Part shown: positions 1 to 64,000 of the stretch, one piece after another
Numbering within the stretch: position 1 is the stretch's first letter
Layout: every line of letters starts with the position of its first letter
Assembly (NCBI GenBank): GCA_963700285.1
Contig: CAVOXA010000014.1
Location: 640,001 to 704,000, forward strand
Source of the DNA: an uncultured Chloroflexia bacterium
GTDB lineage: Bacteria > Chloroflexota > Anaerolineae > JAAYZQ01
DNA length: 64,000 bases
Direction of reading: 5' to 3'
Made by a program: the position numbers and the translations under genes
The notes under the pieces: model-generated
The model's database searches: none
What the model saw: only the letters and a program-made list of their open reading frames with translations
What the model was told of the DNA's origin: nothing

Positions 1-2
1 AG

Positions 3-458
3 GAAGCCTACTACCGGCGCTTGATGCCGATGATCGACCATCTGGGATCCGAGCATTGGGAGTTTCTGGGCATTCTCCCACAAGCGCAGATGCCAGCCTT
101 TTTTGCCGCTTGCGACGTGCTGGTCGTGCCCAGTCTGAACTCTACCGAGTCGTTCGGATTGGTGCAGGTAGAGGCGATGCTGTGTGGAACCCCCTCCGTC
201 GCCAGCAATCTACCTGGCGTGCGCCAACCACCACTTGTAACCGGCATGGGCCAGGTGACAGAGATTGGCAATTCGGACGCCCTGGCCGAGGCTATCATCC
301 AAATCATCCAGGATCCAGAGGACTATGCCCGGCCCAGGCAGGTCATCGAGGACACCTTCAGTCTGGAACGCACGGTCACCAGCTACGAGGCATTATTCGA
401 AGAGCTGGTCTCCGGCGGCGCCCGGATCAGCCAACCCGTAAAAGCTCGCGAGGCGTGA
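3..458 (+). CDS. Glycosyltransferase family 4 (GT-B), C-terminal part; runs off the left edge
   Basis: DVLVVPS..TESFGLVQVEAMLCGTPSVASNLPG is the GT4 motif; the frame is open from position 3. Confidence 0.9.
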   Translation, partial: EAYYRRLMPMIDHLGSEHWEFLGILPQAQMPAFFAACDVLVVPSLNSTESFGLVQVEAMLCGTPSVASNLPGVRQPPLVTGMGQVTEIGNSDALAEAIIQIIQDPEDYARPRQVIEDTFSLERTVTSYEALFEELVSGGARISQPVKAREA

Positions 459-508
459 CGGGTGATCGGCGATGCGTACCTCGTGAGTCATCATGCGTGA
501 CGCGCGAC
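453..508. repeat. Degenerate heptamer tandem repeat (GCGTGAY-like x8)
   Basis: gcgtgac gggtgat cggcgat gcgtacc tcgtgag tcatcat gcgtgac gcgcgac fills the intergenic gap. Confidence 0.55.
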
Positions 509-510
509 CC

Positions 511-1296
511 ATGGACGACGACTTTCTCTGGCGGCATCTGAAAGACTTGCCTGCATTCCGGGCGTTGTTGCGGGCTGTTGAGGCCCGGCTTTATCAGGAT
601 CTCTTGCCCCTCAAGGAGCCGGTCCTCGATGTGGGCTGTGGCGATGGTCATTTTGCATCGGTTGCCTTCCCCAGTCCTCTCGCGGTTGGCATAGACCCGG
701 CGGGCGCTGTCCTCCGCGAAGCGCGGGAGCGAGGTGCCTATAGGATCCTGGCCCAATCCCTGGGCGATGCCCTTCCTGTTCCCGACAAAAGAATCGCTAC
801 GGTTGTCAGCAACTCCGTACTCGAGCACATTCCCCAGGTTGATCCTGTCCTGACCGAGATCGCGCGCGTCCTCAAGCCTGGAGGGAGATTTATCTTTTGT
901 GTACCCAGCGAGCACTTTACGGAACTGCTGTTTTTCACGCAGGCCTTCCGCCTGCTCGGGTTGAAAAACCTGGCCGGTTCTTACCAGCGGTATTTCGACC
1001 GTATCTCACGCCACCATCACTGTGACGGGATCGAGACATGGCAAGCACGCTTGGCCAGGGCCGACCTGCGCCTCTTGGATTCGTTTTACTACTTTTCTGA
1101 ACAAGCCTTGCACGCGCTGGATCTGGGCCACTACTTTGGCGCGCCCAGCCTGCTGACAAAGAAGCTATTCGACCGGTGGATCCTGGCCCCCTTCCACTGG
1201 AACCTGGCCTTGACTGAACGCTGGCTGCGCCCCCTCTACGAAGAACCTCTGCCTCAAGTTGGCGCCTACCTTTTCTTCATAGCAATCAGGAACTGA
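511..1296 (+). CDS. Class I SAM-dependent methyltransferase
   Basis: VLDVGCGDG motif I, SNSVLEHIP, RVLKPGG; start probably ATG 511 (ORF track gives 493). Confidence 0.9.
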   Translation: MDDDFLWRHLKDLPAFRALLRAVEARLYQDLLPLKEPVLDVGCGDGHFASVAFPSPLAVGIDPAGAVLREARERGAYRILAQSLGDALPVPDKRIATVVSNSVLEHIPQVDPVLTEIARVLKPGGRFIFCVPSEHFTELLFFTQAFRLLGLKNLAGSYQRYFDRISRHHHCDGIETWQARLARADLRLLDSFYYFSEQALHALDLGHYFGAPSLLTKKLFDRWILAPFHWNLALTERWLRPLYEEPLPQVGAYLFFIAIRN

Positions 1297-1359
1297 TTGC
1301 GTCAGATTGCCGCAGTCAGGAACTGATTGCCGCAGTCAGGAACTGATTGCCGCAGTCAG
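1282..1359. repeat. Tandem 20-bp hairpin repeat (GCARTCAG-GAA-CTGATTGC) x3 plus partials
   Basis: The unit gtcaggaactgattgccgca repeats directly; each unit is an 8-bp stem with a GAA loop. Confidence 0.85.
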
Positions 1360-1383
1360 AGCCCAAGTACCGCAGTGACTACT

Positions 1384-1412
1384 TTGGCGTTCCCGTGGAA
1401 CAATGCTATAAT
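1384..1412 (+). promoter_or_regulatory. Sigma70-type promoter for the ArnT-like gene
   Basis: TTGGCG-N17-TATAAT with extended -10 TG. Confidence 0.6.
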
Positions 1413-1496
1413 GCTTGGCGCGATCCCTCTGCAGGCTGCCTGCATGGGCATTGTGTCAAGGTCTTTCACTTCCAGAAGATCAGTTGGTGGTTGCGC

Positions 1497-3521
1497 GTGA
1501 CAAGAGGTCGTCGTACGGCAGCGCTTCTGCTCCTAGCAACTGCTCTGGGCTTGGCTGCGCTTGGACAGTCCTACTTTTTCTTCCGCCGGGGTTATTTGTG
1601 GGACGGTCTCGTCCTGCACGGCTTGGCGGCGATCTGTTTTGGGTTGGCCTGGCGAGCCACGACACCGAGTAACCGGAAACCTCTACGACCGGGAACCGGC
1701 TCCGTGCGGTTGAGCCAGTGGATCCATGGCCAGCCCATTCGAGCAGTCCTCATGTTGCTGGGTCTGATACTGGGACTGACCGCTGCGCTATTGTCCCAGA
1801 GTAGGGCCTGGAATCAATCCGCCCTCGATGCCGTGGCACTGTGGCTTCTGGGCATAGGCGCTGTGGCGGCAGCGGCGATCTGGCCCAGTTCCCCACGATC
1901 TGGCCGCCCTGAAGGCAGGCGGCTTCGGCTGGAACGCATGAGCCGGGATACGTGGCTGGAGATGGCCACCGTCGCCGCCGTGACACTGCTTGCCCTAATC
2001 CTGCGGGTCGCGGCACTGGATCGGGTGCCCTATACGCTTGGCGGCGACGAGGCCTGGCACGGTCTGCTGGCCCGGCAGGTACTCAGTGGCGAGTTGCGCA
2101 ATCCCTTTGTGATGGGCTACATGTCCATGCCCACATTTTTCTATTGGCCCATCAGCTGGTCTCTGCGGCTCGTGGGGAATGACATTATTGGCCTGCGGAT
2201 GCCAGCGGCTTTGGCGGGTATGGTGACCATACCCATCCTCTACCTTTTCGCGCGCCGCCTTTGGGGCAGGCGGATCGCCCTCCTCTGCGCTCTCTTCCTG
2301 ACCGCCTATGACTACCACATTCACTACAGCCGCCTGGGTGCCAACAACGTGTGGGATCCGTTTTTTGTAGTGTTAACGCTGTGGCTCGTTGATCTGGGCC
2401 TGACTTGCAGGGACAGGCTTGGCAGCTCCCGATTCTTCGCCCTGGCCGGCCTCGTGGCGGGCCTGAGTGTATTCTACTACACAGGGGCGAGGCTTCTTCC
2501 CCCCTTGGTTGCGGTGTACGTGACCTTCGTATGGATCAAGAGAACTAGATCCCAAAAAACAGGGGAATGGCCTGGCAGCTATGCGGGGCCCCTGCTCGCG
2601 CTGGCCATGGCTTTCCTCGTGGCCGCAGGACCCATGCTGGGCCTCGCACTGTCACATCCTGACGACTGGAACGCTCGGATCAACCAGGTTGGCATCATTC
2701 AATCTGGTTGGCTTGCGCAAGAGCCAGGCTTGACGGGCAAGACTTTGTTGCAGGTCCTGGTCGAACAGTTCCTTCGAGCAGCGGGAGCATTCCATGTCTT
2801 CCCCGACCGCACTGCGTGGTACGGCGCCGATCAGCCGCTGCTGGGTCCCGTGGCCGGGGGCTTTGCCATATTTGGAATGGCTTGGGCGCTGTTTCACTGG
2901 CGGGAGCGACGCCATTTCCTGGTGCTGATCTGGTTCTGGTCCGTCGTCCTCACTGGCGGCATGCTGACCGAAAGCCCACCCTCCAGCCAGCGATTGGTAA
3001 TTGCCATTCCGGCTGTGTCGATTCTTGTGGCCCTTGGGCTGGAGCGAACCGTAGCTCTACTCCGGCGGCTCCTCGATCTGAAACATGACCTGTGGGACGG
3101 CATCGTACCGGCCGCGCTGATGGCGGTGCTGATGATCGTAGCCGTACGCTTTTACTTTGTTGAATTTACCTCCGCGCGGCGCTACGGCAGCGCCAATGGC
3201 GAGACAGCGACGATGATGGCCTACTATTTACGGGAACTGGAAGGGAACCCCCATGCCTACTTGTTGGGGGCGCCCCGCCTTTATTGGGGCTTTGGCACGA
3301 TGGAGTTCATGGCGCCAAAAATACAGGGCTTTGACATCGTGGACCCCCTCGATGCACCTCCTGACTTTTTAGACACAAGCCAAGGAGCTATCTTTCTCTT
3401 TCTGCCTGAACGCGCCGGTGAACTCGGGTGGGTGACAAAGGCGTTTCCAGAGGGGGAAACGCACCAGTTCTATGATAAGGGTGGTGAACTCAGGTTCACG
3501 GCCTACACTGTGGCTCCCTAG
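1497..3521 (+). CDS. ArnT/PMT-like (GT83/GT39) membrane glycosyltransferase
   Basis: Polytopic membrane protein with GGDEAW, HIHYSR and YYTGAR motifs; start placed at GTG 1497, downstream of the promoter. Confidence 0.85.
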   Translation: MTRGRRTAALLLLATALGLAALGQSYFFFRRGYLWDGLVLHGLAAICFGLAWRATTPSNRKPLRPGTGSVRLSQWIHGQPIRAVLMLLGLILGLTAALLSQSRAWNQSALDAVALWLLGIGAVAAAAIWPSSPRSGRPEGRRLRLERMSRDTWLEMATVAAVTLLALILRVAALDRVPYTLGGDEAWHGLLARQVLSGELRNPFVMGYMSMPTFFYWPISWSLRLVGNDIIGLRMPAALAGMVTIPILYLFARRLWGRRIALLCALFLTAYDYHIHYSRLGANNVWDPFFVVLTLWLVDLGLTCRDRLGSSRFFALAGLVAGLSVFYYTGARLLPPLVAVYVTFVWIKRTRSQKTGEWPGSYAGPLLALAMAFLVAAGPMLGLALSHPDDWNARINQVGIIQSGWLAQEPGLTGKTLLQVLVEQFLRAAGAFHVFPDRTAWYGADQPLLGPVAGGFAIFGMAWALFHWRERRHFLVLIWFWSVVLTGGMLTESPPSSQRLVIAIPAVSILVALGLERTVALLRRLLDLKHDLWDGIVPAALMAVLMIVAVRFYFVEFTSARRYGSANGETATMMAYYLRELEGNPHAYLLGAPRLYWGFGTMEFMAPKIQGFDIVDPLDAPPDFLDTSQGAIFLFLPERAGELGWVTKAFPEGETHQFYDKGGELRFTAYTVAP

Positions 3522-3606
3522 CGCTGCCTTGAACCCTGGCCATTCTGCTGCAGAGCCTTCCCTTGCGCCGTCGTATTCTGTACAGAACCGGGGGCTTTCG
3601 GGATTT

Positions 3607-4449
3607 CTAGATCCCCGTGGCCGATTCTCCTGCCCGAGAATCCCCAGAGTCACCGACCCCGTGGTTGCAGTTTGATGCACCGGCGTCTTTCCTCGCCTGC
3701 CACCACAGGATCAGCAGCCCTATCCCAGTCGCAAGAATCAATAGCAGATCGATCCCTTGGCTCAGTCGCCAAGGGCCGAGGTAGACCGTTTCGTCTCCGC
3801 GGGTGGACGCCAGAAGGAGCATACCGGCAGAGTAGAGGAAGACATACATCAGAAAGGCTGCACCGTGGAAGGACCAGCGCCTTCTTAGCAACCAGAAACC
3901 GACAAAGAGAAGCAGGGCATAGGTCAGGCCAACCACCTGGGTGGCAAATCGTGGCGCATCAACACCGAACAGATCAGGAAGGATGATGTGGCCAAAGCCC
4001 TCGCCAACCGCGCCGTAGGCGCAGCCCCCCACCAGGCAAGCTGTCCAGCCAAACACGATGCCAGCGGAAAGGCTCAATACGAGGGCATCAGCCAACTTCC
4101 AGAAAAAGTGCAGGCCTGCAGCCCGCCTGTGGGCGCCGGCATAGAGTATCACCGCCAACAACCCTCCAAGAAATGCCCCGTGGTAGGACAGCCCGCCTTC
4201 CCAGATCCGTGGTACCAGGGTCCAGCCCTCGGCAAAGACAGCCCAGTTGGCCAGCACGAATCCGATACGCCCACCCAAGAGTCCGCCGACGACAACCCAC
4301 AATCCAAGATCCAGTGCTGTCTCCCCTTTCCCGAGGATCCGTTTTCCCTCAGAGTAGGCTAGCAGTAGACCCAGGATGAGTCCCAGGTCAAGCAGAATGG
4401 TATAGGTGGGAACAGGCCATCGGCCAATCGTGAACAGCGTCGGATACAT
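3607..4449 (-). CDS. lgt: Prolipoprotein diacylglyceryl transferase (Lgt family)
   Basis: MYPTLFTIG start, GGRIGFV, IWEGGLSYHGA; some catalytic motifs are divergent. Confidence 0.8.
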   Translation of the reverse strand: MYPTLFTIGRWPVPTYTILLDLGLILGLLLAYSEGKRILGKGETALDLGLWVVVGGLLGGRIGFVLANWAVFAEGWTLVPRIWEGGLSYHGAFLGGLLAVILYAGAHRRAAGLHFFWKLADALVLSLSAGIVFGWTACLVGGCAYGAVGEGFGHIILPDLFGVDAPRFATQVVGLTYALLLFVGFWLLRRRWSFHGAAFLMYVFLYSAGMLLLASTRGDETVYLGPWRLSQGIDLLLILATGIGLLILWWQARKDAGASNCNHGVGDSGDSRAGESATGI

Positions 4450-4469
4450 AGTCGATAGACCGCTCGGGC

Positions 4470-6965
4470 CTACTCGCAAAGTCCTTCGACGATGCGCTCA
4501 TAGCGCTCGGTCAGCTCATCGGCTTCCCCGTCGCTGCCGGCCTCGGCATGGATATGGAACTTTGGGTAGTCTGGATCGGGCAGGATCAGCACCCATTCCG
4601 CTTCGCCCAGCAAGATCTTGATGCCATCGATGAGATCGGCACGGCGATCCTTGTACTGCTGGTTCAGCAGACGCATGACTTTTCCCTTATTCTCCCAGGC
4701 ACAAGAGACTTCGCGGTGCCTGATGGCAAAGGGCGGCAGCCCAGCCACAACGTCTGCGAGACTCGTATCCTGGGTGGCCAGGAACTCTAGCAGTTTAACA
4801 GCGGCCATCAGGCCATCAATGGTAGGATGAAAACGGGGAAAGACAAAGTTGCCCGTGCCGTCGGCGGCGACGACCACCCCCTCCCGCTCTGACATGTCCA
4901 TGAGCGCATGGGGATCCACCTTGCAGCGGAGTACCTGGCCGCCATGTTCAGCCGCGATCCGTTCAAAGATGCTGGGCATGTGGACCGGGACCACAATGGT
5001 GCCCCCTGGGTTTGCCCGCAGCGCCAGGGTGGCCAATGCTGCTGCGGCATGCACACCTGACACGCGCCCGCCGGTGTGATCGACCAAAAAGATCTTTTCA
5101 CCACCCACGTCAAAGCGGACCCCCAGGCGTGTATCCAAGGCACCGGTAATCAGGCTTAATTCCTTGAGCGCTTTGTCAAAGGTCTCGGGCGACACCGACA
5201 TCTTGTCGCCATCAACATGCGCTGCCAGAGGCACTACCTCGACGCCCAGATCACTCAGGATAGGAGATAGAACCTCAGAAGCAGGAGCGTAGGCATAGTC
5301 CACGACGATCTGGAATCCTGCCTGGCGGATGGCCTCGGCATCGACCGCATCCAGAAATCCCTGGGTATAGGTTTCAGCCACCTGGGGCGCATACTCAATG
5401 GTACCTATCTCATCCAGATAGACCCGTCGAAAGTCTTCGCGGAAGAAAATACGCTCGATGCCCCGCTCGGCGTCTTTGCTCATGTTGCGGCCCTGGTCAT
5501 CAAAGAAGCGAATATCCACCACGCGCCGGTCAAAGGGTGACAGACGAACGTGCACACACCCAACTGCGTCGGTCACTCGCGTGTAGTAGCGGGCCACCGG
5601 TATGGGCACTGAGCGCAGATCCCTGGCGTGCATGCCGGCAGAGGGCAGGCCGGAAATGACCGCGCGTTTGATCATCCGCGGACTGCGATGTGGATCGCGG
5701 TTAATGGTAACGCTACAGCCTTTGGGCAGGGTCGCCCCAAAGGCTGCACCCATCTTGGCCGCGAATTCGGGGGTCAAGTCCACGTTGACCACACCCGTGA
5801 CGCCAAATCGTCCAAAGAGCACGCGCCGGCCCCGCGCTCCCCAGATGATACTCGTCTTCACGATGGCGCCCGGCTCGATCTCTTTCTCAGGCCAGACCTT
5901 CACGTTGGCGTGGAGCACCGCTGCCTCACCAACGATGGAGCTATCGCCCAATACCACTCCCTCAAAGAGTACAGCCTTGCTCTTGATCGTGCATTGGCGA
6001 CCGACGATCGCCCCACGCAACTCGGCGCCCTCGCCAATGTAACAATTCCTCCAGATAATGCTGCGGTCGATGTGCGCCCTGTTGTCCACGATGGTATAGT
6101 CGCGGATTACCGTTGGACCATGAATGATCACACCGCCCTTGATCTTGACCTCTTCACCCAGGTAGATGGGCCCATAAAGCTGGGCATCGGGGGCAATCTC
6201 TACATTCTCGCCGCACCAGATATCACCGCCAATGTGCCGCCCCAGCTCCTCGGTCTGCACCCGGTGATGAAGCACATCACCTGTGGCACGCATATACTCG
6301 GCGATGTCGCCAACATCGGTCCAGTTTCCATCGGCCACATAGCCATAGATTGGCCGGCCAGACTCTAGCAATGTGGGAAAGATGTCCTGGCTCCAGTCGG
6401 TCTTGACACCTTCTTCCATGAGATCCAAAACAGAGGGATCGATCACATAGATACCGGTGTTTACCGTATCAGATATTACCTCACCCCAGGATGGCTTCTC
6501 CAAGAATTGGGTGATCTTGCCATCTGGATTGGTGATAATCACCCCGTACTCCAACGGGTTGGGAACACGATACAAGGTCAAAGTAGCCTCGGCGTCCTTT
6601 GCCTCATGGAAGTCGATGACCTGTTTGAGGTCAATATCGGTGACGGCGTCGCCACTGATGATGAGAAAGGGCTCATCCAGAAACTCCTGGGCATTCTTGA
6701 CACTGCCTGCCGTACCAAGGGGAGTCTCCTCAATCGCATAGTGGAGCTTCATGCCCAGGCTGCTGCCATCACCAAAGTAGCTCTGAATTACCTCTGGCAT
6801 AAAATGCAGTGTGATCACAACCTCGGTGATACCCTGACGTTTGAGAAGGTCTAAAATGTGGCCCATCACCGGTTTGGAGGCCATGGGAACCATCGGCTTG
6901 GGGCGACCGATGGTCAGGGGGCGCAGGCGCGAACCCTCACCGCCAGCCATTACGACTGCTTTCAT
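4470..6965 (-). CDS. Mannose-1-phosphate guanylyltransferase fused to a phosphomannomutase-like domain
   Basis: [19 protein letters not shown] transferase, hexapeptide region, [12 protein letters not shown]-like domain; 831 aa. Confidence 0.92.
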
Positions 6966-7062
6966 CTTGTGCTCCTTTCAGCGGACCTGGAAGGTACTTG
7001 ATCGCCGCCACCCGAGCGGGTGTGAAACACCATGTCCAAGTTCAGAATCCTTGATCACCTGG

Positions 7063-7091
7063 ATTATACTCGAAAAGCCAGCCTGCGGCAA
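7063..7091 (-). promoter_or_regulatory. Sigma70-type promoter of the guanylyltransferase-lgt operon
   Basis: TTGCCG-N17-TATAAT on the minus strand. Confidence 0.6.
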
Positions 7092-7150
7092 GCGGCAGCC
7101 ACCACCTTTGTTCTATTCAATGGCAGATCGGCTCGGGTACGCTTGAACAC

Positions 7151-7179
7151 TTGACAGCAACAATCTACCGGGCTATACT
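7151..7179 (+). promoter_or_regulatory. Sigma70-type promoter of the URO-D-like gene
   Basis: TTGACA-N17-TATACT. Confidence 0.75.
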
Positions 7180-7265
7180 TGCGCCTGTCGCCGGTCCGGC
7201 TGCAGCCATGCCCTGGCAGCAGCGGAATGCCCTCGGCCAGGGGAATCAGATAGCCCACAGAAAGG

Positions 7266-8351
7266 ATGCGCAGCATGAGCCAGCAGAAAGAGATCCTGTC
7301 ACGATTCTACGGAGAGGCGGGCACGGGTACCCTCTACCTCCCGGACCTCACTCTTTGGTATGATTGGCATCATGGGCAAGATACCCTACCTCCTGAATGG
7401 CATGGCGCCACGCTGCCTGATATCGCCCGATCCATGGGCGTACCAGCATGGCTGCCCCTGAAACCATGGTGGGTCGAGATGCGGGGAGTGCAGATTGAGA
7501 TCATTGAGCAAGATGGCGAACGACTCGTCCGCTGGGAGACGCCCAGCGGAGAGATGCAAGCCCGCTGGATCTTTGGCCCCGACGGCGACTGGTGGCAGAC
7601 CGAGTATCCGGTCAAGACCGCAGGTGATCTCCGAACTGCCCTGGAAGCTGTCGAGGCCCGGACCTACGTGCTGGATCCGGCCGCGCTGGAGCGGAGCAGG
7701 CAGTCGGTGGGCCAAGATGGCATCTTGGCGCTAGAGATCCCACGCCGCCCCTATTCCGACCTGTTGCACGAGTTGCTGGGTTGGAACGAGGGACTATTGC
7801 TGCTGGGCGAGCCAGCGGTCCAGGAGGCGCTGAACTGCCTGGAGGAGAAGCTCCAGCATCTCGTAAGGGATGTCGCAACCCTGCCTGGAGACATTGTCTT
7901 TTCCCCGGACAACCTGGACGGTCAGTTCATCTCGCCCCGAATGTTCACAATGCATCTAGCCGGCAGCTACCGGCAGACAGCCGGGGTTCTGCACGAACAG
8001 GACAAACAATTCGTGGTACACGTCGGCGGGCCGATCCGGCACCTTATCAAACCCCTGGCCGAGGCGGACATCGACGGCATTGAGGGGATCGCTGGACCAC
8101 CACAGAGCAATGCCACACTGGCCGAAGCACGGGCGCTGGCTGGCCCGGATGTGACACTATGGGGCGGTATTGCCCAAGACCTGCTGGTTGAGACCTATGA
8201 AGAAGAGAGGTTCTCGGACGCGGTAGAGCAAGCTGTGTGCGAAGCCAAAGGCGACAGCCGCATGATCCTGGGTGTGGCCGACCGTGTACCGGTGAACGCC
8301 AACCTGGAGCGGCTCATGATGCTCCAGTCATTGATCCACCAGTTCTCATGA
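7266..8351 (+). CDS. Uroporphyrinogen decarboxylase-like (URO-D/MtaA superfamily) protein
   Basis: EYPVKT, PDNLDGQFISP, VHVGG, LWGGIAQ, LGVADRVP. Confidence 0.75.
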   Translation: MRSMSQQKEILSRFYGEAGTGTLYLPDLTLWYDWHHGQDTLPPEWHGATLPDIARSMGVPAWLPLKPWWVEMRGVQIEIIEQDGERLVRWETPSGEMQARWIFGPDGDWWQTEYPVKTAGDLRTALEAVEARTYVLDPAALERSRQSVGQDGILALEIPRRPYSDLLHELLGWNEGLLLLGEPAVQEALNCLEEKLQHLVRDVATLPGDIVFSPDNLDGQFISPRMFTMHLAGSYRQTAGVLHEQDKQFVVHVGGPIRHLIKPLAEADIDGIEGIAGPPQSNATLAEARALAGPDVTLWGGIAQDLLVETYEEERFSDAVEQAVCEAKGDSRMILGVADRVPVNANLERLMMLQSLIHQFS

Positions 8352-8401
8352 TCTTACGGGTATTTCAGGCCAGTCGATGTCGGAGCAGAAGCCATTGGCC
8401 A

Positions 8402-9151
8402 CTAATGGGGCAATTCGTCCAAGGTCCTGAGTAGTGCCAGGGTGGCAGCTACCACTTGATCCATTTGGGCTGCCCGAGTTATAGAGGCTTCGTTGTCGCC
8501 GACCTGGTGACCATACCAGCCGAACTGGGCGTGGTTGCCGCCCTCGATGGGGACCCAGGTGGTATCGGGCGGCAATAAGGGACGGGAAGTAGCGATCTTG
8601 TCCTCCGTTGCCAGACCATCCAACGTGCCATAGATGGAGGCCACAGCCATGTCACGGCCTGATAGATCATCGTCACTGGCTGGATAGGAGGCCCACAGTG
8701 CCAGCCCTTGGCTGGCGTCCGGGTTCTGATAGGCAAAGCGGGCGGCCATGGCTCCGCCCAGGGAATGGCCGCCAATGGCCCATTGCTGCACTTTGGGAAA
8801 GGCGGCCATCACATCTGCAGCACGGTCCGGGGCCAGGATGGCCAGACCCAAGGGCATGGGGACGATGGCAACCAGGTAGCCCTCCGCAGCCAGGGCACGG
8901 GCTGCTGGAGCGTAGGCACGGGGATCGACGCGCCCGCCCGGATAAAAGACAAGACCCGTGCTAGGCGCCTCTCCAGCCGCCTGGAACACGAGCCAAGGCT
9001 CAGTCTCAACTCGCACTTGGCCATCAGGTTGCAGCGCAGCCAATGCCTCAGGCATGGGAGCCGGCCCGCTGGTAGCCCAAAGCACAAAGCCGGCCACGGC
9101 GACAGCCGGCACGAGCAGCACCAGCCACCACCACCTTTTCAGTTTCCTCAT
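8402..9151 (-). CDS. Alpha/beta hydrolase with N-terminal membrane anchor
   Basis: FYPGGRV, GHSLGG nucleophile elbow, IEGGNHAQFG. Confidence 0.9.
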   Translation of the reverse strand: MRKLKRWWWLVLLVPAVAVAGFVLWATSGPAPMPEALAALQPDGQVRVETEPWLVFQAAGEAPSTGLVFYPGGRVDPRAYAPAARALAAEGYLVAIVPMPLGLAILAPDRAADVMAAFPKVQQWAIGGHSLGGAMAARFAYQNPDASQGLALWASYPASDDDLSGRDMAVASIYGTLDGLATEDKIATSRPLLPPDTTWVPIEGGNHAQFGWYGHQVGDNEASITRAAQMDQVVAATLALLRTLDELPH

Positions 9152-9280
9152 GACAACCCTCCGGCTACCCTGATACCTGTCGCGATACTCGCAAAGGTCT
9201 CAAACTCCAGAGCAGCCCAGTTGTAGAGCGCATATGAACCGGGCGGCGATGGGTGGCATCCCTGCGGACTACACAACAAG

Positions 9281-9308
9281 CGAGCCCATCGCCAAGGCGA
9301 CGGGCTCG
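9281..9308 (-). terminator. Hairpin downstream of the DUF1801 gene, possible terminator
   Basis: CGAGCCCGTCGCC-TT-GGCGATGGGCTCG followed by a weak U tract. Confidence 0.45.
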
Positions 9309-9366
9309 AAAACTTGTAGGATCCGGCAAGGGAAGCCACATCGGCAAACCCAAACACCCCCCTGGG

Positions 9367-9783
9367 CTAGCTGTGGCTTTCAGCCATATGCTCCGCCGAC
9401 TGCCTGACCAGTTCTCGCAAGGTCTCAAGATCCACATCCTCGAGCTTGTTGATGTAGAGACACGATTTTCCGGTCTTGTACTTGCCGAGATCCGCCAGCA
9501 GGGCATCATAGTCGTCAAAGCCCGACATGATATACAGCGTCAAATTCTGCTTTCGCGGAGAAAAGCCCACGAGAGGCCATTCGCCTTCACTTCCGGAGGC
9601 GTACCTGTAACGATAGCTGCCAAAGCCGACGATACTCGTACCCCACATCGCTGGTTCCTGTCCGGTCACCTCTTGCATAAGCTCCAGGATGGCCAAGCTG
9701 TCCTTACGTTTCTTCTCGCCGGGAACGCTGTCCAGAAAATCAACGACGCTGGCATCGGTCTTCTGAGTCTTGAGCTTGGCCAT
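9367..9783 (-). CDS. DUF1801 domain protein
   Basis: MWGTSIVGFGSYRYRYASG, GFSPRK, GKSCLYINKL. Confidence 0.88.
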   Translation of the reverse strand: MAKLKTQKTDASVVDFLDSVPGEKKRKDSLAILELMQEVTGQEPAMWGTSIVGFGSYRYRYASGSEGEWPLVGFSPRKQNLTLYIMSGFDDYDALLADLGKYKTGKSCLYINKLEDVDLETLRELVRQSAEHMAESHS

Positions 9784-9785
9784 GC

Positions 9786-10202
9786 CTATACCAGCTTGGC
9801 CTCCAGTCTAATTTCGGGTCCGGTCAGAGCTTTTGAGACGGGGCAGTCGTTCTTTGCGGCTTCGGCGAGCGCCATGAATTCTTCCTGGCCAACACCGGGA
9901 ACGTCAGCCTCCGTACGAAGCTTGATCAAGGCAATTGTGGGTCCCTCGCGAAGGTGGACAGCCGCCGTCGTGTAGATGCGCGTAGGCGTATAGCCCGCAT
10001 CGGTGAGCAGGGCCGCCAGGAACTGTGAAAAGCATGCGGCATGCGCCGCGCCGACCAGTTCCTCCGGGTTCGTCCCAGGCCCTTCCTCAAAGCGCGAGGA
10101 AAATGAATAGGGCCCCTCGAAAGCACCGCTGGCCAGCCTCACGCTGCCAGCGCCTTCTTTTAGGGTACCCTTCCAGTCAGCAGATGAAGTACGAATTGGC
10201 AT
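9786..10202 (-). CDS. osmC: OsmC family peroxiredoxin
   Basis: GTNPEELVGAAHAACF and CPVSKAL. Confidence 0.92.
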   Translation of the reverse strand: MPIRTSSADWKGTLKEGAGSVRLASGAFEGPYSFSSRFEEGPGTNPEELVGAAHAACFSQFLAALLTDAGYTPTRIYTTAAVHLREGPTIALIKLRTEADVPGVGQEEFMALAEAAKNDCPVSKALTGPEIRLEAKLV

Positions 10203-10312
10203 TGTTCCCTCCCTTTCTCATCTTTCTGAAGTAGCAATCTCCAGAATACCCTACAAAGATGAACAAGTCAAGGCGTTTTGCATTAAACCTGCGTTAAGAA
10301 TGGAAGGGAAAG

Positions 10313-11143
10313 TCAAGCAAAGAGTTGGCAGGCAGGCCAAGCATCATAGTCGTAGTTATCTTCCGCCCGATCCTGGGGCACATAGCCCACCGACCGGCGC
10401 GCGTGCTCGATGTCCACCCAACGATAGTCATTGTTGGACATCCCATAAAAGATCTCAAAGCGCAGGTCGGCGGGGGCGTTGATGCAGCGCTCTATGATCT
10501 GGACCGTGTCGCGCTGGCTGACATAGATGTCGGCTCCCTGAGGGGGACGCGGGCGGTCTCGTTCCACCTGGCCAATGCGGATGCAGAGACACGAAATGCC
10601 GTGACGATGGGCGTAGACGCGGGCCAGCGACTCGGTCCAAACCTTGGTCGCAGCATAGAGGCCCCTGGGTTCGGCGGGGACCTCCGGGGTGATCATGGGG
10701 ACATCTGCCGGGATGTCAGCAAAACGGCGCTCCATCATCGCCTTGTACGGCTCCTGCTCCTGGTAGCCATCCGATACGGTGATGCTGCTGGCGGCCACGA
10801 TGCGCGGCACGCTGGCCAATCTGCAGGCCTCAAAGACTTGGTAGGTGGCAATGATATTGTTGTTGAGAAGGCTCTCCCAGCTTTCACCATCGGGATCCGC
10901 GGCCAGGTGGACGACGACGTCCATACCCTTCACAGCCTCCTGGATACCCTCTGGCTCGGACAGGCTGCATAGGCGGAACTTTTCCGGAGGAATGTCCAGC
11001 TTCCAGGATCTGGGAACCCGAACAGACGGCTCCTGCCTGTGATCCAAAGCATAGGCGTCATACCTGTCCTGCTGCTCGCGGAGCCGGGCATAGGTCATGT
11101 AGCCTATCTGCCCTGTTGCGCCGGTCACCAGTACCTTCTTCAT
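10313..11143 (-). CDS. NAD(P)-dependent epimerase/dehydrogenase (uronate dehydrogenase-like)
   Basis: VLVTGATGQIG, VVHLAA, YAATK. Confidence 0.85.
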   Translation of the reverse strand: MKKVLVTGATGQIGYMTYARLREQQDRYDAYALDHRQEPSVRVPRSWKLDIPPEKFRLCSLSEPEGIQEAVKGMDVVVHLAADPDGESWESLLNNNIIATYQVFEACRLASVPRIVAASSITVSDGYQEQEPYKAMMERRFADIPADVPMITPEVPAEPRGLYAATKVWTESLARVYAHRHGISCLCIRIGQVERDRPRPPQGADIYVSQRDTVQIIERCINAPADLRFEIFYGMSNNDYRWVDIEHARRSVGYVPQDRAEDNYDYDAWPACQLFA

Positions 11144-11363
11144 CGCTTCGATATCACATCGTGCCTCCAATCCCACCGGTCGCCTTCAAAAATCCCTGGA
11201 TCCAACATGTATAGGCAGTGATAGCGTCAGCCATCGGAATTCCACCGACTTTCCGCAACGGCCTCCTTGGGCCAAGCCGCTTGTAGATAGTACCAGAACT
11301 GATGCCGGATGGCAAGTAGGCTATTGGGGGCAAGGGTGCATGCTGCACACTGGGCAGTCGGCT

Positions 11364-11687
11364 CTAGAGCGCCACGCCTCTCTCTGCCCTGACTTCATAG
11401 TGCTGCGATCGTTCGTCAAAGTGGGATAGTACTGCTCTCGCCTTCTCCGGAACAACCGCTACCTCATAGTCCTCCCCTGCAAACTCACGCACGTCATCCA
11501 GGGAGTCAAAGCGCATGATCGTGACGAATTCAACTGCTTCCCCGACGATGCGGCGAAGCAGTTGTATGTCCTTGAAACCAGGGATGCGGCGGTTCTGAAT
11601 GCCAACAAAAATCTCCTCCCTGAGCAGAGCCTCATACACGTCGGCGTTTGCCGGCGTTGTCCATCCGTGCCAGATTCGACTGATCAT
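11364..11687 (-). CDS. Antibiotic biosynthesis monooxygenase-like protein
   Basis: MISRIWHGWT..FAGEDYEVAVVP..FDERSQHYEV. Confidence 0.8.
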   Translation of the reverse strand: MISRIWHGWTTPANADVYEALLREEIFVGIQNRRIPGFKDIQLLRRIVGEAVEFVTIMRFDSLDDVREFAGEDYEVAVVPEKARAVLSHFDERSQHYEVRAERGVAL

Positions 11688-11747
11688 CACCAACTTTCTC
11701 CCTCCTGCCAAAGTTCTTTACCCATCAACAATGCCCCGGTGCCATGC

Positions 11748-11802
11748 GCGAAAGTGTATTCATCACCGCCCGAGGAAACGGGCTCGTGCCCTTTCCATGG
11801 CC
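11748..11802 (-). pseudogene. Possible micro-relic of ybgA
   Basis: Reads KGTSPFPRAVMNT, against NDTGMFPREVMNRFP in the 61 kb copy; aligns by eye at the nucleotide level. Confidence 0.4.
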
Positions 11803-12207
11803 CACACCAGGCCGGGGCCCTCGCCCCCAAGGAGATGATAGCTGCCAACACCACGGGACTATGCGGCCTGGGGCCACGGAGGCCGGTAGGCACGATGACT
11901 GTCACCAATAAAGACCTCAAGTGGACACCCTTCCGCTGGAAACGCCCTCTTCTACCTCCAAATGAGCTCAGCCAGTGCCCGTCCCAAAGCACCTTGTACA
12001 CCGCTGACTTCTCCCAGATGTAGGATTCACATGAGTCATCAGCCCATTGGCGGTTACGGTGGGCCCCATCACCACGAACGCAATTCTCTAGAACCCGAAC
12101 ACTCGTACTTTGCAAAAGGCCATTGTGCGAGTAGACTGAACAGGTGACGATAGAGTACGTGGCAGGCAAAGCAGCCATTGCTTGAATACTCCACCAACTC
12201 CACGCAG

Positions 12208-12275
12208 AATGTCTCCTGCCAGAATTCTCTGCAGGACCGGCCGGTATTGTATCATGCCTCAGTTTCCTGAGCAAC
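12208..12275 (-). promoter_or_regulatory. Orphan promoter plus RBS, homologous to 28017-28084
   Basis: TTGCTC-N17-TACAAT, then 28 nt to AGGAGACAT; internal CTCAG-N4-CTGAG dyad. Confidence 0.6.
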
Positions 12276-12526
12276 CTCAGATTTCTGGAGGTTCATGGTA
12301 GCATACCACAGCCGGCAAGAACCGCAAAACTGCCGCGTCAGGGGCCTGGGCAGAGAAGCCCCTGCTGGCCACTGCAGGGGCTGGGTCATCGGAGAACAAA
12401 AAGGCCGTTTCTCGCCCCTTGGTGGGTGGTTCGCATCACGATTACCGGAGGCGCTCGGCTGAGAAACCGTCATATCCTCGAGCTGCTTGACGGATGAGAG
12501 TATTCGGTCAGGACAGAGGCATGGAA

Positions 12527-12564
12527 AGACCTGGTAGGCCCACCAAGAGAGACCCGCCAGGTCT
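12527..12564. repeat. REP-like inverted doublet
   Basis: AGACCTGGTAGGCCC-N8-AGACCCGCCAGGTCT. Confidence 0.55.
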
Positions 12565-12597
12565 GGATTGCCTGGGCTCGAGCCAGAAGAGGATCGG

Positions 12598-13326
12598 CTA
12601 CAAGCTACTGCCCAAAACCTTATCGCCTGTCGGACCGGGGCTGCCGCCCTCGGGTTCTATGGTAATGCCAAAGGCGGGATAGCTGGACAGAGGCTCGGGG
12701 GATGAGATCCACAAAGCCCCGTATCCTTCTGGATTGACTGAGAACACCCCCCCGCTGGTCCGTTGCCCATCGCGGATCAACCAGAACTGGTATTGATGAT
12801 CTGGGTCGAGGGCTGGCAGGCCATCTACGACCAACGTGCCGTACTCCCCATCCTCGCTAATGACCAGCGTCCCCACCGCAGCCGGCGCGACATCGGTACC
12901 GACCATAGCGACGACCTGCATACCTCCGGGGGTGACCAGCGGCCCTTCCTGGTTGGTTCGCTGCCACCACCACAGATTGCTGAGCACAAGCAGCGTGACC
13001 AGGGCCAGACTGGCCAGGCCCCAGGCAGGTCCTGCCCGCTGGAACAGGCCCGCGATATGTTGCCACCATGACTGGCGAGGTGTGGTGGTTGGCTCCCAGC
13101 GTGGCGTTTCGAGTTGCCCCAGGATCTGCTGCTTCAGGCTGTGCGGCGGCGCAGCATCAGGTGCCGCCAGGGCCAATCGATCGGAAACCGTCTGATAAGA
13201 CAGCAACTCGGCACTGCACCCCGGGCATGCGTCCAGGTGCTCGACAACCTGGATAGCCTCCTCTTCGTCGAGGCTGTCGAGGGCATAGGCCGGCAACAAC
13301 TCCATCACGTGAACATGATTCAACAT
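12598..13326 (-). CDS. Anti-sigma factor, RskA type
   Basis: LLPAYALD, HLDACPGC zinc-finger (ZAS) motif, one TM, YQFWLI and ITIEPEGGSPGPTG. Confidence 0.9.
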   Translation of the reverse strand: MLNHVHVMELLPAYALDSLDEEEAIQVVEHLDACPGCSAELLSYQTVSDRLALAAPDAAPPHSLKQQILGQLETPRWEPTTTPRQSWWQHIAGLFQRAGPAWGLASLALVTLLVLSNLWWWQRTNQEGPLVTPGGMQVVAMVGTDVAPAAVGTLVISEDGEYGTLVVDGLPALDPDHQYQFWLIRDGQRTSGGVFSVNPEGYGALWISSPEPLSSYPAFGITIEPEGGSPGPTGDKVLGSSL

Positions 13327-13366
13327 CTAGAACACCTTGGGCATTTAGACCTTTCCTACTAGATGA

Positions 13367-13391
13367 TACGCGAGGAAAGGAGTTTTGGATT
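13367..13391 (-). promoter_or_regulatory. Candidate ECF promoter upstream of the anti-sigma gene
   Basis: AATCCAAAAC-N11-CGTA, same pattern as 14638-14662. Confidence 0.75.
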
Positions 13392-13393
13392 CT

Positions 13394-13978
13394 TCAGCCA
13401 GCAGCTCGGTCTGCTTGCAGCATGTCGCGCAGCTTCTGCATCCCCAGGCGAATGCGCGTCTTGACCGTTCCCAGCGGCAGACCTAGGCTTTCAGCGATCT
13501 GGCTCTGAGTGAGACCCTGGAAATAGGCCAAGGCCAGCACCCGCCTCTGCTCTTCCGACAACTGGGCGATGGCGGCGTGGATACGCTCTCTCTCCATGGC
13601 TAGGGCTGCCACCTGTTCCGGGCCGTTGACAGAGGGTTCGACGCCGGGCTCGAGTTCAGCCCAGTCCACGCTGCGCTGTTCCGGACGCGAACCGCGGCGA
13701 CGCAACTGGTCGATGGCGCGGTGGCGGGTGATGCTGGTCAACCAAGTGGATACCTTGGCTCGGTCGGCACGATACTGCCGGGCGTGCTGCCAGACGCGGA
13801 GAAAGACATCCTGGGTGATCTCTTCGGCGGTGGCGGAATTGCCAACCGAGTTGAGGGCCAGACCAAAGACCAGCCGGCCATAACGGTCGTACAACTCACT
13901 CAGGGCCTCCGCACGAGCTTGTAGGATCAGTCGGACCAGAGCTTCATCGTCGAGTGTCGAACAGTCCAATTGTGACAT
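13394..13978 (-). CDS. ECF sigma-70 factor (SigK-like)
   Basis: AEEITQDVFLRVW, LAYFQGLTQSQIAE..LPLGTVKTRIRLG. Confidence 0.93.
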   Translation of the reverse strand: MSQLDCSTLDDEALVRLILQARAEALSELYDRYGRLVFGLALNSVGNSATAEEITQDVFLRVWQHARQYRADRAKVSTWLTSITRHRAIDQLRRRGSRPEQRSVDWAELEPGVEPSVNGPEQVAALAMERERIHAAIAQLSEEQRRVLALAYFQGLTQSQIAESLGLPLGTVKTRIRLGMQKLRDMLQADRAAG

Positions 13979-14168
13979 AGCATTCCAGTCGCAAGACGTT
14001 CGGGCCACCAGCAACTTCAAGGGGCTTCATTTAGTAGTTGTGGCGAGTCCTTCCAATCGTGGCTCTCGCCCGTCGCCACGCATCCCGGCAAATCGGGTGA
14101 ATGCGCGGAGTAGTTGCCATTCGCTCTTTCGACAACGATCAGAAAACGATACACCTTCGCTACCTGCC

Positions 14169-14359
14169 CTATCCCTCTTCTGGCCTCTGCACCTGCTTGA
14201 AGATGCTATTCAGAGACCCAGGAGAAAAATGGTGACTGGGATGGCCAGTAATCGTGACGCTGCCCGGTTTCGATGGGTGCTTGTGTTGCCGGTGACTGCC
14301 TCTCGTGGCAATTACCAACCATCTTTCTCAATCAGCTTGATGACTTCACGAACCTTCAT
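14169..14359 (-). pseudogene. hicA: HicA toxin relic
   Basis: MKVREVIKLIEKDGW* then, after a frameshift, ATRGSHRQHKHPSKPGSVTITGHPSHHFSPGSLNSIFKQ. Confidence 0.8.
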
Positions 14360-14637
14360 TGCCATTCAGATGCACTCTTCGATCAATGCTCGTGAGACAA
14401 CAGCTGCGGTCACCGTTTGGGCAAGTATACCACTACCAGGGCAGAAGTGCAAAAGAAATCTCGTCCACACGCGATTGCGCAGCGCCAGATCCTTGGGCTA
14501 CGGATGGAGGTAGACTTGTTGGTGGACCCGATCGAGGGCCAAATAGCGGTTGTGGCAAATTCCTCTCACAAGACGGGATTCAAACGACCAAAGCCTCTCC
14601 CTATGGCACATTTTTCTAAAATAAATCACCTAAAACA

Positions 14638-14662
14638 AATCCAAAACCCTCTCCATTGCGTA
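14638..14662 (+). promoter_or_regulatory. Candidate ECF promoter upstream of the secreted repeat protein
   Basis: AATCCAAAAC-N11-CGTA. Confidence 0.75.
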
Positions 14663-14742
14663 ACATAGGGTGAGCCGCACCACGGGCACCAACCGGTCGC
14701 CGGTGCAATACCAAAGCTCAAACCGAAAGGAAGGAACCCGAA

Positions 14743-15690
14743 ATGCTACGCAACCAAAAGCTGATCGCTGTGAGCCTGGGGCTGTTCTTGCTCCTGGCAC
14801 TCGCTCCCCTGGCAAGCGCCCAGGGGGTCACCGTCCAGGTGGCCGACCATCCAGAACTAGGCAAGATCTTGACCGATATGCAGGGCATGACCCTCTATCT
14901 TTTCACCCGGGACGGTGAAGATGTGAGCAACTGCTCCGGCCAGTGCGCCGTCAACTGGCCACCACTGTTGGTGGAGGAAGGACAGGAGCCTGCGGCCGGA
15001 CCGGGCCTGACAGGAGAGTTGGGCACCATCGAGCGTACCGATGGTGGGCGACAGGTGACCTACAAAGGTATGCCTCTCTACTACTGGTTCCAGGATAACA
15101 ATCCTGGCGATGCGACAGGACAGGACTTGGGGGATATCTGGTACGTAGTCCATCCCGACATCTCTAGCATGACGGTCGCCAGCCCTGTGGTGACGGCGAC
15201 GGAGCACCCCAGCCTGGGCACGATTTTGACCAACCAGGGCATGACCCTCTACCTCTTTACCACCGACAACGTCGACGTCAGCAATTGCTACGACCAGTGT
15301 GCTGTCAACTGGCCGCCACTGCTGGTCGGGGACGGGGCGCCTGTGGCCGGCACGGGAGTTGACGGGGAGCTGAGCATCATCGACCGGACCGACGGTGGGC
15401 GGCAGGTGGCGTACAACGGCATACCGCTTTACTTCTGGATCCGCGACGTCCGGCCGGGCGATGCGACAGGAGAGGGTGTGGGCGACGTATGGTTTGTCCT
15501 GAACTCCGAGACGACCGCTGACGCACTGACAGGGTCCACTGCCCAGACACAGCCGGAAGCACAGGCGCCGTCCGAGACGCTGCCACAGACGGGCGGAGCC
15601 ATGCCCTCCTGGGCGATGCTGCTGGTCATTGGTGGCGCGGCGCTTCTCGCTATGGGAGTGGGCCTCACGCTGGCGCAGAAGGCGCGCTAG
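14743..15690 (+). CDS. Secreted repeat protein (COG4315/Lipoprotein_15-like) with LPxTG sorting signal
   Basis: Signal peptide, two GMTLYLFT..C..C..NWPP..QV.Y.G.PLY.W..D domains, LPQTGG + TM + basic tail. Confidence 0.88.
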   Translation: MLRNQKLIAVSLGLFLLLALAPLASAQGVTVQVADHPELGKILTDMQGMTLYLFTRDGEDVSNCSGQCAVNWPPLLVEEGQEPAAGPGLTGELGTIERTDGGRQVTYKGMPLYYWFQDNNPGDATGQDLGDIWYVVHPDISSMTVASPVVTATEHPSLGTILTNQGMTLYLFTTDNVDVSNCYDQCAVNWPPLLVGDGAPVAGTGVDGELSIIDRTDGGRQVAYNGIPLYFWIRDVRPGDATGEGVGDVWFVLNSETTADALTGSTAQTQPEAQAPSETLPQTGGAMPSWAMLLVIGGAALLAMGVGLTLAQKAR

Positions 15691-16045
15691 ACCGCTCGTC
15701 CTACAGTCCTCGGCCTAGGCCCAGGCACAAGCTCCCCGGCAGACTCCAGCTTCCGGGGAGCTTTGTGCGGCTAGACGCTGTCGTTCGGAGGGATTACTTG
15801 GGTCGTCCAGTACCTGCGCAGGTGCAGCCATTACCCACATCTCGCGCAGGCCCCCGAGGTTTCTTCGTTCGCGGGGATCAGGGGGGTGTGACCAGGGTCT
15901 CGACAGCATGAGGCCCCAGAGAAGCATCCAAGGACCTTGGGGGTCAAGTGCAACCCGATCTCCGGGCAATCACCAGCAGCCCGTCCTAGTCATGCAAACC
16001 ATAGTGGCCCCGGAATCCACGTGAGTGACGTCTGAGTCTCTCGGA

Positions 16046-16401
16046 TTGCACGTGATCGCGCGGTTGCCCATGACCTTCAAGCCCTCCATGTGCATGGCCC
16101 CATGCCCGGCCATCAATTTGTCCCAGTTCCGCTTGCCCCCGCCTGCGACGAGGCGGCCCATCTCGGCGTAACGATTGGGACAATGGGCCATCAGCGTCAA
16201 CTTGTGGGCGGCATGGAAACGCACCAAAGAACCGGTAGTCCTTGCTGGACTGCCGGTCCTATAGTCCTTCAGCATCTCGGTCCAGCGATAGTGGGCGAAG
16301 ATGCACTCGACAGAATTCTCGCGCGGGGGCATGTCGTTGAGCCGGGTCTCCTCTTCCGGCGGCAGCAGCGGGAACCGGTTTATGACCTCACGGGGGAACA
16401 T
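16046..16401 (-). pseudogene. ybgA: ybgA (DUF1722) internal fragment
   Basis: MFPREVINRFPLLP..FHAAHKLTLMAH..EGLKVMG; collinear with the 61 kb and 63-64 kb copies. Confidence 0.9.
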
Positions 16402-16404
16402 CAT

Positions 16405-16720
16405 CCTCCGGTGCGACCATCAGCAGCGTATGCGTCCTGACAAAGGGCGCGCAGAGCGTCGGCCGGAACGGCTCCGGCGTTGCCGGAAGCACCCGCGTGA
16501 CACTGTTGTTCCATCCGGTGCCTGCACGACCCCCATAGTCAATGAACTAACGGAACGCCTGGATGGGCTTGAGAAGCGACGGCGTACCGGCTTGGTCGGA
16601 GGAGACAACCCGTGGTTCGCCCTCGCTCCATCCAGAGTTCCTGTGGTCGTAGAGCAGGACCGCCAGGCCGGCACGGGAAAACGCCTTCGCATACTTGTCC
16701 ACCATCATGTACACCGTGGC
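16405..16720 (-). pseudogene. Alpha/beta hydrolase relic (internally deleted, with stop codon)
   Basis: MVDKYAKAFSRAGLAVLLYDHRNSGWSEGEPR..FR*FIDYGGR..LLMVAPEDD joined directly to the ybgA fragment. Confidence 0.65.
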
Positions 16721-16780
16721 TTGGGCACTGATTCTTTAACGCGAACAATAGGGCAAAGGGATGTGGGCGGCCAATACTCC

Positions 16781-17167
16781 CTATTTCTTCTTCTGTTTTG
16801 CCTCTGCCCGATCCAGGTTTTCCCTTACCCGAAACTCCACGATTCTGCTTATCAGGTCGAAAGGAATGGGATCACCGAATGAAAACCTCACCGTGCCCTT
16901 TGATCCGGAGTACGCGGACAGCTCATCCTTGAACTTGGCAATTCCTGTCGGCCCAGGATAGAACCCGATATGTTTTTTGAAAGCGGCAAAATGAACCAGA
17001 TTCCCCTTCAGAGCAAAAGTCGGCATCTGATAGCTGATTCTCTCTTCAGCGTCTGGTGCGGCTTTTCCAATGGTCATCCGTATCTTTTCCAGAATCTCTT
17101 GAACATCCTGTGGAAAGCCTGCGATGTATTCATCTATATTCTTGGGTGCTGGGTGCTCAGTTCTCAT
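16781..17167 (-). CDS. DUF1801/YdhG-like protein
   Basis: IDEYIAGF, EERISYQMPTF, FAAFKKHIGFYP, KGTVRF. Confidence 0.88.
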   Translation of the reverse strand: MRTEHPAPKNIDEYIAGFPQDVQEILEKIRMTIGKAAPDAEERISYQMPTFALKGNLVHFAAFKKHIGFYPGPTGIAKFKDELSAYSGSKGTVRFSFGDPIPFDLISRIVEFRVRENLDRAEAKQKKK

Positions 17168-17184
17168 AGCGCCCCCTTTAAGAA

Positions 17185-18414
17185 CTACTTCGCTAACACC
17201 TTCCCCAGTGCGGGGAAAGCCGCCATCATACTGTAGAATTCATTTCCGGCCGGTGTGGGAGTGGGATACGAACTGAACTTGGCGATCACGAGTTGCGCGG
17301 CTGGATCGATGTAAAGCATCTGTCCGCCGTAGCCCAATCCTTGGTAGGCACCGTGTTCGTTGTGTGTCATCCACCATTGGTGGTGATAGGAATAACCCTG
17401 ATTCATGGGGCTTGCCGCCGGCCCGCGCGCAAAAGCGTCCTGGTCGCCCCCCTTTTCGATATCTTTGACTACTGCGGCAGGGACAATTTGCTGCCCATTG
17501 AACTGCCCTTTTTGCAACAGCATCTGCCCAAAACGAGCCATATCCCGCAAGGTAGTGAGCAAACCGGACCCCGATGTCTCGGCGGCCGCCGAATCGACAA
17601 TCCAAAAAGCGTCCCGCTCGGCTCCCAACTTGGACCAGACGCGCTCGTGCATGATCTCGGCCAGCGATTGATTTAGCAGGCGCTTCATGATCCAGGCGAG
17701 TACGTCGGTATTCGGTGTGAGGTAGGCGAAACGCCAGCCGTGTTCGCCCACCTTTTTCATGGTCGGCAGAAATTCGTACACGGATGCCGGGCCAGCATAG
17801 CCTGCGGGCTTTTCTCTCCAACCCAACGCCATCGCATAGGTCAAATTCTCTGACACTGGATCAACCTGGTCGTCACAGAACCATACTGCAGTGGTCATGT
17901 CCATCACCTGGCGGATGGTGGCATCGGCAAAGCCGCTATCCTTTAGCTCTGGCAGATAGGTAGCGACCACGGCCTCGGGATCCAACATGCCTTCGTGTGC
18001 CAACAGCGCGGCAAGCGTGCCGGTCATCGACTTGCTGGATGAGGCCCAGGCGTGGAGGGTATGCGCCTGCATCCCATTCAAGTAATTTTCATAGATAATC
18101 TTTCCCTCGTGCAGAACCACGATGCCGTCGGTGTAACTAAGCTCGACCATATCCCCAAAAGTGAATTGCGTGCCCGCTCGGTTGTGGTAGGTGACCTGAT
18201 CCATGTCAAACGGGGCATAGTCCAGTTGGGCAACCGGCCCATTGCCGCGCCATACATCCACTGTGCGGTTCAGCTTTAACTCGTTCTGGAAACTCCAGCG
18301 ATTATAGGGGCCATAGAGCTGATTTTCGTGAGTGACAAGCTGCTCAGGCAATGGCGGAAATCCGCTCATCAACCCCAATTCGAATGCACTCTGCGGTTTT
18401 TGTTGGTCAAGCAC
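17185..18414 (-). CDS. Serine hydrolase, beta-lactamase class C/NylB-like
   Basis: SSSKS (SxxK), FAYLTPNTD, GYGGQ; start GTG 18414 after GGAGG. Confidence 0.88.
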   Translation of the reverse strand: MLDQQKPQSAFELGLMSGFPPLPEQLVTHENQLYGPYNRWSFQNELKLNRTVDVWRGNGPVAQLDYAPFDMDQVTYHNRAGTQFTFGDMVELSYTDGIVVLHEGKIIYENYLNGMQAHTLHAWASSSKSMTGTLAALLAHEGMLDPEAVVATYLPELKDSGFADATIRQVMDMTTAVWFCDDQVDPVSENLTYAMALGWREKPAGYAGPASVYEFLPTMKKVGEHGWRFAYLTPNTDVLAWIMKRLLNQSLAEIMHERVWSKLGAERDAFWIVDSAAAETSGSGLLTTLRDMARFGQMLLQKGQFNGQQIVPAAVVKDIEKGGDQDAFARGPAASPMNQGYSYHHQWWMTHNEHGAYQGLGYGGQMLYIDPAAQLVIAKFSSYPTPTPAGNEFYSMMAAFPALGKVLAK

Positions 18415-18448
18415 GATATCCTCCGGGACGATGCATCCCTCTACCAGA

Positions 18449-20317
18449 TCAATACGACAATCCAAAACCAAATGGATAAAGCGGTTGCTCTGAATCGTAT
18501 GGGACGTCCGGTTTTTGGTTTCGAACAGCATCCATCGAGGATGGGAGTTCAAATGGCAATTTGCCTCGCGGATTGGCTTTGCCAAAGATCACATCCAATA
18601 CTGCTTCGTCACTGGCACCGAATTCGCCCAACAGCCCCTTGGCAGCGGCGTTGATTTCGGGAATTACCGCAGGCCGGTCCAGGTACAGTACCACGATGGT
18701 AGGGACTGCTCGCAGCAAGGCCAATATTTCGGCCTTGGCCTCCCCTTTGAAATCCAGGTCGCCGTGATGAAACCCACGCGCAAATGGATTTTTCGTCTCC
18801 ACCGGGTACCATGGGGTGTTCAAGCGTAGAATAGCGAGGTTGGCATCTGCGGGTGTTGTCACTACCTGCCCATACTGTGCCGCTACTGCGGCATCGATGT
18901 TTTCGACGTATATTTTCGGCTGGGCCTGCAATGGCAGAATGCTGTTCTCGTTTTTGAGCAGGGTCACTGCCTGTCTTTGCGAGGCGGCCCCTGCTTTCAC
19001 GAAATCAGGACGTCCCAGCACTTGTGGAACCTTGTCCGTGTCTACGAAGGGATTGTCAAAAAGCCCCAACTGGAATTTCTGGCGTAGCAGCCGCCGTATT
19101 GATTGGTCAATACGCTCGTTGGATATCTGTCCGTTTCGCATCAATTCCAGTACCAACTCGGGGCGACTTTCTCCGCCAAATTGATCCACGCCCGCATCAA
19201 GCACCTTTTGCACCCGCGCCACCTCGCTAAGGTGTTCCACGCCCCAAGCTCGCGCCGGCCAGATAGAGCCGGCCACGTCCGAATCTGTGATCAGCCCCCA
19301 GTCTGTACAAACCACGCCATCGTAGCGATATTTCTCGCGCAGCAGGCCTGTGATTATCGCTTTGTTGAACGACATCGCGACGTTTTCATCCGTTTGGTCT
19401 ATCGGGATGCCATAGTAGGGCATGATGGCGGCGGTCTGCGCGGCGAATGCAGCTTCAAAGGGAATTAGGTGATAGTACAAGTTGTTGCCGGGGTAGATCT
19501 GGCCTTTCTGAAACTCAAAGTGCGGATCCAACCCTTCATTCTGTGGGCCGCCACCGGGAAAGTGCTTGGTCATGCAGGCAACACTGTCCGGGCCAAGGCG
19601 TTCACCTTGGAAACCGCGGATATAGGCCTTGGTTAAAAGCGCTGCCAACTGGGCATCCTCCCCAAACGTCCCGTTGATGCGCGGCCAGCGCGGTTCGGTC
19701 GCGAGGTCAACCTGCGGGTGGAGTGCCACCCGAATCCCCACTGCCAGATATTCTTGCCGGACAATCTCGGCAAATTGTCTGACGAGATCAGGATCACCGA
19801 TAGCACCAAAGCCTAACGTTTCGCACCACTGTGAAAAATCGTTGGCGGCCATAGCAAAAATGTTCGGGCTGAAGTGGTTGCGTGGATCGGATGCGATCGT
19901 GACAGGAATGCCCAGCCGGGTCTGTTCAGCAAACCGTTGCAGATTGTTGTACCAAATGGCGACCACCTGCGGAGCCGGGATCGCCCATAGATTAAAGTGA
20001 TTCATTTTCTGGTCTGTCATTTGGGTGCTGGCTACTCCACCAGGCCCCGGCGGGCCCGGATCGTCTTCGATGGAACCATCGGTGTTGATGACCGACCCGT
20101 TGAAGAACAACATACCCGCTTTTTCTGCCGGCGTCATCTGACGCAACAGGTCTTCCACGCGTGCTTCGATGGGTTGCCGCGTATCCTCGAAAATGTCCAA
20201 TTTGCCGTTCTTGTTCAGGTCGCGGTATCCGAAGCCGTCGTCCGTTCTGACCAAATCAGATTGCTGCAGCACCAGCTTGTCAAGACTGTCTGTCGTTTCA
20301 GGTTGGATGGGTCCCAT
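18449..20317 (-). CDS. Glycoside hydrolase family 3 (beta-glucosidase)
   Basis: TRLGIP..SDPR, PRWPRINGTFGED, KHFPG, VCTDW, GKLPFELP, YPFGFGLSY. Confidence 0.93.
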   Translation of the reverse strand: MGPIQPETTDSLDKLVLQQSDLVRTDDGFGYRDLNKNGKLDIFEDTRQPIEARVEDLLRQMTPAEKAGMLFFNGSVINTDGSIEDDPGPPGPGGVASTQMTDQKMNHFNLWAIPAPQVVAIWYNNLQRFAEQTRLGIPVTIASDPRNHFSPNIFAMAANDFSQWCETLGFGAIGDPDLVRQFAEIVRQEYLAVGIRVALHPQVDLATEPRWPRINGTFGEDAQLAALLTKAYIRGFQGERLGPDSVACMTKHFPGGGPQNEGLDPHFEFQKGQIYPGNNLYYHLIPFEAAFAAQTAAIMPYYGIPIDQTDENVAMSFNKAIITGLLREKYRYDGVVCTDWGLITDSDVAGSIWPARAWGVEHLSEVARVQKVLDAGVDQFGGESRPELVLELMRNGQISNERIDQSIRRLLRQKFQLGLFDNPFVDTDKVPQVLGRPDFVKAGAASQRQAVTLLKNENSILPLQAQPKIYVENIDAAVAAQYGQVVTTPADANLAILRLNTPWYPVETKNPFARGFHHGDLDFKGEAKAEILALLRAVPTIVVLYLDRPAVIPEINAAAKGLLGEFGASDEAVLDVIFGKANPRGKLPFELPSSMDAVRNQKPDVPYDSEQPLYPFGFGLSY

Positions 20318-20383
20318 TGTGTATTCCCCTATGAAGGAGTCATGTTTGAGAAGGAAGTAGGAGCAGATGGTTTCTGCATTGGC

Positions 20384-20412
20384 ATTCTATCACCACCTCG
20401 CCCTTTGAGCAA
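20384..20412 (-). promoter_or_regulatory. Promoter of the GH3 block, related to the 12.2 kb and 28.05 kb elements
   Basis: TTGCTC-N18-TAGAAT with extended -10 TG. Confidence 0.5.
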
Positions 20413-20538
20413 ACTGTCAAGGCCACGTCAAAACTCGCCCGTACGAACGAAGGGGGGCACAATCCGGCACTCTTCCATCTTTGTAGCCCGTCAACCGACC
20501 CACACGTTCGATGCCCCTTTGGAAGGCGTGCATACCGC

Positions 20539-20604
20539 CTACACATGATTCCGCAGCATGAACTCAATGGGGTAGGGAGGCAGGTGCACTTGCTGGTGTA
20601 CCCA
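20539..20604 (-). pseudogene. ybgA: ybgA 3'-terminal relic (21 codons plus stop)
   Basis: WVHQQVHLPPYPIEFMLRNHV* against WVHQQVYLNPYPKELMLRNHV*. Confidence 0.88.
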
Positions 20605-20623
20605 CGCAGAGAAAACTGTCTCT

Positions 20624-21851
20624 TCATTTCTTGACAATGACAACTACGACCGACAGCAAGCCCAGGACAGCCGCCCCGCCGACCAGCGCCGTCAGACCAA
20701 ACTGGTCGATGGCAACGCCGGCCCACAGCATTCCCAGGGAAAAACCCAGGGTAAAGGCCATGGAGGTAATGGCCTGCAGCCGGGCCTGGTACGCCGGGTC
20801 GGCCAGCTCCCGAATGCGGCTGGTGTTCCACACCGCCTGGGCGAAAGCGGGAGCGCCGAGTATGGCCAGCGGCGCCATCGAGATCAAGCCGATGGGTAGA
20901 TAGGCAAAGACGGCCACGGCCGCCGCGCTGACCAGGCCGAGGACGGCGTAACGGCGGGTGGGGTTGGTGCCTGCGCTGCGCATGCCGGCGTAAGCGGCGC
21001 CGGCAAAGGCCCCCAGGCTGGTCGAGGCGGCCAGCAGGCCCAGGTCGACGATCGAGCCGCCCTCGGCGTGGACGATGGCCGGCAGGAGTCCGATGGCCGG
21101 TCCGACGATCATGATGGTGACGAAAGTGAGCAGGAGCGGATGCAGGATGGATGGCTGCCGGGCCAGGTAGCGCAACCCATCAACCAGGTCAGATAACACC
21201 CGCTTGACGTCGAGAGACTGCGGCCGGCCGGCGGACTGCCGGCTGAGGTCGCGCAGGCCCCAGAGGCTACCCGCTGCGATGAGATATGTGGCCGCGTTCA
21301 GGATGAAGGCCAGCGTCAGCCCCAGGAACTCGAGCAGCACACTGCCGACACCGTTGACCACGACCATCGCGGTGGTCTCGGTCATCGAGTTGATGGCGAC
21401 CGCCGGGCGTACCTCGTCGGGGGGGACGACCTCGGTCAGGACGACTTTGTAGGCAGGCCGCGAGAACAGGGCGATCAGCCCGTTGATGACGGCCCAGGCA
21501 TAGATGTGCCAGACGGCGATGCGATCGACCAGGACCAGAACGAGCGACGACGGTGGTGGCGGCCGCCCCCACCATTTGCCACGTGATCAGCAGGCGGCGG
21601 CGGTCAACCAGGTCGGCGATGACGCCGCCCAGCGGCATGAACAGTAGAGGTATGGAGCCCAGGGTCGCGATCCAGCCGACGGCCAGGGCCGAACTGGTCA
21701 GCATCGCCACCAGCCAGGCCTGCGCCAGTTGTTGGAAGCGGTCCCCGGCGTAGGAACTGGCCATCCCCAGCCATAGTTGGCGGAAGCTGGCCCGGCGCAG
21801 GGGGGCCGGGATGGCTGAAGCCAGGCGGCTCTTTCCGGTGTTTCTTGCCAA
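20624..21851 (-). CDS. MFS transporter (one frameshift near 21545)
   Basis: FRQLWLG, GGVIADLVDRRR motif A; split across two ORFs. Confidence 0.85.
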
Positions 21852-21878
21852 GATGCACCTCGGTATGCCTGTCGTGAT

Positions 21879-23042
21879 CTAGTCAAGAGCGTCTATCAAT
21901 TCCCGCGCTTCGTCAGCCAGACGATCGGCGAGGCATCCGACCTGGGCCATGTGATCAATGACCTCCTCAATCGGCCTGCCCCACATCTGCAATATCATGG
22001 GGTGCAAGTTCTCGTTGAGCACTATGGCCAGCCATCTTCCGGCATCGTTGAATTCGTACCGCAGACTCGCGGCTGCCGCATACCCCAACCGCACCTGTCG
22101 CGGGTCGCCCCGCCAACCGGCATCGCGCAGCCCTTCCAGGTAGCCCTCAAAGGCAATCTCCTCAAGCGCCTGCGCCTTGTCCAGCCCGACCTCGTAGAAC
22201 ATAACACTGCCCAGGATCAGGGGGACGAGCTCTTCACCAAGCGCCCCTCTCCCCGCAAAGGCCCAGTCGATGGCAACGGTTTGGGGATCGCCACCCGCCG
22301 TTCGTCGCGCGAACAGGTTGCGGCGGAATATGTCGATGTGGCACAACGTCTGGGGCAAACGGTCGAGAGCGTCGAGGTAGATCCCTCGTTCTTCCCACAG
22401 GCGGAAGTACCTGTCGCAGGCGTCACCCGACAACCAACGACGTATCAAGGCATGGTCCAGCGAATCGCGGAGCAGGGGCAGCGCGGACGCACAGCTTTCG
22501 GTGTTGTGCCGCAACCACCCCGAACTGAGCCACGGCCAGGAGGGCAATGGCCGGTCCACCAGGTAGGCGCCATTGAACTGGCCGGCGTGACGGGCGACGA
22601 GGCCATAGTGCTCCAGGGGCCAGTGCGAGCCGATTTCGTCCGCAACGTCCTCAAGCCACATCCAGCAGGCTCCATCTTGGTGTTCGATGACGTCGAAACA
22701 GCGTGGCGCCGCCAGGCCAGCCGGCAGGTCATCCAACCATCCCGACTGATAGGCGTCGGCTTCGCGCTTGTAGTAGTTCCAGGCGGAGATATGGGTGTTA
22801 TCTCCTTCCGGGTATACCGTTTTCAGGATAAGCGACCAGGACATCGTCTGCTCCCGATCGCGCCCCTGTCCCGCAAAGCGATAGATTGCGTTCCCCGCGC
22901 CGGCGCCGCCATGCAGTTGTTCGTAGTCCCAGTCCATCACCTCGACGGTTTCGCTGTTCAAAGCACTTTGCACAAGTGGCGTCAGCGTGGCTTGATCGAT
23001 TGCAGCCAATTGTGCTTGCGGTGTTTCAAGCTTTTCATCCAC
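21879..23042 (-). CDS. APH/kinase-like phosphotransferase, copy 1
   Basis: LILK, KREADAY, WLED, HIDIFRRN, IDWAF. Confidence 0.85.
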   Translation of the reverse strand: MDEKLETPQAQLAAIDQATLTPLVQSALNSETVEVMDWDYEQLHGGAGAGNAIYRFAGQGRDREQTMSWSLILKTVYPEGDNTHISAWNYYKREADAYQSGWLDDLPAGLAAPRCFDVIEHQDGACWMWLEDVADEIGSHWPLEHYGLVARHAGQFNGAYLVDRPLPSWPWLSSGWLRHNTESCASALPLLRDSLDHALIRRWLSGDACDRYFRLWEERGIYLDALDRLPQTLCHIDIFRRNLFARRTAGGDPQTVAIDWAFAGRGALGEELVPLILGSVMFYEVGLDKAQALEEIAFEGYLEGLRDAGWRGDPRQVRLGYAAAASLRYEFNDAGRWLAIVLNENLHPMILQMWGRPIEEVIDHMAQVGCLADRLADEARELIDALD

Positions 23043-23086
23043 CTCGTCACCTCCTCTTTGCTGTGCTTTCTCGTCGTCGCTCGGAC

Positions 23087-24248
23087 CTAGCCCAGGATGC
23101 CGATCAGTTCGCGTGCTTCGTCCAGCTTGCTGAACAAGGGACGTCTCATCCGGGCAACAGAGTCAAAAGCCTCTCCAATTGAAAGACCATATACCTGCTC
23201 CGCTGCCGGCGTGCAGGCTCTCGTCGAGTATGAGCGCCAGCCATCTGCCAACCTCGCCGAACAGGTAGCGTGCGCTTGCAGCTGTGTAGCCCAGACGCAC
23301 CTGCTGTGGATCGCCCTGCCATCCGACATCGCGCAGCCCTTGCAGGTAGCCCTCGAAGACGATCTCCTCGAGCTCCTGCAGTTTGTCCAGCTCAACCCCA
23401 GCGAGCGCAATGCTCATCCAAACGAGAGGGTTAAGGTCTGCCCCGATTGGGCCTCGCCCTACGAACGCCCAATCGATCACCACCGTCTGATCATCGCCAT
23501 CCGCCGTCTTGCGCGCGAAAAGGTTGAGGCGAAATATATCGAAATGGCAAATCGTCTGGGGCAGGCGGTCGAGGGCATCGAGATAGAGCTCTCGCTCTGC
23601 CCAGAGGCGGAAAAACTGATCGCTGTCTTCCTCCGGAAGCCACCGGCGAGCCCATGGGCGCGCCAGAGCCTTGCGGAGAGGCTCTATTGCGGGGGCGGAT
23701 TGCTCGATATAGTGCCGCAACCAGTTGGAACTCAGCCATGACCAGCCTGGCATTGGCCGGTCTACCAGGTAGGCACCATTGAACTGGCCCAAGTGGCGGG
23801 CGACAACGCCATAGTGTTCCAGGGGCCACTGCGAGCCAATTTCCTCCGCGACCTCCTCAAGCCAGATCCAGCACGTGCCATCCGGGTGGTCGAGGACGCC
23901 GAAACAACGCGGCGCTGCCATGCCGCCCGGCAGGTCATCCAACCAGCCCGACTGGTAGGCATCCGCCTCGCGCTTGAAATAGTCCCAGGCAGAGACGTCG
24001 GCGTTGCCACCTTCTGGCCGGAGTATTTTGAGGATCAGCGACCAGGGTATTGTCTGGCCCTGATCGCGCCCCTGCCCTGAAAAACGATAGACGGCAGTCC
24101 CCGCAGCAATACCGCCATGTAGCTGCTCAAACTCCCAGTTGACCACCTCGACGGTCTTGCTACCCAAGGCGCTTTGCACCAGCGGCGTCAGAGTGGTCTG
24201 ATCGATTGCAGCCAATTGGGCTGTCTGTTTTTCAAGCTTTTCATCCAT
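23087..24248 (-). CDS. APH/kinase-like phosphotransferase, copy 2 (frameshift near 23210)
   Basis: HFDIFRLN, IDWAF; the true C-terminus (ARELIGILG*) is in the other frame. Confidence 0.85.
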
Positions 24249-24292
24249 CTTGTCACCTGCCCCTTGCTGTGCTTTCTCGTCGTCGCTGTGGC

Positions 24293-25465
24293 CTAGCCCA
24301 GGATGTCCATCAGCTCCCGCGCTTCGTCGGTCAGGCCGTCACACAAGCTCCCCACCTGGGCCCAATGGTCTTCGATCTCCTCCATCGAGCGTCCAAATAC
24401 CTGCTCCAAGAAAGAATGCTGGCTCTCGTCGAGTATCATATCCATGGCTCTGTTGAGTTCAGCGAACCTGAAGCGTAAACTCGCGGCCGTATACCCCAGG
24501 CGCACCTGCCACGGGTTTCCCCGCCAGCCGGCATCGCCCAGCCCTTCCAGGTAGCCCTCAAAGACAACATCCTCAAGCGCCTGTGCCTGGCCCAAGTCAA
24601 TTTCATTGAAAGCGACACTGGCCAAAACCAGGGGGACAAGCTCCGCCCCGATCGCGCCCCGCCCGGCAAATGCCCAGTCGATCACCACTGTTTGATCGTC
24701 GCCATCCGCCGTCTTGCGCGCGAACAGGTTGCGGCGAAATAAGTCGAGGTGACACAGCGTCTGGGGCAGGCGGTCGAGGGCGTCGAGAAAGAGGTTGCGC
24801 TCTTCCCACAGGCGGAACAACCTGGCGCCGGCGTTACCTGGATAACCGCGGCGAACCAGCGGGTGGTCCAGGGAATTGCGGATGAGGGGGATTGCGGGAG
24901 CAGACAGGGAGATATAACCCCGCAGCCAGTCCGAGCTGAGCCACGGCCAGGAGGGCAAGGATCGTTCCATCAGGTAGGCACCGTTGAACTGGCCGGCGTG
25001 GCGTGCGACGAGGCCAAAGTGCTCCAGGGGCCAGTGCGAGCCGATTTCGTCCCTGACGTCCTCAAGCCAGATCCAGCACGTGCCGTCCGGGTATTCGAAG
25101 ACGCCGAAACAACGTGGCGTCACCAGGCCACCCGGCAGGTCATCCAACCATCCCGACCGATAGGCGTCGGCTTCGCGCTTGTAATAGTTCCAAGCGGAGA
25201 CATTGGCGTTGTTCTCTGCCGGGCATAACGTTTTGAGGATGAGAGACCAAGGCACCTTTTGCCCTTGGTCGAGCCCTTCTCCGGAAAAACGGTAGATGGC
25301 CGTTCCCAAGCCTGCACCGCCATGTAGTTGTTCATAGTCCCAATCCAGCACCTCGACGGTTTCGCTGTTCAAAGCGCTCTGCACGAGTGGCGTCAGGGCG
25401 GCCTGATCGATTACGGCCAATTGTACTGCCTGTATTGCAGATGTTGTTTCAAGCTTTTCATCCAT
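24293..25465 (-). CDS. APH/kinase-like phosphotransferase, copy 3
   Basis: HLDLFRRN, IDWAF. Confidence 0.85.
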   Translation of the reverse strand: MDEKLETTSAIQAVQLAVIDQAALTPLVQSALNSETVEVLDWDYEQLHGGAGLGTAIYRFSGEGLDQGQKVPWSLILKTLCPAENNANVSAWNYYKREADAYRSGWLDDLPGGLVTPRCFGVFEYPDGTCWIWLEDVRDEIGSHWPLEHFGLVARHAGQFNGAYLMERSLPSWPWLSSDWLRGYISLSAPAIPLIRNSLDHPLVRRGYPGNAGARLFRLWEERNLFLDALDRLPQTLCHLDLFRRNLFARKTADGDDQTVVIDWAFAGRGAIGAELVPLVLASVAFNEIDLGQAQALEDVVFEGYLEGLGDAGWRGNPWQVRLGYTAASLRFRFAELNRAMDMILDESQHSFLEQVFGRSMEEIEDHWAQVGSLCDGLTDEARELMDILG

Positions 25466-25894
25466 TCGGTCACCTCCCCTGGGTAGCCCTGAGTATAGGG
25501 CTGGGGTCTGGTCAAACAGTCAAAGACGCATAGATTCAATCCTGGTATTGCAGATGCGCCCAACGGATAGGGATTCATGTGGCGTGAAGGGGTCACACAA
25601 AACAGAGTTGATCCAAGACGCATGCATTGTAGCCGTATTTGGAGTCCAAGGCAAGTACTTCATCGGGGAGCTGTGCTTGCCGACGCATCAGGCCACCTGC
25701 CGGACAGCGTGAGCCGTGCCCACCCACCGCCGCTTGCAAGACTCGCCTCAAAGGCCGACACCTTTGCAGGCAAGGCCAGGTAGTTGAAAGCCCAGGGGTG
25801 GGCTTCGGCTCCGCACAGGGTTAGCCCGCGCCTGCCCTGAACATTCGTTTCCGTAGTAACGTGTGACGCTTCGTGCGCCGTTCGGCCCAAGCCT

Positions 25895-27853
<1,959 letters not shown>

Positions 27854-28016
27854 GGCGAACCTCCTTCGAGTGGTCACTGGCAGCCCACCCGGTTCCGATG
27901 AACGGGCTAAACTGTGTTTCTACAGAACTCCTCTGCCTTCGCACTCCGAATAGTTGACCATAAAGAATCTGTCTGTAGAAGTACCCATCGTCTCATGTTC
28001 CAGAGATTTTCTGTGC

Positions 28017-28084
28017 CATGTCTCCTACCGGAACTCATTACTGCACCACTTGACATTATATCACAGCTCTGTTCGCTGAGCAAT
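28017..28084 (-). promoter_or_regulatory. Promoter plus RBS element, homologous to 12208-12275
   Basis: TTGCTC-N17-TATAAT, then 28 nt to AGGAGACATG. Confidence 0.65.
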
Positions 28085-28181
28085 ACCATTTTCCCGGGGA
28101 CTCTCGTGCAACAACTGGAGGGGAGTGGGCAGCGAATCAGTGAGCCTCTCACCTGATTCAGCCGCCCATTGTGGCTGGGCG

Positions 28182-28490
28182 CCTTCACATGATTCCGCAG
28201 CATGCGTGCCTTCCGATCCGGATGCAGGTAGACCTGCTGGTGCACCGGGCAGGCACCGGATAGCAGTTGTGGCGAATCCTTCTTGGAGACAAAGCCGTGA
28301 AGACCAGCATCTGCCAGGTCTTCCACCCGCTGTCCAGCACAGGCTGCCATGGTCTCAGTATGGTCTCTGCCAGTTTCGGGTGCGATCAAACGTAGATCCT
28401 CAGGGTCGCCAACCTGGCGCAGACTTTCCCGAGGTGTTGGCAGCCCCATCTCTACTTTCGGAAGACGGGCACCCCTTCAGCAAAGAGGCC
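28182..28490 (-). pseudogene. ybgA: ybgA relic: DUF523 segment joined to the C-terminus by an internal deletion
   Basis: MGLPTPRESLRQVGDP..GFVSKKDSP | ..VHQQVYLHP..MLRNHV; stop codon lost. Confidence 0.88.
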
Positions 28491-28604
28491 CGGACTGGCT
28501 CCAAAGCTATCTGCATAGTAGGGCAAGAGGGGCAGGATCAAGCCAAAGCCGAGCATATCGACAAGGACGATAACAAATACGGTGACGAGACGGCTTTTCT
28601 TCAC
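28491..28604 (-). pseudogene. TetA-like MFS, N-terminal stub only
   Basis: [38 protein letters not shown] runs straight into ybgA sequence. Confidence 0.8.
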
Positions 28605-28687
28605 AAGGACACTCCCCCCTGATTGCCCTAGAGCTCTACCGGCTCGGGATTCGATGCCTCTGCGCCCCGCTGCGCCCTGCCATCAGC

Positions 28688-30139
28688 TCATGTTTTGGCC
28701 TGTTCGCCTATCTCGCGCACCAAGCCACGGAAAATGAGGCTATGGAAAGGATACAGAACGTACCAGTACAAGAAGCCCATCAGGCCCTTCGGGGCCATGA
28801 GAATCGTCTGCACAACCTGTGTCTGGTTGTCGTTCAAGGGCACAGCTTCGAGCTGGAGCCAGGCCTCGCCGGGCAGGACCATCTCGGTCCGCAGCCGCAC
28901 CATGCGGCCAGGCTCGATTGCCTCCACCCGAAAGAAGTCGAGCGCGTCCCCGACCCGCAGATCGTCAGGGTCACGGCGTCCGCGGCGCAATCCAGGACCA
29001 CCCACCAGCCTATCGCCTAGGCCGCGCAGCCGCCACAAGGCATCGCCGTAGAGCCAGCCCCGTTCACCACCAAGCCCAGTGAACACGGCATACACCTCCT
29101 CCGCTGGCGCATCCGCCACGCTCTGTCGGCGTTCAATTTGTAGGCCTTTCTCCGTGGTAAGCTCTACCGGGCGGAAATCACCCTGGCTGGAGGCCAGCGA
29201 GTCGCTCCAACGGGTCTCCACTTGCGCGGCTTCCAGGTCGGAAAGGGCGCGCTGCACAGCCACCTCATAGCCTACCGGCTGGATCTCGGGAAAGAGAGTC
29301 CGCGCTGCATCGTCACGGACCACCACCTCGTTGCGCATGCCCTCGATCAGAGGGTACACGATGCCAGAAGGCACTGGCGTCATCCAATGCACCCAGTGCG
29401 CCGAAAGACGCGGCGTCAGCACCGGCACAGGGATCAATAAGCGCCAAAGGCCGCGCACTTTGGCGTAGCCTTTCATCATGTCCCCGTACGTCAGCACGTC
29501 AGACCCGCCTACCTCGATGATCCTTCCTGCGCTTTCGGGCACTTGCAGGGCGCCTACCATATAACTAAGGACATCGCGAATCGCAATCGGCTGGATCCGG
29601 GTATACACCCACCGAGGGCAAATCATGATCGGCAGCCGCTCGGTAAGATAGCGGACCATCTCGAAAGAGAGGCTGCCTGTACCCACGATAACAGCCGCCC
29701 GGAATTCTGTGACGGGAACGCCTGCTTCTTGAAGAGCCTGACCAGTTTCCTGACGGGATCGCAAATGTACGGATAGTTTGCTATCCGGATCTCCCAGACC
29801 GCCCAGATAGACAATACGTTCGATGCCTGCATCCTTGGCTGCGAAACCAAAGTTTCGAGCAACCACGATATCTCGATCCCGGTAATCGCGCGTATCTGTC
29901 AGGCTATGGATCAGATAGTAGGTTGCCCAGACCCCCTTCATCGCAGGAGGCAGGGTCTCAGACCGCAGGGCATCTCCTTCCACAACCTCCACCTTGTCAG
30001 TCCAGGATCGCCCTTCGAGTCGTCTGGCGTCTCGCACCAGGCAGCGGACACGATAGCCAGCTGCAAGCAGACGCGGAACCAGCCGCCCACCGATATAGCC
30101 TGTCGCCCCTGTAACCAGAACCAGTTTCCCCTCTGCCAT
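28688..30139 (-). CDS. SDR-like NAD(P)-binding protein with DUF2867 (YbjT-like)
   Basis: VTGATGYIGG, HLRSR, LGGERGW, GDALDFFRVE, PGEAWL. Confidence 0.9.
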   Translation of the reverse strand: MAEGKLVLVTGATGYIGGRLVPRLLAAGYRVRCLVRDARRLEGRSWTDKVEVVEGDALRSETLPPAMKGVWATYYLIHSLTDTRDYRDRDIVVARNFGFAAKDAGIERIVYLGGLGDPDSKLSVHLRSRQETGQALQEAGVPVTEFRAAVIVGTGSLSFEMVRYLTERLPIMICPRWVYTRIQPIAIRDVLSYMVGALQVPESAGRIIEVGGSDVLTYGDMMKGYAKVRGLWRLLIPVPVLTPRLSAHWVHWMTPVPSGIVYPLIEGMRNEVVVRDDAARTLFPEIQPVGYEVAVQRALSDLEAAQVETRWSDSLASSQGDFRPVELTTEKGLQIERRQSVADAPAEEVYAVFTGLGGERGWLYGDALWRLRGLGDRLVGGPGLRRGRRDPDDLRVGDALDFFRVEAIEPGRMVRLRTEMVLPGEAWLQLEAVPLNDNQTQVVQTILMAPKGLMGFLYWYVLYPFHSLIFRGLVREIGEQAKT

Positions 30140-30164
30140 TTCTTCCCCTTTCAGCTTGTGACAA

Positions 30165-30196
30165 CCTGGTCAGAGGAGCATTCTCCCCTGACCAGG
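30165..30196. repeat. Intergenic 14-bp hairpin
   Basis: CCTGGTCAGAGGAG-CATT-CTCCCCTGACCAGG. Confidence 0.6.
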
Positions 30197-30221
30197 CACC
30201 ATGTCGTGCCTTGATTCGACT

Positions 30222-31337
30222 CTAGACTGCTAGTTCACTGCGTAGTCGCATCTGCCTGAGCAGACCATCGCGCGTGATGAGCCCCAACAAGCTGCCGTTC
30301 TCCACTACGGCCACCTCGCTCAATTGATCCTCCGTCATCTTCTGGAGAATCGTCCACGCGTCATCGTCTGGGTTCGCTTTGTAGGCGGAGGCTACATCCG
30401 TCATCACATGGCCTGTCGTAAGCTGGCCACGCTGCTCGCCGGAGAGACCCCTGATCTCATTCAGTGTGATGACACCTTGGGCGGCATCCCCGTCAGAGAC
30501 AAAGAAACAGCGTTGGCCATCCCGCAGAACGTAATCCTCCACCAGGCGATCTAGTGTCAGATTCGTAGGCACGGCCATACACCGGTCTACAGCTAGATTG
30601 CGAGCCTTGACACCCGTTAGCATCTTTTGCAGGCGAGCCTGCTGATAACTGGCCTGCGCGGCCCCATTCAGGTACAAGCCGATGAACACAAGCCAGAGGC
30701 CGTTCCACAGACCACCCATAAGGGTCAGACCCAGGCCAAAGGCGATGAACAGGACCGCTATCGCTTGGCCTGATCGAGCAGCCCAACGGGTTGCCCGGGT
30801 CATATCGCCCTTGAGGTGCCAGATTGCCGCGCGCAAGACACGGCCACCGTCAAGTGGGAAGCCAGGGATCATGTTGAAAGCCGCCAGCAACAGGTTGACG
30901 CGGGTCAGGTAGGACAATGTTGCGGCTATAGTAGGCTCGTTCGCAAAGAGAACCCCCAGGGCTCCGAAAGCGCCTGCCAGACTGAGGCTTGTCAGTGGAC
31001 CAGCAATGGCGATGCGAAACTCCGCACGAGCACTCGAAGGCTCACGGCCAATCTGGGCGACTCCACCAAAGATGAAGAGAGAGATGCTCTTTACAGGAAC
31101 CTGTTCACGAAGAGCCAGGACTGAGTGTCCCAGCTCATGCAAGAGGACGGACGCAAAGAGCAACAGGGATGCGACCGTGCCGACTGCCCAGTACTCGATG
31201 GTGGACCAGCCAGGATAGGCCTGGGGGAAAAAGCCCACAGCCAGAGACCACGTCAGCAGAACCGCAATAAGAAACCAGCTTATGTGAAGCCGAATGGGTA
31301 TTCCCATAATCCTGCCAACAGGCAGAGAACCCTTCAT
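30222..31337 (-). CDS. Site-2 protease (M50) with CBS domains
   Basis: HELGH, AGPLTS, FNMIPGFPLDGGR, C-terminal CBS pair. Confidence 0.93.
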   Translation of the reverse strand: MKGSLPVGRIMGIPIRLHISWFLIAVLLTWSLAVGFFPQAYPGWSTIEYWAVGTVASLLLFASVLLHELGHSVLALREQVPVKSISLFIFGGVAQIGREPSSARAEFRIAIAGPLTSLSLAGAFGALGVLFANEPTIAATLSYLTRVNLLLAAFNMIPGFPLDGGRVLRAAIWHLKGDMTRATRWAARSGQAIAVLFIAFGLGLTLMGGLWNGLWLVFIGLYLNGAAQASYQQARLQKMLTGVKARNLAVDRCMAVPTNLTLDRLVEDYVLRDGQRCFFVSDGDAAQGVITLNEIRGLSGEQRGQLTTGHVMTDVASAYKANPDDDAWTILQKMTEDQLSEVAVVENGSLLGLITRDGLLRQMRLRSELAV

Positions 31338-31451
31338 TGTAGTACCCCCTTTCGAAACCAGTCGAGAGTTGATTGATCGAGGGTAGCTGCCCTACGTTAG
31401 GCCCCTGGGTCCTACAAACTTGAACCCCTCCTGACCCTCAACCGTAATCCC

Positions 31452-31513
31452 AGCATACCACAAGAAAGGTATTTTGTCAAGATATTGCACAGATAATTTA
31501 ACATATTTCTAAT
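31452..31513 (-). promoter_or_regulatory. Sigma70 promoter with candidate CarH/LitR-like direct repeats
   Basis: TTGACA-N17-TATGCT; upstream ATTAGAAAT..TGTGCA-N5-TTGACA, shared with 57445-57505. Confidence 0.65.
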
Positions 31514-31524
31514 TGCCTTCTGTG

Positions 31525-31860
31525 CTATGCCTCATTAGACCTGTGTCCCATCCAGAAGCGTCGCCAGCTACCGCCACTGGTCTGCAGGGCAACAAGTGCA
31601 TACAGGCTGGCAGTCCAAAAGCCCAGAATCATCATCAACACGACCCAGATGATGGACCGCAGCGCTGACTTTTCGCGATAGATGATCCAACCGGAAAAAA
31701 GGACAAAGCCAGCATAGAGGTCTACCAGTGAGACCATGCCCCAGGGCATCGCTAGCAAGTCCTTCCCCTCCCCAGCAAAATCCCCCACAGTGAAACCATA
31801 GATCAGCACACCAGTCATGGCCAGGAAACATAGCAATGCTACGAGCTTGGCAAGTCTCAT
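31525..31860 (-). CDS. DUF1475 family membrane protein
   Basis: PWGMVSLVDLYAGF..WIIYRE. Confidence 0.8.
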   Translation of the reverse strand: MRLAKLVALLCFLAMTGVLIYGFTVGDFAGEGKDLLAMPWGMVSLVDLYAGFVLFSGWIIYREKSALRSIIWVVLMMILGFWTASLYALVALQTSGGSWRRFWMGHRSNEA

Positions 31861-31864
31861 CTGT

Positions 31865-32314
31865 CTATTTCCTTTCGCTTCCTGCCTGGGCTTGCACGAG
31901 AAGCAGGGGCACCGTCGCGCCACGCACTACTCGGTCGGCCACGCTGCCCAACAACCATCTACTCAACCCTGAGTGACCGCGCGTGGACATCACGATCAAG
32001 TCGATCGCCTCGACCTCGGCAAAGCGGATGATCTCGACGTAGGGCTTGCCCTCGACAGTCACTGTCCTGGTTGGGATGCCTCGCTCCTGCAAGCCCGTAG
32101 CGATATCTTCCAGGTACTTCTGGGCCAATCGGGCTGATGCCGCTTCCGCGCCGCGGACTATTTCCCGATTGGCCATGCTCGGCTCCGGTAGCGGCCCTAG
32201 AACCTTCAGCAAGTAGATCTCAGCTCCAGATTGCTCGGCCTGGATGGCTGCATGGGGCAGCGCCTGCTCGGCCAGTTTCGAGCCATCCAGTGGAACCAGA
32301 ATACGTTTGTACAT
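31865..32314 (-). CDS. Universal stress protein
   Basis: ILVPLDGS, MSTRGHSG..LGSVADRVVR. Confidence 0.93.
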   Translation of the reverse strand: MYKRILVPLDGSKLAEQALPHAAIQAEQSGAEIYLLKVLGPLPEPSMANREIVRGAEAASARLAQKYLEDIATGLQERGIPTRTVTVEGKPYVEIIRFAEVEAIDLIVMSTRGHSGLSRWLLGSVADRVVRGATVPLLLVQAQAGSERK

Positions 32315-32337
32315 ATCGTTTCACCTCATTTCCGACT

Positions 32338-34141
32338 CTAGGTCAGCGGCCAGATCAGGGGCAGGATCAAGGCCGTCAGGATGAACAATATCAGGTTGAG
32401 CCATACTCCCACCCTGGTATAGTCTGCAAAGCGGTAGCCACCCGGCCCAAAGACCAGTACGTTCACCTGGTGGCCGATGGGCATCAGGAACGAGGTCGAT
32501 GCGGCGATGACGATGGCCATCACAAAGGCGTGAGGGTTGGCGCCCAGGCTCCGGGCAGCGTCGATGGCGATGGGCACGGCCAGAACCGTCGCCGCCGCAT
32601 TGGACATGACCTCGGTCAGCAGTCCGGTCATCAAATAGATGCCCATCATCACGGCCAGCGGTCCCCAGTCGCCCAACCAGGGCCACAATCTGGTCGGCCA
32701 GCAGCTGCGCCGTGCCGGTGTTCTCCATGGCCAGGCCCAGGGGCAGCATGCCGGCGATGAGAAAGACCGACTTCCACTCGATGGAGCGATAGGCCTCGTC
32801 CATGGTCAGCGTGCCGCGTCAGCACCATCAGCAGCGCGCCGATGAACATCGCCGCCGAGACATGCAGCCAGCCGGCACGCCACGACCACCAGCACGCCCA
32901 GCAGGATGGCTACCGAAACCGGCGCTTTGTGTGTGCGGCGCGTTTCCAGGGGCGGCATGTCCAGCAGCAAAAAGTCCCGCTCGCGGCGCAGCAGGTTGAT
33001 CTTGTCCACCGATCCCTGTAGCAGCAGCGAATCACCGAAATCGAGCGAGACGTCACCCAGCCGGGCAAACAGGGTTTTGCCCTGGTGGCGGATGGCCAGC
33101 ACGGCCAGGCCAAAGCGGGACCGGAAGTCGATCTGGCGCAGCGTCTTGCCCCGAAGACTCGAAGAGGGCGCCAGCACCACCTCAGCCAGCTCAAAGGCTG
33201 CGCGCTCCGGCTCTGGCTCCCAGGGCTGGATGGGCCGGTCGGGCACCGGTACCAGCCCGAGCGTCTCGAGCGGCGGCCAGGATGGCATCGGCCGTGGCCT
33301 CCAGGTGCAGTTCGTCGCCAGGCTTGCAGGCGGTGCTCTGTCATGGCCGAGACCGTCTCGCCCTCCTGGCAGCAGAGGTGGATGTGGATGACGTTCAGGC
33401 CATGGCGGTTCTCCAGGTCTGCCTCCCGGACCGTCTTGCCAACCAGGGGCGAATCGTCGGCCACGCGGGCCTCGGTCAGGTATTCCTGGACCGGGTAGCT
33501 GTCGGCCAGGTCGCCGCCCGCCGTGCGCTCGGGCAGCAAACGGCGGCCCACCAAGGACCATGTACAGGATGCCGGCTGTCAGCACGACCACGCCCATCGG
33601 CGTAAAGTCGAAAAAACGAAAAGGGCTCGATGTCGCCATAGCTCTCCAGGATGCTGGAGGCCAGGATGTTGGGCGGCGTGCCGATCATGGTCATGTTGCC
33701 GCCCAGCAGCGACGCCCAGGCCAGGGGGATCAGCAGCTTGGAGGGGGGGATGTCGGTCTCGCGGGCGACGCTCATCACCGCTGGCAGCAGGATGGCCACG
33801 GCCCCAATGTTGTTCATAAAGGCCGACATGATGCCCACGGTGACCATGATGAGCACCGTCAGCCGCAGTTGGTTGCGGCCTGCCAGGCGCACCACCTGCC
33901 GGGCGATCAGGTCGGCCACGCCGCTGCGGGTCAGGCCGCCGCTGACGATGAACACCGCCCAAACGGTGATGACCGCCGGGCTGGCAAACCCCGAGAACGC
34001 CTCCTCGACCGTGACCAGCCCGGTCAGCACCAGGGCCACCAGCACGATCATGGCCACCACGTCCACCCGCAGCTTTTCGCTGACAAAGAGCACGACGGCG
34101 ACGGCCAGGATGCCCAGGACCAGGATGTTGTCGATGGTCAT
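32338..34141 (-). CDS. SLC13/CitMHS permease with TrkA-C domains (several frameshifts)
   Basis: LRVDVVA, SAFMNN, TMIGTPPN, RCK_C segments, SFLMPIGHQVN..GPGGYRF. Confidence 0.85.
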
Positions 34142-34149
34142 GATCGGTC

Positions 34150-34530
34150 TCACCCAGCCGTCTCTTCCGCTGCGAGCTGACTCTCCTCGATGACCTGCGC
34201 CAGATCATCGCAATGGGCCGAGGTCAGCGGAATCGCGACCCGGTATGCAGCAGAGGCCAAGGCATGGGCCGTCACCGGGCCAGCTAGCAGCAGCAACGCA
34301 ATCAACACCAGGCCCTTGCCCAGCCCCAGTGGTGTCCAGGCCACCGCCCCTAGAAGAAGCAGGACCGTGCCAAAGATGCCGACCTTGCCTACTGCGTGCA
34401 GCCGCGTGTAGACGTCCGGCAGTCGCAGGTAGCCCAGGACACCCAGCATTGTGAATGCCGTGCCCGTGAGCACTGCCAGAATGGCCAAAGCCTGAAGTAC
34501 CGTCTCAATCACTTTCGCACCACTTTCCAT
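34150..34530 (-). CDS. mrpG: Mrp Na+/H+ antiporter subunit G
   Basis: RLPDVYTRLHA..PVTAHALA. Confidence 0.9.
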   Translation of the reverse strand: MESGAKVIETVLQALAILAVLTGTAFTMLGVLGYLRLPDVYTRLHAVGKVGIFGTVLLLLGAVAWTPLGLGKGLVLIALLLLAGPVTAHALASAAYRVAIPLTSAHCDDLAQVIEESQLAAEETAG

Positions 34531-34543
34531 CATAAACGGCGGC

Positions 34544-34819
34544 TCAGAACATCTGCTCGTCGGCCACATACTTGGCCAGGGCGATGATGCTGATGAAACC
34601 CAAGGCCGCCAGGCCCAGGGCCACGTCGATATAAATGCTGTCCCGCTCAATTAGGGCCAATAGCACCAGCACAGCTAGGGTCAAGGTTCCCAGCAGATCA
34701 GCGCCCATGATGCGGTCGATGATATTGTCCCCGCGCCACACCTTCCACAGGACCACAGCCAGCAGGCCGATGTGCACCAGCAAAGCCAGGTAGAGGGCAC
34801 CGATCAAGATTATACCCAT
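34544..34819 (-). CDS. mrpF: Mrp antiporter subunit F
   Basis: DRIMGAD, IDVALGLAALGF. Confidence 0.88.
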   Translation of the reverse strand: MGIILIGALYLALLVHIGLLAVVLWKVWRGDNIIDRIMGADLLGTLTLAVLVLLALIERDSIYIDVALGLAALGFISIIALAKYVADEQMF

Positions 34820-34836
34820 ACAAGCCTCCTAACCCG

Positions 34837-35313
34837 TCACGGAATCATCCGGCGCAGCAGCTCGCGGCGCAGCTCCTGGGCCTCCTGGACGTATTGGGCG
34901 GCACGCGTCGAATCCAAGGCGTGCGTGTACATGGTTCCATCTCTGCCGATCTCGATGACCATCTCGCCTGGCGCAAGGGTGATGGCGTGGGCGCTCAAGG
35001 CCGTGGCCAGTTCTGAATCACAATCCGAGGGGATAGCAATGATACCTGGCTTCACGGGTAGCGCGGGATCGAGCACCAGCCGGGCAACTACCAGTCCACT
35101 CTTGATCGCATCAGAGAATACGACAAACAGGTAGCGGCACAGAGCCGTAGCGGCTCCGGGTAGGCGCTGGACCTCAAAGCTGCCACGTGGAGGCCGTAGC
35201 AACAGCATCAGGCCCGCCGCAACCAGCAGACCCAGGACGACGTTGCCCATTTCCAGGTTCGCTGTGAGCGCCAGATACACCAGCCAGAGACCAATAACCA
35301 TCCAGATTGCCAT
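34837..35313 (-). CDS. mrpE: Mrp antiporter subunit E
   Basis: PGIIAIP, ITLAPG, THALD. Confidence 0.88.
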   Translation of the reverse strand: MAIWMVIGLWLVYLALTANLEMGNVVLGLLVAAGLMLLLRPPRGSFEVQRLPGAATALCRYLFVVFSDAIKSGLVVARLVLDPALPVKPGIIAIPSDCDSELATALSAHAITLAPGEMVIEIGRDGTMYTHALDSTRAAQYVQEAQELRRELLRRMIP

Positions 35314-35316
35314 TGT

Positions 35317-36804
35317 CTAGCCTCCCAAGACCGCCACGACATAGGCCCCCGGATCGCTGAGCCAGAAGGCTGTCGCCTCGGCCAGGCGGACCAGGGGCTC
35401 AGGCCACAGACCCAACAGGAGAACCGCCACGATGAGCAGCGCGGGAGCCAGCAGGCAGTCCCCTCTCGCTTTGGCCTTGACCCCCACGGCTTGCGCCTGC
35501 CACCAGATACGCTGAAAAGCACGCACGACATAGATTAGCGTCAAGATACTCACCAGGGCCACTGCCGCCAGCATGGCGAAATGGCCGGCTTCGACGCCGC
35601 TGCTGAAGAGCATCATCTTGCTGACAAAGCCATTGGTGGGTGGGATACCCATGAGGGCCAGCCCGCCTAGAAAGAACAGCACGCCGGCCAGGGGCATATA
35701 CCTGCCCAGGCCGGTGACCACATCGAAGTCTGCTGTTTTGACCGGCGCCCGGCTGGCTACCGCGCCAGCCAGCATCAACAGCGCAGCCTTGATCAGGCTG
35801 TGGTTGAAAGTAAAAACGAGGGCAGCAGCGAGCGCCTGATGGCTCCCCCAGCCAATGGCCACCAGGATGAACCCTACCTGGGCCAGGGTCGAATAGGCCA
35901 GCATGCGCTTGGCATTGTAGGTGCCGATGGCCCCCAGGCCACCGTAGGCGATCCCGATCAGGCCCAGCACGAGGAGCAGACCGCGCACAGGTGCGGATTG
36001 ACCCACAAAGAGCAGGGTTGTCATCCGCAGAAATCCGTAGACACCCAGCTTGACCACTACAGATGACAACATGGCGCTGACAGCCGTCGGCGAGGCGGTA
36101 TGGAAATCAGGCTGCCAGAAATGGAAAGGAGTCACCGCGCTCTTGATCATAAAGGTGGCAACCAACAGGGCGATGGCCAACGGCAGTAGCGGAGCACCAG
36201 GGTTTTCGACAACGCGCAGGGCCAGGCCAGCCATACTGAGCGTGCCATAGGAGACATAGAGACTGCCAATTGCCAGCAGCAGAAAAGCCGAGGCGAGCAG
36301 GCTCATGTAAAAGTACTTGAAGGCAGCCTCGGCGCCCAGCCGATCGTCCGAAGCGGCGGTCAAGATGGTGCCGGAAAAAACTAGCAGCTCGGCAAAGACA
36401 AAGAGGTTGAAGAGATCGCCAGCCAGCATGGCTCCAGTCAAACCAACAGCCAACGTTAGAAAAGCGGTGTAGAAGGCAGGGTACTGTACCACCTTGTCGC
36501 GGCTACCCAGGGCATAGACGATACCCAGGCTGAGCACGACCTGGCTCATCACGGCCATCATGGCCGAGAGCAGGTCACCTACCAGCGTGATGCCAAATGG
36601 CGCCAGCCAGCCTCCCGACTGGAAGACCAGCGGCTGGCCACTGGACCAGACGCGGGCCAGCAACCAGGCGCTGGCAGCCAAGCCGCCCAGCATTGCCGCC
36701 AGAGACCAGGCAGCCTGAAGCCGCCGTCGCTTGCGCAGCAATAGGGCGACCGCCGAGCCAGTCAGAGGCAGGATGATGGGCAACAGTACCAGATAATGGT
36801 TCAT
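35317..36804 (-). CDS. mrpD: Mrp antiporter subunit D
   Basis: GGWLAPFGI, GDLFNLFVFAE, KSAVTPFHFWQPD, GIPPTNGF. Confidence 0.92.
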   Translation of the reverse strand: MNHYLVLLPIILPLTGSAVALLLRKRRRLQAAWSLAAMLGGLAASAWLLARVWSSGQPLVFQSGGWLAPFGITLVGDLLSAMMAVMSQVVLSLGIVYALGSRDKVVQYPAFYTAFLTLAVGLTGAMLAGDLFNLFVFAELLVFSGTILTAASDDRLGAEAAFKYFYMSLLASAFLLLAIGSLYVSYGTLSMAGLALRVVENPGAPLLPLAIALLVATFMIKSAVTPFHFWQPDFHTASPTAVSAMLSSVVVKLGVYGFLRMTTLLFVGQSAPVRGLLLVLGLIGIAYGGLGAIGTYNAKRMLAYSTLAQVGFILVAIGWGSHQALAAALVFTFNHSLIKAALLMLAGAVASRAPVKTADFDVVTGLGRYMPLAGVLFFLGGLALMGIPPTNGFVSKMMLFSSGVEAGHFAMLAAVALVSILTLIYVVRAFQRIWWQAQAVGVKAKARGDCLLAPALLIVAVLLLGLWPEPLVRLAEATAFWLSDPGAYVVAVLGG

Positions 36805-36812
36805 CTCTTCTC

Positions 36813-37145
36813 TCAGCCCCGCAGCTTGTTGACCTCGTCCAGATCGCTACTCCGGTAGCGGGCTGACAGCAGAAAAAGCATTGACAGCACCAGACTGAGG
36901 CCGCCCATGCTGATGACGATGGCGGTCAGGATCAGTGCCTGGGGCAGGGAGTCGCTGCGCTGTCCAAGGGCGCCGTCATAGGCGGCCTCCGTCCCTTGAT
37001 AGGCACCAGTGCTGAGGAGGAAAAGATTAATGGCAGCACCCAATAGGATCAGACCGATCACCGACCGGATCATGTTGCGCCGCAGCAGTTGAAAGATGGC
37101 GATCCCAAAGAGGGCGCCAACGGCCAATGCAGTTAACAGTTCCAT
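36813..37145 (-). CDS. mrpC: Mrp antiporter subunit C
   Basis: DSLPQALILTAIVI. Confidence 0.92.
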   Translation of the reverse strand: MELLTALAVGALFGIAIFQLLRRNMIRSVIGLILLGAAINLFLLSTGAYQGTEAAYDGALGQRSDSLPQALILTAIVISMGGLSLVLSMLFLLSARYRSSDLDEVNKLRG

Positions 37146-40051
37146 TACCTGACCTCCTCACCCGGGTGGCCGAGCGCATCGAGCATGTAAGAGGCGCTGC
37201 CTAGCACTGCCAGACAGATGGAAAACTCGAATAGTAGCGAGGTGCTAAGATTGACGCCCCGAGGCAGGGTAAGGTTCAACTCTTGGCCGAAATCGACGTG
37301 GCCCAAAAAGGAACCCGTGATTGCGGCCGCGGTGGTGGCCGACATGATGGCCAGCAGCAGTCCACCACCGATGAGGGAGGCCGGCCGCAGCCACGTCAAG
37401 CGCTGGCGGACCTGCTCGTAGCCAAAGACCACATACCAGAAACCCAACGCCAGGCTGACGATCACGCCAGCGGTAAAGCCATCACCCGGCTGGTCATGGC
37501 CGTAGAGGATATGCACGACAGCAATGACCATCGATAGCGGCAGGGAGACATAGGCCAGCGAGTGGACAAAGGGCGAAGTCTCGCGCCCGCCGATGCCCAG
37601 GGTCGGGAGCTGTGTCGCGGAGCTGGATGATGTCGCCACCTGGTCGCCTGCGCTTCGGGAAGCGTGGCGCAGTAGGGTATAAACACCCAAGCCGGCCAGG
37701 CTAAAGACGACGATCTCGATCAGCGTGTCCAGCGCCCGGAAATCAACAATGATGGCCCCGACGATGTCCTTGGCCCCGGTCAAGGCTTTGGCCGCTTCCT
37801 CGTAGAAAGGTGTCACGACGCTTGTACGAGGGCGAGAGGAAAGAGCCGCCAGGGTCAATAGCGCAACCACAATGCCACTGGCAATGGCGATTAGGGCGTC
37901 GCGCACTAGGCCAGTCCGGTCCATCAAGGACAGGTCCCGCTGGGCAGAAAGCCTGTCGGCCTGCTGGCGCTGTTCGCGGGGTAGACGAGTCAAGGCCAGT
38001 ACCAGAACAACTACAGTCAGAATGTCGACCACCACCTGCACCAGAGCCACATCGGGTGCCGGCTCAAGAACCAACAGCACAGCCACAGCCAGGCCCGAAG
38101 CGCCCAGTGCGACGATTGCTGAGATGTCGCGACGTAGGATGACGGTGGCAGCGGCGGCAGCGACGATCACCAGCAAGGCAAAGATGCGCAGCACGGCCAC
38201 CTCACCCTGGAAATCGAGGCTGGGCAGCGAAAAGTGGGCCAGTGACTGCCAGCTGGATAGCCCGCCGAAGCCAGCCACGAGCACCACCATGCCCAGCAGG
38301 ATCACGACCAGATAGTTGCGCAGACCGCCGCTTTGCAGGCGGGTCGCCAGCCCGGCAGCACGATCGATCAGATCCAGAAGCCAGGTGTAGAGCGTATTCG
38401 CGCTCCATTGTTCGCCGATGCGCGTCTGGAGGGTGAGGATCCGGTGACGGGCAAGGAATAGCCCTGTACCCAGGCTCACGGCCACAACGGACAGGAGCAA
38501 CGGCACGGTTATCCCCGTCCAGATGGCCAGAGAGACCTTGACCTTGGCGCCATAGACCTCAGCGGCGGCATCAGCCAAGAAGCGAGCCAGGAATATCGGC
38601 TCGGGCAACAGGCCGACAGCCAAGGAGAGGAGCGCTGGCAGTGCCGGCGCCAGTACCATTGGCCATGGCGCTTCGTGGGCGTGAATCGTGGGGTCGCGCG
38701 GCCTACCCAGGAATGTGTCCCAAACCAACATGCCTGCCTGAGCCAGCAGAAATGCGCCAGCGACGACCGTTGCCGCGGGAAAGATCAGATTCACTGAGGC
38801 CGGAACATCGGGATGCGTGGCCGTCGCCAACAGCGTCTCTTTGGCCAGGAAGCCGAACAAGGGGTGGCAGTCCCGCCATCGACAGGGCAGCCACCAGGCC
38901 GACACCGAACGTAAAGGGCATGAACCGGGCTAGCGCCGCCCAGGCGGCGCAGGTCACGGCTGCCGGCCTCGTGATCCACGCTGCCCACAACCAGGAATAG
39001 GGCGCTCTTGTAAAGGGCGTGTGCCAACACACCGATGACCAGCGCCTTGAAGGCGATCTCGGTATCCTGGCCGATGAGCACCACCAACACGCCTAGCTGG
39101 CTGATGGTCGAGTAGGCCAGGAGCGCCTTCAGGTCCCGCTGCTTCAGGCCCAGGTACGCGCCGGTCAGCATGGTGGCCAAGCCAAAGAGACTCAATAGCC
39201 AGAACCACAGGTCGGTGAAGCCCGAGCGCCGGATTGAGCCGGGCCAGGAGGTAGATGCCCGCTTTGACCATCGTCGCCGAGTGAAGGTAGGCGCTGGCTG
39301 GCGTGGGCGCGCTCATGGCATCGGGCAGCCAGATGTGAAACGGGGTCTGGGCGCTCTTGGTGAAGGCACCGAGGGCGATCAGGCCCAGCAGCGCCGGATA
39401 CAGGGCGCTTTGCCGCAGCAAGTCGCCGCTGGACAGAATGGTGGCCCAGTCACTACCACCAGCAACGTAGCTCAGGAGAAGCAGCCCAACAAGTAGGGCG
39501 ATTCCGCCACCGCCCGTGATAAAGAGCGACTTGAAAGCTCCCCGCCGCGCGGCCTCGTCCTGGGTCTTGTAAGCGATAAGCAGGAAGGAGGTGATGCTGG
39601 TGCCCTCCCAGAAGACAAAGAGTGTGATGACGTCGCCGGCAAGCACCAGGCCCAGCATGGCGGTCATGAAAAGCAGCAAGTAGGTCAGGAACCGCCACTC
39701 ACCCCATGGCCGCTCGTCACTCTTGAAGTAGTACCCGGCATAGACCACCACCAGCGTGCCGATTCCGGTGATGAGCAGGGCAAAGAGAGCGCTGAGATGG
39801 TCAAAGTAGAGGCCCAGACTCAGGCCCAGGCTTGGGATCCAGTCAAATCGCCAGACCAAAGCCGCGCCGCTTCCCAACACCACTGTCTGCCACAGGATCA
39901 GCCCAAACGCGGCCATAGGGGCTGGGGCCAGCATCCAGGCCAGCCGGGTCACAGTCAGACGCCGGTTAAGGGCCGTCAGCCCAGCCAAACAGGCCCCTAT
40001 AGGTCCAGCCATGGAGACAAGCAATGGGAATAAGAGATTTGAATCGTTCAT
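37145..40051 (-). CDS. mrpA: Mrp antiporter subunit A/B fusion (frameshifts near 39215, 38940 and 38870)
   Basis: KSAQTPFHIWLPDAMSAPTPASAYLHSATMVKAG, APDVALVQ, DFRALDTLIE, HDQPGDGF. Confidence 0.9.
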
Positions 40052-40093
40052 TCCAGCATTGCATCCATTCTACCGGGACAAGGCCGAAGCCGC

Positions 40094-41950
40094 CTACTCG
40101 GCCAATACCGACACACCTTCTTGCTTGGGACTGGTCACGATGATGAGAACGAAGCCAATCGCGGCTGCCAGGACAGAAGCAACCAGAATGTCCAGTTTGG
40201 CCAGATCAAGGAGGTCCGGTTGCTGAAAAGCTGATCCGGCAATGAACAGTGACATGGTGAAGCCGATGCCTCCCAGCCAACTTGCGGCGAACAGTTGTCG
40301 CCAACTCACACCATACGGTAGGTCGGCAATGCCGCCCTTGACCGCCAGCCACGAGAAGAGGGTGATGCCCAGCGATTTGCCCAGCAGTAGGCCCAATAGG
40401 ATGCCCAGCGATACCGGTAGTGTGAGGGCTTGGAGAAGGTTGCCTCCCAGGTCAATGCCTGCGTTGGCTAGGGCAAACACCGGGACGATGAGGTAAGCTA
40501 CCCAGGGGTTGAGGCTGCGCTCCAATCGCTGTAGAGGAGATTGGATTCGTTCAGCAATCACCTCAAGTGTCTGGGCGGCAGCCTGTTGTCGACGGCCTGC
40601 ATCGCCCTCAGCGTGAGCACCATTTTCAGTACCCAAACCTCCAAGTGCGGCGGTACACTGGGCCAGGTAGGCAGAGGCACGTACATGGGTCCGCGCTGGT
40701 ATCGTCATGGCCAGGAGAACGCCCGCGATGGTCGGATGAAGTCCAGACTGCAGGAAAGCCAGCCACAGGCCAATCCCCATCAGAGCGTATGGCAGCGGCT
40801 GGCGAACTCCCATCCTGTTGAGTACAATCAAGGCCAGCAGAAACAGGGCAGCGGCAGCCAGGGCTAGCCAGGCAATGTCTTGACTGTAAAACAGGGCCAG
40901 GACGAGCACCGCACCCACGTCGTCGGCGATAGCAAGCGCAGTGAAGAACACCTTGAGGGAAACCGGCACCCGGCTACGCAAGATTGTCAGTATGCCGAGC
41001 ACAAAGGCAATGTCCGTGGCCATAGGGATTCCCCAACCACCCTGGCCCGGACCACCAAGATTGAAGGCAATGTAGATAAGCGCCGGGAGCAACATGCCTC
41101 CGGCTGCTGCGACTAGAGGAAGGGCTGCCCGGCGTGCTGTGGCCAACTCGCCGACCAGGATCTCGCGCTTGATCTCTAGACCCACAACAAAGAAAAAGAT
41201 GACCATCAAGCCGTCGTTCACCCAATGGAGAAGTGATTCATCAAGCACAAGGCTGCCCATAGATATGGACAGGTGGGTTTCCCAGAGACGAAAGTAGCTC
41301 TCGCTCCAGAGCGAATTGGCCCAGACCAAAGCCAGTACTGTAGCCAGTAGGAGTAGGATGCCACTGGCAGCCTGCAGCCTGGTGAACTGCTGGAAGGCCA
41401 ATCTGACCTGAACGCCCAGGGGCTTTTCGATCTCGGCGATCAGCGAATCGAGGTCCCAGGCGCCATCGTAGCGCACCTCGTTGAGAAAGAAAGTCGGTGT
41501 TCCATTTGCACCGCTGCGCACGCCACTAACGAAATCTTGCCGGACCCGATCGGCGTAGACATGCTCATCCAGTTCGCGTCGAAAGCGATCCACATCTAGG
41601 CCAAGATCGGACGCGTACTGGACGAGATGCTCTTTGGCGAACGCTCCCTGATGCTTGAAGAGCAGATCGTGCATCTGCCAGAATCTGTCCTGGGCAGCAG
41701 CCGCTTCGGCCGCCTCGGCCGCCATCTGTGCGCTTGGATGCATCGTCGTGATTGGAAAGTGCCGGAACACATAGCGCAAACGGTCGCCAAAACGCGACCG
41801 CAACTGGGCCACAATGGGCTGCACGTCATGGCAATAGGGGCACTCAAAGTCTCCATATTCGACCAGGGTGACACGGGCGTCATCTGGTCCCCTCATATGG
41901 TCCCGGTCCGATACCGGTCGGGTCAGTTTTGGAACGTCACCACCTGCCAT
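40094..41950 (-). CDS. nhaA: Na+/H+ antiporter NhaA with an N-terminal DsbA/thioredoxin domain
   Basis: N-terminal YGDFECPYC..GTPTFF; then WVNDGLM, GLEIKRE, ATDIAF, AIADD, GIGFTMS. Confidence 0.92.
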   Translation of the reverse strand: MAGGDVPKLTRPVSDRDHMRGPDDARVTLVEYGDFECPYCHDVQPIVAQLRSRFGDRLRYVFRHFPITTMHPSAQMAAEAAEAAAAQDRFWQMHDLLFKHQGAFAKEHLVQYASDLGLDVDRFRRELDEHVYADRVRQDFVSGVRSGANGTPTFFLNEVRYDGAWDLDSLIAEIEKPLGVQVRLAFQQFTRLQAASGILLLLATVLALVWANSLWSESYFRLWETHLSISMGSLVLDESLLHWVNDGLMVIFFFVVGLEIKREILVGELATARRAALPLVAAAGGMLLPALIYIAFNLGGPGQGGWGIPMATDIAFVLGILTILRSRVPVSLKVFFTALAIADDVGAVLVLALFYSQDIAWLALAAAALFLLALIVLNRMGVRQPLPYALMGIGLWLAFLQSGLHPTIAGVLLAMTIPARTHVRASAYLAQCTAALGGLGTENGAHAEGDAGRRQQAAAQTLEVIAERIQSPLQRLERSLNPWVAYLIVPVFALANAGIDLGGNLLQALTLPVSLGILLGLLLGKSLGITLFSWLAVKGGIADLPYGVSWRQLFAASWLGGIGFTMSLFIAGSAFQQPDLLDLAKLDILVASVLAAAIGFVLIIVTSPKQEGVSVLAE

Positions 41951-41963
41951 CGGCTGCCTCCTT

Positions 41964-42476
41964 TCAAGCGCTCAGGGATTCGAGCGCCCCGAGGATGCCC
42001 TCCGCGCCTGGATTTACACCCGAGGGAGAGACATAGCTCCAGCGGACAATGCCCTGCGCATCGATCACGAACAAGGCCCTTTGATTCACTCCATTTTCGG
42101 CGTCGTAGACTCCGTAGGACCGGGCAACGGCCCCCTTGGGCTCAAAGTCTGAAAGCAGCGGAAACTGGAGGTTGAGGTTCTCGGCGAAGGCCTGATGGCA
42201 CCATACCCCATCCACAGAGATGGCGATGGGCTGAGCGCCATACTCCTTAAACAGAGGCAGCACCTCGTTATAGAGGGACAGTTGGTCACCACAGACCGAA
42301 CTCCAGTCGGCAGGGTAGAACACCAGAATGACAGGTTGGCCCCGGAAATCGCGCAGCGAGAGCCGCTCGCCTGCGATCGCGGGCAGCACAAAGTCTGGCG
42401 CTGGGGTGCCCGGTGTCAATATGGATGACGGATTGGCCGGTTTTCCCTGAGCCGGCTTTTTGGTTTTCCTGAACAT
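41964..42476 (-). CDS. Peroxiredoxin/redoxin (AhpC/TSA, AhpE-like)
   Basis: APDF, FYPADWSSVC, LLSDFEPKG, RALFVID. Confidence 0.9.
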   Translation of the reverse strand: MFRKTKKPAQGKPANPSSILTPGTPAPDFVLPAIAGERLSLRDFRGQPVILVFYPADWSSVCGDQLSLYNEVLPLFKEYGAQPIAISVDGVWCHQAFAENLNLQFPLLSDFEPKGAVARSYGVYDAENGVNQRALFVIDAQGIVRWSYVSPSGVNPGAEGILGALESLSA

Positions 42477-42572
42477 CTCTTTCTCCTTGCTGATCAGATC
42501 CTGTTCTTGTTGGCCTTGAAGATAGTACTTTTTCAGAATACAGGCCGTAATCGACGCCACGCTGGGCGGGCG

Positions 42573-43589
42573 CTAGGCGCCACCCACCTCCGAAGCCCAC
42601 AGCGCTTCTAGTTGCACCAGGTCGCCCGCTACCTCAAGGCCCGCATAGCGGCCTTGGCCCCTGAACAGAAGGCGTGCATCGCCGGCTTTGAGTGCATAGA
42701 GCGCCACAGAAACCTCTGCGCCCAGGGTCTCTGTAATGCGCCGGCCCATATCCACGGTCGTGGGCGCCTGCAAAAGACCACCCTCCGATCGGGCTGCCTC
42801 TATCTCCAGGCGATTTTGCTTGTCACGAACGATCCAGCGAACTGATTCATCCGATATGTCTAGCTTCTCAATCCGGGCCCCAGTATAGGTAGCGAATCGA
42901 TAGAGCACCCCGTCGTGCCAGAGTCCCAGGATGAAACCAGGGAAGGACCGCCGGTGCCAAGGGATGATGGCCACTGAAGCGGTCAAGCTAGTGCCTGGCG
43001 CCTCAAAATGGTTCGTTTGAAGCCACACCCAGGCAGCAGGGAAGGATTTTCCCCAGTCTTTCTCAGTATACCCGCGTCCCCCGGAAAAGCCAACTGGCTG
43101 TCCATTGATAGTCAAATCTCCTTCGATCTCGTGGTCCAGGCTCACTACGCCGTGGTAGCATTCCATGCCAGGGACCCAGGCATACCAACCCATGATCCCG
43201 GGCGAGACCAGATTGACTGGCCATGGGGCCAGGCTATGGAAGCGCACTGCTCCTCGCAGGGTCAGCTCGGGTGCCTCGATGTCCAAAGAAAGCGAGTCCG
43301 CTCGGAACCGGTTGGGCCCAATGCGCAGATCTAGCGCACCCTCGGCGGCCCAGAACTCCTCCGGGGGGTAGCGGTGATAGGTCACCTGGCCGGTCCGGCC
43401 ATCCAGAACCTGAACAAAAGCGTGGTGCTTGTCCGGCTCGTTGCTCACAAAGATGCCGGGGATCACGGCATACCGGTGCTTTTCGCTGGCGTCAACCAGT
43501 TTATAGTACCAGCCCTCGAAGAAAGGTGGTCGTTTGTTGTGACCATGGTAGCAATCTGGGTTGAGGGTCGTGCGCAGAAAACGGATCAT
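42573..43589 (-). CDS. Tocopherol cyclase family protein
   Basis: FFEGWYYK, GIMGWY..MECYHG, GYTEKDWGKSFP. Confidence 0.88.
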   Translation of the reverse strand: MIRFLRTTLNPDCYHGHNKRPPFFEGWYYKLVDASEKHRYAVIPGIFVSNEPDKHHAFVQVLDGRTGQVTYHRYPPEEFWAAEGALDLRIGPNRFRADSLSLDIEAPELTLRGAVRFHSLAPWPVNLVSPGIMGWYAWVPGMECYHGVVSLDHEIEGDLTINGQPVGFSGGRGYTEKDWGKSFPAAWVWLQTNHFEAPGTSLTASVAIIPWHRRSFPGFILGLWHDGVLYRFATYTGARIEKLDISDESVRWIVRDKQNRLEIEAARSEGGLLQAPTTVDMGRRITETLGAEVSVALYALKAGDARLLFRGQGRYAGLEVAGDLVQLEALWASEVGGA

Positions 43590-44170
43590 ACCGTCCTCAA
43601 GGCACCGGAGTGTCTTTCCGAAGCCATGGCTTCCCATTCATGACGCAGCAGGCCATAGAGGAGCATGTCATGACGCTTACCATCCCGTTGCAGGCGTTCG
43701 CGGAATACCCCCTCCCGCCGAAAGCCTACCCTGTCGACCAGGGCCAGGGAGCGCTGGTTGTAGCTGAATACCGTGACCTGGACCCGGTGCAGGTTCAACT
43801 CGTCAAAGGCATAGCGCAGGGCGAGCTGCGTGGCTTCGTAGCCATATCCCTTACCCCGGTTGGCCCGCTCGCCAAAACCCAGGCCCATGCCACAGACGCC
43901 GTGCTGCCAGTCGACGCCATCCAACTCCAGATAGCCCAACAGAGCATCGCCTTCCAGGGAACGCACCGCAAAAAGAAACGTGCTCTTGTCCTCCGCGGCC
44001 GCGGCCAGCCACTTGCCGAGTTCGGCCTCGGTCATGGGGTAGGCTGGCCGTGAATCGTAGAGCCGCAAAAAGCCAGCATCCTCATACCAGCCGGCAAGAG
44101 CCGGCAGGTCATCCTCTGTCAAGGACGTCAGCCGGGTATTCCTACCGCGGAACAGGTTCATGGATATCAC
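43586..44170 (-). CDS. GNAT (RimJ/RimL) acetyltransferase
   Basis: RGKGYG, AFDELNLHRV, GFRREG. Confidence 0.9.
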   Translation of the reverse strand: MISMNLFRGRNTRLTSLTEDDLPALAGWYEDAGFLRLYDSRPAYPMTEAELGKWLAAAAEDKSTFLFAVRSLEGDALLGYLELDGVDWQHGVCGMGLGFGERANRGKGYGYEATQLALRYAFDELNLHRVQVTVFSYNQRSLALVDRVGFRREGVFRERLQRDGKRHDMLLYGLLRHEWEAMASERHSGALRTV

Positions 44171-45624
44171 GATGTCCTCACGTGCTGTGATCCGTTGGCT
44201 GCCCGGGCACGGGCGTACGCGGCCAATGTCCGTTCTCGCGCCCAGGCATGGTCAACGATGGGTACTGGATAATCCTGACCGATGAGACAGCCCGCCTTGC
44301 GCTGATCCCCAAGCGCCATCTCCCATGGAGAGTGGATGTAGCGACGGGGCACGCGCTCCAGTTCTGGCACCCATGTTCGTACATAAGCGCCCTCTGGGTC
44401 GTGCCTCTTCCCTTGCAGGACTGGATTGAAGATACGAAAGTAGGGCGCAGCATCTGTCCCAGTACCGGCGCTCCACTGCCAGCCCCCATTGTTGGCGGCC
44501 GGATCGCCGTCCACCAGATGTTGCATGAAGAACCGTTCTCCCCACCGCCAGTCTATCAGCAGATCCTTCACCAGAAAGGAGGCGACGATCATGCGCGCCC
44601 GGTTGTGCATCCAACCCGTTTGGACCATCTGGCGCATCGCGGCATCCACCACGGGACAGCCGCTGCGCCCTTCGCACCAGACTCTGAATGCCTCCTCATC
44701 GTTCGCCCATTGGATACCACGGAGGTTGGGGCGATAACTCTGCTCCAAGACGGCAGGATAGTGGTGCAGGTTCGACATATAGAACTCGCGCCAGATCAGC
44801 TCGGTGAGCCAGGTCTCAGCCCCTTTTCGGCTTGCCGTACTGGCCATGCCACTCGGAACAGCTTCGACAGCCTCAAATGCGTGGGCAATTGCCTGTCGGG
44901 CAGACAACATGCCAAAGCGTAGGTATGGCGACAGCTGCGAGGTACCCGCTTGATCAAGGCGGTTGCGGGTTTCAGAATATGACTCTATGCCGAGACCGTC
45001 AGAGTCTATGAAGCGCTCCAGTCGCTGTTTGGCGGTCTTCTCTCCAGGGACAAACAGGGCATTCGGGCCGAGTGATGGCGCTTCAGGGATCGGGTAGCTG
45101 TCCAAACTGGGTACTGCAGGCAGGCGCTCCGGAGCGGCAAAAAGATCCCGTATCCGCGGCAGAGGCAATGACCGCCACGTCCGGCTGAAGGGCGTGAATA
45201 CTGTGTAAGGCGTCCCATCCCGCTTGTGTACCATCGCAGGTGGGTGTAGGGTCAGGCCACCGCTCAATTGGAGCGGCAGTACCTGGGCCACCCGAGCATC
45301 CCTTGCGCGGCCGTAAGGCCAACAGTCCTCCTCAGCATGGATGGATTCGGCCCGGGTTTCACCAAGCAGGCAAGAAAGCTGCTCCAGCGGATGGCCGTAG
45401 CGAACAATGAGACGACTGCCCCTGGCTCGCAGGCCGGTGTCGAGCCTACGCAGACCCTCCAGCATGAACGCCACGCGCTTGTCCCCGGCATCGCCCGCCT
45501 GGAGTAGAACAGGGTCCAGGACAAAGACCGGGATTACCCGTGCTGCCCTCTCCAGCGCAGCAGCCAACGCCTGATTGTCCGTCAGCCGCTGATCGCGCCT
45601 GACCCACCACAAGGCTGTACTCAC
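44167..45624 (-). CDS. phrB: Deoxyribodipyrimidine photolyase (class I)
   Basis: TSQLSPYLRFG, ELIWREFY, GWMHNRARMIVASFL, ANNGGWQWSAG, PYFRIFNP. Confidence 0.94.
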   Translation of the reverse strand: MSTALWWVRRDQRLTDNQALAAALERAARVIPVFVLDPVLLQAGDAGDKRVAFMLEGLRRLDTGLRARGSRLIVRYGHPLEQLSCLLGETRAESIHAEEDCWPYGRARDARVAQVLPLQLSGGLTLHPPAMVHKRDGTPYTVFTPFSRTWRSLPLPRIRDLFAAPERLPAVPSLDSYPIPEAPSLGPNALFVPGEKTAKQRLERFIDSDGLGIESYSETRNRLDQAGTSQLSPYLRFGMLSARQAIAHAFEAVEAVPSGMASTASRKGAETWLTELIWREFYMSNLHHYPAVLEQSYRPNLRGIQWANDEEAFRVWCEGRSGCPVVDAAMRQMVQTGWMHNRARMIVASFLVKDLLIDWRWGERFFMQHLVDGDPAANNGGWQWSAGTGTDAAPYFRIFNPVLQGKRHDPEGAYVRTWVPELERVPRRYIHSPWEMALGDQRKAGCLIGQDYPVPIVDHAWARERTLAAYARARAANGSQHVRTS

Positions 45625-45665
45625 CGAACCCTCACCCGATCCCTGCCTGAGGACGAACCCTGCAA

Positions 45666-46610
45666 CTAGACTTCATCGAGTTCAGCAATGGCATCGCAGA
45701 TCACCTGGGCGCTGGCTTGCAGATCGGTTTTTTCCCCCCGAGATAGCGGCAGTGGGAAACTGGCCAGAACCCCCTCACCTCCGACCAGATGGGGCAGGGA
45801 CACCGTCACATCACAAACATCGAGCACCTCAACCTTGGGCGTACAGACCGTCAAGATCGATCGCTGGTCGCGCAGGACGGTCTGCACGATGCGCGCCAGG
45901 GCGGCGCCAATGCCATAATAGGTCGCCCCCTTGCCCTCGATGATCTCGTAGGCGGCGTCTCGAACGCGATGTTCGATCTCTTCCCGGACACACGTCCCCA
46001 TGTCGATGCCATGCTGCCGAGAGAATTCGGACAGTGGCATGCCACCCACCGTAACCAGCGACCAGGTGAGCACTTCGGAATCACCGTGCTCGCCAATGAC
46101 ATAAGCGTGAACGTGCTGCGAATCCACGCCCAGCTCTCGGCCCAACAGAACCCTGAACCGAGCCGTGTCCAGTGTGGTGCCAGAACCCAGGACCCGGCCG
46201 GGTGGAAGTCCCAGCTCGCCCGCGTACCGGGCAGTCAGGTGAGTCATGATGTCCACAGGGTTGGTGGCCACCACAAGAACAGCCCCGGGCGCATGGGCCA
46301 CCACCGCCGGGACGACCTGCCGGAAGATGGCTGCATTGCGCTCGAGCAGTTGTAGACGCGACTCACCCGGCCGCTGCCCGACACCTGCTGTCAAAATCAC
46401 CACGCGGCTGCCGGCCAGATCGGGATAGTCGCCGGCCCGGATACGAAGAGAATGGGCAAAAGGCATGGCGTGAAAAATGTCATCCGCCTCAGCTTCGGCC
46501 CGTTTTCTGTTCTTGTCAACCAGCACAATCTCGCTTCCGACACCGCGCATGACCATGGCATACGCGGCCGTCGAACCAACCATACCGGAACCAACAATGC
46601 CGACTTTCAC
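45666..46610 (-). CDS. ldh: L-lactate dehydrogenase
   Basis: [39 protein letters not shown]. Confidence 0.93.
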
Positions 46611-46858
46611 GAAACACTCCTCTACAGAGGCATTGACGACTACCCCACGACAAGGATCTGTCATATTCTTTCCACGCTCCCGGCCCGAGCCAACCGAAAG
46701 AGTCCAGGAGTGAGAAACCACAGATGTGATTATACCGCGATGTCGAGAGTTTTCAAGTGCCTCCGTCTCTCCATGCCATTAATGTCCCGTTAGAAACATG
46801 ACGTCCGGAACAGCCCCCATCTACCAAGTCCGCTGCTCTTGCGGCGCGAGAGCCAGAT

Positions 46859-47929
46859 TCACAATCCGCACCTTCCTTCTTGGTCTTTATCAAAGAGATA
46901 GTGTGAGACCAGGTATTCCCGCCCTACCCTGTAGATTCCAGACCTCACCGCAGATCAGAAAGAAAAGCCGCCAATTGGCCAGCCACAGGGTCTCATTCTC
47001 GGCGCCGTAGGTCTCGGCCAGGATCCGGCGTACCTGGGTCTCGTTGCGGTCCAGCTTGTCCAGCCAGGCGCGGAGCGTGCGCGCATAGTGGCATGCCGTC
47101 CACGCACCAGTGGTCAACCAGGTGCAGGTCGCGCTGGAAGTAGAGGAGCAGGTCGTCGGAAGGCATGGTGCCGCCGGTGAAGAAGGTTTGGGCCATCCAG
47201 TCCTTTGGATTACTGGCGTCGAACTCGTAGGCGAATTCACGATGGCTAAAGATGTGCACGAACAGCATGCCCGCCGGCTTGAGCCAGGAGGCGATGTGGG
47301 CCATGAGCCGTTCATAGTTCTTCATGTGCTCAAACATCTCGATGGACAGGACACGGTCGAAGCGACGCGCGGTGTCAAACTCGGCCACATCTGCGGTGAT
47401 GAGCCTCGATGTTGGTATAGCCCGCGCTCACGGCACTGCGTTTGGATGAACTCCCGCTGGGTACGCGAGTTGGAGACGGCCATCACCCGGCAGTTGGGGT
47501 ACTGCTCGGCGATCCACAGGCTGAGCGAGCCCCAGCCACAACCCAGGTCCAGCACCTCCATCCCGTCCTCCAGCCGGGCGCGCTCGACAGGTCAGGCGCA
47601 GCATCGCGTCCTCTGCTTCGTCCAGGGTGGTGTTCCCGTCGGGCCAATAGCAGCAGCTGTACTTCAGCCGGTTGCCCAGCACAGTGCGAAAAGAACTCGG
47701 AAGGCACTTCGTAGTGCTGGCGGTTGGGGTCGTCCGTGTGAATGGCGATGGGGCTTTGTCGGAGCTTTTCGATCAGCGCTTGCTTTTCGGCAGTACGTTC
47801 TTCAAGACTGGCCCTGTATCGTTGCTGCAGCGTTCGCGCCAGGCTGCGGCGGACGACCGCGCGAATCAGCCAGTCCGGCACCCGATTGGTTTGGGCCAGC
47901 CGCATGTACCACAGAGGCATGCTATACAC
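46859..47929 (-). CDS. CFA synthase/CNMT-like SAM methyltransferase (multiple frameshifts)
   Basis: [43 protein letters not shown] across frames. Confidence 0.85.
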
Positions 47930-50190
47930 CCTCCAGATCGAACTCTGGCGCTCCCACGGTCACGATACCCAGATAGCCGTCGACGGTAACAAACTCCCCA
48001 TCCTCCAAGAGCTCGACAGCATGGGAGACTGCCGTTGACACAGGGAATGCCCAAGCTCGCGGGCGATGATGGCACCGTGGATGAGCATACCGCCGCGCCG
48101 CTCGACGATGGCACAAGCCAAGGGCACCAGGTGGGTCATCGTCGGCTGGATGGCATCGCAGACCAACACTTCGCCCGCCCGAAAGCGGCCCAGATCCTGG
48201 GCATCGCGCACCCTGCGCACCTGGCCCGTGGCCAGACCAGGGGCAGCAGGCTGCCCGACAAGCTGGCGCGGGCTCTCGCCTGAGGTGCCAGGGACTGTCT
48301 GGCTCCTCGGCTCGTGGTTCGGGTAGGATCACCAGCGCTGGTGAGGGATCACGCAACGCCTCGGCGAGCGCGGATGCGGCTTCAACACTGATTTGTGCAC
48401 CTGGCTGCAGACGACCCTCCGCACGCAGTCGTTCGGCCGCCAACTCCAAGGCGCGCAGGAGCTGGCTTTCCAGCCGGCCGATCAGCAGGTTGTCGTCATC
48501 GCGCAACCGCCAGCTCAGCCGGCCGATGGCCAGCACCTCCATCGCCTCTTCTCGTCGCTCTGGACCTGCCTGCTGCCAGGAAGCGTACTTTCCAAGGCCT
48601 CGACGGTGCGCCCTGCCGGGACCTCCACACCGGCCACTGTACTCCCCATCGCAGCCACCTGGGGCCTCTTTGCCATTTCAAGGATGTTCCGGCGCCAAAG
48701 TGTCAGGGCGCTCAGAAAGACGCTCACCTCCATAGGCTACGTCCATGAGCTCGCTCTGTAGTTCTTCGAGGGCCCGGAGAAATGTCGCACCGCCAGTTAT
48801 GGACCTGCATCCGGCGCACCATCTCCGACCAGTCCGCATCGAGAGAATGCTTGAGCGCGTCACCCAGGACCTCATTTGCCTGCACGCGCTCTGCCAGCGC
48901 CTGAAGGGCTTGGTTGCGCCGGAGGGCGACCATCCGCTGCCCCTGGAGCAGGCCCACGAACTCGTACGGATCGTCTGGCCTGACCAGCATCGTTGTAGTA
49001 GATCCCAAGTTGGCGTACGCCGTGGGCAAAGGGGATAAAGTCCTCTAGGTAGATCTGCCGCCATTCGTGTCAGAGACTGCACTGCGCTCCTCGATGGCAG
49101 CAGCCAGTGCCTGGTCGTCAAGCACTTCTATTGCCTCAGCCGCAAACCGCCTACCCAGCTGCTCCAGCTCGGGAATGAGTTCCTCGACCACTCGCCCCGC
49201 CAGGGCACTCAAACGCCGCATACCCGGTCGCAGCGAGAGATACCAGTCCCGCTGATCGCTTTCCTGCGGGACCGCTGTGGTGATGGGCCTCGCTTGCAGC
49301 AGGGTGAACTGCTCTCCCCGACCCGTCCATTCGGTATCAGGCGGCCACTGGAAGAGGGCTTCGACCTGTTGCAGCGTCTGATGCAAGGTCTTCAGGTCTG
49401 CTAACTCCAGGATCGGCGTTCCCGCCTTCTCGCCCTCGCGCTCGCCGGGCCGCCATTCGATCACCGTGCCAGAGTTCCGGTCCAGGATCCAGCGATCGGG
49501 ATCGACCAGGCCGTCCACCAGGTCGCCGCATGGGCCCGGTACTGCCTCAACGATGGCATGGTTGCGGCCTGGTTCCCTGGGATCGCGTCCAAAGGCCACA
49601 CCGGAGCGGTCTTCGTCGACCATCTCCTGGACGACGACTGCCATGCGGCTGAGGTCCGGATCCAGGGCCAGTTCCTGGCGGTAGAGCAAGCGCCGCATCC
49701 GACCAGAGGGAAGCCCACACGACGCGGAGTGCATCGAGCACGGCATCTGTGCCGACAACGCCGACGACCGATTCGTGCAAACCGGCAAACGAGCGATTGG
49801 CCGAGTCCTCTCCCAGGCGCAGACGACCGGACAGCCAGTCGGTCTTGCAGACCCAAGCTTCTCGACGGCTGCCTCAATAGCTCTGGACCAGTGCTGAAGG
49901 GACTGCGCTACGCCAGAAAGGCCGAGCGGATGCGCAGAGCCACGTCCCAGATCTCCTCCCAGCGCATCGACTCAAATGGCTTGCGACCCAGTTCCATCCG
50001 GATCAGGCGGGCCAGTTCTTGATTTTCCAGAAAATACTCGTAGGCATTCGTCGTGACGAAAAAGCCATCGGGCACGCGAAAACCGGCCTGGGCAAGCTGG
50101 GCCAGCTTGGCTGGCCTTGCCGCCGATCAGGCGCTCGTCACACTCTGCAGCCTCTTTGAGAGGGACTACCCATCTGACCGCTGGGACCCA
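47922..50190 (-). CDS. PEP/pyruvate-binding plus PEP-utilising mobile domain protein (PEP synthase/rifamycin phosphotransferase-like; many frameshifts)
   Basis: IGGKA, LAVRSSA, MAVVVQEMV..SGVAF, LQARPIT, RGGMLIHGAIIARELG, VDGYLG. Confidence 0.8.
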
Positions 50191-50680
50191 CTGGCGCACC
50201 TCCTGGAAACGTGTGACGTGCAGGAAACCGGACCGCATCTACCCGGAACAAGGCCGTCGACGGGGACTCGACGAAGGACTTCAGATAGGGGTGGCGTGCC
50301 GTCAGCAACCAGACCCATTCCTCGTACTCTGGTCCCGTCTCCAACTGTTCCGCCCTCCCTGTGATGGTGACCGCCCCGACCTTCATCAGATCCCCAGGGT
50401 ACTTGCCTCGGTTGTCAACCACCAGGGCCACCCGGTCGCACTGGGAGAGCAGGCGGAACTTTCTTGTGGCCCTTGGTGTGGCGAATACGAAAGACTTCAG
50501 GTCGGGGCTAAAGGCATAGGCAACTACCGAGCCGTAGGGTTGTCCATCACCCTGGGTGCAGAGCACGGCAAAGGCCTCTTCCGCGACAAGGACGCGGATG
50601 CACTCAGCCACCGTCCGCTCGGAGAACTCTGCGGCCAGCGATGCGTCCAATTCGGGTCCCAAAACCGGTTCGTCTTGCAT
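50170..50680 (-). CDS. Pyridoxamine 5'-phosphate oxidase family protein
   Basis: FAVLCT..QPYGSVVAY, FATPRATRK, VALVVDNR. Confidence 0.8.
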
Positions 50681-50719
50681 GATACTTTCCTCCTGGAGAA
50701 TCAACGACTCCACGACCGT

Positions 50720-51544
50720 ACGAGGTTCGCGAGTCGATAGAGGCCTATGCCGAGTCATCGCCGCCCACAGGGGCAGGAAGGCGACTACACCCGATGACCC
50801 ATACCACCAGGCGAAGAGCAGAGCAGTTAGCAGAGCAAGGATCTGGGCCGCCTGGACACGTCGAGGATTCAACGGCTCGCGAGTCGCGTCCCCCACGGTG
50901 TGCACTTCACGAGAGGTGGCGATCACGACCGAGAACAAGCCTGCCAGCGCCACCGATGAAACCACGACCAGCAATGTAGGTCCGCTCTCTATGGCATACC
51001 CCCCCAAAAAGAAGGGTAAGACGATGGTGGCAACAAGAGCCAGAGCCGAAATGAACAGATGGTAGCCAAGTGGAGGCGATAACAAGCCATCGAGCAGAAA
51101 CGCGACGGCCGTCACCAGGCCAGCCATCCAGTAGCCCTGCCAGGTCAGCCAGAGCCCCAGGCCAAGGACCGCCAGCGAGTCCAGGGGTCTAGCAGGCAGC
51201 CCCACCGTGCGGTTCACCAGACGGAGCGCCAGCAATAGCCAGAGGACCACCAGGAGGGACGGTGGGCCAACGAACAGCAAGGCGATGAGTACCAGGCCCG
51301 CCCCCACAAAGGCCGCCAGGTCGTGGTCGGGATCAAGCTCCCGGCCCAAGGCCCAAGTCAAGAATAGGACAAGACCTATCTCAATGCCCCACAGGGCGCT
51401 TTCGAGAAGCGCTGCGCCTGAGAGAAGGTGAAAGACCGCCCCAGCGATTGCCACGACTAGGGTCAGGGCAGCGATGGCGAGATTCGTCGGATAGCGGGGG
51501 TCCATGGGAGTGCGCCCCAACGCCGTGATGTCGGTCAACTTCAT
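50720..51544 (-). CDS. Hypothetical polytopic membrane protein
   Basis: Hydrophobic, WALGRELDPD; read-through into the next gene is probably an indel. Confidence 0.65.
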
Positions 51545-51548
51545 CGTA

Positions 51549-52001
51549 CTACCTTGCCTGAAGTGCGACGGTAAGAGAGTCTCCCTTCACCGGCGCAAAG
51601 GGTCCCTCTGTTCGCCATAGGACCTGGCCCCGGCGATCCAGGAGGAGCACATGGATGTCGTCCTCGTGGGGCAACTGGAGGGCCTTCCGAAAGGCAGTCT
51701 TGTCCAGGTAGAGCGTAATGGTGCGCTCGCGGGCCACTGGGTCGGGAATACCAGCGCGCATCCCCTCGTTGATGAAGGTGCGGGCCAGTCGGCTCCGCTT
51801 CTCGATGGTAGGCAGCTCGTAGTAGCGCAGCTCTGGCTGACTCTCCTCGAGCTGCCTGGCGAAGGGGATCCAGGAATCCACCTGGCCCTGCTGCCACTGC
51901 TGGAAAGCGATGAAGACCAGGTTCCACTCACCTTCAAAGGCGTCTGGCAGACTGAGGCTCTTGCCCTGCAGGTTTGAACCAGTCACTACCGGGAACTGCA
52001 T
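51549..52001 (-). CDS. Conserved thioredoxin-like protein (ATP10-like)
   Basis: FPVVTGSNL..IAFQQWQQ..DSW..YYELP..GMRAGIP. Confidence 0.6.
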   Translation of the reverse strand: MQFPVVTGSNLQGKSLSLPDAFEGEWNLVFIAFQQWQQGQVDSWIPFARQLEESQPELRYYELPTIEKRSRLARTFINEGMRAGIPDPVARERTITLYLDKTAFRKALQLPHEDDIHVLLLDRRGQVLWRTEGPFAPVKGDSLTVALQAR

Positions 52002-52023
52002 GTCTTGATCCTCCAAAATCGGG

Positions 52024-52699
52024 CTAGAAACCACGGCGCTGCCCCTCCCATGGCGGCTCAGCGCCAGCCCTGAATTCTTCGACACTGGGTCCCTGGAGGC
52101 TGCGAAGGCGCCAGGTTCCGTAGAGATAGCTGACAATCAGCAGGACAATGGTCACTGGCCAGCCGCTCAGGACCTGAACAACAGCCGAGCTGACTGGCCT
52201 GCTCGCTCTGAAACAGGTTAAACTGGAGCAGAAGCCGGAGTCCAAAAACCAGAACCCACAGCCAGGTAACCTCGCTGTAGGCTGGACGCACCCTCGGATG
52301 CCAGTACCAATCCAGCGGCCAGCGACGGGCGACATAGCTCGTCCAGGCCACGATGGGTCGCCTGATAAGAACGCTAACCAGGCAGAGGAGAAAGGTCAAT
52401 CCACCGGTGATGATGCCGGGCAGGAAAAACCCCTCGGATCTGCCCAGGAGCTGCGCGACCAAAGCTGCTACGGCTACACCGCCAGCACCACCAAGGGCGT
52501 ACAGCAGAGATTGGCGTTTGAACAGACGGTAGATGGCGATGACAATGGCCAGGCCAAGCGAAGACCAGATGGCAACCTGCATGCCCCAAATGGCATTGAG
52601 CAACACAAAAAAGAGAGGGGGCAGGAGTGAATCCAAAAAGCTGCTACGACCGGCCAGCACCATACGTAGTTCTTCGACTATCTCACGCAGTTTGTCCAT
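52024..52699 (-). CDS. DUF3159 membrane protein (frameshift near 52185)
   Basis: [32 protein letters not shown]. Confidence 0.75.
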
Positions 52700-52849
52700 T
52701 CCTCCGCCACTCCATGTCTAGCTGTGAACGCAGTATACCTCAAGAATCACGCATCACCAAGAATGCTGGCGCATTTGTGTATCAACCAGCAACGTGGGCG
52801 AGTATGCAACTTGGATTGCGCACCTTTCTACCTGTAACAGTGTTTCTAT

Positions 52850-53694
52850 ACCAACCCGGGCTGATGTCCAACGCCGCACCAGGTGAGATCGCGATCCGTC
52901 ACGGTCTCCACGGCCTGACCTTGTCGGTAGTCTCGGCCTGTGCCTCGGGTACATACGCCATCGGCGAGGCAACTAGGCTCATACGAACAGGTGCGACGCC
53001 TACGGTGATCTGCGGTGGCAGTGATGCGGGCATGCATCCCCTGGCGCTGGCCGCTTTTGGCAACATGCAGGCCGTTTCGCGCCGAAATGACGAACCCGAG
53101 CGGGCCAGCCGGCCCTTTGATGCCGATCGAGATGGTTTTGTGCTCGGCGAGGGCACCGGCGTGCTCATCCTGGAGAGCTTGACTCAGGCACGGAAGCGCG
53201 GGGCGCGCATCTACGCCGAGGTAGCTGGCCATGGCGCCAGCACAGACGCCTTTCACATCACCAGCCCCGACGAGGAGGGGGTAGGTGCAGCTCTGTCGAT
53301 GGAGCGGGCCCTGAACGATGCGGGACTTGGCCCGGCGGGCATTGACTATATCAATGCCCATGGCACCAGCACGCCTCTCAACGACGTGGTCGAGACCCGC
53401 GCCATTCACAAGGTTTTTGGCGAACATGCCTATCGCATACCTGTCAGCTCGACCAAGTCGATGATCGGGCATCTCCTGGGCGCAGCCGGCGCCGTCGAGG
53501 CAATTGCCTGTATCAAGTCCCTGGAAACAGGGATCATCCATCCTACCATCAACTATGAAACTCCCGACCCGGACTGCGACCTGGACTACGTGCCCAACCA
53601 GGCACGAGAGACACACCCCCGCACCGCCCTGTCCAACTCGTTCGGCTTTGGGGGGCACAACGGGTCAATCATCTTCAAAGCCTGGGAGGGCTAG
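52850..53694 (+). pseudogene. fabF: 5'-truncated beta-ketoacyl-ACP synthase II
   Basis: [41 protein letters not shown]; N-terminal third absent. Confidence 0.85.
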
Positions 53695-53751
53695 CGGCGA
53701 ACCGACCTGAGCCTGGGCCGGCTGGTCCAGGCGTCACATACCCCTGTCCAG

Positions 53752-53925
53752 TCAGACAGCGGCCGGATCGGAGACATCGGCCTCAAACAGGTCGGATGTC
53801 CACTCGGCGAGTTGGCTCGTGTGGCGGCCCATGGCCAGAACGCGCCAACCCCCATCACTCAATTGGGCAACCAGCGCCCGGCCAATGCCGCCGCCTGCGC
53901 CCCAGATCATCGCCTTTTTTGCCAC
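53752..53925 (-). pseudogene. SDR oxidoreductase N-terminal stub
   Basis: MAKKAMIWGAGGGIGRALV..FEADVSDPAAV*. Confidence 0.75.
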
Positions 53926-54021
53926 GATTCCTCTCCTTGCTCTCGCACTTTTCGGTTTACGGAAGGACCCGAGACGTTTTCGTTGAACAAGGACCCTGTC
54001 TGGTCTGCTGACTCCTGGGCA

Positions 54022-55473
54022 CTAGGGCTTGACCGGTTCCCGAACGTTGCCAAATGACTCGATGGCTCGATCCCGCGCCCAGCCGTGATCCAGGATTGGG
54101 GCTGGATAGTCCAGGCCAATGGCACAAACTGACTCGCGTTGGACATCCGGGGGCATGGTCCATGGCTCGTGAATGTAGCCGACGGGCACGTCGGCCATTT
54201 CCGGTAGCCAACGGCGCACGAACGCGCCATTCGGATCGTACTTGCGGCCCTGCAAGACCGCGTTCAGGATACCGAGATCGGGAGCCGCACCTGTACAGGT
54301 GCCAGCCGCCCGCTGCCAACCGTCGTTGTACACCCGCAGGTCGCCTTCTAGGAGGTGCTGCATGAAGAACCGCTCGCCCCACCGCCAGTCAATCAGCAGG
54401 TCCTTCGCCAGGTTAGAGGCCGGGACCAGGCGTGTCCGGTTGTGGAGCCAACCGGTCTGGGCTAGTTGGCGCATTGCCGCGTCTGCGTGCGGATACCCGG
54501 TGCAACCCTGGCGCCAGGCATCGAAAGCCGCCTGCTAGTTCTCCCAGGGCGTGTGTCGAAATTCGGGGCGGAAGCCCTGCCTCAGAGCCTGGGGAAAATG
54601 AATCTGGATCGAGACGGCGAACTCGCGCCGGATCCGAGCGTCTAGCCACAGCACGGCACCGTGCCGCGCCTCAGAATCCGGGGCGGCATCCATGGCACTG
54701 AGCGCGCTCAGAACGGCCTGGCGAGCGGAGAGCATCCCAAACCTCAGGTATGGGGACAGCCGGGACGTGCCCCCACATCCAGACGGTCACGTAGCTCGTC
54801 ATAGCGGTAGATCGGAGCTGCGCTGGCCGGATGATGGGTCTCACCGCGCCAGTCCACAAAAGCTTGCAGCCGCCGTTGCGCCTCCGCTTCACCCGGCTGG
54901 AAGGGCACGAGAGAAGAGAGCGCAGGATCCCTCGGAATTGGAAAGCTGCCAACATCGGGCAGTGGAGATAGTTGCGTCGGAGGCCGGAGCACGTCGCGCA
55001 CAGGCGGCAGCGTCAGCGCTTTCCATGCCTTGCTAAAGGGGGTGAAGACGGTGCAGGGCTGGCCATCGTCCTGTCGCAGGGCAGCCGGCGAGTGCACAGT
55101 CAGGCCAGCGCTCAAGTACAGGGGCAGGGCTTCGGCAACGCCCACGTCCCGCTCTTGTGCGTAGGAAGAGAAATCCTCCTCAGCAAATATCGCGCTTGCC
55201 CCTGTCCCGCTCATAAGCGCACTCAACTCCGTTCTTGGTTCGCCGCGACGGATAATATGCCGACTGCCTCGAGCACTCGATTCATCGTCCAACCTGCGCA
55301 GACCTGCCAGCAAGAATGCAAGGTGTTTTTCGCTCGAATCGGGTGAGGCCAAGACTTCCCTATCAAGTAAATAAACTGGCACTCTGCGACCTGCATGAGC
55401 CAGCGCAGACGCGAGGGCCTGATCGTCACTCAGGCGCAGATCGACGTACCCACCAAAGTGCAGTCATCGTCAT
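54022..55473 (-). pseudogene. phrB: Second photolyase, decayed
   Basis: In-frame TAG at 54535-54537, frameshifts, eroded FAD motifs (WLHNRTRLVPASNL, PDLGILNA). Confidence 0.85.
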
Positions 55474-55507
55474 GGTACAATCCAGCCTTCTAGGGTCGGA
55501 AGAAAGA

Positions 55508-55618
55508 TCACTCCCGATGGTCCTTTCCGCGGAGTTCAGAAATCGCAGCGATGGTCAGTGGTCCTAGCGTAGCGAGAGTGGCCAACAGACCCAACACAAA
55601 GATAAAGGCATCGCTCAT
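55508..55618 (-). CDS. 36-aa single-TM small protein
   Basis: GGAGG RBS; ATGA overlap with the upstream ORF; MSDAFIFVLGLLATLATLGPL.. Confidence 0.6.
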   Translation of the reverse strand: MSDAFIFVLGLLATLATLGPLTIAAISELRGKDHRE

Positions 55619-55794
55619 TCCTGCCTCCTCCATGCCAGTACAAAGGCGCCGAAGGAAAGGATGGAGGGAACCCAAATGCCCACAAAGATGGCTTGCTCCT
55701 TTGAGCCAGCGAACCACAGGAATGTCGACAGCAAGAAAGACATACCGGCCGCCAACAGAATGCTATATCGGCTAATTCGCCACCAGTTGTTCAT
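55615..55794 (-). CDS. 59-aa two-TM small protein (absent from the ORF track)
   Basis: MNNWWRISRYSILLAAGMSFLLSTFLWFAGSKEQAIFVGIWVPSILSFGAFVLAWRRQE*, first ORF after a strong promoter. Confidence 0.7.
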   Translation of the reverse strand: MNNWWRISRYSILLAAGMSFLLSTFLWFAGSKEQAIFVGIWVPSILSFGAFVLAWRRQE

Positions 55795-55931
55795 TACCTT
55801 CTACTCCTTTTGCTTTTTTGACCATCACCAGCAGTGTTGCTTGCCCTGCTGATTGCGGTGACCTTCGTTCCCATTCGACGTTTATGCCTGATCACTCTTA
55901 TCCACCGATAGCCTTATTCTTATACCTTGAC

Positions 55932-56016
55932 ATGATACCATACCACCGTGGTTTTGTCAAGAATTTGAAATGAATTTCGCGTTAAGAACGCGTACAAACT
56001 TGACAAAAACTGTGCA
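55932..56016. promoter_or_regulatory. Divergent promoter region with TnnACA-like repeats
   Basis: Minus strand TTGACA-N17-TATCAT; plus strand CGTACA..TTGACA-N5-TGTGCA. Confidence 0.6.
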
Positions 56017-56059
56017 CTTTCGTGCGCTATCCCTTAGTCCATCCTCAACGAAACGGTTC

Positions 56060-56420
56060 GTACAGATTGCACTTGGCGCAAGGCTGTTCGGTCATGACGG
56101 CAGCAGAATACGAGTCGATGATCCAGGAACTGCTCACCCACGCAAACGAAGAGATGGGGCATGCTTGTGTCCTGTCCGACCAAATCGATTTCCTGGGAGG
56201 ATTCCGGGTGGTGGACGTGGAGGAGATCAAGACCTCGGGCGACAACACAGAGATGCTCGAGCAGGATCTGTCAGGCGAGTTCCAGGCCATTCCCGCTACT
56301 TAGGAGCGGATCCCTGAGGCCGAGTCACTTCAGGAGTATGGACTCAGGCGTACCCTGGAGGACATTCTGATTGTCGAGGAGGAACACGCCTGGGACCTAC
56401 TGACCGCTCTGGGCCGCTAA
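56060..56420 (+). pseudogene. Ferritin/bacterioferritin-like protein, decayed
   Basis: HANEEMGHA..QIDFLGG..EQDLSGE..T*ERI..LEDILIVEEEH; stop at 56301-56303, 5' end lost. Confidence 0.8.
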
Positions 56421-56585
56421 GTGAGCAACAGAAACCGAATCCACAGTGGGCTGATTCGATCCCAACCCCAGACTTGCCTGATCCAGCATGCCAGGCAGAT
56501 CACGGCGAGCAAAGAGGGGGCGGTAGAAGAAAAAGAGGTGAGCCCGCCGGGAAGCAGGATCACCTCTTGCAAAGAAGGAGAAGCT

Positions 56586-57398
56586 CTAGTCCTCGATATT
56601 GATCTCGGACCTGCGAGTCCGAAGGACGAAGCCACCGGCGATCAAGGCCAGGCCCGCGCCCAGGACAAGCAGCAACCAAGAGTTTGTGGTCTGGCCGCCC
56701 GTCGTCGGCAAACTGGCAGGCGTGGCCACGTCGTGGCTGGCATCAACGCTGGGCACCGCCGTCAGGGCAGGCTCACCGCTGGCCAGGCCCATGGCAAAGA
56801 TGGTGTACACCGTTCCGTCCTCAAGTGTCACCCCGGGCACGCTCAAGGCCACTGCATCCGTACCAGCGAGACGCGCTTCCAGGTCATAGGTGCCGGCATC
56901 GACGGGTAAATAGTCACCCACTCCCTTGAACGCTACATCTGAGAAGAGTACGGGACCACCGTTCGCCACCGCGATGTCAACGGCCGGGGCATCGGGTGAA
57001 GCGTGCACAAAGCGTACGTGGGCCTTGCCGACGGCGGGGGCACTGTTGTTGTCTATCAGGACCAAGGGCTCGATGTTCTCCAGCGTGCCGACAGCAACGA
57101 CCGTGTAATCGGTCTGCGTCGCTAGGTCGAGATTGGCATCAATGACGATAGGCTCTGTGGCGCCGGTTGGGGACACCTGGACATTATAGGAGCCGGGCTC
57201 GAGCACGGCATAGTCGGTGATCCCTTTGAAAGGCGCATTGCTGAATGCTACGGCGCCGTTGACCCAGACGTCAACTGCCGGAGCATCGGGTGAGGCGTGC
57301 ACGACACGCACACGAGCTTCGTGACCATCAGCAAAAGCACTAGTGGCCAGGACCAGACTGAGAACCAGAACAGCAGAGACTACGAATAGACGTTTCAT
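56586..57398 (-). CDS. DUF4397 secreted protein with LPxTG sorting signal
   Basis: Signal peptide, VHASPDAPAVD twice, LPTTGG + TM + RTRR. Confidence 0.9.
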   Translation of the reverse strand: MKRLFVVSAVLVLSLVLATSAFADGHEARVRVVHASPDAPAVDVWVNGAVAFSNAPFKGITDYAVLEPGSYNVQVSPTGATEPIVIDANLDLATQTDYTVVAVGTLENIEPLVLIDNNSAPAVGKAHVRFVHASPDAPAVDIAVANGGPVLFSDVAFKGVGDYLPVDAGTYDLEARLAGTDAVALSVPGVTLEDGTVYTIFAMGLASGEPALTAVPSVDASHDVATPASLPTTGGQTTNSWLLLVLGAGLALIAGGFVLRTRRSEINIED

Positions 57399-57444
57399 TT
57401 TTTTCCTCCATGCTACCTGTGATTTGATGAACTACCATATGAGG

Positions 57445-57505
57445 AGTATAGCACAGAAATCTTTTTTTGTCAAGTCTTTGTCCATATTCTTTACGGATTT
57501 CTAAT
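57445..57505 (-). promoter_or_regulatory. Sigma70 promoter with candidate CarH/LitR-like direct repeats
   Basis: TTGACA-N17-TATACT; TGGACA-N5-TTGACA; ATTAGAAAT upstream. Confidence 0.7.
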
Positions 57506-57607
57506 GCCGCCCCTCCTGTGTCTGGTTGATTCAGACAGAAAGTGATTTTCTATCTCTGAACCATTCGCTGCGATGTTGGGCTGAGGGTTCGCGGGCCGGC
57601 CAGATCA

Positions 57608-57645
57608 ACTACCCCCTGGCTGACGTGCTGCAACCAGGGGATAGT
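57608..57645. terminator. Hairpin downstream of the iorB-like gene
   Basis: ACTACCCCCTGGCTG..CAACCAGGGGATAGT. Confidence 0.4.
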
Positions 57646-57681
57646 ATGCTGCGGAGCAGGGCTGGGTCAGATGGCCATCGT

Positions 57682-59945
57682 CTAGGATTCCAGGGCGGCC
57701 TTGACGCGCTCCGGCGTCATAGGCAGGCGCCGCAACCGGACACCCGTCAGAGCAAAGAGAGCATTGCCGATGGCAGGGGCAATCGGGCCGATGGGTGGCT
57801 CGCCCAGGCCGCGCGGTCTGCCATCGGGCGCTTCGAGCAGGATCGTCTCTACCTCCGGCGCCTCGGCCATTCTGATCAACGGATAGCGGTCAAAGTTACC
57901 GGCCTGCACGCGGCCATTCTTGACCGTGATCTCTTCCATGAGCGCGGCGCTGGTGCCCATCACAATGCAGCTCTCGATCTGGGCCCTGGCCCCGTCGGGG
58001 TTGATGGTCCGGCCAGCATCCACCGCGGCCACCACCCGGTGAACCTGGATCCGACCACTATCTCGGTCCAGCGAGATCTGAGCAACTTCGACGACCACGG
58101 TCCCGCCGTCGCTACTGCAGGCGATGCCCTGTACTCGACCCTGAGGTTGGGGCTTCTCCCCAACGGGCTCGCGCCGCCGCCGCTTCCAGGACGGCGCCGC
58201 ATGCGCCGTCCAAGAGCATCGTCGAGGCAGGTGAGCCAGGCGAAAAGCAGAGGATCGACGCCTGCCGCGAAAGCAAGTTCGTCGACAAAGCTCTCGATGG
58301 CGAAAGATATTGGCCATCAGGCCCAGGCCACGCCACGAACCGGTGGGGATCGGCATGGGCGTCTCCAGACCGTGGTATCCCGGTTGGCGATGTCATAGAG
58401 GATTTGGCGCGCCACGGGTCGAGCCAAAGTCAAAGCCCAGGATCTTGCCAACAGGGGCGGGAAAGGCGCCAAACAGCGCGTCGCCACTGGCCTGCTCGTG
58501 GCATAGGCTTCGATCTCGCCCCTGGTCGTCCAGGATCGCGCTCAGTCGGTGATGGGTGAGCGGGCGCACAAAGCCATCGCGCATTTCTTCGAAACGGTCC
58601 CAGCCGACGTGGACCGGCGCGCCCACGGCCCTAGACAGCCGGGCCGCTTCCACGGCAGCACTGGGTACCGGATCGAGCTCGATCTTGCGCCCAAAGCCGC
58701 CACCCAGATAGGTGGGAATGATCTCGACCTGCTCTGGTTCCAGGTCAAGGGCCGCAGCCACCTCCCTCCGGACGCTCATCTCGAACTGGGTGGAGGTCCA
58801 TACCTTGCCCCCGTCCGGGCCGACGATGGCCAGAGCGGCCTGGGGCTCCATGGGAGCATGGGTGGCCATTCCACTGCGATACTCGGCCGTTATGGCGATG
58901 CCCCTTGCTTGAGGAGCGAGGAGACATCACCCTACCGTCTGGATGTTCACACCGCCGCGGCCTCCGACGGTGACCAACTCCTCCAGCTCCTGCCTGCTGC
59001 CAACAGGTAGCCTTCATCCCATTCCACTTCCAGGGCATTACGGGCCGCCCAGGCCTCGAGACGCGACTTGGCCACCACGCCGGCAAAGCCATCCTCGATC
59101 ACCACCTTGACCACACCAGGCATGCTCTCTGCCTCGCCCGGTCCCGCAGAACAGCATCTTGGCCTCTATCGTCGGCCGGTGCACAGCCGCTCCATAGAGC
59201 ATGCCTTCGGCACGAGCGTCGTAGCCAAAGATGGCCTCACCGGTGACCTTGGCGGGCAGATCGACGCGGGGCAGCGATTGGCCTATGAACTTGTACTCAC
59301 TCGCTGGCTTGAGCGGGACCTCGTTCTTCCGGTATCTTCCATGCTACCTCGCGCTGGCCACCAAATCTCCGTAGCTGACCCTGGTTTCAGGATCTGTCCG
59401 CCAGCTCAAAGCCGCCATCGCGGGCGACCAGGGCCTCGGCGGGCTGGTTCAGCACACTGGCCGCCTCGGCGCGCAGCGTCTCTCGCAGGGTCGCCGCGGC
59501 CTGGCGCAGAGGATCGTAGAGGGTGGTCACCGACATGCTGCCGCTGGTGCCCCGAAAGCTGTCGTCGGCCTGGCTGGTGCTGGCATGCTGCACCTCCAGC
59601 TTGTTCCCAGGCGACTTCCAGTTCTTCGGCAGCGATCTGCGCCAGGGCGGTGTGGATCCCCTGGCCCATCTCCGCCTTGGGTACGAATACGAGGACGCGC
59701 CCGTCGGGGTAGACTTCGAACCAGAGCAGGGGATCGAGCGTGCCGCTGGCAAAGCCGCCAGCATCTCCTTCGGTCAGCCCTGCCGCTGCTCGGCGGAGGG
59801 GCGGCAGGCCCAGCGGGATGCCCAGGGCAAGGGCGGCGCCAGTCGCCGCCATACCTATCAAGAACCCGCGCCGGCTGATGTACCATTTGCGCTCGGCATC
59901 GTTCGGGAACCTGGCCGTTCTGCTGTTGCTCGCCGATTCGCTCAC
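57682..59945 (-). CDS. Molybdopterin oxidoreductase large subunit (isoquinoline 1-oxidoreductase beta-like; many frameshifts)
   Basis: SRRGFL Tat-like motif, [32 protein letters not shown]. Confidence 0.85.
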
Positions 59946-60433
59946 GCCGCACCTCCACCCGAGGCCGGTCCTGGGGCACTGGCCATCTCTGCGGCTGCGC
60001 GGTCAACCGCCCGCTTGATACGTCCGTAGGCGCCACAACGACAATAGTTGGCGCTCATGCCAGCGATGATCTCTTCTTCTGTGGGGTTCGGATTCTCTTC
60101 AAGCAGAGCAACCGCCCTCATCATCTGGCCGCTCATGCACCAGCCGCACTGGTGCACCTGCTCGTCCAGGAAGGCCTGCTGCACTGGATGCAGCACCCCC
60201 TCGCTGGCCAGCCCTTCGATGGTGCGGATGGCCTTGCCCTTGGCAGCCGACAGCGAAGTGATGCACGAGCGCGTAACGTTGCCGTCCAGGTGGACCTCGC
60301 AGGAGCCACAGATCCCCACGCCGCAACCGAACTTGGTGCCGGTCAGTCCCAATTCGTCGCGCAAGACCCAGAGCAGGGGGCGGTCTGGCTCATCTGCCAT
60401 TTCATATGTTTTTCCATTAACCACGATTTCCAT
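59942..60433 (-). CDS. (2Fe-2S)-binding small subunit (IorA/CoxS-like)
   Basis: [27 protein letters not shown]. Confidence 0.93.
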
Positions 60434-60496
60434 GCAATGCTCTCCTCACAAGCCTTGACGCTCATCAAGTGTGAAAGGTTGGGTGTCCGAATGGCC

Positions 60497-60628
60497 TCAT
60501 AGCATGCCCAGGATCATAGCGATGCCGACACCTAGCAGCAAGCCCGCGAATGTGCCAACCAATGCGCCAAGTGCTATACCGAGACCCCAACCCACGGCAG
60601 TCTGCAGACACCCTCTGGTTCTTCTCAT
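60497..60628 (-). CDS. 43-aa glycine-zipper membrane peptide
   Basis: GAAGGAG RBS; GWGLGIALGALVGTFAGLLLGVG. Confidence 0.55.
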   Translation of the reverse strand: MRRTRGCLQTAVGWGLGIALGALVGTFAGLLLGVGIAMILGML

Positions 60629-60657
60629 GGCACTCTCTCCTTCACTCGCCAGCCGGT

Positions 60658-61308
60658 CTACACGTGATTCCGCAGCATCAATTCCTTGGGATAGGGATTG
60701 AGATACACCTGCTGGTGCACCCACTCCGGCACCGGGTAGCGGTTCAGGTGGTGCTTGAGCAGCGTCAAGGGCACGATCAGCGGCAGCAGCCCCGAACGGT
60801 AGTCCTCGATCAGATCGAGCAGCCCCTGCTTATCCTCACTTGAGAGGTGGTTCTTCAGGTAGCCCATCAGGTGCTGGAGTACATTCACATGCTTGCCCCG
60901 CGTGTCCATCACGCTTAGGCCTTCCATGAGCATGGGCACCATACTCGGCCTCAGTTCCTCCCATGTCTCGCTTGCCCGCATCGGCGACGAGGCGGCCCAT
61001 CTCGGTGTAGTGCTTGGGGCTGTGGGCCATGAGCGTGAGTTTGGGGGCGGTGTGGAAATGACCAAAGGATCGGCAGTCCTGTGGTTCCTTGTCCAGCATC
61101 TCTGTCCAGCGGTAGTAGGCAAAGACCCGCTCAATGAAAGTTCTCGCGGAGGGGCATGTCGTTGAGCCGGCCCTCTTCCTCCAGAGGCAGCAGCGGGAAA
61201 GCGATTCATGACCTCGCGGGGGAACATGCCGGTGTCGTTTTTCTGGGCCATTCCGTGCTTGTTGTAGACCTTGACGCGGAATAGACCCGACGAGGGGGAG
61301 TCCTTTTT
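60658..61308 (-). pseudogene. ybgA: ybgA 3' two-thirds (starts abruptly at KKDSPSSG; frameshifts)
   Basis: KKDSPSSGLFRVKVY..FPREVMNRFP..NVLQHLMGYLK..YLNPYPKELMLRNHV*. Confidence 0.9.
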
Positions 61309-61470
61309 ATTGGAAGAGACTCAATCGACAGAAAGGGACCGTTGCTCAGCAGGCGTTTGGTTGTCAATCCGACGTGACTGGTCATACTCGTCTCGCGACT
61401 CATAGCCATCAGGTCTAGTGTGCTGCCACACCGACCTCTCTGTACCAAAAACTAGCGTCCATGAAGGGAA

Positions 61471-62113
61471 TCAGTGTCTCTTGGTCAGCCGAAAAAACCG
61501 TCGAATGAGACCGGGAAACAGCTTTCGGCGCAATCGCTTGGTAAAGGGATGAGCCGAGTCGATCTGGTCCAGCATATCGTAGCATTTCTCGGCCATCTCG
61601 CGTCGTCCGGTCTCAAAGAGATAAACGCCAAGAAGACCCATAAATCCCATTACTTCCGAAACGTGGAACTTTTTGCGCTTGGGATAGAGCAGCTTCAGAT
61701 CGAACTTGTGATCAACAATCTCTGCGATCCGATCGTAGTCACGCCGGGTAAGGCACAGCTCGCCGTAGTTTATGCGCGCAAACAAGTAATCGGGTCCGCC
61801 GGAAATTCTCCTCAATCGCCGCTTCGGCTTTGTCACGGTGCCCCGACAACGAATAGGCAGCGCTCAGATAGTTGTCAAACACTGGCACATTCGGATAGCG
61901 TTCTTTCCAATCGAGCAGCTCCGCTATCGCCTCAGAAGACCTCGTTTGAGACAAGTCGTGAAGCCGATTGATTGCTTCTTTGACCTCCGGGGGCAGCCGT
62001 TTGTACTCCCGATCGAGGATCGGCGCATCCGTGATTTCGTAAGTGACAACCTGCACTGTTTGCGAGCTGGGGAACTTACGAGCGGCCTGTTTCCGTCGTC
62101 TCTTTTTCGTCAT
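61471..62113 (-). CDS. TPR-like helical repeat protein (frameshift near 61800)
   Basis: YPNVPVFDNYLSAAY, PDYLFARINYG. Confidence 0.7.
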
Positions 62114-62203
62114 ATCTGTCTGGCCGAATGCATACCCAAACCACTTTTCACGCCTGGCCACAGTGGAATCGCCCCAGTATCTGCGCCCACTCGCGGTCTC
62201 GCT

Positions 62204-62632
62204 CTACTGCAGATACATCTCACCCGATACCTCCAGGGCGTCCTCTGGCAGGCCGTAAAACTCGCCTGTCGGAAACATGGACAACTCGTAGTGCTCGCTC
62301 GCGTAGCTATAGAACCCAAACCCCCACCGCTCCTCATTGCCAAAATATCGCAAGCGGCACAGAGGAGTCGGCGTGCTGCGCAGTCTCTGCAGGTACTCCT
62401 CCCGGCTCTCTGGCCAATCCGCAGGCGGCCAATCTGGGCTTTGCGGCTCTGGCTCTGTGTAGGCATCCACGTAACAGAATTGACCACGAAAGCGAATCTC
62501 CAAGCGAGTGTAGCGTCCGGCAAACCGCTCCTCGGCAAAGCGGCGCAATCGATTTTCTGTGCGCCGGCGCACGGCATCTGGAATCTTGACGCCGCCACTG
62601 TCCGGGTCGTGCACCCATTGCTTCTTAGCCAT
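62204..62632 (-). CDS. Conserved hypothetical protein
   Basis: Clean 142-aa ORF: IRFRGQFCYVD..LCRLRYFG..WGFGFYSYASEHYE. Confidence 0.7.
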   Translation of the reverse strand: MAKKQWVHDPDSGGVKIPDAVRRRTENRLRRFAEERFAGRYTRLEIRFRGQFCYVDAYTEPEPQSPDWPPADWPESREEYLQRLRSTPTPLCRLRYFGNEERWGFGFYSYASEHYELSMFPTGEFYGLPEDALEVSGEMYLQ

Positions 62633-62644
62633 TTCGTAGCATCC

Positions 62645-62911
62645 CTACGATTCCTCTGCCTCGATTGCCTGCCAGAACTCATCGTGGCGAACGCCGCCTG
62701 TTTCCCGAATCTGCGCCCGTCCTGCTTCCAATATGCTCATAAACTTGGGGGTGTAGGCCAGGACCAAGCGCTCCAGCTCTTCCTCATCCTCGATCGACAG
62801 CAGAACCGCTACCGGCTTGCCGTGACGAGTCACAACGACGGGTCCTTCTGTAGACGATCTCAAATATGCACTGAACTGCGCCTTTATCTCTGCCACTGGT
62901 GCTATCTTCAT
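62645..62911 (-). CDS. Phd/YefM family antitoxin
   Basis: AEIKAQFSAYL..PVVVTRHGKPVAVL. Confidence 0.9.
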   Translation of the reverse strand: MKIAPVAEIKAQFSAYLRSSTEGPVVVTRHGKPVAVLLSIEDEEELERLVLAYTPKFMSILEAGRAQIRETGGVRHDEFWQAIEAEES

Positions 62912-63231
62912 GACTCAACCTCCTCTCCGGCAATCGTCAACCGATCTCGAACCCTCACCCCTATCACCAGTATGTAGACAGCTCCGGCGTCCCGATCAAC
63001 TTCGTAGAACACTCGGAACCGGTTGTTCGGCCCGAAGCGAAGCTCCCACTCTGCCTCAAAAGCCACCGCGCGCTTCAGCGGCTTGCGATTTCTCGTCTCC
63101 ACCTCGGGCTCGAACTGCAACTGCACCTCTATCTCCCGGCGAATCAGCCCATAATACTTGCGCTCGATCGCCTTCAGATGCTCCTTGACTTGCGGTGCGT
63201 ACACCAGTTCAAAGACCCGTTTCGAGTTCAT
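62908..63231 (-). CDS. RelE/ParE family toxin
   Basis: WELRFG..FRVFYEV..VYILVIG; ATGA coupling to the antitoxin. Confidence 0.88.
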   Translation of the reverse strand: MNSKRVFELVYAPQVKEHLKAIERKYYGLIRREIEVQLQFEPEVETRNRKPLKRAVAFEAEWELRFGPNNRFRVFYEVDRDAGAVYILVIGVRVRDRLTIAGEEVES

Positions 63232-63241
63232 TATGACCAGA

Positions 63242-63269
63242 ATTATAGTCAGAAATCAGGATCTGTCAA
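63242..63269 (-). promoter_or_regulatory. TA promoter, near-leaderless
   Basis: TTGACA-N16-TATAAT ending 10 nt before the toxin ATG. Confidence 0.75.
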
Positions 63270-63380
63270 GTTTTGGTTTCCAGAACGATTTTGTGCTTGT
63301 CGCAGCGGACGTCGCGCTGTTTGGGACTATCAGTTTCTTCGGGTATAGAATTCCGTAGAGATGTGAAGCAGAGACAAGTC

Positions 63381-64000
63381 CTATACATGATTGCGCAGCA
63401 TGAGCTCCTTGGGATACGGATGCAGGTAGACCTGCTGGTGCACCCAGTCGGGAACCGGATGCCGGTTCAGATGATGTTTGAGCAGCGTCAGCGGCACGAT
63501 CAGTGGTACCATGCCCTGCCGGTAGTCCTCGATGAGGCCCAGGAGCTCCAACGTACCGAAGGTACGCCTTGCCCTCACTCGAGAGGCCCTTCTTGAGGTA
63601 GCCCATCAGGTGCTGCAGCACGTTCACATGCTTGCCCCGTGTGCCCATAACAGCGAGGCCCAGCATGAGTTGGGCGCCGTACTCGGCTGTCAGTTCCTCC
63701 CAGTCACACCTGCCGGCGTCGGCGACGAGGCGGCCAATCTCGGTGTAATGCTTGGGGCTGTGAGCCATGAGCGTGAGTTTGTGAGCGGTGTGGAAACGCA
63801 CCAAAGGACCGGCAGTCCTTGAAGGACTGCCGGTCCTGCTATTCTCCAGCATCTCCGCCCAGCGGTAGTAGGCAAAGACCCGCTCGATAAAGTTCTCCCG
63901 CAGCGGCATGTCATTGAGCCGGCCCTCCTCCTTCAATGGCAGCAGCGGGAAGCGCTTCATGATCTCACGGGGGAACATGCCCGTGCCGTTGCGCTCTGCC
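63381..64000 (-). CDS. ybgA: ybgA (DUF523/DUF1722) 3' part, runs off the right edge; frameshift near 63560
   Basis: EEGRLNDMPLRENFIERVFAY, FHTAHKL, NVLQHLMGY, YLHPYPKELMLRNHV*. Confidence 0.9.
63805..63837. repeat. 33-bp palindrome (16-1-16) inside ybgA
   Basis: AGGACCGGCAGTCCTT-G-AAGGACTGCCGGTCCT; degenerate copy at 16228-16260, half copy at 61066-61080. Confidence 0.92.

Follow-up and report, generated by a model that had tools for sequence, protein, structure and literature searches.

A cassette stack behind rudS in Anaerolineae, with fixed-start gene relics likely left as scars by a large serine recombinase

Accretion and mobilisation of DNA units at one target gene is known for CIMEs and for tandem islands in streptococci, as set out in parts of two accounts (PMC7563491, PMC5704250) in which integrase-less, att-bounded units are stacked at a single gene, the most decayed units lie farthest from it, gene-less micro-units occur, and a helper moves units in cis. 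These streptococcal composite islands occupy the 3' ends of genes, which stay whole. For the SCC/SCCmec and ECC elements at rlmH, part of PMC6222049 describes a large serine recombinase (LSR), att sites of about 50 bp with dyad symmetry, variable cargo, recombinase-less remnants and an RNA-modification gene as target, which is struck at its 3' end by elements carrying the ccr genes inside them. Gene-disrupting LSRs (rumA-type IMEs, PMC5704250; comM-type, PMC10083194) insert in mid-coding sequence, and the portions of these accounts drawn on here describe no cassette array with serial replacement of a gene's 3' half. No use of rudS, ybgA, DUF523 or DUF1722 as an integration site was found in a literature search covering open papers; these names were absent from eight supplements of PMC10083194, and 'ybgA' from its main text.

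The window analysed here is a 64,000-nucleotide stretch of contig C14 from an uncultured Chloroflexia bacterium (genome G000; G001 and similar handles denote other genomes). The original prediction described serial minus-strand pieces of ybgA separating blocks of cargo. The gene is, however, rudS, a fusion of TudS (PF04463) and DUF1722 (PF08349), rather than a stand-alone ybgA, and from these domains it is predicted to be a tRNA-modifying gene encoding a RudS desulfidase. RudS desulfidase carries three conserved Fe-S cysteines (PMC11417400); the third position, as judged from spacing, is serine (Ser107 of P0001) in all nine full-length family genes, so that the three-cysteine set is incomplete in each. 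A 945-nt rudS profile was built from these nine genes, and the features of the window, from right to left, are as follows.

63381..64000, minus strand: putative attR-type relic, 3' two-thirds of rudS (model nt 299-945, frameshifted), starting 61 nt beyond the window
C14:704061-704085, outside the window: att arm of the right-edge relic
61335..63380, minus strand: cassette with a ParE-like toxin (63231-62908, minus), a Phd antitoxin (62911-62645, minus), a hypothetical gene and a split TPR-like gene without Pfam match
63269-63242, minus strand: sigma-70-type promoter match (12/12) of the ParE/Phd cassette
61310..61334, minus strand: 25-bp non-rudS arm, the presumed P half-site of an LSR att site
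60658..61309, minus strand: putative attR-type rudS relic (model nt 300-945, frameshifted); orthologue at G001:C19:5648-6297
28620..60657, minus strand: 32-kb light/oxidative-stress block (iorAB-like, DUF4397, photolyases, Mrp antiporter, Usp, DUF2867), largely common to G001 and atypical for a small cassette
28184..28604, minus strand: dead anchor, an MFS N-terminal stub with rudS model nt 90-314, a deletion and nt 860-945
20610..28183, minus strand: cargo with a shared promoter-bearing leader, a beta-propeller, three APH-like kinase paralogues and a split MFS gene
20539..20609, minus strand: rudS 3'-end relic (model nt 875-945)
16415..20538, minus strand: cargo with GH3, a PF00144 hydrolase, DUF1801 and a hydrolase remnant
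16050..16414, minus strand: rudS middle relic (model nt 368-716)
14743..15690, plus strand: cargo on the opposite strand, a secreted Lipoprotein_15 repeat gene
14466..14593, minus strand: relic overlooked earlier, consisting of a decayed arm, rudS nt 300-314, a deletion junction and the rudS 3' end
11758..11807, minus strand: possible rudS remnant, not above chance

Seven strong rudS fragments, all on the minus strand, were found in the window by the profile search (E<=6e-13; 63999-63381, 61309-60658, 28494-28271, 28267-28184, 20609-20539, 16414-16050 and 14551-14466). Five of the six relics originally claimed were thereby recovered; the sixth, at 11748-11802, was left unconfirmed (E=0.077 window-wide), scoring below a probable chance match at 36848 (E=0.041), and the backbone common to G001 resumes just to its left, at about 11700. 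Across the whole 7-Mb genome, 12 of 13 matches, comprising every strong one, fell into two clusters of C14 (146.9-151.7 kb and 654-704 kb), and the thirteenth lay outside both (E=0.21), in agreement with a concentrated array and not with genome-wide scatter. The right-edge copy, taken previously for a near-intact gene, begins at model nt 299 beyond the window edge (C14:704061) and is frameshifted; a further rudS 3' relic lies past the edge at C14:704293-704152, with no intact gene upstream.

Both reported fusions of relics to truncated genes were seen. The middle relic is joined to a hydrolase remnant, a homologue of which lies near the head of the G001 array, and the GH3 of the same block is 91% identical to that of G001. 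The MFS stub at 28491 is likewise fused to a relic, but it matches the native gene preceding rudS at C14:153564, and the 28.2-28.6 kb piece is therefore a dead anchor and not a displaced 3' end. This piece retains the host (B) arm and core, and its deletion junction recurs in the overlooked relic at 14466..14593, the decayed arm of which (14593-14569) matches at 19/25. The window is not one simple array: a second, dead anchor lies at 28.3 kb, and the 32-kb light-stress cluster ends in its own MFS-rudS. The expected increase in decay towards the left holds roughly, though not strictly, a G001 relic at 44035 being longer than one at 41972.

The proposal of a gene-anchored accretion array with variable cargo was borne out in relatives, where the same architecture carries other cargo. 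Arrays of rudS relics occur in 11 of 23 family genomes, and the same cassettes occupy different array positions in different genomes; a ParE gene with a similar antitoxin lies directly behind intact rudS in G005. Empty units of about 90 bp and promoter-bearing leaders recur across many loci. Class-wide, 63 of 401 genomes gave a match, and outside the family several fragments were found only in G374 and G302, with at most five candidates scored per genome.

Two other readings of the array, an integron or CALIN and an assembly chimera of several strains' loci, are very improbable. A chimera would be suggested by the 6.5% contamination of G000, by the intact-type anchor lying 552 kb from the window in G000 and adjacent in G001, and by the sequencing reads, in which no run spanned the window junctions and the share of the words of positions 56000-64000 present in any one run was at most 0.17. 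The independently assembled G001 nevertheless has the same relics and blocks in the same order, and the junction was found in dozens of contigs and in four other runs. For an integron, a few attC-like sites are present in the cargo: a heuristic using the attC core pattern, which misses degenerate sites, returned three candidates in 135,060 nt and one among 58 junction flanks, and two more were seen by eye in G001 cargo. The array has neither an IntI gene beside it nor an attC after each cassette, no IntI exceeded the cut-off in G000, an IntI was present in just 4 of the 23 family genomes, and the integron reading was rejected on these grounds.

The junctions had been described as variable and free of recombinase. 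Variable starts are indeed common, with 62 of 117 internal fragment starts lying downstream of nt 310, but the largest relic class has one fixed start behind an LSR-type att half-site: 44 of the 117 begin at model nt 290-309 (codon ~100). In this class the last two-thirds of rudS, a 645-bp repeat, begins at the same first base behind a 25-bp arm, which was found at >=16/25 in 49 of 56 distinct junction flanks. Pairwise identity was 0.62-0.80 within the arm and 0.26-0.42 beyond it, and 51 junctions split into 26 different upstream groups past a conservation edge at -25. In all four of the other metagenome runs the arm appeared as loose ends at the same base, and there were no attL loose ends among the matches listed from them. 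A second breakpoint at nt 315 was rejected as an att site, being a shared deletion whose junction, 15 bp past the core, occurs behind the P arm in six places and behind the host arm in two. The arm was also rejected as a leftover of an LSR gene running in the same direction, the sequence upstream showing no LSR-like coding signal (mean score -42; LSR family, +32).

Further evidence came from G014:C37, where rudS nt 2-306 adjoins an LSR gene (PF00239+PF07508+PF13408), the stop codon of which falls within the rudS half. The 25 bp next to this junction mirror the arm at 15/25 when centred on the first two bases of the Lys codon, whereas other centres gave 5-10 and host arms 5-10 (shuffle p=0.0016); a score of 15 was reached by 4 of 24,240 windows of the G014 locus, with none higher. 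An LSR gene at the target junction, in this one example, is thus accompanied by inverted P/P' arms of about 25 bp around a shared central dinucleotide, as in LSR att sites. The G014 enzyme and three of its four closest homologues end in Ser-Ser-stop at the same position, compared with 6 of 120 overall, which is indirect evidence. Contig C37 stops 140 bp short of the start of the LSR gene and C30 starts within rudS; the element body and attR are unassembled. Two other candidate attL cases, rudS 5' halves in G004 and G114, were rejected as contig ends, and no rudS 5' half was seen beside an LSR at the other LSR-neighbourhood loci checked, mostly over 1.5-kb flanks. Against this reading, the motif is generic to the G014-type LSR clade, two LSR 3' ends without an adjacent rudS match fitting the arm better (18/25). 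Taken together, the fixed start, the arm and the G014 junction with its mirror arm indicate that the fixed-start relics are likely attR scars of an LSR.

No recombinase was found among 149 representatives of 299 cargo ORFs, among 81 ORFs or by tblastn, and a resident integrase was rejected, with no tyrosine recombinase or LSR on C14. G000 contained only C-terminal LSR fragments, and no intact LSR of the G014-type clade was found in G000, G001, G007 or G022. No helper with a relic inside it was seen; within the arrays no attL was seen, only two 5' fragment ends near nt 315, and viral contigs gave no rudS match and one weak LSR match.

What is observed is a fixed breakpoint, a 25-bp arm, one rudS-LSR junction with a mirror arm, foreign-allele relics and variable cargo. 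On balance, we consider it probable that this is a cassette stack behind rudS in which the fixed-start relics are LSR attR scars and growth proceeds via a visiting LSR element. The steps envisaged are drawn solely from standard LSR reactions. The element would integrate at attB inside rudS (Lys101 codon of P0001), splitting the gene, and its excision by attL x distal attR would capture a unit of rudS 3' part, cargo and arm. The loaded element would then transfer and integrate into the rudS of a new host, where excision at the proximal attR would remove the helper and restore a full rudS with the donor 3' allele; the cassette would stay at the array head, with the old 3' part displaced downstream. 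Older units would later be eroded and reshuffled by deletions and by exchange of the RecA type between the 645-bp repeats. This model leaves unexplained the origin of the first unit of 3' part, cargo and arm for each upstream type.

The divergence of the copies speaks for the visiting-element model. Local tandem duplication was rejected, as 21 of 22 within-array pairs are 77-87% identical. Also in favour of the model is a tree on which relics are intermingled with intact genes (17 label changes, 10 forced). On the side of homologous recombination, one supported clade of the tree has relics in 24 of its 26 rows. The youngest pair (L064) is identical over nt 465-883, a 419-bp tract, and divergent on both sides, and G021 has a 65-bp identical tract. 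Homologous recombination between the repeats clearly acts; it plausibly produced the variable-start relics, and it may be the main driver. We regard as rather unlikely the alternative that the arms are fossils of LSR insertions and that most array growth comes from unequal, RecA-dependent exchange during transformation, the 645-bp repeats serving as homology arms and one-sided joins both making variable-start relics and repairing LSR-split genes. It would fit the identical tracts, the relic-rich clade and the many starts downstream of nt 310, the presence of ComEC in G000 and the lack of an intact clade LSR in the four genomes named above. It would also fit a linkage with the 5' part that fades gradually past the core with no break there (19 intact genes; weak and confounded by kinship), and the mixed results for pairs sharing upstream sequence, which include the same upstream with a different inner-arm subtype. 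It would, however, need many LSR events, each losing attL cleanly, to give the edge at -25 with 26 upstream groups, and the deleted mini-head, present behind host and P arms alike, allows only ~15 bp for the crossover, if that deletion arose once.

An improbable second alternative is that non-autonomous circles of arm, rudS 3' part and cargo are excised and integrated directly, like integron cassettes, by an LSR supplied in trans, which would use a non-canonical attB x attR reaction and need no helper integration. The same end structure would be predicted, and the recurrence of empty ~90-bp units and promoter-bearing leaders would suit it, but directionality is a general rule for attB x attR, G000 has no intact clade LSR to act in trans, and no circle of this kind was seen. 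Phage LSRs are described as directional in part of PMC2475636.

Returning to the visiting-element reading, the closest known process is CIME/SCC accretion, of which the rudS array is a variant. The traits given at the outset for CIMEs and streptococcal islands, other than the place at gene 3' ends, are shared, movement in cis by a helper being proposed in this case. The cargo, as far as the recombinase search extends, agrees with the definition of CIMEs as lacking integrase and transfer genes, but the units are enclosed by an attB-like intact gene and by attR-like relics instead of being flanked by attL and attR; they would appear to work like CIMEs, though they are not classed as such. They differ further in the mid-gene target, the LSR enzyme and the 645 bp of target gene carried per unit, and the helper would have to leave for the gene to be whole. 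The rudS system resembles SCC/ECC in its LSR, att symmetry, variable cargo, recombinase-less remnants and RNA-modification target, whereas its units are mostly 0.3-6 kb without recombinase and there is overlap between its att site and the 3' end of the LSR itself. Mid-coding insertion, as in G014, is shared with the gene-disrupting LSRs. One entry site, a newest cassette presumably at the head, and one- or few-gene accessory cargo of integron-like types (toxin-antitoxin, GNAT, hydrolases, methyltransferases) recall integrons, but in place of IntI and attC each boundary consists of a double-stranded LSR-type site and two-thirds of a gene.

We put forward tentatively, as a possibility, that a hit-and-run LSR runs an integron-like cassette system across this sediment Anaerolineae family without staying. 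If so, rudS would be a self-renewing landing pad that receives a fresh 3' two-thirds at every drop-off, and selection for an intact rudS would favour the very excision that leaves the cassette behind. The G014-type enzyme would then be a candidate LSR for which attB and the two attP arms are defined, suited to an ordinary plasmid assay. Should the model be true, cassette arrays would be buildable without a resident integrase or attC, and integron and island finders would likely miss them or log them as pseudogene debris. Accretion-mobilisation would extend beyond gene ends to an LSR target within a gene that the insertion splits, gene repair and cargo capture would be the same event, and the DUF1722-bearing part of RudS would be predicted to shuffle constantly between lineages.

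The gene whose pieces punctuate the window had been called ybgA, but a domain scan of the anchor (the gene heading the array) found both PF04463 and PF08349, and because both domains occur in one gene it was identified as the fusion RudS. In the excerpted text of PMC11417400, RudS is a tRNA 4-thiouridine desulfidase and the YbgA of E. coli consists of DUF1722 only. Residue 107 of protein P0001, at the predicted position of the third Fe-S cysteine of RudS, is Ser, as in eight other full-length genes. A nucleotide profile of 945 nt, built from nine full-length family rudS genes, gave 13 matches in the 7.05-Mb source genome (G000): eight at C14:654-704 kb, on the contig whose positions 640001-704000 make up the window, four at C14:147-152 kb, and one (E=0.21) outside both clusters. 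As originally predicted, the relics (rudS fragments) were therefore concentrated and not genome-wide, 12 of the 13 matches lying in two clusters on C14. Seven window fragments were found at E<=6e-13. Five of the six relics first proposed were upheld, whereas 11748-11802 (E=0.077) was not above chance; a relic overlooked in the first reading, with a decayed arm (a 25-bp non-rudS sequence preceding fixed-start relics), was recovered at 14593-14466. The right-edge copy, thought near intact, is a frameshifted 3' two-thirds of rudS. Behind the 14.5-kb relic lies a broken gene pair (14365-14050), which by eye we take to be HicA/HicB-like; its leader also follows a relic in locus L143.

The window forms the tail of a rudS array, complicated by a further anchor, a dead one, at 28.3 kb. 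The MFS stub already noted in front of this piece comes from the gene that natively precedes rudS. The MFS-rudS head adjoins the array in the related genome G001 and lies 552 kb off in G000, where three separate relics accompany it and its reading frame shifts near codon 85, a separation reflecting either rearrangement or misassembly. Common to the window and G001 are the 61.3-kb relic, the 32-kb light-stress block, the deleted 28.3-kb copy and the GH3 cassette, with a common backbone again from ~11.7 kb; the cargo (genes between relics) in the intervening parts differs, as had been anticipated for relatives. The hydrolase remnant joined to the 16.4-kb relic, also correctly recognised at the outset, corresponds to a hydrolase gene close to the head of G001's array. 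At 21879-25465 the window carries three APH-like kinase paralogues in tandem, spaced ~1,205 bp apart, and at 25842-27839 a beta-propeller gene containing repeats of 132 bp. At least three light-stress clusters (photolyase, iorAB-like, DUF4397), partly redundant and with several genes frameshifted, share one contig:

G000:C14:709-755 kb, light-stress cluster
C14:152-162 kb, light-stress cluster
window 28.6-60.6 kb, light-stress cluster

RudS matches were obtained in 20 of 23 family genomes (an order-level search gave the identical 23), with tandem fragments in 11 (G000, G001, G005, G006, G007, G013, G014, G016, G019, G021 and G022) and a single close full-length rudS in four. Beyond the family, among 401 class genomes with at most five candidates scored per genome, an array was seen in G374 and one relic in G302. 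Usually a complete rudS comes first, with cargo and relics downstream at intervals of 292-6,325 nt (n=54; very short intervals and eight hand-joined regions excluded). Scanning of 149 representatives of 299 ORFs identified accessory genes, namely toxin-antitoxin pairs, hydrolases, methyltransferases, GNATs, secreted proteins and IS transposases, and shared leaders and cassettes follow intact rudS in some loci and relics in others. The promoter-bearing leaders, of few types (one seen 16 times, another six), stand right after the rudS stop before differing cargo, as at window 28183-28050 and 63269-63242, and resemble the integron Pc. Empty units of ~90 bp from rudS stop to next arm, comparable to microCIMEs, recur across genomes (C14:704151-704062, L086, L129, L138, L165).

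Breakpoints had been described as variable, which holds for 62 of 117 internal fragment starts (from 131 loci) lying downstream of model nt 290-309, but 44 fall at that one position; nine lie at 225-289 and two upstream. The arm was present at >=16/25 in 49 of 56 distinct flanks, pairwise identity falling from 0.62-0.80 within it to 0.26-0.42 past it, and the sequences upstream of 51 junctions formed 26 groups. The arm also appeared as loose ends at the identical base in 4/4 other metagenome runs, so the junction is no artefact of the G000 assembly. Searches of C14 and the cargo found no tyrosine recombinase, large serine recombinase (LSR) or integron integrase (IntI), in agreement with the original reading, and IntI and attC searches excluded an integron; that an integron or an assembly chimera explains the arrays is extremely improbable. 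G001 carries an IntI at C19:585 kb, and attC-like sites just upstream of one arm group (G001:C19:~5480-5560, ~43900-43990, ~43170-43230) suggest capture of integron cassettes into some units.

At G014:C37, rudS nt 2-306 is met by the 3' end of an LSR gene (534 aa) running towards it, and the LSR stop codon sits within the rudS half. Reflected about the first two bases of the P0001 Lys101 codon, the presumed crossover point or core, the 25 bp past this junction match the relic arm at 15/25 positions (p=0.0016 by shuffling), against 5-10 for five other centres and likewise 5-10 for host arms. LSR sites have dyad symmetry over ~50 bp (excerpt of PMC6222049) and a 2-bp crossover (excerpt of PMC5704250), and the two arms about the core share attP geometry. 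The arm is very probably an LSR half-site, and the G014 junction would read as attL, a single case, with arm-bearing relics as attR. The same stop position in the G014 enzyme and three of its four closest homologues, and in 9/9 listed members of one cluster, supports this indirectly. The arm motif is common to a wider LSR clade, two members reaching 18/25 with no adjoining rudS match. G014 (4.7 Mb) holds nine matches to this clade, located at different sites; as the att site overlaps the LSR gene end, C-termini would vary by target. What appears to be an IS targeting the att junction, a terminal-inverted-repeat element, lies inside its palindromic centre in three loci (L123:~2030-2190; L117:~8126-9576; G019:C246:~122), with a DDE_5 transposase in L117 and a 6-bp target duplication in L123.

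For 21 of the 22 within-array pairs of copies, identity was 77-87%, and relics and intact genes intermixed on a tree of 80 rows (four near-duplicates removed; 17 label changes, 10 forced, against 26.9 in shuffles). Judged from identity and tree together, the copies are imported alleles, and local duplication was ruled out. A helper LSR element would excise using the distal attR, integrate in a new host and finally excise at the proximal attR; by standard reactions these three steps would leave an intact gene and serial attR with no attL. We lean slightly towards such a shuttle having built the arrays, and consider a direct attB x attR reaction improbable. The youngest pair is identical over a tract of 419 bp, relics make up 24 of 26 rows in one supported clade, linkage fades gradually among 19 intact genes, and pair comparisons gave mixed outcomes; all four are at odds with a purely site-specific account, show that homologous exchange acts and favour array growth driven by RecA. 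Such growth is nonetheless rather unlikely. One deletion junction, 15 bp past the core, recurs at eight places in five loci behind both the P arm (six) and the host arm, which is rudS sequence (two), and a single origin would require exchange at the core.

No report of rudS as an integration target was found in the literature searched or in the available text of PMC10083194 (main text and eight supplements); LSR or island databases may list it. The rudS array phenomenon is real, and it works like CIME accretion-mobilisation (excerpts of PMC7563491 and PMC5704250) and SCC/ECC composites (excerpt of PMC6222049), but its units do not have attL and attR at both ends, the target lies mid-gene, and every full unit holds 645 bp of the target gene.
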